This document shows, in pieces, positions 1 to 64,000 of a DNA stretch of 64,000 nt. The notes under the pieces are model-generated. The model saw nothing but the letters and a program-made list of their open reading frames with translations. It was not told where the DNA came from and searched no databases. Location of the stretch: contig NC_043003.1 of NCBI RefSeq assembly GCF_006345805.1, positions 17,298,001 through 17,362,000 on the forward strand, given 5' to 3'. The position numbers were made by a program, and so were the translations under genes. Every line of letters begins with the position of its first letter. The stretch's first letter is position 1. This DNA is from Octopus sinensis. Its lineage: Eukaryota.

Positions 1-9
1 ACGCTCCCA

Positions 10-149
10 GACGATGAAGTAGGCTATCCCAATACGTAGATATAGAGGGAGAAGCCTAGACGTCAGGAGCACAGCTGTGTAGACTAGAACAGTAGTAGTG
101 GAGCAGAATAGAGTTGAGTAGTAGAGGCATCCGAACATGGGACATAACA
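10..149 (-). repeat. Unclassified dispersed repeat, inverted homolog of 5141-5271
   Basis: Shares gaagtag.cta.cccaatacgtagatatagaggga and gtagaggcatccgaac.tg.gacataacag with the reverse complement of 5141-5271. Confidence 0.7.
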
Positions 150-427
150 GTACAGACGAGGATTTCGTAGCTCACCTAGGATTTCGAAGTACACACAACC
201 ACTGTGTAGCATTGCGACATAAGAGGTGCAAAGGCCTTGCTACAGAATACAATCTAAGAAATGCGTGTTTACATAGACCCTGCCGTTTTGGATAGCCTGG
301 TGTTTGAGTTAACAGCAGTAGCAACTCTCCAAATGTTGGTGTAGTTAGTGTTATAGATGTCACATTGAGGAAAGTGGTGCTGGTCATGGTGAAGACAGGC
401 TGTAGGTTGGAAGCAGTGAAGTCTTCA

Positions 428-595
428 GCAGGAGTGGCTGTGTGGTAAGTAGCTTGCTTACCAACTACATGCTTCCTGGTTCAGTCCCACTGCGTGGCAC
501 CATGGCCAAGTGTCTTCTACTATAGCCTCGGGCCGACCAAAGCCTTGTGAGTGGATTTGGTAGACGGAAACTGAACGAAGCCCGTCGTATATATG

Positions 596-659
<64 letters not shown>

Positions 660-889
660 GTGTATATGTTTGTGTGTCTGTGTTTGTCCCCCCACCATTG
701 CTTGACAACCGATGCTGGTGTGCTTACGTCCCCATAACTTAGTGTTTCAGCAAAAGAGACTGATAGAATGAGTACTGGGCTTACAAAGAATAAGTCCTGG
801 GGTCAATTTATTCGACTAATGGCGGTGCTCCAGCATGGCCTGCAGTCAAATGACTGAAACAAGTAAAAGAGTAAAGAGAGTAAAGAGTA
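428..889 (+). mobile_element. tRNA-derived SINE, family A, full length
   Basis: Head gcaggagtggctgtgtggtaag...ggttcagtcccactg, core cc.tgggcaagtgtcttc, internal (TA)n, tail gactgaaacaagtaaaagag; more than 10 copies in the window. Confidence 0.85.
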
Positions 890-1160
890 TATTACCAACA
901 TACAATCAAATATGTAATTGATTTAAGTTCTTTTATAATGTCATCTGTAGGCAAAGTATGGTCAAAATGTTTTAGATGTTTGCTTCACAGCCACAAGGGC
1001 CTGCATTTGGTTTCATTGTATGAAATGTTGGAAAAATGCCATTTTCTGTAGCATCAGAGCAACCTTGTGAGTGAAAATGAGTCAATGGAAACTATATAGA
1101 AGTCTGTCATGTGAATTGTACTTGCAATTCAAAAGTCACCCACTCTGTCACAATGATTCT

Positions 1161-1576
1161 TATTTCTTTATTGCCCACACGGGGCTAAACATAGAGGGGA
1201 CAAACAAGAACAGACAAACGGATTAAGTCGATTACATCAACCCCAGTGCGTAACTGGTACTTAATTTATCTACCCCGAAAAGATGAAAGGCAAAGTCGAC
1301 CTCGGCGGAATTTGAACTCAGAACGTAGCTGCAGGCGAAATACCTATTTTTTTACTGCCTACACGGGGCTAAACAGAGAGAGGGCAAACAAGGACAGACA
1401 AACGGATTAAGTCGATTATATTGACCCCAGTGCGTAACTGGTACTTAATTTATCGTCCCCAAAAGGATGAAAGGCAAAGTCGACCTCGGCGGAATTTGAA
1501 CTCAGAACGTAACGGCAGACGAAATACGGCTACGCATTTCGCCCGGCATGCTAACGTTTCTGCCAGCTCACCACCT
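1161..1576 (-). mobile_element. SINE family B head-to-tail dimer with 13-bp TSD
   Basis: B-box-like gttctgagttcaaattcc and core ctttcatcctttcggggtcgataaa; TSD tcacaatgattct at 1148-1160 and 1577-1589. Confidence 0.85.
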
Positions 1577-1959
1577 TCACAATGATTCTACTTGAGAATT
1601 ACATTATGCATCCATGTGTCTACAGAATTCTCAGCCACTTACATGTTAATTCAAGAGAAGGTAATTTGATTGAAGAAAGAACTGAATCCTCATTATCAAA
1701 TGATCCAGGTCCACCGTAGTATCATCTCTTAAATTCATAAACAATAAAAATGACATAGAAGTGTTAGTTTTAAATCTTTTCCAAATTTTCCTGGTGACAA
1801 TACAGTGTCATTGAAATTATTTAATTGGAAGAGTTCTGAAATCTGTTTCGTACTCATATGGACAATACTTGCTTAGCTGCCAAGCTAACTTTATCAGGAA
1901 ATAAGATATTTCCTGATTATAGTTGTGAAACTAAATTTTCTTCAGTGTAGAAGCATTAA

Positions 1960-2422
1960 CCCTTTTGCTACCATATTTCCATTGAGATGCTCTGTGTTTC
2001 TTTCAGTTAATTTTAAATATAACAAGGATTTTAGTAAAATAATTTAGTTATCATTAAGCTAGTGTGAGGAGCATAATTTGTGACGAAGGTTTGGTGGAAG
2101 ATTCTAATTCAGAACTTGTGAGAACAAGATATATGATATACAGAGCCAGATGCAGTTTCAGGTGGGTTGGTATCAAAAGGGTTAGGAATTGTTTCTCTCT
2201 TATATATTTTACCGTATTTCTGTTGAGATGCTCTGTATTTCTTTCAATTAATTTTAAATATAACAAAGAATTTAGTAAAATAACTTAGTTATCATTAAGC
2301 TAGAGTTAGGAACATAAATTGTGGCTAAGGTTTGATGGAAGGTTTTAATTCAGAACTTTTGAACACAAGACATTTGTGCTTTAGAGCCAGAAGTGGTTTC
2401 AGCCAGGTTGGTATCAAAAGGT
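1960..2422 (+). mobile_element. Two tandem copies of a ~220-bp TTAA MITE (piggyBac-like)
   Basis: ttaa-cccttttg...caaaaggg-ttag (1960-2181) followed by a second copy ending caaaagg.ttaa (~2422); same family as 44159-44378. Confidence 0.75.
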
Positions 2423-2573
2423 TTAAGACAACTTTTTTTGAGGTTCATACAATACACTGCATTCAAATCAATTTAATATATAAATGATTCAATGGTATGG
2501 TTAACTTACATATATTCGCTTTCTTCTTACATGCGTCTGTTGAATTTTTATGATTTTATTTTATTTACTTCAG

Positions 2574-2819
2574 GCCAGGCTTTGAAATGTACATTCAAAA
2601 TCGAAACCAATGACTGTCCAATGCCTAAAGTTAAATTCTACCGAGCTGGACGTGAAATTGTCAATGACACCCGCTGTGCTATCCGTGTCAATGACTTGCT
2701 AAAATGTGCCAGTCTTGAAATCAAAAAAACTAAAATTCAAGATGAGGCTAAATATTCTGTGGTGCTGGAACATGACGGATACACATCTGATTCAACATCT
2801 TTCAGCGTTTTCATTAAAG
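2574..2819 (+). CDS. unc-22: Twitchin exon w1, I-set Ig domain (probably Ig7)
   Basis: tttacttcag|GC...AAAG|gtaagt, phase 1-1; [26 protein letters not shown]...[13 protein letters not shown]...FIK. Confidence 0.92.
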
Positions 2820-4389
2820 GTAAGTTACACTGGAGAAATTACCTGGTATTGTTGTGATATTCGTCTCATAATTTTAATTTTGATAATAGTGGAATATAAG
2901 ATCGATTTCTTACCTACAAACCAATTAGGACTTACATTATAAATTTCTTTATCAATCATCATCATGAAGTTGGGCTTGCTCAGTTTTGCCTGACTTAATT
3001 ACTTTCTTTATAGCTTTTAGCATTATACATAATTAAGTATAAAAACATATAGAAGAGAACACTCCTATCACTGTTAATATCTATTATGAATTATAGAATT
3101 GAATTTTATGTTATGTAATCTTTCATCAAATAATTATGATTTTATATATATTCAAGTACTCACATATATGCATACATAACTATATGTTAGAAGAAATGAG
3201 GTACTCAGAAATCTGGATGGTTTTATATTTTCAGATATTTATTAGTATGTTACATGTTTTTATAAATCATATATCATATATTAGCGCTTTCGTCCACTCT
3301 AGTGGATTTGTCAAATTGAACTTTTGCAGGAATTTTGTCTCTTTTTATAGTATTATTGAGTGTATGTATGTATGTGTGTATGTATGTATGAATGTATCTC
3401 TCTCTGTAAACACACATACATACACAAAGTCTGATTCTTCTGAATTATTTTTGACTTTTGAGTTAATTCTTTGATATTAAAAACATTTTTTATTCTAAAT
3501 GTCTTATCGTTCATTCTTCTCAGTACTCTGGAAGAGAATCGTGCAATTTGAAACATTAGGTCTAACATAGGATATATATATATATATCATACATTCATGC
3601 TTGTATGTGTGTGTGTATGTATATGTGTGAGTGTATGCCTATCTATATGTGTGAAAATGCTTGTGTGTCTAAGGTGTTTGAGCACTCCAGCCCCTCAACC
3701 CTCCCTGGTATAGTGGGAGGTGATGGATAATTGGATGGATAAAATTATTAAATAGAATGAATATAGCACTATGAGAAAGAACTATGATATTTCGAAATGC
3801 AATTTCAAAGTAAAATTTATTTCTCTCTAAAATATTTAATCTTTTATTTTTCTAGATCCTAAAGATTCCAGTTTAGATTTTCGTTCATTACTTAAACACA
3901 GGTAAGCACAAAACTTTATTTCATTTTCCAAAACTTTTTCTTTAACGCTTTTTCTATGTCAGTTGTTCTTCAGATGGTACAATTTAAATCTTAATTTGAC
4001 GAACATTTCAGTTATATTTGAAATGAGATCGTATAAGTTTTTAAGACCAACAGGAATAGCTGTGTGGTTCAGAAGTTTACTACAGCTACATTGTTTCACA
4101 TTAAGTCCCACTGCATGTCACCTTAAGAAGCAAGTGTCTTCTGCTATAACTTCAGGTCAACTAATGCCTTGTGTTTTGTGTGTGTGTATCTTTTTATTTG
4201 TTTCAGTCATTTGACTGCGACCATGCTGGAGCACCACCTATAGTCGAACAATTCGACCCCAGTACTTATTCTTTGTAAGCTTAGTACTTATTCTATTGGT
4301 CTCTTTTGCCGAACTGCTAAGTTACGAGGACGTGAACACACCAACATCGGTTGTCAAGCGATGGTGGGGGGACAAACACAGACACACAA

Positions 4390-4450
<61 letters not shown>

Positions 4451-5599
4451 CGACGAGCTTCTTTTAGTTTCCGTCTACCAAATCCACTCACAAGGCTTTG
4501 GTCAGCTTGAGGCTATAGTTGAAGACACTTGCCCAAGGTGCCATGCAGTGGGACTGAACCCGGAACCATGTGGTTTGTAAGCAAGCAACTTACCACACAG
4601 CCACTCCTGCATATGAGGAAAGATTTTAATGTTGGATGACTTTCTTTATAGTTGACTATTTAACTGTAAAGTGGTAGCATATCTATTTTCCATTTATTTA
4701 ACTATCGAAAAGATTGCAAGACGCAACGAAAATTTTAGGAAAATAAAAATAAGAAAAAAGTGGAAATTTTACCGGTGAGTGTGTTATATTATAAGGCACA
4801 AAAAGAAAATGACTCTCCCCAGACAAAAGAATATGCTTCAACACACGAACTCATATAAAGAATCTTGCAAACTAAATCCAAAAGCGAAATTTATTTAACA
4901 GTTTTGTTTAGATAAAAATTATACAGCGTATGATCATTCTCTTGCTGTCAGTTCAAATGTTGCCATAATGAGATTATGCTTTTAGTAGAATCTAAAAATA
5001 TATCATAAACTGGCTGCAATGCATTAACCTAACTCCATTGTTTCAAAAGCCTTATTTAATCACGTTTAGTATTGCTGTTTAAATTAAGAGATTAAATTAT
5101 TACTGTTAGTTATCAACCATTTGTTTTGAACATTGAGAACTGTTATGTCGCACGTTCGGATGCCTCTACCACTCAACTCTGCTCTCCTACTACTCTGCGC
5201 TACTCTTAGTCTCGACGTCTAGACTTATCCCTCTATATCTACGTATTGGGCTAGTCTACTTCGTCGACACAACTGGAACAAAATTATCCATTAGGAAATA
5301 TATGAATGTAAGGATAAACATTTCAGTGAAATAATCCTTGCTGTTGTTTTATCATAGGGAAATGAAATGGTTTATTTCTTCATACTTCTCCCCAGTACTC
5401 TTTTACTTGTTTCAGTCATTTGACTGCGGCCATGCTGGAGCACCGCCTTTAGTCGATCAAATCGACCCCAGGACTTATTCTTAGTAAGCCTAGATTCTAT
5501 CGGTCTCTTTTGCCGAACCGCTAAGTGACGGGGACGTAAACACACCAGCATCGGTTGTCAAGCAATACTAGGGGGACAAACACACACACACAAACATAT

Positions 5600-5650
<51 letters not shown>

Positions 5651-8600
5651 TACGACAGGCTTCTTTCAGTTTTCCGTCTACCAAATCCACTCAAGGCATT
5701 GGTCGGCCCGAGGCTATAGCAGAAGACACTTGCCCAAGATGCCACGCAGTGGGACTGAACCCGGAACCATGTGGTTGGTAAGCAAGCTACTTACCACACA
5801 GCCACTCCTGCGCCTATAATATTTCAAATTTCACTCCTAGTCTATTGCAGGTGAAACACTGGTCACACCATTTTGCTCAGATTCAGAGAGCCATCTCAAG
5901 GACATGGCCACTGCCCGTCCTATTCTGACTAATTTATGAAAGAGGAACAGTAATATATCTGTAAACCCTCGTTCTTCCCCGTAACTTAGCGGTTCGGCAA
6001 AAAAGACCAATAAAATTAGTACTAGGCTTTCAAAGAATAAGTCCTGGTATCGATTTGCTCTACTAAAGGCGGTGCTCCAGCATGGCTACAGTCAAATGAG
6101 TGAAACAAGTAAAAAAGAGAGTAGCACCTGTTTGATGAGGTCTACAATACTTAAAAGTTCTCTGATTAATTAATAAACGATTTATATATTAAAGCCTATG
6201 TACGAAAGTCAAGAAAACTAAGAAATGTTTAATTTTCTTTCTCTCAATTTAACAGAGGTGATAAAAAGACAGCTGATGATGATGATGACTTGGATTGGGG
6301 CCAGTTAAAACCAGGTAAATATATGTTTTTCTGTATCGAGTATCTCAAGTCATAAAAAGGAATTTTGTATGTTTACTATATTTATTATTGACCTTGGAAT
6401 TCAGAAGAAATTTTTAATTATTCCTTAAAATAAACTATTCAATTAGAATTTAAAATAATAAAGGAAGCATTAATGAATTCTGGCAACAAAAATGAAAGAT
6501 TTCTGCATAAAATAAATTCTGAAGATTTGAAATGAACTTTGCATTAGAAGAACTGATTCCCATTTCTGAAATAACTTATTAATATTATTATTTACTTCGA
6601 TAGACGAAGATGGATAATTTCCTAAGAAATATATTAAAAAATTAGAATTATCACTTTTATTAGTTTGATATTAATCTGCTAAAGGTCAGCAACAAATATA
6701 GAATGTATCATTAGAAACTAATACAAAATAATAAACATTTTTCTCATAGGTAATATATCTCTTCACAGATATTCAATTTTACTATTTCAAACTATTATAA
6801 ATGTTCCACTACTCCTGCTTAGATATAAACCTTACCAATATATATTATCCTGTAATTTATATTTAACATATAATGCCTTTTTGATTGCCATTGAATATTT
6901 TCATTGCTATTTTCATTATCACCATTCTGAATTTTAAAAACATTTATAATAATAATTTAAATATTCTTTTTATTAGATATGTTCCTAATTTATTGAATTT
7001 ATTTTTCTTGACAGCTTTTTTTGTTTTGAAACATATCGATTCTAGATATGGTTACATTGATACTATAAACTCCATAAGGGAGCAAATTTCATGAGAAACT
7101 TTTAAAAACTGGCGCTATATTTTCATCAAAGTCTAATATGCTAAAATAATGATCATAAATCTATAAACATAATGCGCTCATGCTATTTTTCTAGATCCTG
7201 TTTTCTACTTTTCTGTATCTATATTGATCAAAATAGGCTAGAACCTCACTCATTTGAATTCGAATGTACATCATAGGTATTTGATAAGTATAAGCTGCGC
7301 TCTTTAGATGATATGCTGAAAAACTATGCTTTATCCCATCAAGCCAATTTTTAGTGTACATGCCAAATGCTCCATTTTATTTCTTTGTTTCAGACTCCGG
7401 TATGACTTGCATAGGATGCATCATTTATTATGTTCCTTGTCTGGCGAAATATTTCTTCTCAATCTGGCAATCTCTTCTTGACATTTCTAAAATATATTTG
7501 TTGTTTTGTCTTTCGCTTGTCAATGTGTTTGTTGTACAAAGCTCTTCTATCACAACACTCTCACATCTATGTTCTCTTTCTTAGTCTAGATGTTGTTATG
7601 CTTTATGTTTTTTAGACCAAACACGATAAAATCTTTGAACAAAGCTCCAATATTTTTTATTTATCATAATTAAAAATATAACAATATTGATTATGACCTT
7701 TAACTATTGAAGTTATATTAGCAATAACTATTTGATAAAATGGGATACGAAGAGTTCTATTATCACAAATTACTTCATCAGTTATCAAGAAATTTTTTAT
7801 CACTCTCATTATTTTAATTAACATAGACTATGTTCTAATTGATAACTAATTGGTAAAGTTTAATCACTAATTATGAGAGTAATCAAAAGTTCAAGCAGAA
7901 AGTAAAACAGTATGATAATAGAAACTTTTATAAAAATATTTAGTTCTACTGAAACAAAAAAAAAAGAGAAAGAAATAGTAATTAAAAACAACAAACATAT
8001 GTAAAAAGGTGTCCCAGTTACTGCATAAGTTTGAAGCTTATTATCACATTTGGTCTAAATTTTAATAGATAATGGTTTCCAGCAATGACAAATTAATGAT
8101 GATGATGATGATCATCATCATTATCATTTTAACATCAAGCTTTCCAGATATTGCATATTTAAATAATACATATTTTAAATACATACACTAGAAATTGTAA
8201 CCATACATACATATACACACATATGTGTTGTGTGTATATGTATGTATGTGTGTAAGTGTATGTATGTTTATATGTATGCTTGTATATATGAATACAAATA
8301 AACAGTTCTTACAAGTAAAAAAAATATGGATCACTTGGAACAGATTATTGAACTTTTAAATTATCTGTTGATGAGTATGCCTTCTTCTGGACAAATGTCT
8401 ATATGTATGTGTTTGTGTATGTGTGTTTGTGAATGTGGTCCTTGCTGGAAAATTTTTTTTCTTTTCTGTCCGCTTTGCTAATCTTCTGCGCGTTCGTTAT
8501 TTGTTTTGCGCTTCACTTAACTTACTGATCGCAAGCTGCATAACATTAATTATTTTGTGCGAAAGCAAAATGGTAAAGCAATCTGCTGCTGAAAGGCAAA

Positions 8601-11600
8601 GAAAGCAAAAGGGGAGGATTCAGTTTTCCTAAAACTACTGCGAACTCTATGCAACAGCAAACTGCAAAGTACAGCGCCCAGCGTGCACAAAGCGATTTAG
8701 TCATTTTTCATAATGCTAATGAAATAGAGTGGAATGCTCATTTAGTGTGCTCATTTTTCAGTAAAACGTGACAAAGCCGATGATGGAAACAATAAGGGAA
8801 ATCACCAACTTAAAAAAATTGACAAGGGTCAGACAGGTATAAAATTCACCTTGTTAGAAGTGTCACTTCCATCCCATTTATTATTATTATTATCATTATT
8901 ATTATTATTCCTATTATTATTATCTGACCCTGGTTTTATTCCCTGCTTTAGTTCCTGTCACCTTATTATGCAAGACTTCCATGTTTAAACATAAGTTAGT
9001 TATTTTCATATTCTATTTTGTAATAAAATTGTATTCATGTAATATAAACTTTTATCAAAATATTTTATGAATGCTGCACTAAAAATGACAAAATATATTA
9101 ATAGCGGATTTTACTAAAACAGGAAATTTAATTTTCAGTTATCTCACAATATATCTAACTACAAACATAACAAACCAAAATAAACAAAATAAACCAATAA
9201 TAAACCACAAAATAAACCAATATTTCTAATTAAACATTGATGCATACCAAATCCATGTACTTTAATAATTTTAACTTATGTATTCAATACATTGCACTCA
9301 ATATTTTAAATACTGTTAAATAACCAGCATTAACTATTAAACTATTAAACTGACTTTTATTGACCTGAACTATCTTAACAAGAAGGACTGGTCACACAAT
9401 TTATCAATTAAGGAAATTAAATATTCTTTAATATTTTTATGCATTTCTTACAATAAATATGCATCTTATGATACCATAGTTTGAAAATATATTGAAAAGA
9501 ACCTTAAAATAATCTATTATTACTTTGTCAGTTGTTAGAAAGTTAAATTGCAATTAAGCAGTCTCAAACATAGGTTGAAATAACCAAGACATTTAGTTTA
9601 AGGCATAGTTTATCAATGAATTACCACAAATCTTACATGAGACTGTGAAACATTAAAATATCTATTTCATAATTTAAATATAACTATAAATAAATAAATA
9701 AATAAAAAGATAAATAAATAAATGTATATATAAATTTACAGATGATCACAATTTCCAAATAAAAATACAGTAAATCATTTATCTAAACAATTAAAATATA
9801 TTATTCTTCAATAAACTACTTGAAATATTTCTCTGTTGAACCATATGTTCTTCAAGGAATGTCAACCACCAAAATTAGATAACTATCCTGAAAATGATAA
9901 CATCCTTTCCAATCTGTAGTTCCCGTGTAGTCCAAATTCCTTTGAATACCTTCAAAGTAGAAGCTCTACTGTGGAAATATGAAACATATAATGATACTCT
10001 TCCTTATAAATAGAATTTGAAACATAAAGAAAATCAATTTTGTAATCAAAACTAAATATCTTTATATCATATTATCAAGAGTAAAAAATAAGAAGTAAAT
10101 AATATTAAAAAACATATTTCTGCACCCAAGAAATGTGTTGTCTATCTTAATAATTACGTGAACATAATTTCTTTTGTAAAACAAATATGAATTTTATAGG
10201 AAATCCTAATAATTTCTTATGTCATGTAAAACTTGTATTCATAAAAACTGAGTTTACTCTTACCTCGTGGATAAGTTATAGGAATGGAAACATTTATATA
10301 TAGGCTTAGTGAATACAATGGGAGAACATTTAAATTGTTGCAACTTTTGAATGATATTGACATTTTCTAATATTGAATGCTCTCCCTGCATTTCTTGACC
10401 TTCTTCCTTTTACAGTTGACAATAAAAGTCAATAAATCAGCTGAAATAAAGTTCTTTCTCTGAAGTCCTGATCATATGTGTTTAGATAAACTAAGATATA
10501 TTAATATTATTCTTCAAAATAATAACAATTTAAATTTTACTGTAAAGAATATGCTTTACTATTACTTTAAGTGAACTTTTCTCAAATATTTTCATATAAT
10601 GTAACAAAACAGAATCTGTCTATCTATCTATCTATCTATCCGCTCAGTCGAAGTTGACTCTCAGTTATTCGATGGATCAGTATCCTCCAGCCAGTTCTAT
10701 CCTGGGTCGCTTCTATCAGATTGGCTATGTCCATTCCCGTGTCACTCTTGATGGTGTCAGGCCAGCGGGTTCTTGTTCGGCCTCTTCCTCTCTTGCCACT
10801 GACCCTTCCGAGCATGATGTCCTTCTCCAGGGATTTTCTATGCATAATATAACCAGAATAATGCAACTTAAATATTGAGATCATTGTTAAGATCCTCTTC
10901 TGGTCTACATAATTCTTGATATTTCAATAATTAATAGTAGTCCAATTTTTAAATCAGATCAGCTGGTTTCAACTCTAGATATACATTTACTTTTTAAGTT
11001 TGACAACTTGGTTATGATACATTTTCTTTTTCATGTGTGTGTATGCAACTATTTAATTAGCTTGGAAATAATGAATACCGATAAATATATACTGACTTAA
11101 AATTTTCCACGTTTTTGTAATTAAAATTTAATGATATTATTCATCTCAACTTCACCTTGATAATATTTATCTAAAACACTTAAATGAAACTAAAATTTAC
11201 TTCTAGGTATGAGCCAAGCATATTATACAGCCTGCTTGTACATCTCATACAGAATTAGATGAAATATAATTTTGCTATTCTTTAAGGGGAAAATTCTTGC
11301 AGGTGTTAATTCAATACAGTTAATGATATTATTTATGTTTCAAATAACACTTAACTTAAAATATACACACACACACATTTATATTATATTATTATTAAAA
11401 ATTGTTTCATATTTCCACAGTAATGGTAGAGATAATTGATATTTTAAAAAATTTTATGTGTGTTTCTGCCTTTGCTTTTTACTTCCTTATTTAATTTTTT
11501 TTTTATCCTTGAAGAGTATTTATATAAAATACAAATTATAATTGCCAAACTTTGAATTTTTTCTATTGTCAATTATATCTATGGATATAAGAGTAAATTA

Positions 11601-14411
11601 TACTACCAGTATTATACAATTAATTTGTATTATTAATGTAAACTAATAAGTAAAAGAAAAATATAATTTAAATTATTAAAATTGGCCAACTCCTTCACCA
11701 AGTAAATTATTCCAAAATATAGTTTTAGAATTATTTGAATATGCTAAAAATAATACAATTCTGGTTAAAATTCAAGAACCAACATCAAAAATAGAAATAA
11801 ATCATTCAAATAAATTTCTAATAACTTGGTATATGTTTGTGGAAGTTTTGTTCCATCCGGCTTGGTATTTCATGGTTCAGGGTTCAAATCTCTGAAGAGT
11901 GAACTTTGTCTGTGATACTTTTGGCTATTAATTCACTTAATCTCTGACAAAATTGGCCAAGTATCAAATTCGCGGAAATCATTATATTATTATAAATAAT
12001 TTTCTGTAGGTAAATATTTACCATCATTCATATGGGTTTTTGTTTTCATAAGTAGATAATCTAGTATTATCTGTTGTTGCCTATTTTACTATGGCAATAT
12101 ATAATAGTACAGTGAGGTTAGAAAAATCATTAAATATTTTTCTAATATTTTTGTGTTGTTATTTACTTCTTTTTCCAGAAAATCCAAGAAGTAAAAGTTT
12201 TTACTAAATGTATTATATTTCTTTTCTCTTTTTTTCCGCTGTTTTATTTTACAAGATTTCATTTCCTTTTTTAAATTTTTATAATCCATTTATTTTTTTT
12301 TCCTACTAATAATCAATTACCAATTTATTTATACTTTTCTTTTTAATGAGTAAAAGCTATTTAAATATACACATACATGGCGGTGCCCCAGCATGGCCAC
12401 AGCTCATGAGCTGAAACTAGAATCAATCAATCATACTCAAATTAAGAATGCACATGTGGAACACACAGTGACTGCTACAATAATCATAGTAATCATGGAC
12501 AACTATAATAATTGCTTGCATTATTAATTATTAATACAAATCCAGAATAATACAAAGAAGTCAGTAAATGATAATGGCGATTTGAATGCAAGAAATATAT
12601 TTGGAAAAGTAGCAAACAAAAGAAAATTCTCTGATTTAAATAATCTGTAAATGTACTGTTACATGGGTAACAGTTATCTAAATTACACTGCATGATAAAT
12701 GTTTAATTTTTTGCTTTTAACACTAAAAATATTCATATTTTTTTGAATCTGGCTTATAAAATATTTTCTGTCATAGTTAAATTGTCTTTTTTTTAAATAA
12801 TGTTTTAAATTATGTATAATTGACAAATCTAAGAATATTTCAAATCACAATAAAAACAAACTGATATCAGCATTTCAGCATAAAGATGAGAAAAGAGCAT
12901 GATTTATGTAGTTGATCAGTCTTCAATCAAACTTCACTACAATGGCAATGCGTATGTTCATGAAAAACATTTATTCTACATTTATTCAATAAGAAAATAT
13001 CTTTCACTATTTTGCCTTATGAAGAATATCAGATTTTCACATTTTCTCATTTATTCACTGCACCTTTGGAAATTGTAGTTGATCATAAGCCTTAAAAGTG
13101 TTATATTATGTATATATTCATTCTATATATTTTGGATATCAAATTTTATACTTTCATTAATATCTAGTCGTAAGGCAGCATTGTTTTTTTAGTAGCAAAC
13201 ATTTTAACTTTGCCAATATGTGTTTTGGTTGCAGTACCAATTAAATATCTTTTGGATAAGGTAAATACACGTAAAAAGTAAGTATAAAAATGTCTCCCAA
13301 TGAGAAAAGTATTAGATATGAAAAAATACGGCATAAACTGTAACTCTTGAATATGGGACATGGCCGTTCGCAATGATCGTTTCTGTAACACTTTGCTCCA
13401 ATATCTGTCTTTCCTATGTTCCAGTTGACAAATCTGGTAGGAGATTGTCTCAGATTGAGCTGACACGTATGAGTTTGAAGAAAACTGAGAAGGCTGGAAG
13501 TGATAGTGAAGATGAAAAGGTAAGGTTTTGGATCTATGATAATTGCTATTTCATCATTCATTTTTTTTTTTTAGAAATATTGCATGAATATTCTTTGTTA
13601 ATTTAAATATTTTTTTATTTAATCAAGATTGAAGAACACATATAAATTTAATTGCTAAATATAATTGCTAAATTTAATACGTTTCTTTTCTTTTCATACA
13701 GCCCTCCTATACTTTTGGTGATTCAGTTATAGAATATATTTGATATAATTTTAAGTTGTAGAAATGTTCAAACGTGTTTGTGTATAGACACAAATAGACA
13801 CAGTAAACAAATGTGTACCACAAATAAATTTCTGATTTTAATATATTACCATGCATTTATAAATAAGAAAAGGAAAATAAATATATTAAAACATATTACT
13901 TTATTTGTGGAAAATACACACATGCACAAGTATTCACTTTGTTGAGTTTTTCAGCATTTCTGTTTAGACGTTTTAGTTATTTAGAGACCCTATCTTTCAA
14001 GAATTCTCAATTACCTTTATTTTATCATTGAAGTTATTTATTTGCTAATGTCATATTCTGATATGACATCATCACACACACACACACATCATGTATCACA
14101 TAAGATATTAAAAACTTTTTTTAATTAATAGAGTCAACTAAACAACTCCAGTATAAAACTTAATTTGATTATTATAAATTTAAAGTTCATAGAACCTTTG
14201 ATGCACCAAATAATTCTTGAATTATTCTATTTGTGTTTTCTGTTCCTGTTGTTCTAATCAAAAATTTTGAAAAGCTCAACTCAAATTTTAGGGAAAATTA
14301 TTTCATATATTTAAGCAACATTAATTAGATGAATAATTGCTTTTAATATATACTATTAAGTGCTGCGTGCGCGAGCGACTGCGGTGCTGCATACAGATAT
14401 ATCAAGCTTAC

Positions 14412-14466
<55 letters not shown>

Positions 14467-15209
14467 GTGTATGTCTTATCCTATATAAAAGTGTGTAATA
14501 TAAAATTATATACATGTTAGCAAAGGATAATATATTCATGCCTATTTTTGAAAATAGTGATAAGAAGAAAATATATTGTCTTCCTCAAGAAATATATACA
14601 CAAAACATTACTTACAAATAAGTTGTATAATGATGCACTAAATAAGTCTATTTCACCTTCATCTTTCTATCTTTTCTGAAACCCTTTTTAATATATACAC
14701 ATACACCTATATATTCATTTTAATGTTATATTATTATTCTAAATTATCTATAATCAGCACTTAGGAATTCTATGTTTATTATCAAGTGTTTGATCTCTGA
14801 TTAGACTATATTAAATTTAGATTCTATCCATTTTTTCATATTTCACTGCATTTTCCAATAAACTAGAGTTCTGAAGGTAATTTCATCAACTATACACATA
14901 TCTTGTTTGATAGCTTGCAGGTAAAGCAATAAAATTATCTCCAAACTTTGATAAAATACTGCTGATGAATTATACTTTGAATATAATGATATATCCTTGT
15001 CTTCTTATCTTCATTTTACATTTGTGAAGAGCTCATGTCTTCAGGTATCAACTTTTTAAAATGTTGCTTGTTAATAAGCAACTATAAAGTTGTTCAAAGT
15101 ATATATTTGCCTTTATGATAAATACTTCTCTAAATGTACATTTGCTTCCAAAAGTTGTTTTAAAAAGAAAAGTAAATAAAAAATTTCATGTTTAGTAAAT
15201 TTAAAACTA

Positions 15210-15246
<37 letters not shown>

Positions 15247-16550
15247 GTTATTATTATTATTATTAGTGACTTACACTCACATAAAAAAAATGAAGCACCA
15301 TCAACGGAAAGGATTTTAGATTTTCAGAAGTGAGACAGGAAGAAGAAAATATTTAGCTTTTAATATTTTATACAATTTTTGCTTTTTCTCCCGAAGCTTT
15401 GTTGTTTATGAAGCATTAAATGTCTTCAACTTATATACCTCAAACACAACGTTCAAAAAGCAGGTTTCTGCGTATCAACCTTTGCAGGTACAATTTATGG
15501 TCCCTCTATTGTTGCTTACAGTAGCAGTGGTAATATATATGTTGCTAAAAATGGCTATGTTGACTTGAAATAATAACCTTAGCTGCAATCTATGAATGGT
15601 AGTCATAGAATTCTAATCTATTACTTAATGCTATGTAAATTTCTTATTATATTCTATTAATTTAATACTTACCTTTCTTGCTCTTATCTAAGTTCTTAGG
15701 ATACTTCTACCTGCACATTTCACTTTAAGTATTGTACCTGAAATAAATTTTAAAATTCACTATGCTTATTATTACTAATATTTTAGTCATTAATTTCAAC
15801 TCATAATTTGAACAATTTCATCACTGATAATGGAAAAGCAATTAAATTTGTAATAAATTAACATTTTTAGTCATCACTCATTATTAATTACCAAACAGAA
15901 TCCATCCTTTAAAGACAATAACTGTTGTCTTCCACACAGTTTTTCTTTTATAAATAATTATTATTTTAGCATAAAATATGATAAGCAAACTCTTTACCAT
16001 ATTTGCTTTATATGGCTGTTTGGTAGAACATTTCCCCAATAGCTTCATCATATTCTTTCACCTACACAACTCTATATATACTGGTATTCTCCAATGATCT
16101 GCTGTCTTTCTTCTGATAAGTTATCTTCTCTCCATCAACATGAACTTAAATTACTTTCATGTAACTGACATAACTTTCTATTTTTCTATATACTTTAAAT
16201 TCAATTAATTGTTCCTTACTTGCATATCTAGATCAGTAATCGACATCAGCAACAAAACAAAATGACATATCTACATACACATATATAGAACTATATATAG
16301 AAAATTAAGATATCCTAAAACTACTGTAGAAATTAACTGTTATTAGTTAAAAACTGACAAAATTAGTATTTATTGCTTTTTACACTGCACATTTCTTCAT
16401 TGCATATTTAGTGTTTAAATTTTATACTTAGGCTTGAGTGCTTCTCCATTTTCAAGTGTTTCCAGAACAGAAACAATAAATACAAAAACATTTTCCTCCA
16501 GTTCGATTTAAAAATTAGTTCTGTTAAAATAATCATCCACTTTTAAAATG

Positions 16551-16583
<33 letters not shown>

Positions 16584-16716
16584 ATATTAATAAATATAAG
16601 GGTAGCAAAAAATTCTAGAAAAAATTCACCACTTCCAGCAGTCCAGCGAGAAAGAAAAGATAGTCAAAGACTATATAATATACTTTCAAAAATATATATA
16701 TTTTTCAATGTATATT

Positions 16717-16776
<60 letters not shown>

Positions 16777-17004
16777 GTATATATATATTGTTATCCTGTT
16801 GTGCCAACAAAGAACTTATGAAATATTTTGCCAGGACTGATAATCCCTCACTGAAACTGAGTATTAACATTTTGGTTAATAACTGAAGAAGAATTAGGGT
16901 CCTTCTGTGTCTTCTACATATACATTTTTTAGTATTTAATGTATTTTTTCATTTATTGAGTAATTGAATGGCATGCATCCAGATTTTTGTTAACAGTAAG
17001 TTGA

Positions 17005-17044
<40 letters not shown>

Positions 17045-19143
17045 GATGTCATAAGAATTTATAAACATCAAGAGAATATAAAATAATTTGGGTGGTGGAA
17101 AACATTAGATCTATAAATAATCTATAAATAATAGCAGGTAGATCTTGGGTTTAAAAACGTATGGAGAGAAAAGGTTGAAGGCTGTCCATATAACAAGCAT
17201 TCTACCAATAGACCAAAGCAATCCATTTCAGAAACTGTATTCTCACCAGTAAGAATTGTATGTTGTCATAATACAAATTTACAAATTTGATGGGAATGTA
17301 AAATAATTATTTTTGGAATGCTAACACCTCCTGAAATATGTTGTCACATAACACAGAATCATTTAAAGACAAACTGAATATAATATCAAAACTCAATTTG
17401 CTTTTACTTTTAAATAGAGATATCTTGACAAGACTGATATTTTAACTAGAATTGGATAAAATATATTTTTATATAATCAGATAAAATATATTTCTATAGA
17501 ATAAAAGAAAACCCATGAAAATTGGCATAATACTTTCACACTTGAAAAATATCAAATAATATTATTTTGCAGAATTTTAAAAAGGATTTTAAGAGAAACA
17601 GACATCTTTAATATTATCAAAAACTTATGATGTTACTTATTCATATTCATATTACTTTAAACATTGATTGAGATGTAAATTTTAATCCCAGAGCCATCCA
17701 ACTCAATTAAAATTTAGTTTAATATGAACTATTTTTTTTATATTTATACCTTTCTATGTTACGTCCCCTATCATGAGAAGCATTCATAATATTAAAAATA
17801 TGCAATTTTGAATGTGTTCATTAAATGTGCCTATATGTGTACTGCTGCAAGCTAACTAAATACTACCATTTTTCTTTCAAGACATTACTTTCATATCATA
17901 TATCACAATGCTGGCAACCTGGTAAATTTCTAACTATCACATATGTATGTATATATATGTGGTGTATGTGAGTATGTATATATATATATTTGTGTATATA
18001 TATATGTATATACATATATATATGCATATATATATACATATATATATAAATATATTTACATATATATACACAGACACACATATATACACAGACATATATA
18101 TATATATACATACATACACACACACACTCATATATATATCAAATGTTAGTGAATGCACATAAAATAGCTATCTAACATAATTTGTAAGCATTTGGAGGAC
18201 TATTAATTAATGCATAATGAGGCACAATCAGTAAGTTTTGTAAAATTGAAATATATGAACGAGAATCTATATAATTTGTTGCCACCTATTTATAAACAAA
18301 AAGCATTTCAAATGCTTTGTTGTTCGACAAACATACAGATACTCAAAAGTTAATTTTTGAGACTAATGATTATTTGTAACCCTTAATCCTTATTATAGAG
18401 TTATTCAATGTTAAAATATTAGCGTGTAGACATAGTTTATTTCACAAAATATATTACTTATAGTACGAAATAGTCAAACTGAAAATTAAACAAACTAGTT
18501 TACTTTGCAAATTGGCTACTTTGTAATATTAATGTTTGAAATAATTTGGTTATATATTGTATATGTGATGACAAGTAATATCAGTAATAATCCAAATGTC
18601 TATTATAATCCATCACTTTGCTTTTAAACCTGTTGGGGGTAGAGGTCAATGAAATAAAGTTCCAGTCAAGTACTAGGGTTTATAGTAGAAGGCCAGCAAT
18701 TGCTGACCTAGCACATAAAGTAGAAACCATTATTATTATTATTATTATTGGAAAAAGCACCATTCAAATGTGATCGTTACCAGCGTCGCCTTACTGGCAC
18801 TTGTGCTGGTGGCACGTGAAAAACATTCGATCGAGGTCGTTGCCAGTGCTGCTGGACTGGCTCCTGTGCAGATAGCATGTAAAAAACACCACTTGAGCGT
18901 GGCTGTTGCCAGTACCGCCTGACTGGCCCTTGTGCCAGTGGAACGTAAAAGGACCCACTACACTCTGGGAGTGGTTGGTGTTAGGAAGGGCATCCAACTG
19001 TAGAAACTCTGCTAGATCAGATGGGGGTCCTGGTTCAACCATCTGGTTCGCCAGAAGTCGGTCAAATCGTCCAACCCATGCTAGCATGGAAAGCAGTGGT
19101 TAAACGATCATTATTATTATTATTATTGTTGTCGTTGTTGTTG

Positions 19144-19178
<35 letters not shown>

Positions 19179-20188
19179 TATAAATAGAAAAAGGTGGAAA
19201 ACTAAGTCCATAATTCTTAGATATTAGACACACACACACACAAACATACATATGCATTCAATATTGAAAATTGGGTTTAAATCCCAAATGGTTTTGGGTG
19301 TTTACTAATATGTAGCATTTAATATTCATAGACCATTAATTATAGTCCTCCATGTGTATGAATTATCTAAATTTCTTCCTATTACCTTAATGAAGAAACG
19401 CAAGCATTTAAAACTCATTCACAGCTTTTATAATGATAAGTGCATTTTTTTCCTCTCAAAGGATTACACCGACGATGAGGATGAGGCTGGCGACAGGAAA
19501 AAGGCATGTTTCACTCAAGTTTCTGGCAGAAACTTCCCTAGTCTGTGGACTCTTGCTCGCGCGTGTTGTGTGTCTGTATTTAGAGTAGTTCACTAACTTA
19601 ATATTTATTGATTTTGAATTTGTTTGTTGGGATCATTAAGCCTATGGTTGATACGTTGTTGTTTTAATACACAACATTCAGGAAAAGGAAACAAACATTA
19701 AAAAAAAAAGAAAAAAATCTGAAAATCTTTTATGAAGAACGGAAATATTAGCTCTTAGATTAGTATTCATGTAGAAAATTATTTTCGTTTCTATAATATT
19801 CACAAGAATACTAATTTTTCAAATGACAGAAAATAATATCTCTCAGGCAGGATTTTCTGATTTTTTTTCTTTTATCATTAATATATACTTCCTGAAATGT
19901 TACACTGAAATGTTATTTTTGAGAAGTTGCAAGTTTAACTTTAAGTTTATAATTCAACACTATCTTCCAGAATAGGTGAGTACTTGCCTTGATCTATTTG
20001 ATATATCATTTCTTTCCTTTTACCATTAATTCCTCTGAATTGAGTGATAGACTATTTCATCAGAATTATGTACATCATATTTCATTGCTCATGTATTTTA
20101 AGATTGATGAAAATTTTATTGAAGCACATTATCAATATCATGTACATAATACTTATTATTTATATTAGAATGTAAGGAAATAGTCAAG

Positions 20189-20226
<38 letters not shown>

Positions 20227-23200
20227 CAACTTCTGAAATGTTACTTTTAAGCTATAGGCAATCCATCCACCTAACTACATAGCTAACTGGCTCAGTAAAA
20301 TATTGAGGCATTCTGAATATTGGATAACTTGGTTTATCCCCTTTAAAAACATGAAAATAAATAATTATATGACTAATAAAAATGTTCATATGATTTATTA
20401 AATTTATCCTTAATAATACACTAAATCGTTTTTTGCAACAGATTTAAGTAAAATTAACTATTTTTATGTCACCATCACTTTATATCAATATTTTACATAA
20501 ATCTACCTTTTGATTTAATATCAGATGACTTTAGTGGAGTACACTATGTTGTTAGTATTTGAACCAGAACTCTGGTTTGGGGATAACTTCGTCCTACCAG
20601 TCTTAGGGACTATCACTTGACAACCAATGTTGCTGTGTTTACATCCCCGCTACTTGGTGGTTCAGCAAAAAGAGACCGATAGAATAAATCCTGGGGTCGA
20701 TTTGTTCAACTAACAGCAGTGCCCCAGCATGGTCGCAGCTAAATGACTGAAGCAAGTAAAAGAATAAAAGAATATGAATAAGTTAATATAGTTATTGAGT
20801 AACATTGAAATATTGTAAGTAAATTTGTGACAAGCTAAGCTGGTTACCCAGGTCAGCTTTCCAACTTTAGCTATTTTCCAGACTATCTAGCTTACATATT
20901 ATCCACAATATTTAGATCACATAGTTTAAGTTTCATTTAATTCTTAGTAACTGTTGTTAATATTTATTGCTCTTTCCTTCACTTTTCACTCTGCACTCAT
21001 ATTCAGAGGAATTTTATTTTATCAGTCTTTCTTTTAGTATTATAATTCTTCAAATGGAAATTGGTTTTGAATTGCTCTTAGTTTCTTAAGTTAATTAGAA
21101 AGACTTTTGTCAGTGTGGTTGTAAAGTGACTAACAGTAACAAAACGTAATTTTTGTTGCTATTTTAAAATAACAGGAAATATGACTCAACAAAAAAATTA
21201 GTGTATCTGCTAAAATGAGTTACAGACAAACTTATCTATTCTGTTTTTTGAAGAACAGTTATAGTTAAGTTACTGTATGGTGTGCTACAGTTAATATAGC
21301 TATTATTTAAAGATATGTTTATGTAGCATAAACAATCTTTCACATGTGTAGCACATCATACAAATATGGAATATAAAACAAAAGTAAAATAAGAGAATCA
21401 ATTGTAATTTTACAATTGATGTCTCTCATAAATTAAGTTTACCTTTTGTCATTACTTATAAAATTAAAATTGTATATTTTTGAAGTTTATCAAAAATATA
21501 TAATTTTAAATTTATAAGTTTTAATTAATGTTTATTTTGTACTGTTAGACTAAAATAGATTTGAGATCTGCCACATTATACAGTGTTCACTGTGTGGTTT
21601 TCTTTTTCTGTTTTTTTGTTGTTGTTTGGATTGGTTTAGCTTGTTTTGTTGTGTTACATTAAATATGTCTGGGTTTGTCAAGTTGTCTTTTTGTGTGTTT
21701 GTAACTGTCTTTTATTCCATCATGCAATGTGTAAAGCATAAATATCAGGCCTTTATTGTAATTAAATCTCAGGTGTGATTATATAAATTCATTAAGAAGT
21801 AAGTATATTTTAATTTTTAGCATCTCTTTTGCACAGGTGCATTATTTAATTCTATTTTTCATGTCAGATTTCCTTCCACAGAAATATTCAACACGAAGAA
21901 ATGCTTTTGTCACTTATTTTTCTTTCTTCCCTTTAATATCTTCAAACTTTATTTTTTGCTTTATTCAGCAGGAAATCTAGAATATTCTAGTCTTATTTTT
22001 TTTATTAATCTATTTTATATTTTGATTTATGTATATGCATTCATGATATACTATTGTGATCTACATCTTCCTCAAAGAAATCTAAGCATATCCATTTTAA
22101 AGGAACCAGTGATTCAACCCAAATATACTTAACTTACATACTTTAAGAGCACAGCATGAATTTTGAGCTTCTTTTCTTCCCTTCACTTGCTTTTCTTTTG
22201 ATCATAGCTGACAGAGCGCGTGTGAATCCTTTAAACCTATTTGTTAATCCCTATGTAAAAACTTGAGACCCTAAAATAATCACATTTAAGATTTGAAACA
22301 TTTTTTCATTGTAGTTTATTTTAATACCTGCTTTTTCCAGTAACAGATATAAAGACAATAAATGCCGATATCACCTAAATTTAAAAATGCATTTTTTTTG
22401 TAGTCTACTTTATTATCTACCACTACCCATATGATGAATTCTAGATCCTGAATAATTAAAATTGTTTGAGAAATAATACAAATTTTGCAACTATGAATAT
22501 TTCGGATGCAGTCAATCTACATTTCTCAATGTAATTAAGATACAAATAGATTTATAAATAGAATTATGAGTATTAATCTGGCTTTTTGATTAACCCACTG
22601 TGTATGATGAAGTGAATCATATGATTATTTCAGGTAAATGAAGCAAGTGTTTCACTTAAAATTCTACTAATATATCTATATCAGTCTTAAAATGAATGAT
22701 CAGCCTGTTCACTCATCATCATCAATTTCATCATCATCATCGTTTATTGTCCGCCTTCCATGCTGACATAGGTGGGACATCATATAAATCATCTCAAATC
22801 ATCTGTAACACCAAAGACTGAACAGATTAAATATTTAATTCATAGTCTCATTGTGGGTATCATAGTTTAAAGATATCAGCCAGTCTTAATATATGATATA
22901 AACCCTTTCAATACTAAACTCTAAAAACTGATTCCTCTTCATGGTCAAGACAAAAAGAAAAATAATAATAATTTAACAAACGAATAGAAAACTGCTGCAA
23001 TTATGATGAAAGTCAAATCAATTATGTTTAACAATATCAAAATATCAAAAACAGAAAGCATTTATTTCTATTTGTTATAAAATCAAAAGTGAAGGCATTA
23101 CATGTATTTTCACATGTATTTCAAAATATATTGAAGAGACATACATAAAATTCTTCACTTTGAATCAGCTTCACATATCTACAATCTGGTTTTGAAGCTT

Positions 23201-26200
23201 AATCAGAATCATTTCATTTCTTTTTATGCAGAAATGATGTGCCAAGTTCTAGGGCTGGAGAAATATTAAAATCATTCGCTAAATGTAGTTATTATTTTAC
23301 AAATAAACATATAGGAAGTAGTTTCTTAAATACAGAAAAAACTAGCAGTTTATAAACTGTTTTTTTAATTCAGGACTAGTTTCAAACTGAATGCTGGAAA
23401 TATTTCAGTGTGTATCTGACGACCTACTGAGTTTCTGTATGACTTAATACTCAAACTGTAATACTCAAGAATAAGATGTTTATGTGCATCAGCAACATAG
23501 ATAAATTATTGCTGAAAATTCAAAGAGAACTTTGGATTTGTTTTGCTGCATCTACCATGAAAATCAGAAAATTAAATAGAAAAATATATTTTTAGCTTTT
23601 AATAATTAATGAAATTAAATTAGATTAGCAATTAAAACTTATGTATATCTAGTGCTTTTTTAAACTCAAATATACAATTAACATAAATATGTGGTAATAA
23701 AAAAAATAATTAATATCTTTTAATCAGCAAAAATGTACTTTTCTAATATTTTTTCATTCTTTCCTTTTCCATTTTGAAAAAAATCCATTTTTATAAGTTG
23801 AAAAATTATCCTTCACCTTGCTTTTACATTTTTTTCAACATTGCTCAAGTTTGTTACTAGGTTATGTGTAAGTATCAGTAAATATTTGACAGCACCAAAC
23901 CAACTTCTGCAGTGAATGTGGTTGAAACTTCCTCTTATCAATTGTGTCTTGAGATGCCATCATGCATGTGTGAGTTTATGTTTGCCCTGCTCTGTCTACT
24001 ACAGAAAGATTCATCCAGCCGACGACAGTCAGTTGAGAGCACTGACTTACCCATCATGAAAGTGTCGGCCGAAAAACTTGAGGCTCTTGAAAACCAGCGT
24101 CGCAATTCTCGACAGATGCGTCGAGCATCTTTGGCAGATGTGATTCCTGATTGGCCAACATTACAACATAGAATTAAAGAAAAGGAGGTACACACTATGT
24201 TCCCAACAATAATTCCTATCTCTTTATCTATCTATCTATTTAATTATATTTCGATATACTAAATAAAGTTGATAATAGAAAACTGAAGATATGAAAGTAC
24301 TATATGCATATGTGAATATATATAAACTTATATATATATACCTATACTTAAATATTTTTATAGTATTTATCTTTAATGTATAGATATATATATATATTAA
24401 ATAAGTATTAACAAAGTAACTGAATAATAATGTGCATGAAATTAAGTTACATAACAGAATGCACATATATTAGTCTAAATATCCTTGCATAAGAGTCACA
24501 GAGTCTCTATGCTCAAAAAGAATTCTAATTATAAAATAAGAGCCAAATGTCATTGTACATTTTAAAATTTATTAAGTCATACATCCTTTAGACTTAAATT
24601 AATTGCTTTATGTTTTAACATGAAAGCAAAGTATTTTGTAATCCATCCATACAAATTTAATCTTAATCAAGAAAAGTTTAATATCAAATCATTAGCTAAA
24701 CGTATTTATTATTTTACAAATAAACATAGAGGAAGTAGTTTCTTAAATACAGAAAAAACTAGCAGTTTATAAACTGTTTTTTTAATTCAGGAATAGTTTC
24801 AAACTGAATGCTGGGAATATTTCAGTGTGTATCTGACGACCTATTGAGTTTCTGAGCAATGAAAGCGACAGTAACTTTTGAATTGATCCTTATACTCAAT
24901 TTTCAACTTTCTTAATCTCTTTCTTGTCTTAGTGGAAATCTTTTACAATTGTCAATGATTTATACAAGCAAATTTTGCTGATTATTGTTGCAGGTAATTT
25001 TATAGATTTTATTTTAATAAGTAAATTTACCAAAAATATATGCATTCTAAAGCAATAAATTAATGCTGATAATTAAATTACTGTTTATTGGCCCCTTCAT
25101 TAGTGTCTTAGTTTATATGCTACAACTTTAACTTAATAAAATTAAAGAGAATAAATAGATAATTGCAGTTAATTTCATATATTAGTATCTGATAAAAAGT
25201 AAGCAAATTCGTTGAAACTACAAGAATTAGGATGCTTAAAATTTATATGGTACCAGAACACACTAATATAATGTTTGAATGTATTTTCATGATTTTAAAA
25301 GTTTATATGTTTAATGGTATCCTTCAGTCTTGTGAGGACTTATTACTCTGGATATTTAAAATGAAAATGTCTAAGTATGACAGTATGGAAAACCAGTTAC
25401 TTATGCAGTGAGCAACTGAAGAGAAAAGATAGCCATAATAGGGAAATGAACTTGAGATAACTTCTCTTATATTAGGTTAAAGAATATTGGACTTCATAGA
25501 GAAGATAACCTTAAATACTGACAAAAAGTATTTGGTGACTCTGGTCCATCCAATGTACAACACCATGAAAGAACAAAATAACAAATAACAAATAAATGGA
25601 ACATGAAAAAATTAATTAATTCTTATTATCTTAAATATCATGTCTCTTTTATGTTCATTCAGGTTATAAATATTTAAGTTGAAAAATTAAATCTGCTTGT
25701 TAATCATTGGCATTATTTAAATTTTCCATTAAGAGTTAACCCAACTTTGAATATACCCAGATGGCTTTGTTTGTGGTGGTGTGGTGTTTTTTCATCTATA
25801 TATTCTTGTTTACTTTCTTCCTTAGTGATTGCTGAAAACCCAATCAAACTTCACAACACATTATTTCCCTCAATAACAACCAGAGAAAAAATATCACATA
25901 TTAATTTACAGACATAAAACTCAACAGAAAACTTTATGCAAAATATTTTATAAAACTTCTTAGATTTTAGTATTTATATGGTATTTAGCAAGAATATAAG
26001 ATATTTTAATCATTTTATAACAACATTTTTTTATGAAATACAATATTTTATGTGTTTTGATTAATTTTGATTATCAAAAGTTTAATCGTATTTATTATAA
26101 GCTGGTATTTGGAACATAACTTGATAAGTTACATTAAAATAGACACTTTGTATAAGATAACAATGGCAGTCTTGGGCATGTTGACATCAAAAGCAATATC

Positions 26201-27873
26201 ACTATGGCACAAAAATTCATTGGCTATTTATAAAAAAAAGAACCTACTTCCAATTTTCAACATAATTCCTTGTGAATGGAATCAGAAAAGAAGATTTTAC
26301 AAAAATAATGTCTTTACACATTTTTGTTAAAGGAGGTATTATTCGTTAACCCTTGTTAATGTTTGTTACTTAAATGAAACAGCAGTCACTGGGCCTTCTA
26401 ACAATATCTGCCTTGACCTCCATTCAGCAGAGAATTGAACTTGCGATTAACTCATCCAAATCTGTAGCCATAAATGTCAACTATAGAACAAATGGCTTTG
26501 ATGGTGTTACCAGGAACATACAATTGGTAATTCATTGGGTACATGTGATCTTGAGAAAGAAATTCCACATCATTGTTCATTGATCTTTTACTATGTTGAT
26601 CCTTTACCATGTTGAACCAGAGAGTAGTTGATTGATATATATCAAGTCCCTTTCCTCTTGCAAACTGGTTTATTTGCCAATTTGTTGTATACCTTTCACA
26701 GCACATTGTGCTGCAGCCAGATGCCCTACTTCATTGAACTTGAAAATTCTATCTGATGTAGTGTAGAGGATATATGTCCAATCTGATGATATTGACACTG
26801 GATAGTAATAAGCCAAGCTGCTTGATAGATATAGCAACTTTACTCTTTATCTTTGTTAAATTAGTACTGTCAGCATTATTATTATGACCGGTCTCTTGTT
26901 ATACCACCGTCAGCAAGGCTCTTCCCAACCTCATAGAATTATGATGTATAAATCTACTCACATTATCTTGACAGGGCTCAACTCTATTCCTGTGAACATT
27001 GCATAAGTTCAGTAAAAACGGGATGCAATACAGTGAAGTAAAGTCTTGGACAGCCTTCTTCCTTCACTTAATCAGGACTGGTAGATTATTTCATCCTTGC
27101 TTCATGCTTCCTGAATGTTATTTCCCTTGAGGTTATTGGTAGTCAATTAGATAACTGCTTTCTCAAAATTGATGTTTAACTTAGGTTTGGACTTAGATTT
27201 GTTACTAGCACATACTATTATGTGTCTACAGTAGAGATCTTCAGACTCCAACTATTATCATACCACCTCAGCATTGACAACTTCTCTCTCTATGTTACTT
27301 CTAATGATATTATTTAAAGAGAATGAAGCTGGATTTCCATTCTAATAGGAGCTGGTTGGAGAAACTGAAATCTACTAGCTAGAACCCCTACACTATATCC
27401 CTACTCACTCTGATCTGGATAGAGAATGCCATTCATAGGAATCAATTCTACAAAGTTGAAATAGCTCTTTCAGTGTGGCTCTCCAATCTTTCTTCTGAGT
27501 AACACAATCACTTTTTCATCGACTGCAAAATACTTGAATATCTCTTAGTAACATATATCTTCATAAACAAAATTTTCACCCGCTCACAAGAATCTTCTTT
27601 CGTTTTCTTAGTATTAAGGAAAAACATTAAACTCAAGATGTAAAGTATATAAAACTTTATTTTGAAACTGAAAAATAGATTAACAAGGAACAAAATTATC
27701 TGAATTTGTAAATAGGTTTAAACAAAACTGTTAGAAAGTCAATGATAAATTAGACAAAAAGAATGTAAATTAAGATATGAAAAAAATCTAATATAATCTC
27801 ATTTATATATAAGTAAGAGCAATCAATAAGAATTCTCTGGATTGTGATAATAAATATCTATAATGCACATAGC

Positions 27874-27912
<39 letters not shown>

Positions 27913-28921
27913 TTTCTTACATATGCACATAAATACAAAAGTAAACAGTCACACACACACACACACACAAATTTCATGATGCATGGATATGCAGTGAAAG
28001 GGTGTTATATATACATAGAACATAATATAATGTAAACTATATCACATGCATGCAACTCATACAAATATTTATAGATACCTAAAAAATATATAAATGCATA
28101 CAGTCTAAGAGACCTTTTTGAAATGCATGACCCGATGAAATCATACTGATTTTTTAAAGTACTTCAAGGATCATTTATATATGAAGTTTACAACCGATGA
28201 CACATTTCAGGGAATTGAATTTGAAAATTTTAAAAGATTTTAATAGACTTTAGTATATATTCAGCTGCAATTTATTATGTATAGTTTGCTTATTGACTTA
28301 TATGATTAATATTTATCTTTAATATTTTAAATATATAGAAATAGAAATACAGTTTAAATGTTTAATGACAAATGAATTTTTGTAGTATGTTAAAAGCATT
28401 ACAAAATAATACCAGCTGCTAAAAACTACAAATCAACTTTATAAAATTTTATTTAAAAACAAACGGTATGTTAATAACGAAAGTTAAAACAACTAATTAA
28501 CGCAACACTTGCTTACAGAAAAATATACATCTATATATATATATATATATATATATAGCATCTCCAAAAGCAATCAGTCAATAAGGGACTGGAAAACCTA
28601 GAAAGTAAATGTAAAAGATTTCTTATAAATGCAAATAAATTTTGTCAGTATATGCAAATAAAATATATATGAAGTTATTTTCAAGTCATTCCATTCTCAA
28701 AGTAAAATATGCATTTCTTTATAAAATTAATTTAAAACATATTGAAAATTGTGTTAAGATAAGTATGTAAATGTGAGGAAACTACTTTTATCAAGTAACA
28801 CATTGTAAAAAGTTGATGCATAAAATCAACTAATTATAAGAATTGAGCTATATATATTACACACACACACACGTGTGTGTGTGTATATGTATCTATACAT
28901 TCACACAATATATAAATATAT

Positions 28922-28962
<41 letters not shown>

Positions 28963-28988
28963 CACACAGATACACACATATTTATGTA

Positions 28989-29033
<45 letters not shown>

Positions 29034-30747
29034 AAAATTCAAAAGTATTTAGACTAAATTTTTACGAAATGCTAAACGAAAAATTTCAATACATATGATA
29101 AAACCATGTTAGTTCTTTAACTGTGAAGAAATATTCTAATAAGGTGCAAATAAATATGTATCTAAATAATAAAGCTAAGTTTTCAATAATAATTTTAATA
29201 AAAACAGAATGATTTCTATATATTTAAGAATCATCATTATATTTGAGAATGTTATTTTGCATATATTCACATACATTTCACTCCTTCTCTTGTTTACTGT
29301 TTTCATATCTTCAACATTATTTGTTTAATTCTGTCGATATATTGTATTTATGGTGTAATTTCACTGGATTTTCTCTTTGTATCATTGAATAATAAAAGAA
29401 AAATGTTCTCATGGGAACAGTATACAACAATCAGGGATGTCTTTGATCTCCATCTAATGTAATTGCGTTTTTAAACAAACACAGCACTTTCATAATAGAT
29501 GCTACCTCTGGACGAATACCACTGTAAATTTACTTTTCAATGGTATATTTACATTAATTATGATGCATAAATGGCTATTATATTGATCACCGTGACCGAC
29601 CAGGCTATCAGATGTTGCTACTCATTGCTTGTCACAATAAACTTCACATTGTTTTGGCCTTCAAATGATGCCACCCTGCTGGCTAAGCTAGCAGGCCAAC
29701 AGGAGAAAGAGTGAGAGAAAGTTGTGGCGAAAGAGTACAGCAGGGATCGCCACCACCCACTGCCAGAGCCCTGTGAAGCTTTTAGGTATTTTCGCTCAAT
29801 AAACACTCACAACGCCCGGTCTGGGATTCGAAACCGCGATCATACAACCGTGAGTCTGCTGCCCTAACCACTGGGCCATTGCACCTCCACGGCTATTATA
29901 TATATATTGGAAAATTATGTTAAGAGTAAAACTATTCCTTGGAATACTTGACCAGTTTACATGCTAATTCAATAAGTAGATCATTTACTTGATTGACCAG
30001 ATGGACACTCTTAGTTCGTTCTTGGCAAGAGTGTCCATCAAATACATATATAGATAGGTGCAGGAGTGGCTGTGTGGTAAGTAGCTTGCTAACCAACCAC
30101 ATGGTTCCGGGTTCAGTCCCACTGCGTGGCATCTTGGGCAAGTGTCTTCTGCTATAGCCCCGGGCTGACCAATGCCTTGTGAGTGGATTTGGTAGACGGA
30201 AACTGAAAGAAGCCTGTCGTATATATGTATATGTATGTGTCTGTGTTTGTCCCCCTAGCATTGCTTGACAACCGATGCTGGTGTGTTTGCGTCCCCATCA
30301 CTTAGCGGTTCGGCAAAAGAGACCGATAGAATAAGTACTGGGCTTACAAAAAATAAGTCCTGGGGTCGATTTGCTCGACTGAAGGCGGTGCTCCAGCATG
30401 ACCACAGTCAAATGACTGAAACAAGTAAAAGAGAGTAAAAGAGTAATACATGCATACATACATAGATACATACATATATGCATGTATTCATATAATCTTT
30501 ATAGAATTGTAGTAGTCAAATTTTGTATCATTCTCTTTGAATGAAAATATTAAATAGAATAAGTATATCTAATTAGTCATTTGAATAAAAAATTTGGAAA
30601 TTCAGAAATAAATACTTTCTATACATCCAGTAATTGGAGACAATGCTAAAACTAATATTCTCAAGAATACTAATTACAATATGAAAAATACATTGTTTTT
30701 TTTTATATTCATTAGTATACATGTCAATAGAAGCCATTACAATCAGC

Positions 30748-30783
<36 letters not shown>

Positions 30784-31887
30784 TGTAGGAGTGGCTGTGT
30801 GATAAGTAGCTTGCTTACAAACCACATGGTTCTGGGTTCAGTCCCACTGCATGGCACCTTAGGCAAGTGTCTTCTACTATAGCCTTGGGCCGACCAAAGC
30901 CTTGTGAGTGGATTTGGTAGACGAAAACTGAAAGAAACCCGTTGTATATATGTGTGTGTATATGTTTGTGTGTCTGTGTTTGTCCTCCCAACATTGCTTG
31001 ACAACCGATGGTGGTGTGTTTATGTCCCCATAACTTAGCAGTTCGGCAAAAGAGACCGATAGAATAAGTACTAGGCTTACAAAGAATAAGTCCTAAGGTC
31101 GATTTGCTTGACTAAAGGCAGTGCTCCAGCATGGCCGCAGTCAAATGACTGAAACAAGTAAAAGAATATATATATAGAGTAGATTACATTGACCACAATA
31201 TTTTTACATGTTCTAGTGAGATAGATGGAGACTCTTATAATTAAATGAAAGTCACTTTGAATTATTTCAAAACATGAAATCTGAGATGAGCTAATATCTA
31301 CAGATTTTTTTTTTCTCTCAAATCTATCTATTTGACACATTCTTATGTAACATTTGCTCCATTTGAATTAGTTTATTTTAATTACCATTTAAAAAATCCT
31401 ATAAGACTTCAAGAATCTTGTATAATTTTTGCAATTCCTTTAGGTATAGCCATGGCAGTGTGTTTAAGGATCTTGCTTTGCAACCACATGGTTTTGGGTT
31501 CAGTTCCACTGAAGTTGTTGTGTCTGTGTTTGTTCCCCAATCCTCTGACAGAAACAGAAAAGATTATGTGTAAAGAGAACACTTAATGGAGCAATGAAGA
31601 GAGAGATTTTATTAGCCCTCTATTCCTGAAATACAGGAATCTAGCAAAAATTTAAAACAAAAGAAAATCCAGTGAAAACATAATACATTTTACAAAGAAA
31701 GAAAAAAATGTAAAGATACATTTAACGTACAAAACATATTTTTAGTAATTAGAAAATATATTTTCAACTTGTATTGTTGTACTCAAAAGTTAATTATAAC
31801 TTTCTTTTTTTATCTATTATGTTTGTTTAATACGCACATGCGCGCACATAGACTCTCATGTACATATATATATACATATATACATAC

Positions 31888-31933
<46 letters not shown>

Positions 31934-34170
31934 ATGTATATATATGTGTATGTGTATACACACAAATGTATATTGTATTTAAACTATTTTATGTATTATA
32001 TGTTTTGTTTAAAATTTCATATTGTCTTAAATGTGTATTTTGAATATCGATGTTCTAACACTAAACCTCGTCATAATCTTGTGGCATGATAGTGACTGTA
32101 ATTAGCTTACGCTAAAATGAATGTGTGAATATGTAATTAATTATAGTTTACTTTAAATGTGATTAAGATATTGTGTCTCTAGTCTCTCTCTATATATATT
32201 TTTATCTGTCTCTATGTATGTTCAACTGTATATGTGTATCTGTTGATTCAGATTAGCTCAGCTTAAAACCACTTTTCTAGTTTAGAAACAAGTATAATTA
32301 AAACTAGCAGTATAACCCAGCGTTGTTCGGGCTTGTTTCCTTTTTGACCCTTTAGAATTGGAATTTTTGAAAAGTAAAAATTTTGCATTATGTAACTTGT
32401 TATTCTCTTTAAGTGAACATTTTTCTGGTTGAAATACACCAAAAAATGCCGACACAGCAGTCAAAAAATCGTACAAAATAGGGATTTTCATAGAAAAAAA
32501 GCACCATTTTTATGTAAATAATTTTTGGTGTTAACATGGTCCGATTTGAATTTTTTCTTCTACGGAAGGAAGAGCAAGTCTTCTTCTATCATAGTCTCAA
32601 TTTTGGTCCACTTGCACCGCAGAGTCTCGGAGGAGATAGTGTTAGTTGAAGGCTACCAAACCTGCCATACACAGACAACTTCAGCTTTATATATATAGAT
32701 TATAATGTTGAATATTATTTGGGTTAATAAAGACATTTACTTCAAATTATGAAAATAGAGCTTTTACTATTTTCTTTTGTTAAGTTATTAAAATAAAGTA
32801 TAGCTTAAAAATATTCAGAATAAGTAGAATTATTTAAAGATTTAAAAATTTACAATGGAAATTAAGTTTGTTTTTCATTAGTGGTTATTTGTTAGAGAAG
32901 GTCCAAAATATCTGCGAAACATTTATTTAAAAGTCCCACTTATATTGATTATATTTTCCCTCAAAGAGTGGGTTGCTTACTATAGGATTGTACCAATTTA
33001 TAAAAGTATACAGTGAATGTTTGTCACACTATATAATAAAGGAAGCTTCAGAATCGAAACAATAATGAAAAGTTTACAATATTCTCAGTAAGATAGCATT
33101 TTCTCATCTTGGCTGCAACAAATGAAAATGCATTAAAACTACAATTTTCATATTTGTTAACTTTATTTGATTAGACATGAGTCTTCATTTCTCATATTAA
33201 AATAGATCAGAAATTATGAAATGATATTATATGTATATAACTTCAGATTTCTGTTATGTTTTTCCAAAAGAAAGATTTAAACTTCTCAAAATGTTCATAT
33301 AATTTTATGACAATTTTTAGAGGATGAATCTGGAAAATAAACAAAAAATCAATTCTCTGATTTTGGTGGTTTTATTATATAATGTGTTATGTTTACCTTC
33401 TCTAAAAGCTTGTAATAGATATTTTTAGGTGTGAGTTTTAATGAGTGTCTATGTGGTAATTTCTCCATTTCTTATATAACACATAAAGAGGATTATCACA
33501 GGAACACTTCAATTGATTTTTAAAGAATCTTATAGGATTTCAAGAATCTTACATAATATTTGTGATATTTTATGAAATACTGTTATGTGTCAAGGAGGTG
33601 TCTTGATTGAATAATAAGGAGATTTGTTAGCCCTATTTCTATATAAGTACAATATAATTAGTTCACGTGCTTTTAGCATAGAGTTTATGAGAAACAGAGT
33701 TAAATTTACATTGTGTTATATTTTAGTTTATATACTTGTACTTCTGTACATATTCACATTTATGAACCTGATAACAAACTACTAACAAGTGAATGTTAAA
33801 TATGACATGATATATATATTGTCTTGATGCAAGTAACATTAAATATTTACTTATAGCACAACTAGTGGGGGGACCATTCTGTAATATAAATGTTAGCCAT
33901 AATGAAGTTTTTTTAAAAATTTAAATATTTGTTAAAAATGTATTTAAAGCATTAATATAATATTAATACTTTTAATGATCCTTTAATAGGCTTTAAAAAT
34001 ATTCTTAAAATTACTAAGAAAATAGATATTCTACGATTATTTATCATTTTATATATATATTATATACAATTATTATATTATTATATCATTTTTTCAACAA
34101 ACAATATAGTAATTAATACTTACTCACTGTAGAATAACGTGTGCAAACATACATGCACATTTGTACGTGT

Positions 34171-34230
<60 letters not shown>

Positions 34231-37200
34231 TACACACATATATAAACTTACATATAAGATATGATATCAGAAAAACAATATTTATTCTATTACAAAAAAT
34301 CTAGATTTTAAAAACAATATTAGCTTTTAATTATGGAAATATGAAAGGCCAAACATTGACTGTGTAAAATCCATGTTCTTGTTTTGTTGTCTATTTGTAA
34401 GATGGTGTGTTATTGACATTTGATTATGTAAAGTCTCAAATAATATTCTAGTAGTATTAAAGAAGAATATCTTGTTTTTGAATGGTAACATGAAATAAAA
34501 GACAAATAGAAAACCAAATTTCCTTAAGAATGTCTATTTGTTTAGATGTTATTATTATAGGCCTGTGCCAATAAGTATCACAATTATTATTATTATTATT
34601 ATTATCATCATCATCATAAGTAGTGAGAACATCATTTTGGTGAGGATGATAAAAATGATAATGATTATTCATAGTACTCATACATTCTTGAATGTATGTA
34701 ATGAATTTTAAAATAATATTGTATATGTAATCATATATACATTTTAATTATTTCCAGTGGTTTCTAGATTTAATATCAAATAATGAAATTATTATTGGCT
34801 GATATTATTTTGCAGCTTTCCCAGTGCCTGTTGATAGGTTACACATTGCCTGAGTCTTGTACAAAGTCTGTAATGCATGTATTTATTATTGATTTCAAAT
34901 ATATTTTGCATGTTTTCACATATTTTTTTACAACTTTTAACTAGTATTATTGCTGATGATAGTCCCATGAAGATTGGTAATTATTTTAAATGAAGTTAAG
35001 ATTATTATTATTATAATTATTATTTCTCTTTTTACAAAATGTGATATCTTTCCATTTATTATATATATATATATGTCAAATATTTCTACCAAATAATGAA
35101 TGAGTTTTCTTTTATAAGTATGTTTAAGTATGATGAATATCTTAAACTTTTTTCCCTTTCATATTAATTACAGAATTTTTTATTAGATCTTATATCTGTA
35201 TACAATTGTAACTAAATTAAGAATTGTTTTCAGTTCATTTATATTTATTTAAATGAAAAGCATATCTGAAAAATATTGCAAAAGCATAAATGAAAAGAAG
35301 ACATAATCAAATTCATTATAGTATATCCCATTAACTAATGAAATGTTTCATCTATATGATTGATAATTATTTAGCTATATCTTTATTTTTATAAATGAAG
35401 ATAAAGGAATTATTTTTTTGTAGTATTAGTTTTTGAGAAATGTTTATAGCACAAAATATGTTTTGAAGATATATAATAATATGAATAAAGCTTTTTATGT
35501 TAATGAACTGAAATACTAACACAATAGTAAGTTCTTGAAATAGATTAGTGTGCATAGAAATTTAAGGACTAAATGAAATGCAAAATGAAAAATGGCCTTA
35601 AAGATGTACCATAACCTATGCTTATCAATGAAAGATATTTTCTTAATTGTTCATTTTTTACACAAGAAATTTCCTCTAAAATTTATAAAGTTATACATCA
35701 ATAAACAGTCATACAGATCAATATTCCAAAAAACAATTAACAACCTTAATTAGCAAAACTTTATAAAAAAAAGTGTATCATATTTAAATTTTATTTATAA
35801 GTTTTATATATAAGTTTTATTTAAAATATTTTAGATATTTGCTTTGGAATATATCTAGAATACTTATGTAGCATATTTATATTTTTAACTGCTTAATTCT
35901 TAGACTCATACTAGAGATTCTATGCAGTAGCACAATCTATTCATTGTAAAACCATTGTAATATCTTTTTAAACTAAAGATTTTTGCCCGCTATCAACATT
36001 TTTTTACTCATCATACTCAATCATACGGTAAACTCGAAGATAATACTATTTGGAGACCATTCACATGATTTGATTTTAAATATAATTTATTTTTACATTA
36101 TTTTTATGTATTTTAGAAATTAACTAATTTCTTTAACTGTTTTCTTACTTTCTTTACATATATGTCCATTATAATCATTTTCTTATGAATTAAACTTTAA
36201 TTATTCTATTTCACAAAATGCTTAATGTTTACAATTGTACTTCAACGTAAATCTGAATTTGATCAGTAACTTTATTTTTTTTGTGTGTAAAGAATTTTCT
36301 TTCATAATTGTCAATTCCACTTTGTGAACGTTTTTAGAATACTCTCATAGAAATCTGTTGAACACAGATTTTTCTGAATGTTTAAAAGAATTTGTTATTT
36401 GAATTCACTTTTTAAAATATTTAAATAGCATAAAATATATGTATTTCAATATTAGCGATATTTAGTCATATCAAAACTTTTGAAAAATTATTAGAGTTCA
36501 TTTTAAATGCAATTTTGAAAGCCTCTTTCAGAAACCTTCCACACTTTTAAGTCACTTTATTCTAGAATCACCAACATGTACTCTTTATATTATGCTTTTT
36601 ATTTCATGATTGGTTTTAAGTTTCAAATTATGTTATATATACTTAGTGATATATTTTAAATGTAAAATTTTATGTTGTTTAAATAATAACTTGACTATAA
36701 ATAATTCTGCAATTAAACAAAAATATTAAATGAATAAGATAAAGCTTTAAAAATAGATATCAACCTCTTTCTTCTCAAAGGATTATCAGAAATTTATTTC
36801 TTGCATTACAAAATAAAAGTAAATAGTAATTTAGTATTTCATTATTGGAAATATTTTTGCCTGTCATCCCTCTGAGGTTGATAAAATAAATTATCAGTCA
36901 ATTATTGGGCAGGGTGGGGGCTGGATCATTGTAATCGACTGTACCCCTCTTCTGAAAATTACTGGCAATGTGCCTAAATCAGAAAACATTAGGAATTTCA
37001 ACTGTGTTTCATGGTCTGCTACCACAATAGCTCCTTTATAGGATCTGGTTAGCTCAAGACATCATCAGGAGGAACCACATCTGGTTTCGGCCCCTACTCC
37101 TCTACCGTTTTGATGTGGTGGGGCCCCCGCTTCCAGAGGTGTCTTCAGCTCTGGTGTTGGATGCATGTCTTCTTTCTTCTGTTCCCTGGCCTCTTCGATG

Positions 37201-40200
37201 TAGATAATTCACTGCATCATTTGCTTTCAGCCAGTCATTTGATTTTAATTTATCTCAACCATTAGAAGATAAATTGTCAAAGGTTTCTCTACTCCAATAT
37301 GCTCAAAGAGGTTGAATAGTATGTGTTATTACTAGCAGTTATGTTTTAACATGTCATTATTAAGCACATATTACCAGATCACAATATCAAGTGCAAAATC
37401 CCTATTTAAGATATCTAAATGAGATTATTAATGATAGGAAGTGAAGATATAATATTAATATATATGATACAGTATTTAAATTTATATCATAAAATCTTAT
37501 CGACAGTTTACATAATTTAAAATGGATTTTTAATGTTTAATGTCTATTATTTCTAATGAAAAAAAATTATAGAAAGAAAAGCACACTTTTTTTGTATATA
37601 CTTTTTAAATTTATAAATACATAAATGAGAATGTTTATTCAAATCCTGCTTAAGCTCTAAATTAACCATGTCAGACTGAGCAACTGCTACTTTAATCTAG
37701 TAGTACTTAGATATCTATATATTAACTAACATTGATATGTTATAAGAAATCATTCCTTTGTTTATACTAACAATATTTGGTATTTTACTTATTTGTATTA
37801 TGCCACATATCATGTAATGAATCCAGAAGATTTTTAACATCAAAATTGTAAGAAAAAATATCTCTGATACAAATTTTGTTAAATTCGAATTATCAAGAGT
37901 AATTTTACTTTGGTATTATATAGATAACAACTCTTTCATTGACATAATAAAATTGGAATAAATCCATTTATTCAAAAATTTGTAAATCAATATACACACT
38001 TAATCACGTTGTCACATGTATTTGTGTATGCATGTTTTTGTGTGTACATAGAGTCCTAAAAGTATAAGCTGATCGTCATAGCTACAATATAATTTTTGCT
38101 CATTTTTCCCTTCTTCTGGAATCATGATTATAAAAGCATGTTGGTATAGTGTCAAAGTAAAGCTACATCAATGCAAACAGTATGAAACACATACATAGTG
38201 TAATCTTTGAAAGTCATTATTAGTTACACTAATAATTATTTTGATGTGATTTCTAAAATTCTAATTATAAAAAACATTGATTAATTTTCAACAAAAATTC
38301 TGTTTTAGGCTCCTGAAAATTTCCTCAAAGAATTGGAAGATATCAAGGTTATGGAAGGTACTGAAAAAGTACAATTCGCTACAACATTTTGCCGTCCAGG
38401 AGCTAAAGTTCAATGGTTCAAAAATAAGATGGACATTTTCCATGGTGGGAAATATCACATTGAGAATGAAGGTGATGATTATACCCTCACAATTCTTAAT
38501 GTTAAACTAGAAGATGGTGGAAAATATATTTGTCAAGTCAACAACAGTACAACATCAGGATGGCTATACGTTGAAGGTAAGTATAGCAATAATTCAAAAC
38601 CTTTCACTTTTTCTTTAATTACTCTTTTACTTGTTTCAATCATTTGACTGTGGCCATGCTTGAGCACCACCATTAGTCTAACAAATCAACCCCAGGACTT
38701 ATTCTTTGTAAGCCTAGTACTTATTCTATCGGTCTCTTTCTATCGGTTGTCAAGCAATGTTGGGGAGAGAAACACAGACACACAAACACACACACACAGC
38801 CATTCAAGAATTTGGACCTGGAGGTCTCCATTTCCAGCGACTTTGAGGGCCACCTCCCAGGTTTGGTAAATTAAGTACCAGTAGCATACTGGGGTCGATC
38901 TAATCAACTGGGCCCCTCCTCAAAAATTTTAGGCCTTGTGCCTAGAGTAGAAAAGAATATTTCTGATCTGCTTTTAAAACGGAGTTTTATTGCTTAAGAC
39001 TCATAAATCATGCATATGTATTTTATAATATTTTATCACATGCCCTGATCTCAGTAACACCATTTGATATATTGTAGCCAAGGAACCTGAATATCATTTC
39101 ACCAAAAAATTGCCACAACATCATGAGGTAGTGAGGAAGAAGGATACACAACTTGAATGCTTTGTTTCTGATCCAAGAGCAAAGGTTAAATGGTTCAGAA
39201 TGGGTGAGCCAATTGAGGTAAAAACATTTTTTCAGTTTTCTAAATTTTATATACAATACAAAAGACTGATTACGTTCTATTTAATATTTACAAGTATTAT
39301 AGTTTTTCATTGAATTTAGGCAATATAATTAATGAAAGAAAACTGTTATATGCAATGGAAGCAGTATTAGAACAAGATATCCACCTAAGCACTGAAATGT
39401 TTAGCTTAAATGGTAAAGCACTTTGACCAGAAATTGAAGGGATGTGAGTTCGATTCACATGGCTGGTTGCTGACAGATTTTTCTGCTCTGTAAGGATTTT
39501 ATCCTATATATGCTGTTCTATCAATACTTAAGCATTGAAAAATATATCTTTCTACTTGTAAAATATTTTATTTTAATATTTCCTTCAATATTCGTTATTA
39601 ATCTTTAGTGTCATAGCATATATCTCTCAGATATATCTCATTGTATTTGATCAATACCTATAATCTTTTTGTTAAACTCATCTATCCAGCTTATTTGTTT
39701 AGAGCTAAATGGCATTACACTAGTGATAGTTAATGATTTGCTTATGATATTCCAGTTTGAACCAGGAAAATATGAGATGCAGAGGCGAGAAAACAGGTGC
39801 ATATTAAAGATTAAAAATGCTGGTCCAGGGGACGAAGCTGAATATTCTTGTGTCTGTGGAAAAGCATCCACTTACTGTGATTTATATGTTGAAGGTAAAT
39901 AAATATAAATTAAATATATTTTGTTTTCCTTTAGAGCAAAATGGCCAAACCTGTCTTTTTCTTTGTTAGATTATTTATCACCTAGCAATTTTTTGCAACT
40001 AAATTTACTCCCATTCTGTAATTTGTGTTTATGCTCATACTGTCACAAAATAACCAGCGAAGATCCAAAATCAACTAATTTCTATCCCTGGGGGTAAATT
40101 TACTCCAGTCTGGGAGTCCTTGACTTGCATGGCCGATACTTTATATAAGAATTTCCAGGAAATTGTATCAATGGATTGGAAAAACTCTTGTCTCCTCTCC

Positions 40201-43200
40201 ATTCAACATCAACACACACACTCACACACACACAAACACACATACATACATAAATACATGCATATATGTACCACACACAAACACACACACATACATAAAT
40301 ACACACACACACACCATTAATCCCTACACATTTTTTCTCACTCCATTTTTTTCCTTCTCAAACCCTTCTGCCGAAGTGCATAGGCTCGAAATGTGAAAGA
40401 CGTTTCCATTCTTCCCAAACGTTAAACTAATGCTCCTGCTTGTTGTTCCTTACCTGTCTTTGTTTTTTGTTTTCTGTAAATTCGAAGTGAATATAGACAT
40501 TGATGTGATAACAAATTAATAACACTTATATATATTTTTACAGAACCTGAGTGGGACTTTTTCAAACAACTTGACGATGTAGAAGCAACAGAAAGAGAAA
40601 AGGCTGTCCTTCAATGTGATGTAAACGATAAGGAAGCAGAAGTCACCTGGTTCAAGGGAGACAAGGTATATGTTATATCAAGTTCTTTTTTTTATGAGTT
40701 CATTGGATTTGTTTAAAACAGTAAATTTCCTAAATCCACTTTTCTAGACCCTCATAGTGTAATCTCCGGGAGGAAGTAATGTTGATGACTGTTTCTATTT
40801 CTATATTGTCCAAAATCCCAATGTAACTGCTGTAGGCATTATATTTAATATATCTTTATTTTATTGTAGGAAATTAAACCTGAAGAAGAGCCAGATAAGT
40901 TTGAAGTAGAAAAAGATGGTATGAAGAGAAAGCTTATAATCAAGGATGTGACTTTGAAAGATGAAGGACCTTACACTTGTAAAGTTCTTGAAAAAACAAG
41001 CACAGCTGAACTCTTTGTTGAACGTGAGTATTTAATATCATCACTTGCTTTTTAAAATAAATTGCAATTAATTACCAATTTAAGGTGGTGAGCTGGCAGA
41101 ATCATTAATGTAATGGACAAAATTTTTGGCACTATTTCTTCCAGTTCATTACATACTGAGTTCAAATTCCACCAGGGTCAATTTTGTCTGTCATCCTTTT
41201 CAGGTTTGACAAAAGAAGAACTTGCTGACCACTGGGGTCGATGTGATCAACTGATTTACTTCCACTAAAAATCTGCTAGCTTTGTACCAAAATAGTGAGA
41301 ATTAATTAATCTTTTATATAGATATAAATTAATAGAGTGGGAAAAAACATTAAAAATTATATCGTATAAAGAGAAGATAGGTTTACTTACCTAAATAAAA
41401 TTTTTACAGTTCTCTGAAAAGGAAATTTTTTTGCTTTCATAACCTTTGGGTTTTGGATGAGAAAGCAAAATCACAGCTTTGTGTTATTTTATTGCTATCA
41501 AGGCACATTTTACCAGTTTAAAAAATTTTATCCATTGAAATATATAGCAAAATTGAAACCTTTAAAATCACATATTTCCTTGCTGTTTTGGTTAAATTCT
41601 AAAGATCTCCAAAAACGCTTCTGAGTGGAAAAGTTTAAAGATCCATTAAGTAATAGTTAATTTATTGTGTAAAGTTGTTTTTAATGTGAATGAATTTAAA
41701 CAAAATATTGTTTTATTAAAATGAAAAATATTCATTAAACATTACAGCATTTAAACTGACCATTTCAGGCCCAAATATTCCAGTTGTTTTGTGCTCAAAT
41801 CAGTCAGACCTAACCTCTCACTACAATGTCATTCTAAAATTAAACAATCACATCATTGAAATTTTGAATCTACGAGATAATGCATGATTAACTCAAAATG
41901 TAAATAAATAAACATTACATCTGACAGAGTAATCGGAATGCTTAAGGGTTAAACAGTATGTATGTATGTATGTTGTGGAGGCGCAATGGCCCAGTGATTA
42001 GGGCAGCGGACTCATGGTCAGAGGATCGTGGTTTCAATTCCCAGACTGGGAGTTGTGTGTGTTTATTGAGCAAAAACACCTAAAAGCTCCACGAGGTTCT
42101 GGCAGGGGGTGGTGGCGACCTCTGTTGTACTCTTTCGCCACAACTTTCTCTCACTCTCTCTTCCTGTTTCTTGAGTAACTCTGCGATGGACTGGCGTCCC
42201 GTCCAGCTAGGGGGAACACATACGCCACAGAAACCGGGAAACTGGACCCATAAGCCTGGCTAGTCTTGAGAAAGGGCGACGTTTATCGTTTTATGTATGA
42301 AGTGATTTTTTTAGAATTTCCTTACATTAGAAACTTATAATCTACAAGTATTATTGTTATTTTGTTTTTAAGCTGATATCAAGTTCTCCAAGAAACTTAC
42401 TGACACTATTGTTAAAGAAGAAGAAACAATATGCTTAGAGTGTGTTGCCACTAATCCACATAATCAACCAGTTGTATGGACAAAGGACGGCAAACCCTTG
42501 AGTCCATCAAACAGGTAATTTCAATGAATTTTCTTTAGTATGTAAAAGATGAAAAGTGCATGTATTACTCCATAGGAAATGGTATGAAAATAATGCTAGT
42601 GCAGGTGGCCCGTAAAAAACACCATTTTCGAGCGTGTCCATTGCCAGTACCGCCAGATTGGCCCTCGTACCAGTGGAACTTTAAAAGCATCCACTACATG
42701 CTCAGAGGGGTTGGCGTTAGGAGGGGTATCCAGCTGTAGAAACTCTGCCAGATCAGATTGGAGCCTGGTGCAGCCATCTGGTTCGCCAGTCCTCAGTCAA
42801 ATCGTCCAACCCATGCTAGCATGGAAAGCGGACGTTAAACGATGATGATAATGATGAGTTATACAGTCAATATTGTAAAACACTGTACCAGTGCCATGTA
42901 AAAGGCACCCAGTACAATTTATAAAGTGATTGACATTAGGAAGGGCATCCAACTGTTGAAACCATGCCAGGACAGACATTTGGAACTTGGGCAGATCTCC
43001 AGTTGGCCAGCATCTGTCAAACAATCCAACCCATGCCAGCATGGAAACTGGACGTTAAATAGCAATGATGATGAGTGATATAAGAATTCAATCTTAATTT
43101 TTTTCAATTTCATATATCTTTTGTTGAGTTTCACTTGAAATTAACCTTCTAAATATTTGTATCAAATAACGAGTTTCCAACTTCAGGAAAAAAGTTTCAT

Positions 43201-46200
43201 TTTTATGCATTTTTTTTTTTGTTTTGTTTAACTTAAACATATTGGTGTTTGTAAACTATGAAAATGTAAAAGAATAAAGATCATGAGATAAATAGACTAA
43301 TCTAGTATATGCAATTGTGGCAGTGACGAATTTTAGTCACCCTCTGTTTCTTATTGTATTTTTAACACAGTGTATCAATAAGAGATGTGATCTCAGGACA
43401 AAATGCCACAGTAACTGGCCTATCAATTATGTTTATACATAGTATGATAGCTAGATGGCTATTTCAACTAGACTAATATTCTACTACTTGAGACTAAGAG
43501 GGCTACAGAAGTCAAGTTGCCTCAATATGAAATATATAACTATTGAAAGCAATATATTAGAAAATGTGCAGTGGTATCTTTTTATTCACCCTGAAGGGAA
43601 CCAAAGATATACTGGAATAGTTAAGTCTTGAATTGTGAGGAATATAGTTTGCACAGCTGACTCAATGAATGAGGCAATGTAGGTGACATTAGTATTGGAA
43701 ATGGGCAATTTGATAACAGTTAGGAAGAGTTGGAAAAAAATTACCCAGACTATTATTAGTTTTGAAATCAAAAGTTTCTTGTCCTGTTATAATTACCACT
43801 TGAAATATGTTTAAAAAGGTATGAGGTTAAACTTGGAAGCAAAAGGCAAAGAACCAACAGAAATTGAAATGAATAAAGTTAGGTCACACTAGGATACTTT
43901 AAGAAATAAGATTATGCAGAAATATGATACATAGAAAAGTATAATTTTGTTTGGAATGGTGAATCTTGAAGCAGATAGAGCTATAAGTAATAGCATGTAA
44001 ATATTGCAGCCTTCAAATTTTTCTTTCCAAAGGGTATGTCAACCTAATATTTTCACATAATTTATAGCTTTGTCAGAGATTCATAACCTGACAAAATCAT
44101 TAGCATGCTGGGTAAAATGCCTAGTGGCATTTCGCTCATCTTTCAGTTCTGAGTTTAACCCTTTTGATACCAACCTGGCTGAAACTGCCTTTGGCTCTGT
44201 AGACCAAATATTTTGCTTTCATTAGTTTTGAATTGAAAACTTCTACCAAACCTTCTCACAATTTATGTTCTTAACACTAGCTTAATGATAACTAAGTTAT
44301 TTTACAAAATTCTTTGTTACATCTAAAATAATTGAAAGAAACACGGAGCATCTCAAAATAAATAGAGTAACAAAAGGGTTAAACTCTGCCAAGGCTGACT
44401 TAGCCTCTTGTCCTTTTGGATAGACAAAATAAGTAGCAGTTGAGCACTAGGGCCAATGTAATTGACTTAACCTCTCTCCCAGAATTGCTGGCCCTGTGCC
44501 AAAATTTGAAACCATTATTTATAACTTTATCTACATCAAGTTTTTCCATTCCGTAATAGAACTATTTCACTTTCTTAAAGTTTCTAAGGTCGAACGATGC
44601 CATAATAAAGTACATCATAAACCAAATCTGGGTAAAGATGGATAATTAGACATCAAGCTAAAGCTGATAAATACCAGTAATTACATATAATCATCAATAA
44701 ATCTATAGTAATTACATATAATCTATAAGTAATTACATATAAGTCTGTGTTTCTTAAACTGTTCAATTAAAACAGTTGGCATTCTTAACTTAAAATACAT
44801 AAGTCTCCTATAAAATATTCTTTGTATTTGTAGGATACAAGAACTTCACGATGGAGATAAGCATACTTTGGTGCTCAAAGATGCTTCCATGAAGGATGCT
44901 GGAATGTATGCTTGCAAATTTGGAGAAAGGGCTACACGCGCTGAAGTCAAAGTTGATGAAAGTAAGTAATTTATATATTAAGTTTGTGGGGGAATCTTTT
45001 AATTTTTATCTTTTACTTGTTTCAGTCATTAGACTGTGGCCATGCTGGGGCACCACCTAATCGACCCCAGCAATTATTTTCTTTTCAAGCTTGGTAGGCA
45101 TTCTATTGGCCTGTTTTGCCGAAGTGCTAAATTACAGAGACATAAACACACCAACACTGGTTGTCAAACAGTGGGTGGGTGGGTGAATACAGACACAAAT
45201 AGCACACACACACACACACACTTCAAAAAAAAAAGTATATATATATATATACATTTTTTTAACAAAGGAAAAAATTTTTCGAAGGCTTATTTCAGTTTCT
45301 ATCTGCTAAATCCATTTAAAAAGCTTTGGTCAGCCCAACGCTATAGCAGAAGACACTCGCCCAAGGTGCCACACAGTGGGACTGAACCTGGAACCATGTG
45401 GTTGGGAAGCATAGGACTATAGTAGAAGACATTTGCCATAGGTGCCATGTAGTGGGTAGCAATTATTTTAACTATGCAGGCATGCCTACACACAATTAAT
45501 TGCAAATAACTAGAGTTGAAATTTAAGAGAATTAAACTGAAAGAAATCACATTTTTTAGACATTTGTTTACAACTTAGGTGCAAGAATAGCTGTGTGGTA
45601 ATTAGCTTTCTTACCAACCACTTGGTTCCAGGTTCAGTCCCACTGCATGGCACCTTGGGCAAGTGTCTTCTACTATAGCCTCGAGCCAACCAAAGCCTTG
45701 TCAGTGGATTTGGTAGATAGAAACTGAAACATATATATATATATATGTATGTGTGTGTGTATGCGTTTGTGTGTCTGTGTTTGTCCCCCCAACATCGCTT
45801 GACAACTGATGCTGGTGTGTTTATGTCCCCGTCACTTAGCGGTTTGGCAAAAGAGACTGATAGAATAAGTACTAGGCTTACAAAGAATAAGTCCTGGGGA
45901 TGATTTGCTCAACTAAAGGCGGTGCTCCAGCATGGCTGCAGTCAAGTGACTGAAACAAATAAACGAATAAAAGAATAAAAGAAAAACTGAACCTTTCATT
46001 GTATTAGATATAAATTTGTTTTATAGTAATATATAGACTACGGAATCCTAGCAAACTGGCGACAGTTTGCATTAGCACAAATGAATTAATTTTATATTTT
46101 GAAAGCTTACCATCCTTGGAAGAGGTAGAGAATATAAGTGTTTATATAATATCATTTTAGATGTCGTGGAAAACGTTACTTCTTGAAATAAATATTTCTT

Positions 46201-49200
46201 CTAAGTGTATTTCTGCATGCAAATGAAATTAATGAATGAATATTTTTATTCACATTTTTTTCTAATTCCAGAACCAAGACCTCCAAAATTGGATCCCACT
46301 CGTATTCCTCATGAAATTATTGTCAAAAGAGGAGAGAAGATTCAGTTGGACCTTCCATATCAAGGTAACTACTCTCTACATGGTTGACACATGAAGAGGT
46401 GTTGTGATATAGACGAACTTTTTGATCAGTTCAAATATGTTTGGAAAATATTTTTCCTGTAGAAATCTCACAGCCACAAGATAATGCCTGAATAATTCAA
46501 AACAATTTGAATAAACAAGCATTACATTTGACAGAGTGATCTCAATGCTGAAAAGTTAAATATATCTTTAACAAGAAAATATAAGAGAAAACTAAATTTT
46601 TCAAGTTTTAAATATGTAATGAAAATTAAAATATACATTTGATATTTCTGAGAAATGAAAAGTAATGCCAGTAAAAGAACCAATTATTCTTTTTGTACCA
46701 ATTTTGAATGATTCTTAAATAAATAAGACCATTTTACTGCAGTTTGACATAGAGAAAAATTCTCACTAAAGGCAAAATATGTAAAATACCAATGTAATTT
46801 TAGAGCACCCTTGTGAACTAATATATACAGTTCAAGCTCTATATGTTCTCATCTGTATTAGATACCAACCAGGACAACTCTAAAATGACTGGAAGTCTAC
46901 ACTTTTTTATAAGAAATCAGTTAAAACTGTATGTTGGGGCCTCTATTTTGCATACACTGTATTTCTGAACAGATGAAGACAGAAAATTATCCTGAGCAAT
47001 ATTTTAAGATGTTCCATCAGAAAGACAACAATAAGAATAACTTGAATAATTGCAAAACATGTTTATCATCATCATCATCGTTTAACGTCCGTTTTCCGTA
47101 CTAGCATGGGTCGGACGGTTTGACCGGGGTCTGGTAAGCCATGGAGGCTGCACCAGGCTCCAGTCTGATCTAGCAGTGTTTCTACAACTGGATGCCCTTC
47201 CTAATGTCAACCACTCCGTGAGTGTAGTGGGTGCTTTTTATGTGCCAGTGGGGGCTGGCAGTGGCCACGATCGGTTGGCATTTTTTATGTGCCAATGGCA
47301 CAGAAGCCAGTCAAGACACGGAAGCCAGTCAAGGTTTATCATGAAGAAAAATTACTATGATGAGTTACCTTATAAATATATGTACGTGTGGTGTGTGTAT
47401 GTATGTATGTATGTATGTATGTGGAGGGGTGTATGTGTGTATGCATGTATGTATCATGGTAATATTGTACTTGTAGATAGATTAAGGAGATGAATAATAA
47501 TATTGATAATGGACTTAATTTGAAGGATTAAACTTTTAACATGATCAAATATTGAAAACAGGAATAATTCCCTCTAAACAAACAAATAATGCATTTTATT
47601 TTATTTTTATTAGCTGTGCCTATTCCTAAAGCAAGCTGGAAGAAAGATGGGGTGAGCCTAAGTTCAGCTGATTTGGACATGGAAATATCAGATAAATTCA
47701 CCAGTCTCACAATTCCAGATGCCCAAAGATCAGATTCAGGCGAATATGAGCTTACTCTCACCAACAGTAATGGTTCAGATAAAATACCAATTAAAGTTAA
47801 AGTTATTGGTAATTGTATTTTTCTTACTTTGAAGTTTGTTTGAGTTTTCATATTAGTTGAGTAGTATATCTGCTCACACAAAGATTACATTAAAAAATTT
47901 ATCTCAAATTTCATAGAAATTGGTTTTTAATTTTATGTGCATCATTATGAATTTATATTATAAATATATCATACTCTGTTTAAAGAAAACTAATATTTTA
48001 TATCTAAAACGAGAGAGATATAATGAAAGACACTCACCTAAACTCAGCATAGCAAAACACAAACTGACTCAGAACACATACTTTTTAGGGTTTGGTGATT
48101 AGGACTTATTAAAGCCTAAATGTTGAATGTGTTTATTGTTTATAGATTCTTGTATTTCTATTTGTTAGTTAGTTAATTTGGTTCAAAAGCAAATAGCAAG
48201 GCCATGTAGGGGGACATGGAGTTAAGTACAGGGTGGTGCTCATGTAAAGAGTTCAGGCCACTTGAGGTCAAGGGAGGCTTTGAACAAAGCGGTCGTCGGC
48301 ATCTTCACCATCTCGTCTGGCAGCTTGTTCCACGGATCCGCAACCCGGACGGAGAAAGCTCCTCTCCTTCGATTGAGATGAAATCGTCGCAGGTAGAGCT
48401 TTTCGGAATGACCCCGCAGCCGACGCTCTGGAGCATGAGTGAAGAACAGCTCTTTTGAGAGGTTACACTTTCCGCTTATGATGTTGTGGGCGAGAATGAG
48501 ATCACCATGGCGGCGGCGTTTTTCTAGAGAATAAAGGTCGAGCGTCCTCAGCCTTTCTTCATAGGAAAAATTTTTGCGACCATGAACCATCCGGGTAGCC
48601 AGCTTCTGGACTCTTTCGAGATGCTGTATGTCTTTGAGGAGATAAGGAGAAGAGGCTTGAATCCCGTACTCCAATATGGGTCTCACCAGCGTGACATAGA
48701 GTGGTAGGAATATGGCTGCTGTGAGCATTCCGAATGACCGTCGAATCAAGAACAGAATTCCGTGTGCTTTGTTGATATAATACTTTAAATTTAGCAACGA
48801 ATCATGCTATTGTTTTTAATATAATACATGAAAGGAAGGCGATGAGCTAGCAGAAACGTTAACACACCAGGTGAAGTGCTTAGCGATATTTTGTCTGTCT
48901 TTGCATTCTGAGTTCAAATTCTGCTAAGGTTGACTTTGCTTTTCATCCTTTCGGGGTCGATAAATTAAGTACCAGTTATGCACTGGCGTCGTTTGTCTCC
49001 TCTATGTTTAGCCCCTTGTCGGTAATAAAGAAATAAGAAACATTAGCACACTGAGTAAAGTGCTTAGGGATATTTTGTCTGTCTTTGCATTCTGAGTTCA
49101 AATTCCGCCGAGGTCGACTTTGCTTTTTATCCTTTCGGGGTCGATAAATTAAGTACCAGTTAGGCACTGGGGTCGATGTAATTGACTTAATCTCTTTGTC

Positions 49201-50184
49201 TGTCCTTGTTTGTCCCCTCTGTTTGCTTCATAAAAATATGAAATTGTAAACTGTTATATTTTTTCATATTTTCAATTTTAGAATTTATTAGTTTATTAAT
49301 TTATTAAGAGATGCACTTCTCTGTATTTTGGTTTAAAATAAAAGGATTTTACTTGGAATTACAAAGAATATGTTAAAAGGTTTTTGATAAATGTTTAAAG
49401 CTATGAATTAACACGTAAAGCTCTAGTAAAATTCTCTCTTATTATTCCATTGCAGATAAACCCACACCTCCTGGTGCACCTCTGGATGTATCAGATATTT
49501 TCAAAGACAAGTGCCTTTTGTCATGGAAGAAGCCCAAAGATGATGGTGGTTGTCCCATCAAACACTATATTGTGGAAAAGATGGATTCCAATACAGATGA
49601 ATGGGTTGAAGTTGCTAAAGTTAATGAACTGCAATGCAGAGTAAAAGGATTAACACCCAGCCATCGTTACCAATTCCGAGTAAAGGCTGTCAATTCAGAA
49701 GGCCAAAGCAAACCACTGAATACAGATGGAGAAATTTTGGCCAAAGATCCCTGGAGTAAGTCACAAATATATACATAAATGTATACATATAGACATATAT
49801 ATATATATATATATATTGTATAAAATCCATTCTGTCTGTCTATGTGTGGGTCTTCTAGGATCTCGGGCATCCTCCATCCGATTGCGCTCAAATTTGATAT
49901 GTAGGGTGTGTATATGTCTTGAAAAAATTACAAAAATCGATTCCAGGTGAGAATATGATCGATAAAGCCGTGGGAACGTGCATTTGTACGCGCAAGTAGC
50001 TGTTGTGATCGATACCACGAATACGCGAGAAAAATGCGCGCGCAGTTTGCACAAAAAAAGCTGGCTTGCTTGAAATAATGTCAGAAAATAGGATGGTCAG
50101 ACAAGTTGTTTTGAGAAAATTTGGTTTAAATGTTTGACAACTCAGCACCATCCATTGGACGGGTGGGGGGGAGCGTTTTCCTCG

Positions 50185-50218
<34 letters not shown>

Positions 50219-52823
50219 CATGCACACACACATTAGACTGCGGCCATGCTGGGGCACCGCCTTGAATTCTTTTTAGTTAAATGAATCAACACCAGTGCTT
50301 ACTTTTTTAAGCCTGGTACTTATTCTAGCAGTCCCTTTTACTGAACTGCTAAGTTAAAACAGGTAGAATATTTTGGTTGGATATGGCTGGTTTAAATGCT
50401 AAAAGGTTGAATATTGATTTAAAAGTTGTTCTGATATTATGTAATTTATGCAATCAACAATCTGCAAAAGTATGTTTCTAATCTGAAATTTTCCTTGTGT
50501 AAATTTATAAAATAACACTAATATCTTCTATATAAAAAAACAACAACACTAAATATTTGTTAAAACTATTGATCTTAAATTATAATATTACATTTTTATA
50601 ATTTTCTCAGGTGCTGCTGATAAACCTGGCAAGCCAGAAGTTGTAGATACTGATAGAGATTTCGTGAAATTGAAGTGGAAAGCCCCGAAGAAAGATGGTG
50701 GTGCCCCTATTGAGGGATACCTCATTCAAAAGAAACTGAAGGGCTCAGATGATTGGGAAGATGTAAGGACATTTCATGCATTATTATTTAACTTAAACAT
50801 TAAATCTAAAAAATGCATTTGTTGTAAATTATCAGAAATTATCAACGTTCTTCCAATAGATATGAACCTTATGCCCAACTTCTTTTCTCTTTGTGCCTTT
50901 AATCAGTAAATACTCATCATCATCATCCTTACCACCACCATCACCACTACTACCATCTACTCCATATCATTTCCCACCACCACCACCACTATTATTATCA
51001 TCATCACCATCATTTTACAGCCACATTTCTGGGCTGGAATGCTGTCACCACATGTGTGATCTTGCACACACACACACAGCACATGAAAACCAGTCACTTT
51101 TGGTTCTGTGTATCTCTTACAGTGTGAACCCCTGTGTTCAGTATTTTATTTATTTATGCGCCCTTTTTCAAGCCTAGCCAGGCTCATGGGCCTGATTTCC
51201 CAGTTTCTATGGTGTATGTTTTCCCCCCAGCTGAACGGGATGCCAGTCCATCGTAGCATTACCCAAGAAACAGGAAGAAAGAGTGAGAGAAAGTTGGGGC
51301 GAAAGAGTACAACAGGGGTCGCCACCACCCCCTGCTGGAGCCTCGTGGAGCTTTAGGTGTTTTCGCTCAATAAACACACACAACGCCCAGTTTGGGAGTC
51401 GAAACCGCGATCCTCTGACCACGAGTCTGCTGCCCTAACCACTGGGCCATTGCACCTCCACATGCTGTACATTAGATTATATAATATATATATTCATGTG
51501 TTTAACTTATACTATGTAACTTATCGACCATTTTGATGCTTCATAAATAATTTTGTATGGGAAAATGTAATATTTTTGTTTATGTATTATCGTTTTATTT
51601 GATATTAGGCCAAGGAAGTTCCAGCTGATGAAAAAGAAACCACCGTAAAAGGACTGAAAGAAAACAAGGAATATGATTTCCGTGTTATCGCTAAAAATAG
51701 AGCTGGTAATTCAATGCCTAGTGCTACCTCAGGACCAGTTCTTACAAGACCACGTAAAGTAAAACCAAGAATTGACACCAAGTCTTTAAGAGATGTCAAA
51801 ATTAAGAAAGATCAGACATTCTCATTGGAACCAGAATTTGTGGGAGAACCACCACCAACTGTTACTTGGGTTAAAAAAGGCTTGGTAAGTTGAATAATTT
51901 GTCCTGTTTAAAAATAGTTTGTCATTTAATTAGAAAAAATAAAAATAATAAAAATGAATTTTTTCTAAAAAATGTAACTTCACTAATTTTTGAATTAATA
52001 TGGAGCAAAGACAAAATATAGAGTTACTGATGGTAAGTGCAGGTATGGTTGTGTGGTTAACAAGAATGCTTTGCATCTATGTGGTTTGGGGTTTGGTCAC
52101 ACAGCACAGCAGCTTGGGCAAGTTTCTTCTTATATTTCCATGACCAACCAATGCCATGCAGAGGAATTTAGAAGACTGAAACTACAAGAAGCTTATTGTT
52201 GATATGTACAAACATACATACACATACATATATATATATATATAATATATATATATATATAATATATATATATATACATACACTCACATACACACACATA
52301 TACATGTGTGCATGCATGTGTGTGTGTCTTTGTATCTAGATTTTCCCTGCCACTGCTTGACAACAGGTGTTGGTGTGTTTACATCCCTGTAACTTAGTGG
52401 TTCAGCAAAGAAACCAATAGAATAAGTACCAGAGTTAAAAATAATAAGCACTGGAATCAATTTGTTTGCCTAAATCCTTCAAGGTGGTGCCCCAGCATGG
52501 CCATAGTCCAAAGACTAGGAGGAGTTAGAAAAAAGAATACATGTATGTATGTATATATATATATATATGCATGTATATATACATATAGATGTAAGTATGT
52601 ACATATATGTATGTATGTATGTATGCATATGTTTTATTTATTAATTTGTTACTATATATATATATATATATTAAAAAGCACCCACTACACTCTCTGAGTG
52701 GTTGGCATTAGGAAGGGCATCCAGTGGTAGAAACCTTGCCAGATCAGATTGGAGCCTGTCCTCGGTCAAACTGTCCAACTCATGCTAGCATGGAAAGCAG
52801 ACGTTAAACAATGATGATGACAA

Positions 52824-52867
<44 letters not shown>

Positions 52868-54002
52868 TATCATTTTATTTGATATTAGGCTATATTTGTA
52901 TGCACGTGTATATATGTGTGTGTGTGTGCAGATGTGTGTGTTTAAATTTCATGCTGTCAGCACTTGAACAAATTGATGTAGATAGCAACATTAGGTGTTG
53001 ACCTCATGCCTGGTTGCTCAGCACTTTTTAGGGCCTGTGAAATAAAGAAACTCCTTACTTGAAAAACAGATAAAGGCTGTAAAATCCTGCTTCATAAAAA
53101 TTTCCATTCAAACCTTGAATAAGCAAGGAAACCATGTATGTTAAAACTAATCAATTAATTACATTAATAAATAAATAAATAAATATATATATATATGCTT
53201 TTATTATTTAATTACAGGATGGCAAGACTGTTTCAGTTGAGTCAACCAGCATTATTACTATTGAGAACAAAGAGAAACGTTCAACTCTTTCATGCAAAAA
53301 AGGTGTACGTAACGATACTGGTGAATACACCATCACAATTGAAAATGAACATGGATCAGATTCAGCAACTGTCAATGTTATTGTGTTGAGTAAGTAAAAC
53401 GTATTTTCATTGGATTTTAATAACAACAACAAACAACAACAACAAATGCCCTGATGCAGTACCAGGCAGTGGCTCTCGTGGCTTCTGATCTTAACTGATT
53501 GGAAGTGTTATCATGTACATTGTTTTGTCTTGGTATAAAAGATGGGCTACAGCAAATATTCTGCTCAATACCACAGATTTGCTAGTCAGTTGTTTGACCT
53601 TAACCAGCTGAGCATGTCCCTTAGTGGCTGACGATATGTGCATCTCTGATCACAAGCAGAAGTAGCGGGGGAGCATCATAGCCATGTGTTGAGAGGGATT
53701 CTTTGGGTCTTGAATAATTCACCTCTGGGAACATGGGTGTTTCATTCAACATCTTTAAACAATCCTTATTCAGGGACCTTTTGATCAGGATGGGTTACTT
53801 GACCAGAAGAAAATTCTAACTGGGCCCCCACCTGCAAAGTCATGTGCTGTTTATCTTGATATAAGATCACCATGTCGTGCACAAATAGTTGTGATGAATG
53901 TGCCTAGTGTACCTATATCAGATGGGTAGTCATGATGGGTATACTGGGCTTCGTATATTTTACCCCAGTGTCACTTTGATGGCATGCACTGCTCTCTCAC
54001 TC

Positions 54003-54033
<31 letters not shown>

Positions 54034-54397
54034 CAATGTATCAATACCAACAGATGACAACGTGTCTCTAAAAGAAACAGAAAAACTTTCAAAATACAAA
54101 GATCTGGAAATAGAGGTGACTCGAATGTGGAATCTAAAAACAGAAACAATTCCTATCATAGTAGGCGCATTAGGTATGATAAAAAAATATTCAGACAAAT
54201 ACATAACAAAAACACCAGGACTAACAACTATATATAACATACAGAAAGTAGCACTACTATGTTTTGCACACATCCTACGCAAAACACTTTCAATACAATG
54301 AAAATAAGAGCATCACAACAAACCACATACTGGGCTCAATCTAATCGACTGGCCCCCTCCTTCTAAAATTTCAGGCCTTGTGCCTATTGTAGAAAGG

Positions 54398-54435
<38 letters not shown>

Positions 54436-56559
54436 CATTATTATTATTATTATCATTATTATTTTTAGCAGGGTTATATTGTACAGAAGGAGACCAGAAT
54501 TTGAAAGATTCTGTTAAAATTTGTAATATTTCAGTTTTAAGAGTTTTAAAAGAATAAGGCGTCTTCAAGTTAACAATGTTTTTCTTAGGATGTGGATTGT
54601 ACCCATAAGAACAATTTCATGCTGTTCTGACACCTTGGAGTTTCCTGGTATTTGGCCTTACTATTCAAGAGTACCATTTGGAATTGTTCCTACAGCTGTG
54701 ATGATCACAGATATAGTTGTTTTTAGACGCCATATTTTTTATACCTCTTTTTCAAATTCCTTATATTTACTTAACTTTTCAAATGTTTATACAGAAGTGT
54801 TGCAATTTGCTGGCATTGACAGATCTATGAGTAAACATGTTTTGTTAATGCTATTTTTTACAATAGCATCTGGTCTCTTGGCCTGTATAGGACAGTCAGT
54901 TCGAATTTATTATTATTATTACTACAATGGTGGTGATGATGTTAATTACAGTGACAATTATTGCTAATTTTAGGCGGACCAGCTCGGCCAGAAGGCCCTC
55001 TGGAAGTGAGCAACATTACAAAAGACAGTGCAACACTGACTTGGAAAGCTCCAGTAGATAAAGGTGGAAGTGACATTACGTAAGTATTTCTACAAAAAAC
55101 TTCTTATATTTATAGCGCGGAAAACGGACGTTAAACGATGATGATGATGATGATGATGATGTATGTGAAGGCACATGGCTCAATGGTTGGAGAGTCGAGC
55201 TCACAATCATTGGGTAGTAAGTCTGATTCATGGACCAGGCTAGGTGTTGTGTTCTTGAGCCAAACACTTTATTTCATGTTGCTCCAGTTCACTCATCTGT
55301 AAAAATGAGTTGCGATGTTACTGGTGCCAAGCTGCATCAGCCTTTGCCTTTCCTTTGGATAATATCAATGGTGTGAAGAGGGGAGGCTGGTATGCATGGG
55401 TAAAGGCAGCAAGCTGGCAGAAACGTTAGCACGCCGGGCAAAATGCTTAGCGGTATTTCGTCTGCCGTTATGTTCGGAGTTCAAATTCTGCCGAGGTCGA
55501 CTTTGCCTTTCATCCATTTGGGGGTTGATTAAATAAGTACCAGTTATATACTGGGGTCGATATAATCGACTTAATCCGTTTGTCTGTCCTTGTTTGTCCT
55601 CTCTGTGTTTAGCCCCTTGAGGGTAGTAAAGAAATAGGTATGCATGGGTGACTGCTGGTCTTCCACAATCAACCCTGCCCAGATTTGTGCCTTGGAAGAG
55701 AATTTTCTAGGTGAAATCCCATGGTCATTCATGACCAAAAGGGGTCATTACCCGATGTATTTATTATGGAATTGTGTCATATGTATTATATATTTTGCAA
55801 TGTATGTATTACATCACATTTATTGAGAAGTTTTAATGAAAATAATATTTATTGCAGCGGTTATGTTGTTGAGAAATTTGATCCTACCAAAGGAAAATGG
55901 GAGAAAGTAAGCAATGCCGTTAGTGGAACTAAAGTAACTGTACCTAAACTTCAAGATGGTCATGAATATAAATTCCGTGTTATGGCTGAAAATGTCCATG
56001 GCCTGAGTGAACCTTTAGAGACAGATAAAAGCATTATTGCCAAGAATCCCTTCAGTAAGCATGATACCATTGCATTTTATTTCTTTGTTCTAATTAAGTA
56101 ATAATGTTTGTTCAATAAATATACTATGATCTTTTATAATGTGGTTTTGTGTGGTAAAGAAGATTGGTTTCCAAACCGTGTGTGTTCAGGTTCAGTCCCA
56201 GTGTGTGGAACACTGCGCAAGCGTCATCTACTCTAGCCCCAGGCTGACCAATGTCTTGCGAGTGAATTTGGTAGAAGCCCATTGTGTGTGTACGTGTACG
56301 TGTGTGTGCATGTGTGTTTTGTATGTGTTTACCCCCACTCAACAGATATCACTTGACGACATTATTGGTTTGTTTATGGCCCAGTGAGATAGCACATAGC
56401 AGTTCAACAAAAATGACTGATACAATAAGTATCTATCTTAAAAACACATTCCTTAAAAAGCCTAACATATATGATGTGTGTGTGTGCATGTGTGTATAAG
56501 AGAGAGAGAGAGTGTGTGTGTTTGAGAGAGGGTGTGTGTGTGTGAGAGAGTGAGAGAGA

Positions 56560-56596
<37 letters not shown>

Positions 56597-59500
56597 TGTG
56601 TGTGTTTGAGAGAGGGTGTGTGTGTGTGAGAGAGTGAGAGAGAGAGGGAGAGAGAGAGAGTGTGTGTGTTTGAGAGAGGGTGTGTGTGTGTGAGAGAGTG
56701 AGAGAGAGAGGGAGAGAGAGAGAGAGAGTGTGTGTGTTTGAGAGAGGGTGTGTGTGTGTGAGAGAGTGAGAGAGAGAGAGAGAGGAGAGAGAATGTGTGT
56801 GTGTGTGTGAGAGAGAAAGAGAGAGAGTGTTTATCCTTCTCCTCTGCTTGACAACCAGCACATGTTAAATTCAAATAGCTATAAATTTTGTAAGTGGAAA
56901 TAGTGAACCATTCAGATTTTATTACGAATGATTTATTTAAAGGATTATTTTCAAAACAGTATTCAAGTACAACATCGATTTTCTGAACCCTTTGGTTCTA
57001 AAATCTTTTCAGATTAGGGACTTTTCTGAACCAGGTGTGGTCACTTTGGTCAACGCAATGTAAATTGAACAAATAACAAATTTACTTAAATAATTAAGTG
57101 AAATATAGACACCTGTACATTTGTGTAAAATGAGTTTATTAATACTGTGCTGTGTGAAGGTGCATGGCTTAGTGGTTAGGGTGTCAGCACCATGATCGTA
57201 AGATTGTGGTTTCGATTCCTGGACCGGGCAACACATTGTGTTCTTGAGCAAAACACTTCATTTCACATTGCTCCAGTTCACTCAGCTGGCAAAAATGAGT
57301 AACGCTGCGATGGACTGGCATCCCGTCCAGCTGGGGAACACGTACAACATTGAAACCAGGAAACCGGGCCCCTGAGCCTGGCTAGGCTTTAAAAGGGCAC
57401 ATTTATTTTTTATTAATACTGTACTGTGCGAGATACCATTAAACTAATCTGATGGTCACAGGAATTTGAAGTTCCTTCTCATAAATTAGTGTTGATTATA
57501 AGCGGTTCCCAACCATTGGTGCCTGGAAAATTGGTGTTGTACTTGTATTGTTGTTGTTGGCATCTTTTTTTGTCTCGGGAGTCAATGGAGTTGTGCATAA
57601 AATAATCTAGTCTAGCTTTTACATTTCATGTCCTAATACATCTCCTGCTGTGGCTGTGTAGTCCTATCTTGGACAAACACTCCCTCTGGCAGGTGCCGCA
57701 AATGTAGTGAAGACTTTGCCTGGCTGGTTGTAATGTCATAGTTTCTTGTTGACATCTTTTCTTATTTTTCCATTACTCCTCTCTCTCTATGTTGCTCTTT
57801 GTGTTCCCTCTTGTATTATTTCCATATAATCAAATCAACAATTTTCTAATTGAACTATTAAACATATTTCAGATGAACCACATCCTCCAAGCCAACCAAC
57901 AATTGTGGATCATGATAGGACTCACATTGACCTTAAATGGGATAAACCAGAAAACGATGGTGGTGCACCAATTACTGGTTATGATATTGAAAGGAAAGAA
58001 ACTAAAAGCAACCGTTGGGTTAAAGTCAACCGCAGCCCAGTTTCTGTAAGTATAAGTTCATGTGTGTGCATTGTTAATTTATTTCATTTTTTCATTCCTC
58101 ACATATTAGAATATGTAAAAAAAAAAAGAAGAAATAAGTGGAAATTTTACCGATGAGTGTGTTACGTAATAAGGCACAAAAAGAAAATGACTCTCCCAGA
58201 CACAACAGAATATGCTTCAACACACAAACTCATATAAAGAATCTTGCAAACCAAATCCAAAAACGAAATACAATATTTAAGTATTTCTTTTACTACCTAC
58301 ATGTGGTCTAATGTTTTGGGTGTTGCCTTCATAATGCAAACATTGGTTTATGTAATGAAGAGAGTGCTCTCTCTCTCTCTCTCTCTCTCTGTATATATAT
58401 ATATATATATATATATAAATATGTCCCAAATAAGAGAATGGAGTAGATAAAATCCAATCTACATATGTTTCATAGCTGGTGTAACCTCGGAAGTAGTAAT
58501 TATCCAAACAAGGGGTAGACCGCAAGCTACTCTTCAAGCCAAGGATATCTTGATTACATTAAGTTTACATTGTCGTTAAGAGATCCCATATCAACTTTCA
58601 GGGGATTCAATCCAAATGCATATAAATAGTGTGTGGATATATATGTATGTGGCTCAGTGGTTAGAGCGTCAAGCTTATGATCACGAGGTTGTGAGTTCAA
58701 ATCCCGGACCGGGCTGCATGTTATGTTCTTGAGCAAGACACTTTATTTCACGTTGTTCCAGTTCACTCAGCTGTAGAAATGAGTTGCGATGTCACAGATG
58801 CCAAGTTGTATTGACCTTTGCCTTTCCTTTATTACTCTACTTTGGTATTTGAGCACTATTTTTCCCTTTTTTATTTTGCATCTATGTGCTTACTTGGGTG
58901 TGTGTATGTGTAATATGCTTGTCAAATTGTTATACATTAACATTCAATCACTTATTTATTTGTATTTCTTTACTTTTTGAAGGAAACTAACTTCACTGAT
59001 GATAAGGTAGTTGAAGGAAAAGAATATGAGTACAGAGTCAAGGCAGTAAACAAAGCAGGAGAATCAGACCCAAGCCTCGTTTCTAAACCAGTTACTGCAA
59101 AACCATCCAAAGGTGATTAGATATTTATTACAAAATTCTATATTTTTTTCTTTTAAATGCAATCAGAGAAAATATTTACATTAAAAAGAAAAAGAATGAA
59201 AATATATATATAGGCAGAGTGGCTGTGTGGTAAGAAGGCAGCAAGCTGGCAGAAATGTTAGTCCACTGGGTGAAATGCTTTGCGATATTTCGTCTGCTGC
59301 TATGTTCTGAGTTCAAATTCCACTGAGGTCGACTTTGCCTTTCATCCTTTCGGGGTTGATTAAATAAGTACCAGTTATGCACTGGGGTTGATATAATCAA
59401 CTTAATCTGTTTGTCTGTCTTTGTTTGTCCCCTCTGTGTTTAGCCTCTTGTGGGCAATAAAGAAATAAGAAGCTTGCTTTCCAACCACATTGTTGAATAA

Positions 59501-61976
59501 ACTACGTTTGAGAAGACCTGTTAAGTCAAGTGAAATTATTGTCGTGGCTGATGTCAAGTTCCGCGTGACTGGCACCTGTGCTGGTGGGACATAAAACGCA
59601 CCATTTGAGCATGGTCAATGCCAGTCCCTCCGGACTGGCTCCTGTGCTGGTGGAATGTAAAATGCACCATACAAACATGGTTGATGCCAGTGCTGCCTGA
59701 CTGGCTCCCATGGCGGTGGCACATAAAAAGCACCATTTGAACATGCTCGTTGCCTGTGCCGCCAGACTGGCTTCCATGTCGGTGGCATAAAAAGCACCAT
59801 TCAACTGTGGTCGATGCCAGTACCACCTGACTGGCCCTTGTGCCAGTGGCATGTAAAAAGCATCTACTACATTTTCAGAGTGGTTGGCATTAGGATTGGC
59901 ATCCAGCTGTAGAAACCTTGCCAGATCAGATTGGAGCCTGGTGCAGCCTACTGGCTTGCCAGTCCTCAGTCAAACTGTCCAACCCATGCCAGCATGGAAA
60001 GAAGACGTTAAACGATGATGATGGTTCTGGATTTAATCCCACTGTGTGGCACTTTGGACAAGTGTCTTCTACTATAGCTTTGAACCAACCAAAGCCTTGT
60101 GAGTGGATTTGGTAGGCAGAAATTGAAAGAAGCCCATAATATGTGTGCGTGTGTATGTGTGTGCATATATGTGTGTGTATGTGGGTGAGTGTTTTTGTGT
60201 CTGTGTTTGTCTTCCCACTAACTTTTGACAACCGGTATCAGTGTGTTTGTGTCCCAGTAACTTAGCTGTTTGGCAAAAGACACTGATAGAATAAATACCA
60301 GGCTTATAATAATAATAAGTACCGGGCTTGATTCATTCAACTAAAATTCTTCAAGGCAGTGCTCCAGCATGGCCACAGTCCAAAAACTGAAACAAGAAGA
60401 AAAAAAGAAAAGAAAATATCTTTGCTGCTTCTATTTAGATAGTTATTCTACAAATGAAATCCTCAGCTAAAATATAATTTCTATTATTATTTCAGAGAAA
60501 CCAAAAGTAAATCTTGATAACTTATTTGGTGCTCGAGAGATTCGTGTCAGAGCTGGAGAGCCTCTTACAATTCCTCTGGGTATTTCGGGTGCTCCAACTC
60601 CTACAGTTATTTGGCAAAAGAATGGCAAACCTGTAGGCCCTCGTGTAAGTATATACGTCACTAATACTCTATGTATCTTAATACTCAATACATCTAAATA
60701 TACAAGGGAGTGCTGAAAAGTTCCTGGCTTTAAGGGAATCATGAAAGCCCTGTCTGGAGGCCCAATCTTCTGAGTCCTTTTATAGGGCTTAGAAAAACTT
60801 AAGGACACTCGATTTCATGTGGTTCCTTACATATTCATTCTTCTACCGAACGATATCTAAAAGCTAAGATTTTTCTCTCATTTTTCTTTCGTCCCCTTGC
60901 ACTTCATTCACCACTAATACCTAAAATGTATTATTCACTAACAGCTCGTGTTTTTTCATTGAAAATGTCCCCTCAATATAATTTTAATTTTAGCCCTATT
61001 TCGTAATTTTGTTAAGATAATTATTCGTTTCTAATTATTTGTTTATCCTTGTTTTTCAATTCACATTCATTCTTATCCCCATAAAACTTCGCTTCCTTAG
61101 TTCTTCTCTTTCCTAGTTCCATATTTCATCTCGCTTGCTCACTGCAATAAGTGTGTGAATCTGAGAGGGGAATATGTTGAATAAAATCATCTTATTTTCT
61201 TGTATTTCCTTTTATTCAAAACCAGGAACTTTTCAGCACCCCTTCATATACATCTCTTATACTCCACTACTTTCAGTCAGAATAAAATTAAATAAAATTT
61301 ATTCCATGACTAAGTGTATGTATATTTTCATGTTAGTATACCTGCTAAGATTTATGCTACAATAATATAATGCAACATATTTACTTCAGGCTGAAACAAC
61401 CAGCAGTGAAACTGATGCTAAGCTCTATGTCCCATGTGCTGAAAGGGGAGATAGTGGCAAATATACAGTTAATATCAGCAACGCATTAGGAACTGACACA
61501 GCTGACATTCAAGTCGTTGTCTTGGGTAAGATTGAAATAATATTGTTTGACTCTTTTTAGAACTTTGCAATAAGTAAGCAACAGTAAAACAAAAAAAAAA
61601 TCAAAAATTAAATGTTTTCTACCTTATTCGTTTATATGTTGAATAAATAGTTAAAGAGCTGAGTTGTTTAGGACCAACTTTGGCATACATAGAAACATCT
61701 TCAGAATGTTAATCAAATAATCAAATTGGCAAATTATTCTTGTACAATTTTAAAATACACTGTAATATGAAGAATACATTTGGGTAGAGTTTAGAAAATG
61801 AACAAAGTTTAACGAAGGCTTATGTGAACAGTATAATTAATCAAAGGATTTTTCTTCATTTAGATAAACCTGGAATTCCTGGAGAACCTATGGAAATCAA
61901 AGATGTCACAGCTGATTCTTGTAAGGTGTCTTGGAATCCACCAGCAGATTTGGGTGGCGTTGATGTATCAGGTATG

Positions 61977-62013
<37 letters not shown>

Positions 62014-62781
62014 GTTATTATTATTATTATTATTATTATTAAGGCGGCAAGCTAGCAGAATCATTGCATGTTGAGCAAAATGCTTAATGGTATTTTGTCT
62101 GCCACTACGTTCTGAGTTCAAATTTCGCCAAGGTTGACTTTGCCTTTCATCCTTTTGGGGTAAATAAATTAAGTACCAATCTAGGGTCAATGTGATTGAT
62201 TTACCCCCTCTCCCAAAATTTCAGGCCTTGTGCCTACAGTAGAAACAATTATTATTACTATTCTTCTGAGGAGATGGACCAGCAGAAGTTTTTGAGCATC
62301 AGGAAAAAAAATACCTTGTGGTAGTTGTTCTGGTTCTTTATGTTTTGAGTTCAAATTCCATCAAAGTTCATTTTGTCTTTCACCCCTCTGAAGTTGATAA
62401 AATAAAGTATCAGTCAAGTAAAGGGGCTGGTGTAATTAATTAACTCCCTTTTCCTTGAAAATTGCTGGCCTTGTGCCTAAATTAGAAATATCACTTATAG
62501 TTTCAGTTAATTAAAAATTTTTTTCTACCTCAAATCTCTCAAACTATTAAGAATATTTGCTGATCTCCTCTCTAAAATTTTTATTTTAGGTTACGTTTTA
62601 GAGAAATGTGAAGAAGGCTCCAATTTCTGGGAAAAGGTTCCTGGTTTAATCGCAGGAACATCTCATACAGTCAAAGGGCTGAAAGATGGAAAATCTTATC
62701 AGTTCCGTGTAAAAGCTGAAAACATGTATGGTCTTAGTGAGCCTCTGGTGAGCAAAAAGGTTGTCGCAAAGAATCCATTTG
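2574..62781 (+). CDS. unc-22: Twitchin (unc-22/projectin family), internal part of a multi-exon gene; 27 exons in this window
   Basis: 27 exons join in one open frame of 4143 nt with consistent intron phases. Order: Ig, linker ([24 protein letters not shown]), Ig x5, Fn3 x2, Ig, Fn3 x2, Ig, Fn3. The Ig-Fn3-Fn3 super-repeat and D1-like motif are characteristic of twitchin as I recall it. Confidence 0.93.
3856..3901 (+). CDS. unc-22: Twitchin exon w2 (46 nt), DFRxxL motif
   Basis: tttttctag|AT...CACAG|gtaagc, phase 1-2; [16 protein letters not shown]. Confidence 0.9.
4190..4610 (-). mobile_element. SINE family A
   Basis: Reverse complement of the family A consensus seen at 428-889. Confidence 0.85.
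4755..4890. repeat. ~135-bp dispersed repeat, copy 1 (copy 2 at 58131-58270)
   Basis: gtggaaattttacc..tgagtgtgtta...aaggcacaaaaagaaaatgactctcccagaca...gaatcttgcaaac is shared in direct orientation. Confidence 0.8.
5141..5271 (+). repeat. Unclassified short repeat with TG...CA ends (possibly LTR-like), second copy
   Basis: Begins tgttatgtc and ends gacaca; homologous to 10-149 in the opposite orientation; no TSD seen. Confidence 0.6.
5396..5815 (-). mobile_element. SINE family A
   Basis: Reverse complement of the family A consensus. Confidence 0.85.
5977..6122 (+). mobile_element. SINE family A, 3' fragment
   Basis: cccgtaacttagcggttcggcaaaa...gcggtgctccagcatggc. Confidence 0.75.
6256..6314 (+). 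CDS. unc-22: Twitchin exon w3 (59 nt), acidic linker
   Basis: tttaacag|A...CCAG|gtaaat, phase 2-1; [19 protein letters not shown]. Confidence 0.88.
7394..7399 (+). CDS. Candidate 6-nt microexon (adds DS)
   Basis: ttttatttctttgtttcag|ACTCCG|gtatga; frame-preserving in a phase-1 intron. Confidence 0.5.
8762..8836 (+). CDS. Candidate 75-nt cassette exon of the linker
   Basis: tcatttttcag|TA...ACAG|gtataa, phase 1-1, open: [25 protein letters not shown]; purine-rich, and QLKKIDK echoes QLKPVDK at the w3/w4 junction. Confidence 0.65.
10616..10884 (-). mobile_element. RTE-clade LINE, 5'-truncated 3' end
   Basis: ORF end ...[28 protein letters not shown]...QDRTGWR matches the typical RTE ORF C-terminus; (GATA)n tail. 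Confidence 0.8.
12179..12190 (+). CDS. Candidate 12-nt microexon (ENPR)
   Basis: ttatttacttctttttccag|AAAATCCAAGAA|gtaaaa; phase 1-1, in frame. Confidence 0.4.
13425..13519 (+). CDS. unc-22: Twitchin exon w4 (95 nt), RRLS PKA consensus
   Basis: atgttccag|TT...AAG|gtaagg, phase 1-0; [32 protein letters not shown]. Confidence 0.9.
17940..18140. repeat. Compound (TA)/(CA)/(TG) microsatellite, representative of many in the window
   Basis: Directly visible low-complexity dinucleotide tract; source of spurious YI-rich ORFs. Confidence 0.9.
18750..19130 (+). mobile_element. Family C element (3' UTR of an RTE-like LINE)
   Basis: Repeat units gccagt..ctgactggc, then gttggtgttaggaagggcatcc...ccaacccatgctagcatggaaag, short tandem tail. 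Confidence 0.75.
19462..19503 (+). CDS. unc-22: Twitchin exon w5 (42 nt), symmetric, with non-canonical GC donor
   Basis: ttttttcctctcaaag|GAT...AAG|gcatgt, phase 0-0; [14 protein letters not shown]; GC- and purine-rich against AT-rich flanks. Confidence 0.72.
20610..20775 (+). mobile_element. SINE family A, 3' fragment
   Basis: cacttgacaacc..tgttgctgtgttt...cagcaaaaagagaccgatagaata...gactgaagcaagtaaa. Confidence 0.7.
23269..23437 (+). repeat. 169-bp direct repeat, copy 1 (upstream of D1 exon)
   Basis: 7 mismatches against 24686-24854 by hand alignment; contains the palindrome cagtttataaactg. Confidence 0.92.
24005..24187 (+). CDS. unc-22: Twitchin exon w6 (183 nt), D1-like PKA phosphorylation exon
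   Basis: ctactacag|AAA...GAG|gtacac, phase 0-0; [61 protein letters not shown]. Confidence 0.93.
24686..24854 (+). repeat. 169-bp direct repeat, copy 2 (downstream of D1 exon)
   Basis: About 96% identical to 23269-23437. Confidence 0.92.
29590..29888 (-). mobile_element. tRNA-derived SINE, family D variant
   Basis: Reverse-complement head ggaggtgcaatggcccagtggttagggcagc...ggtttcgaatccc and core ctctttcgccacaactttctctcac. Confidence 0.8.
30056..30444 (+). mobile_element. SINE family A
   Basis: Full head-core-tail match to family A. Confidence 0.85.
30781..31170 (+). mobile_element. SINE family A
   Basis: Full head-core-tail match to family A. Confidence 0.85.
32303..32700. mobile_element. 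Helentron/HINE-like non-autonomous element
   Basis: Termini actagc...cccagcgttgttcggg and acagac...ctttatatatatagat resemble HINE/DINE-1-type ends (from memory). Confidence 0.5.
38309..38576 (+). CDS. unc-22: Twitchin exon w7, Ig domain
   Basis: tgttttag|GCT...GAAG|gtaagt, phase 0-1; [17 protein letters not shown]...VQWFKN...DGGKYICQV. Confidence 0.95.
38613..38775 (-). mobile_element. SINE family A, 3' fragment
   Basis: cttttacttgtttcaatcatttgactgtggccatgct...tctatcggtctcttt. Confidence 0.75.
39078..39217 (+). CDS. unc-22: Twitchin exon w8, Ig N-terminal half
   Basis: attgtag|CC...GAG|gtaaaa, phase 1-0; [14 protein letters not shown]...[16 protein letters not shown]. Confidence 0.93.
39756..39894 (+). 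CDS. unc-22: Twitchin exon w9, Ig C-terminal half
   Basis: attccag|TTT...GAAG|gtaaat, phase 0-1; [10 protein letters not shown]...[10 protein letters not shown]. Confidence 0.93.
40544..40665 (+). CDS. unc-22: Twitchin exon w10, Ig N-terminal half
   Basis: ttttacag|AA...AAG|gtatat, phase 1-0; [17 protein letters not shown]...VTWFKGDK. Confidence 0.93.
40870..41023 (+). CDS. unc-22: Twitchin exon w11, Ig C-terminal half
   Basis: ttattgtag|GAA...GAAC|gtgagt, phase 0-1; [13 protein letters not shown]...DEGPYTCKV. Confidence 0.93.
41082..41295 (+). mobile_element. SINE family B (short-tail variant)
   Basis: aaggtggtgagctggcagaatcatt...ctgagttcaaattcc...ggggtcgatgtgatc. Confidence 0.7.
41736..41950. 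mobile_element. Degenerate TTAA MITE, second family
   Basis: Ends aatgcttaagggttaa; related fragments at ~46461-46560 and ~50345-50410. Confidence 0.45.
41977..42290 (+). mobile_element. tRNA-derived SINE, family D
   Basis: A-box tggcccagtgatta and B-box ggtttcaattccc; 3' ctgcgatggactggcgtcccgtccag resembles a V-SINE-type core (from memory). Confidence 0.85.
42373..42514 (+). CDS. unc-22: Twitchin exon w12, Ig N-terminal half
   Basis: tttttaag|CT...ACAG|gtaatt, phase 1-2; [11 protein letters not shown]...LECVATN...VVWTKDGK. Confidence 0.93.
42590..43078 (+). mobile_element. Two tandem family C (RTE 3' UTR) fragments
   Basis: Each ends ccaacccatgc.agcatggaaa..ggacgttaaa followed by a (GAT)n-like tail. 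Confidence 0.75.
44159..44378 (-). mobile_element. piggyBac-like TTAA MITE inserted in a SINE B (host ~44093-44520)
   Basis: TTAA (44155-44158), CCCTTTTG...CAAAAGGG, TTAA (44379-44382); splits the SINE B-box region. Confidence 0.85.
44834..44961 (+). CDS. unc-22: Twitchin exon w13, Ig C-terminal half
   Basis: tttgtag|G...GAAA|gtaagt, phase 2-1; [30 protein letters not shown]. Confidence 0.93.
45010..45400 (-). mobile_element. SINE family A
   Basis: Reverse-complement match to family A. Confidence 0.8.
45577..45985 (+). mobile_element. SINE family A
   Basis: Full match to family A. Confidence 0.85.
46272..46364 (+). CDS. unc-22: Twitchin exon w14, Ig start
   Basis: aattccag|AA...CAAG|gtaact, phase 1-1; [31 protein letters not shown]. 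Confidence 0.92.
47066..47335 (-). mobile_element. Family C (RTE 3' UTR)
   Basis: catcatcatcgtttaacgtccgttttcc...ggatgcccttcc. Confidence 0.75.
47614..47808 (+). CDS. unc-22: Twitchin exon w15, Ig remainder
   Basis: tttattag|CT...ATTG|gtaatt, phase 1-1; [13 protein letters not shown]...[18 protein letters not shown]. Confidence 0.94.
48160..48790 (-). mobile_element. CR1/L2-clade LINE, 5'-truncated ORF2 C-terminus with 3' UTR
   Basis: 185-aa ORF with [56 protein letters not shown]; short (TAAC)n-like tail. Confidence 0.9.
48836..49225 (+). mobile_element. SINE family B head-to-tail dimer
   Basis: Two consecutive core copies joined at ...taaagaaata|agaaacattagcac (~49036). Confidence 0.8.
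49456..49755 (+). CDS. unc-22: Twitchin exon w16, fibronectin type III domain
   Basis: cattgcag|AT...TGGA|gtaagt, phase 1-1; [12 protein letters not shown]...[20 protein letters not shown]...[12 protein letters not shown]. Confidence 0.95.
49817..50185. mobile_element. Helentron/HINE-like element
   Basis: (TA)n-tataaaat..ttctgtctgtc...ccgattgcgctcaaatttg start resembles DINE-1/HINE-type elements (from memory); CpG-rich body. Confidence 0.45.
50611..50762 (+). CDS. unc-22: Twitchin exon w17, Fn3 N-terminal half
   Basis: ttttctcag|GT...GAT|gtaagg, phase 1-0; [36 protein letters not shown]. Confidence 0.94.
51143..51460 (-). mobile_element. SINE family D
   Basis: Reverse complement of the 41977-42290 family. 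Confidence 0.85.
51609..51884 (+). CDS. unc-22: Twitchin exon w18, Fn3 C-terminal half plus Ig start
   Basis: atattag|GCC...TTG|gtaagt, phase 0-0; ...[12 protein letters not shown]...[12 protein letters not shown]...GEPPPTVTW. Confidence 0.94.
52036..52520 (+). mobile_element. SINE family A, diverged
   Basis: Head, cttgggcaag core, internal microsatellite and ggtggtgccccagcatggcc tail. Confidence 0.7.
52655..52820 (+). mobile_element. Family C fragment
   Basis: aaaagcacccactacactc...ggaagggcatccag...gacgttaaacaatgatgatga. Confidence 0.75.
53218..53389 (+). CDS. unc-22: Twitchin exon w19, Ig C-terminal half
   Basis: attacag|GAT...TTGA|gtaagt, phase 0-1; ...[27 protein letters not shown]. 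Confidence 0.94.
53435..54002 (-). repeat. Unclassified ~560-bp interspersed repeat between (TTG)n and (TAA)n tracts
   Basis: Abrupt GC-richer block bounded by microsatellites; no ORF; recalled as a common octopus repeat but only one copy is in this window. Confidence 0.45.
54032..54325 (+). mobile_element. R4/Dong-like non-LTR retrotransposon 3' fragment (restriction-like endonuclease region)
   Basis: [20 protein letters not shown]...[10 protein letters not shown]...IQKVALL..AHILRK*; directly follows (TAA)n at 54003-54030. Confidence 0.75.
54545..54905 (-). mobile_element. Degenerate R4/Dong-like REL endonuclease fragment
   Basis: Minus-strand translation with stops: [17 protein letters not shown]...[10 protein letters not shown]...EKLSKYKE...MGTIHILRK; (TAA)n tracts at its 5' junction and ~80 nt beyond its 3' end. 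Confidence 0.75.
54974..55079 (+). CDS. unc-22: Twitchin exon w20, Fn3 N-terminal half
   Basis: aattttag|GC...ATTAC|gtaagt, phase 1-2; [34 protein letters not shown]. Confidence 0.94.
55168..55760 (+). mobile_element. tRNA-derived SINE family E with a nested SINE B (55402-55636)
   Basis: Head ggcacatggctcaatggtt and core gttcttgagc.aaacact; nested B flanked by the 13-bp TSD ggtatgcatgggt at 55389-55401 and 55637-55649. Confidence 0.85.
55858..56054 (+). CDS. unc-22: Twitchin exon w21, Fn3 C-terminal half
   Basis: attgcag|C...TTCA|gtaagc, phase 2-1; GYVVEKFD...[17 protein letters not shown]...AKNPF. Confidence 0.94.
56135..56460 (+). mobile_element. SINE family A, diverged
   Basis: ggttcagtcccagtgtg...ctctagccccaggctgaccaatg...gtgaatttggtag. 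Confidence 0.65.
56470..56830. repeat. Higher-order compound (GT)n/(GA)n minisatellite
   Basis: ~60-bp unit gtgtgtgtgtttgagagagggtgtgtgtgtgtgagagagtgagagagagagggagagag repeated about 4-5 times. Confidence 0.9.
57158..57410 (+). mobile_element. Chimeric SINE: family E head and core with family D tail
   Basis: gttcttgagcaaaacact...ctccagttcactcagctg followed by ctgcgatggactggcatcccgtccag...gagcctggctaggc. Confidence 0.75.
57873..58045 (+). CDS. unc-22: Twitchin exon w22, Fn3 N-terminal half
   Basis: atttcag|AT...TCT|gtaagt, phase 1-0; [39 protein letters not shown]. Confidence 0.94.
58131..58270. repeat. ~135-bp dispersed repeat, copy 2
   Basis: Direct homolog of 4755-4890. Confidence 0.8.
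58648..58830 (+). mobile_element. SINE family E
   Basis: tggctcagtggttagagcg...gagttcaaatcccggacc...ttcttgagcaagacact. Confidence 0.8.
58983..59112 (+). CDS. unc-22: Twitchin exon w23, Fn3 C-terminal half
   Basis: tttttgaag|GAA...AAAG|gtgatt, phase 0-1; [31 protein letters not shown]. Confidence 0.92.
59210..60400 (+). mobile_element. SINE A interrupted by SINE B (59238-59465) and family C (59491-60020)
   Basis: A head resumes after each insert; B flanked by taagaag at 59231-59237 and 59466-59472. Confidence 0.85.
60496..60644 (+). CDS. unc-22: Twitchin exon w24, Ig N-terminal half
   Basis: atttcag|AG...CGT|gtaagt, phase 1-0; [24 protein letters not shown]...[11 protein letters not shown]. 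Confidence 0.94.
60703..60790. mobile_element. Possible Tc1/mariner terminal fragment
   Basis: TA + caagggagtgctgaaaagttcctggctt resembles a mariner-type terminal inverted repeat (from memory); no partner end found. Confidence 0.35.
61390..61525 (+). CDS. unc-22: Twitchin exon w25, Ig C-terminal half
   Basis: tacttcag|GCT...TTGG|gtaaga, phase 0-1; ...[28 protein letters not shown]. Confidence 0.94.
61864..61971 (+). CDS. unc-22: Twitchin exon w26, Fn3 N-terminal half
   Basis: cattttag|AT...TCAG|gtatgc, phase 1-1; [36 protein letters not shown]. Confidence 0.94.
62041..62255 (+). mobile_element. SINE family B (short-tail variant)
   Basis: aaggcggcaagctagcagaatc...gttctgagttcaaatttc...aaatttcaggccttgtgcc; follows an (ATT)n tract at ~61977-62040. 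Confidence 0.8.
62590..62781 (+). CDS. unc-22: Twitchin exon w27, Fn3 C-terminal half
   Basis: tattttag|GT...TTTG|gtaagt, phase 1-1; [17 protein letters not shown]...[17 protein letters not shown]. Confidence 0.94.
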
Positions 62782-62869
62782 GTAAGTTTATATTATCATT
62801 TTGTAAAATTATTTTGATTCTGAAATAAAGATAAGCTCAGAAAATAATTATTAATCACCATTATTATCA

Positions 62870-63272
62870 TCATCATCCTTATTTAGCATCTGCTTTCCAT
62901 GCTGGCATGGGTTAGATGGTTTGACTGAAGCTGGTAAGCTGGATGGTTGCACTGAGCTCCAGTCTGATTTGGCATGGTTTCTATGGCTGGATGCCCTTCC
63001 TAATACCAACTGCTCCAAGAGTGTAATGGGTGCTTTTTATGTGCCACTGGCATGGGTGCCAGTTTCATGACATTTGCATCGGCCATGATATAATTCCGCT
63101 TACTTAACGGGTCTTCTCAAGCATGGTATATCGCCAAAGGTCTCGGTCATCTGTCATTGCCTCCATGAGGCTCAATGTTCAAAGATCATGCTTCACCACC
63201 TCATCCCCCGTCTTCCTAGATCTACCTCTTCCACAGGGTTCCTCCACAGTTAGAGATTGTCACTTCTTTACA
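62870..63272 (-). mobile_element. RTE-clade LINE 3' end: ORF C-terminus continuous with family C 3' UTR
   Basis: Minus-strand translation ...CGRGRSRKTGDEVVKHDL*TLSLMEAMTDDRDLWRYTMLEKTR* runs into the family C sequence and a (GAT)n tail. Confidence 0.8.
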
Positions 63273-63277
63273 CAAGT

Positions 63278-63580
63278 AGAGGCGCATGGCCTAGTGGTTA
63301 GAGCAGAAGACTTGTGGTCGAGGGATCGTGGGTTCGAATCTCAGACCGGGTGATGTGTGTGTTTATGAGTGAAACACCTAAGCTCCACGCAGCTCTGGCA
63401 GAAGGTAATGGCGAACTTCTTCTGACTCTTTCGCCACAACTTTCTCTCACTATTTCCTCCTGCATCTTGCAGCTCACCTGCGAGGGTCCGGCGTCCCATC
63501 CAGGTGGGGAACCTATATGCCAAGGGAACCAGGAAACCGGCCCTTATGAGCCAGGCATGGCTCGAGAAAGAACAAACTCA
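63278..63580 (+). mobile_element. SINE family D variant
   Basis: gaggcgcatggcctagtggttagagcag...ggttcgaatctc and core ctctttcgccacaactttctctcac. Confidence 0.8.
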
Positions 63581-64000
63581 ACTTCTTTACACAGCTGCTC
63601 TCGTCCATATGCATCACATGACCATACCAGCACAATCGTTTTCAATCATTTACTCTAAAAGAGAAGAGCATTGTTCATAACAGCATGGTGTCTTGGTACT
63701 GATGGTGGATTCAGTGTATAAATATACATCTTGTGCGAATATCATAATATTTAAGAATTATTATATTATATATTCTATATAATTATTAATTTTTCTATTT
63801 AATATAAAATCTCTATTTTCCACATTCATATACCTAGTAGTATAGATATATTAATGTAGAAAAATGTATGGGTCGATATTATTCCGGGTGCTGTATCAGA
63901 CAACTAATATATATAAATGTGTGTGTGTGTGTGTGTGTAAATTTATTCATGTAATCTTTAATATAAAAAAAAGGTAATAATATGGTTTATTCTATGAAAA

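Follow-up and report, generated by a model that had tools for sequence, protein, structure and literature searches.

A probable twitchin phospho-regulatory linker in Octopus sinensis: ancestral small exons in long introns and a few plausible cassettes

In bivalve muscle, the N-terminal linker of twitchin switches the 'catch' state, in which tension is held at a low energy cost, and a twitchin-like gene of Octopus sinensis raises the question of what some 35 kb of DNA around a handful of small linker exons is for. The earlier note on this locus had proposed a combinatorial cassette and microexon system, in which cassettes and microexons, several candidates of 5-75 nt among them, would tune spacing and charge between a DFRxxL motif and the PKA sites of the linker. 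Here this proposal is weighed against simpler accounts within the window, that is, the whole 64,000-nt stretch of DNA analysed (contig NC_043003.1, positions 17,298,001 to 17,362,000). The exon chain on which the argument rests is as follows.

2574..2819, plus strand: Ig-domain exon (w1), 246 nt, ending in phase 1, donor AAG/gtaagt
3856..3901, plus strand: 46-nt exon encoding 14 residues between D and R and carrying the DFRxxL motif, phase 1 to 2
6256..6314, plus strand: 59-nt exon (DWG exon) encoding 19 residues, recognised by homology, phase 2 to 1
13425..13519, plus strand: 95-nt exon encoding 32 residues, with the first RRxS site, phase 1 to 0
19462..19503, plus strand: probable 42-nt acidic exon encoding 14 residues, GC donor AAG/gcatgt, phase 0 to 0
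24005..24187, plus strand: 183-nt D1-type exon with RRQS, RRNS and RRAS and an IPDWPTLQ motif, phase 0 to 0
38309..62781, plus strand: chain of 21 downstream Ig/Fn3 exons (w7 onward) in open frame, the first at 38309-38576

Judged from its sequence, the gene is one for a twitchin-like Ig/Fn3 giant muscle protein. The spliced translation contains eight I-set and five fn3 stretches (Pfam) that lie on both sides of the linker, with the end of the window falling inside the Ig/Fn3 region of the gene, and its top matches among solved structures are titin, MyBP-C and twitchin. The first exon in the open spliced frame (2574..2819) has I-set matches and a tblastn match to residues 754-817 of the Sinanodonta protein P0003. 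Ig exons flank the linker, in which no Pfam family was found, and the same arrangement of a unique non-domain segment between two Ig domains recurs in Sinanodonta, Elysia and a further molluscan contig, L006; in the molluscan orthologues (P0003, L006), a PEVK-like region is found upstream of the Ig domain that precedes the linker. The linker encodes DFRSLL and four RRxS sites (RRLS, RRQS, RRNS and RRAS), whose columns are invariant or near-invariant in an alignment of four molluscan sequences (A1), the DFRxxL motif taking the form D[FY]R[SN]LL across them. Position and motifs together are the grounds for assigning the segment to 'D1', and 2820-38308 is probably the genomic form of the molluscan Ig-Ig linker, the N-terminal phospho-regulatory linker of twitchin. 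The identification made in the earlier note is thereby borne out.

The exons themselves are of unequal standing. A dynamic-programming gene finder over-predicted transposon ORFs and its output was curated by hand, and a pooled pyrimidine model was used for acceptors in place of a position-specific matrix from 26 sites, which was too noisy. Each of the 46-, 59-, 95- and 183-nt exons is bounded by AG/GT and has a match in molluscan homologues (36 database matches, most of them to the 183-nt exon), and when these four are spliced with the flanking and downstream exons a single uninterrupted reading frame results. That frame is also open without the 42-nt exon. Of the five small exons first reported in ~35 kb, four are backed by homology, and the fifth has a GC donor, lacks a homologue and is dispensable for the frame. 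The accompanying claim of 21 exons in the next ~24.5 kb proved accurate, as exactly that number occupies the 24,473 nt from 38309 to 62781. From the exon lengths, coding density is 1.2% in the linker against 14% downstream, and the six linker introns, with a median length of 5.2 kb, are longer than the 20 downstream ones, whose median is 0.9 kb (Mann-Whitney p = 0.0004).

Comparison with other molluscs suggests that this exon set is old. The 46-nt exon has the same length and boundaries in Elysia (L005:7288-7333) and L006 (5561-5606), the 59-nt exon has the same length in both, and the counterpart of the 95-nt exon keeps that length in Elysia and measures 89 nt in L006, with matching boundaries. 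Since Elysia and L006 share the 46- and 59-nt sizes and Elysia the 95-nt size too, the small exons are ancestral and not an invention of cephalopods, and the architecture is not specific to that group. At closer range, the 95-nt exon is 97% identical in a related contig (L002) with the protein unchanged, its flanks showing no clearly raised conservation there, and the 183-nt exon is 98% conserved in another (L001). A bivalve-like spliced transcript fragment (P0002) carries the plain chain of DFR, DWG, RRxS and D1 exons, and the lineage-specific insertions of Sinanodonta, which count among the hallmarks of cassettes, fall exactly on exon junctions.

The explanation that we favour, at a probability of roughly 60%, is an ancient D1-type linker of fixed small exons whose isoforms, if there are any, come from a few whole cassettes. 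Its core would be the fixed set of 46-, 59-, 95- and ~183-nt exons, with boundaries older than the gastropod-cephalopod split, and the 35 kb would reflect mainly lineage-specific intron expansion around that core. By analogy with the Mytilus literature, the linker without phosphate would help to tether thick to thin filaments, and cAMP/PKA phosphorylation of the linker would release the tether. Isoforms would then arise from the 183-nt exon with its PKA sites, the 42-nt acidic exon with its GC donor, the 46- and 59-nt exons skipped jointly and possibly a 75-nt basic exon (8762-8836), and not from a combinatorial microexon system.

Reading phase already limits what splicing could do with these exons. 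The 46-, 59- and 95-nt exons each break the frame, so none of them can be skipped singly and their free combinatorial use is impossible, contrary to what had been proposed. The frame-neutral units are the 42- and 183-nt exons, the 75- and 111-nt candidates described below and the 46 + 59 pair (105 nt), and phase constraints permit at most 3-4 independent units. The same facts speak for a strictly constitutive architecture, in which all five small exons are always included, the introns are neutral expansion and no alternative splicing occurs: exon sizes and boundaries are fixed across molluscs, three of the exons cannot be dropped alone, P0002 carries the plain chain, and further candidate exons occur at a chance rate. 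We nevertheless regard this account as rather unlikely, on evidence concerning the 183-nt exon, three coding-like candidates and the repeat content of the introns that is given at those points.

The microexon proposal draws on the very low coding density and the long introns, and short candidates that look well formed are indeed present, as had been noted. Just as many turn up on the opposite strand or in a wrong phase. Between 3 and 75 nt, the frame-preserving AG...GT candidates number 19 in the correct phase versus 10-19 in five such controls, and between 3 and 27 nt they number 8 versus 7-14. Three microexon candidates lie within related contigs, where 4.8 kb of the 35 kb can be compared, and these diverge like neutral intron. 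No verified exon of 30 nt or less was found in the linker, the smallest supported one being 42 nt. The segment resembles the bilaterian microexon programmes, with their 3-27 nt exons and long conserved introns, in its small exons, long introns and disordered segment, and it differs from them in the size of its smallest exon, in showing no excess of candidates and in the lack of conservation of those that are covered. A special microexon system in the linker is thus not supported by the sequence. As for a combinatorial system of many 5-75 nt exons, the in-phase candidates of 75 and 111 nt and the charge shift that an acidic 42-nt exon and a basic 75-nt candidate would bring are points in its favour; with the phase limits and the ancestral character of the small exons set beside the candidate counts, we consider it very improbable.

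The 42-nt exon is probably real and possibly optional. When ~26,000 windows of 14 codons without a stop were scored over the two strands of the linker introns, its interval ranked first for coding; its GC content is 52% against 28% upstream, and its donor context and acceptor lie at the 99.5th and 90th percentiles. It exists only if the GC donor is used; a search for a 42-nt AG...GT version with a canonical donor gave no plausible candidate. Database searches and alignment A1 gave no homologue, and in A1 it stands as a lineage-specific insertion; the window ORF over it returned no database record. This extra acidic exon is absent from the gastropod and bivalve sequences compared. Two further candidates stand out.

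8762..8836, plus strand: 75-nt candidate cassette exon encoding V followed by 24 residues, phase 1 to 1, acceptor tcatttttcag, donor CAG/gtataa
17138..17248, plus strand: weak 111-nt candidate exon, phase 0 to 0, coding log-odds 13.3

With a coding log-odds of 16.6, the 75-nt candidate falls in the top 0.3% of windows, and those that outscore it are all GC-rich, repeat- or TE-like loci or the region of the 42-nt exon. It is unique within the window, has only moderate splice scores and yielded no match in a homologue search; the intron that holds it is the one in which Sinanodonta carries 16 additional residues. The 111-nt candidate scores above all controls, with an acceptor that lacks a pyrimidine tract and a peptide that is not linker-like. 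Among in-phase candidates, a coding score of at least 13 is reached by three (42, 75 and 111 nt), all of them in the linker introns read in the correct phase; the five linker controls peak at 7.4 and the six downstream sets at 10.7. That three coding-like candidates in phase score above every one of these 11 control sets counts against a strictly constitutive linker. The codon score favours GC-rich and acidic sequence, however, so decayed transposon fragments can fool this kind of scoring, and all three intervals fall outside the related-species contigs. Because the peptide of the 42-nt exon is strongly acidic and that of the 75-nt candidate basic, the charge of the linker would shift on their inclusion.

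The 183-nt exon looks like a regulated cassette, being phase 0-0 and having the weakest donor of the 26 exons (GAG/gtacac, 2.0 bits), the lowest acceptor score in the pooled model and conserved flanks. It alone combines weak splice sites with conserved flanking intron. Two stretches of intron on its upstream side are relevant here.

23805..24004, plus strand: conserved intron flank upstream of the 183-nt exon, 92-98% identity to L001
22145..22270, strand not assigned: conserved intronic block, non-coding, ~1.75 kb 5' of the 183-nt exon

Against the single related contig on which the comparison is based (L001), the exon flanks are 92-98% identical (200 nt upstream) versus 84% in the distal background, a difference that could instead stem from a mutation rate that varies locally or from a regulatory element with no role in splicing. 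These weakest splice sites of the gene and the conserved flanks are a further point against a linker whose exons are always included, as is a D1-specific isoform reported in Mytilus (PMC6059360). The presence of a few whole optional exons in the linker is plausible from these sequence features. Of the cassette splicing originally proposed, optional whole exons therefore stay plausible on the hallmarks of the 183-nt exon, the GC donor of the 42-nt exon and the scores of the 75- and 111-nt candidates, and the microexon part falls away.

Whether the introns themselves are functional is a related matter. The conserved block at 22145-22270 (~125 nt) has ~3 differences from L001 against an intron background of 84%, no open frame on the plus strand and no Rfam match. 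Together with the conserved flanks of the 183-nt exon, it could indicate that the long introns are retained for transcriptional or splicing regulatory elements (enhancers, an internal promoter, silencers) and not for extra exons. The low in-window repeat of the 7.1-kb and 14.1-kb linker introns would agree with this, as would the rank of the DWG-to-RRxS intron, which exceeds all other linker introns in Elysia and L006 and all but one here. The comparison between related species, however, spans just 20895-24339 and 12729-14088 (4.8 kb of 35 kb), the ORFs of the related contigs forming singleton clusters. Rfam and tRNA scans of the whole window gave no match, and the RNA folds computed for the surroundings of the 42- and 183-nt exons had z values of +0.39 and -1.05, with no structure signal. 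Such retention is compatible with the fixed-core explanation and not exclusive of it, and as a separate account we give it very little weight.

Intron length also varies widely between the molluscs compared. Linker introns run from 1.0 to 14.1 kb here and from 2.5 to 3.6 kb in Elysia, and in L006 they measure 103, 181, 2787, 1305 and 856 nt. The first two of the latter are so short that long introns are evidently not required, a point that also favours a constitutive linker with neutral introns. In-window repeat makes up 13% of the linker introns versus 37% of the short downstream introns, so plain transposon accumulation is not demonstrated, and this figure sits poorly with purely constitutive exons in neutrally expanding introns. 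A GC-rich island with broken frames lies at 36.9-37.3 kb.

The intron before the D1 exon may deserve separate attention. In Elysia it holds a linker-like candidate exon (L005:14155-14235, KETSSRRTSS...LEMREALEQ) whose peptide resembles the start of the D1 exon, and in L006 another (9431-9598) with a GC donor, AAG/gca.gt. Both count among the cassette hallmarks. Tentatively, this intron could be an ancient optional exon position across molluscs, marked by a rare AAG/GCAxGT donor here (19462-19503) and in L006, an unrelated mollusc (9431-9598), with fast-evolving content that adds acidic charge, extra RRxS sites or a second DFRxxL-like motif depending on the lineage; if the 183-nt exon could also be skipped and the basic 75-nt exon included, the result might be muscle-type-specific twitchin tethers. 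We hold this idea to be doubtful. The candidate peptides of 42, 75 and 111 nt, the Sinanodonta insert and those of Elysia and L006 show no homology to one another or to other loci, apart from the likeness of the Elysia peptide to the D1 start.

Several known systems place the linker in context. The D1 linker and tissue-specific isoforms of Mytilus galloprovincialis twitchin were reportedly described by Funabara in 2003 and Kusaka in 2008. Smooth-muscle myosin light-chain kinase (MLCK) has three tandem actin-binding DFRXXL motifs, whereas the linker carries a single one (DFRSLL), a putative actin-binding site. In Mytilus twitchin, PKA phosphorylates the D1 segment, which sits between Ig7 and Ig8 (PMC12040844), and the D1-containing isoform is described as specific to catch muscle (Kusaka 2008, cited in PMC6059360). 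The octopus segment likewise is unique, separates two Ig domains towards the N terminus of a twitchin-type protein and carries RRxS sites and DFRxxL; it is unlike D1 of Mytilus in taxon, in its much longer introns and in the additional acidic 42-nt exon. The PEVK / NTCS-1 region of insect projectin, between Ig8 and Ig9, has many small exons, of which 2-21 are alternatively spliced according to species (PMC3835035). A unique region in an equivalent position with small exons is shared with projectin, and the linker may correspond to its conserved NTCS-1 segment, but the spliced exons of projectin encode PEVK repeats and the segment here is not PEVK-like. The statement of the earlier note that the projectin and mussel equivalents are alternatively spliced is a fair account of the cited literature (PMC3835035; PMC6059360). 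Word-indexed protein searches and an exhaustive representative search returned no cephalopod twitchin and no transcript-derived isoforms, and full-text literature yielded nothing useful on DFRXXL or the linker peptides.

Taken together, this is probably an ordinary, known linker, an orthologue of a known system in which alternative splicing of whole exons is plausible and a microexon module is unsupported. For the octopus gene, the results bear directly on exon structure, on reading phase, on conservation and on the control comparisons, and any actual alternative splicing of the linker, like its physiology, is inferred. What is new comes as leads only, namely a handful of exons that may be optional and the finding that the 46- and 59-nt sizes are kept exactly in two other molluscs, one of which also keeps the 95-nt size. 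For the skin papillae of cephalopods, a catch-like way of holding has been suggested (PMC6059360). If isoforms with or without the PKA-site exon or the charge inserts are made, they would offer a molecular handle on which muscles hold tension cheaply.

A single gene, on the forward strand, lies in this AT-rich (22-40% GC) eukaryotic window.

Exons and candidate exons of the twitchin linker, its flanking Ig exons and two other molluscan loci. The 46-, 59-, 95- and 183-nt exons come from sequence reading and from tblastn matches to molluscan homologues.
Ending at 2819, + strand: Ig-domain exon, donor AAG/gtaagt
3856-3901, + strand: 46-nt exon
6256-6314, + strand: 59-nt exon
8762-8836, + strand: 75-nt candidate exon, phase 1-1, 25 residues, coding score 16.6
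13425-13519, + strand: 95-nt exon
17138-17248, + strand: 111-nt candidate exon, coding score 13.3, poor pyrimidine tract
19462-19503, + strand: probable 42-nt exon, tttttttcctctcaaag/GAT...AAG/gcatgt, GC donor, 14 residues
24005-24187, + strand: 183-nt (D1) exon
Starting at 38309, + strand: next Ig exon, from sequence reading
L005:14155-14235 (Elysia marginata, BMAT01000034.1): GC-rich, in-phase stretch lacking annotation, within the intron that precedes the D1 exon, encoding (ILQ)KETSSRRTSSIQLEMREALEQSVR
L006:9431-9598 (third mollusc, ENA ERZ1756085 contig): 168-nt in-phase ORF (CPSVGPSRKGSLISDDQPYYPSSRKDLAQRRWSNASTESQGDPFHVVLKHRKNVDK) at the matching intron position

The 46-, 59-, 95- and 183-nt exons and the 21 exons at 38309-62781 join into a single stop-free frame, which Pfam resolves into alternating I-set and fn3 domains; among solved structures it best matches titin, MyBP-C and twitchin. 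The exon counts of the earlier note hold (five small exons in 35.5 kb, then 21 exons in 24.5 kb), and the contrast in intron size is significant (median 5.2 kb in the linker vs 0.9 kb downstream, p = 0.0004); most of what the note observed is thereby correct.

The region belongs to a known class of element: it is a twitchin linker of D1 type, whose small-exon structure is ancestral. No Pfam family matched the linker. Its closest full homologue, a Sinanodonta woodiana protein, is 64% identical across it, and an Elysia marginata model and a spliced fragment can likewise be aligned. A molluscan affinity of the sequence is supported. Invariant in this alignment are FRxLLKHR, DWGxLKP, four R[RK]xS sites, KLEALE and IPDWPTL; a motif scan of the window places DFRSLL at 3876, DWG at 6293, and RRLS, RRQS, RRNS and RRAS within 13439-24119. 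At L006:5561-5606 the first motif reads DYRNLL rather than DFRxxL, giving a conserved pattern D[FY]RxLLKHR. In Mytilus twitchin, D1 (Ser-1075) is a PKA site situated between Ig7 and Ig8, and its phosphorylation weakens actin binding (PMC12040844). Judged by position and motifs, the octopus linker is orthologous to the Mytilus D1 linker.

The exon pattern is older than cephalopods, since matching small exons occur in Elysia (46, 59, 95 and 189 nt, at identical boundaries) and in L006 (46, 59, 89 and 180 nt). Elysia also has longer introns in the linker (2.5-3.6 kb) than downstream (0.5-1.0 kb). Long linker introns are not obligatory, however, because those of L006 measure 103, 181, 2787, 1305 and 856 nt. 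Both loci carry an opposite-strand polyubiquitin gene (L005:24113-30345 and L006:13442-15709), placed a few kb past the second Ig exon that follows the linker. This gene either sits inside a twitchin intron or marks a conserved gene neighbourhood, and the window has no obvious equivalent.

In-window repeats make up 13% of linker introns vs 37% of downstream introns, and single-copy transposon remnants are present in the former. By eye, minus-strand ORFs at 10636-10884 and 48240-48797 resemble C-terminal tails of retrotransposon reverse transcriptases, the first being a probable transposon remnant, and a comparable tail lies at ~15.2-15.6 kb of the Elysia locus. A GC-rich island at 36850-37300 (up to 51% GC, where the intron has 20-25%), with short, interrupted ORFs on either strand and its peak coding-like score on the minus strand, is probably a decayed transposon fragment. 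A dispersed SINE-like repeat of ~420 bp (4187-4611, 5396-5822, 30042-30494, 30767-31187, 44995-45411, 45576-45991 and others) occurs in both orientations, in many cases with (TA/CA)n microsatellites after it, and yields recurrent pseudo-ORFs. No tRNA was found within it, and the whole window gave no Rfam or tRNA match.

The earlier note had further proposed that the linker is a combinatorial cassette and microexon module, and reading phases limit such use of the five exons. The phase is 1 at the end of the upstream Ig exon; the 46-nt exon then shifts phase from 1 to 2, the 59-nt exon from 2 to 1 and the 95-nt exon from 1 to 0, while the 42- and 183-nt exons keep phase 0. Only four units could act as frame-neutral options (the 42- and 183-nt exons, the 75-nt candidate, and the 46- and 59-nt exons as a pair), which makes free combination impossible, and the 95-nt exon is obligatory.

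Additional exon candidates of 5-75 nt do exist in the introns, but not beyond chance. Using splice-site models derived from the 26 exons, all frame-preserving, stop-free AG...GT segments in each intron's required phase were collected; those with splice scores in the range of real sites were counted, with the wrong phases and the opposite strand as controls. The correct phase held 8 candidates of 3-27 nt vs 7-14 in controls, and 19 of 3-75 nt vs 10-19. The three candidates falling inside related-species contigs diverge as neutral intron does. A combinatorial module built on microexons has no support in the sequence.

When a codon log-odds coding score was added, three loci of 42, 75 and 111 nt stood out, every one in the correct phase; control maxima were 7.4 in five linker sets, and the score peaked at 10.7 across six downstream-intron sets, one in the correct phase. 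At the intron harbouring the 75-nt candidate, Sinanodonta has 16 extra residues (GSKEAQQLSPALRKTS). No credible 42-nt AG...GT segment was found for the fifth exon. The GC-donor segment at 19462-19503, which corresponds to the 42-nt exon of the earlier note, is probably an exon: its score of 18.0 tops ~26,000 stop-free 14-codon windows from both strands of the linker introns, its donor context reaches the 99.5th percentile among intronic sites, and it is unique in the window, with 52% GC vs 28% upstream. The frame stays open without it, and tblastn, protein searches and the linker alignment gave no homologue. A near-perfect 19-nt palindrome (AAGTTTCTGGCAGAAACTT) lies at 19517-19535, 14 nt 3' of the GC donor, in a region that folds no better than shuffled sequence; no RNA-folding signal was detected around the 42- and 183-nt exons. 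One or two additional cassette exons may exist.

Comparative hints of optional exons before the D1 exon come from the Elysia and L006 segments. The former (52% GC vs about 33%) encodes a peptide that, within the window, best matches the beginning of the D1 exon, and looks like a partial D1-exon duplicate with its own RRxS site. The latter contains RKGS, RRWS and an FxxxLKHR motif and ends AAG/gcaggt, being in frame solely via a GC donor, as is the 42-nt exon. No sequence similarity of the two to each other or to the window candidates was found.

The D1 exon itself bears hallmarks of regulation: it is phase 0-0, with the weakest donor of the 26 (GAG/gtacac, 2.0 bits) and the lowest-scoring acceptor under the pooled model. 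It is 98% identical in L001, a related-species contig, vs ~84% for intron, and identity remains 92-98% over 200 nt upstream and 88-93% over 150 nt downstream. Some 125 nt at 22145-22270 are also almost identical to L001 within ~84% intron; this block, with no plus-strand ORF or Rfam match, may be a regulatory element. The phase, weak sites and conserved flanks of the D1 exon fit a catch-specific, D1-containing twitchin isoform reported for Mytilus in PMC6059360 (citing Kusaka 2008). Alternative splicing of whole exons is plausible in the octopus linker, foremost of the 183-nt exon and next of the 42-nt exon.
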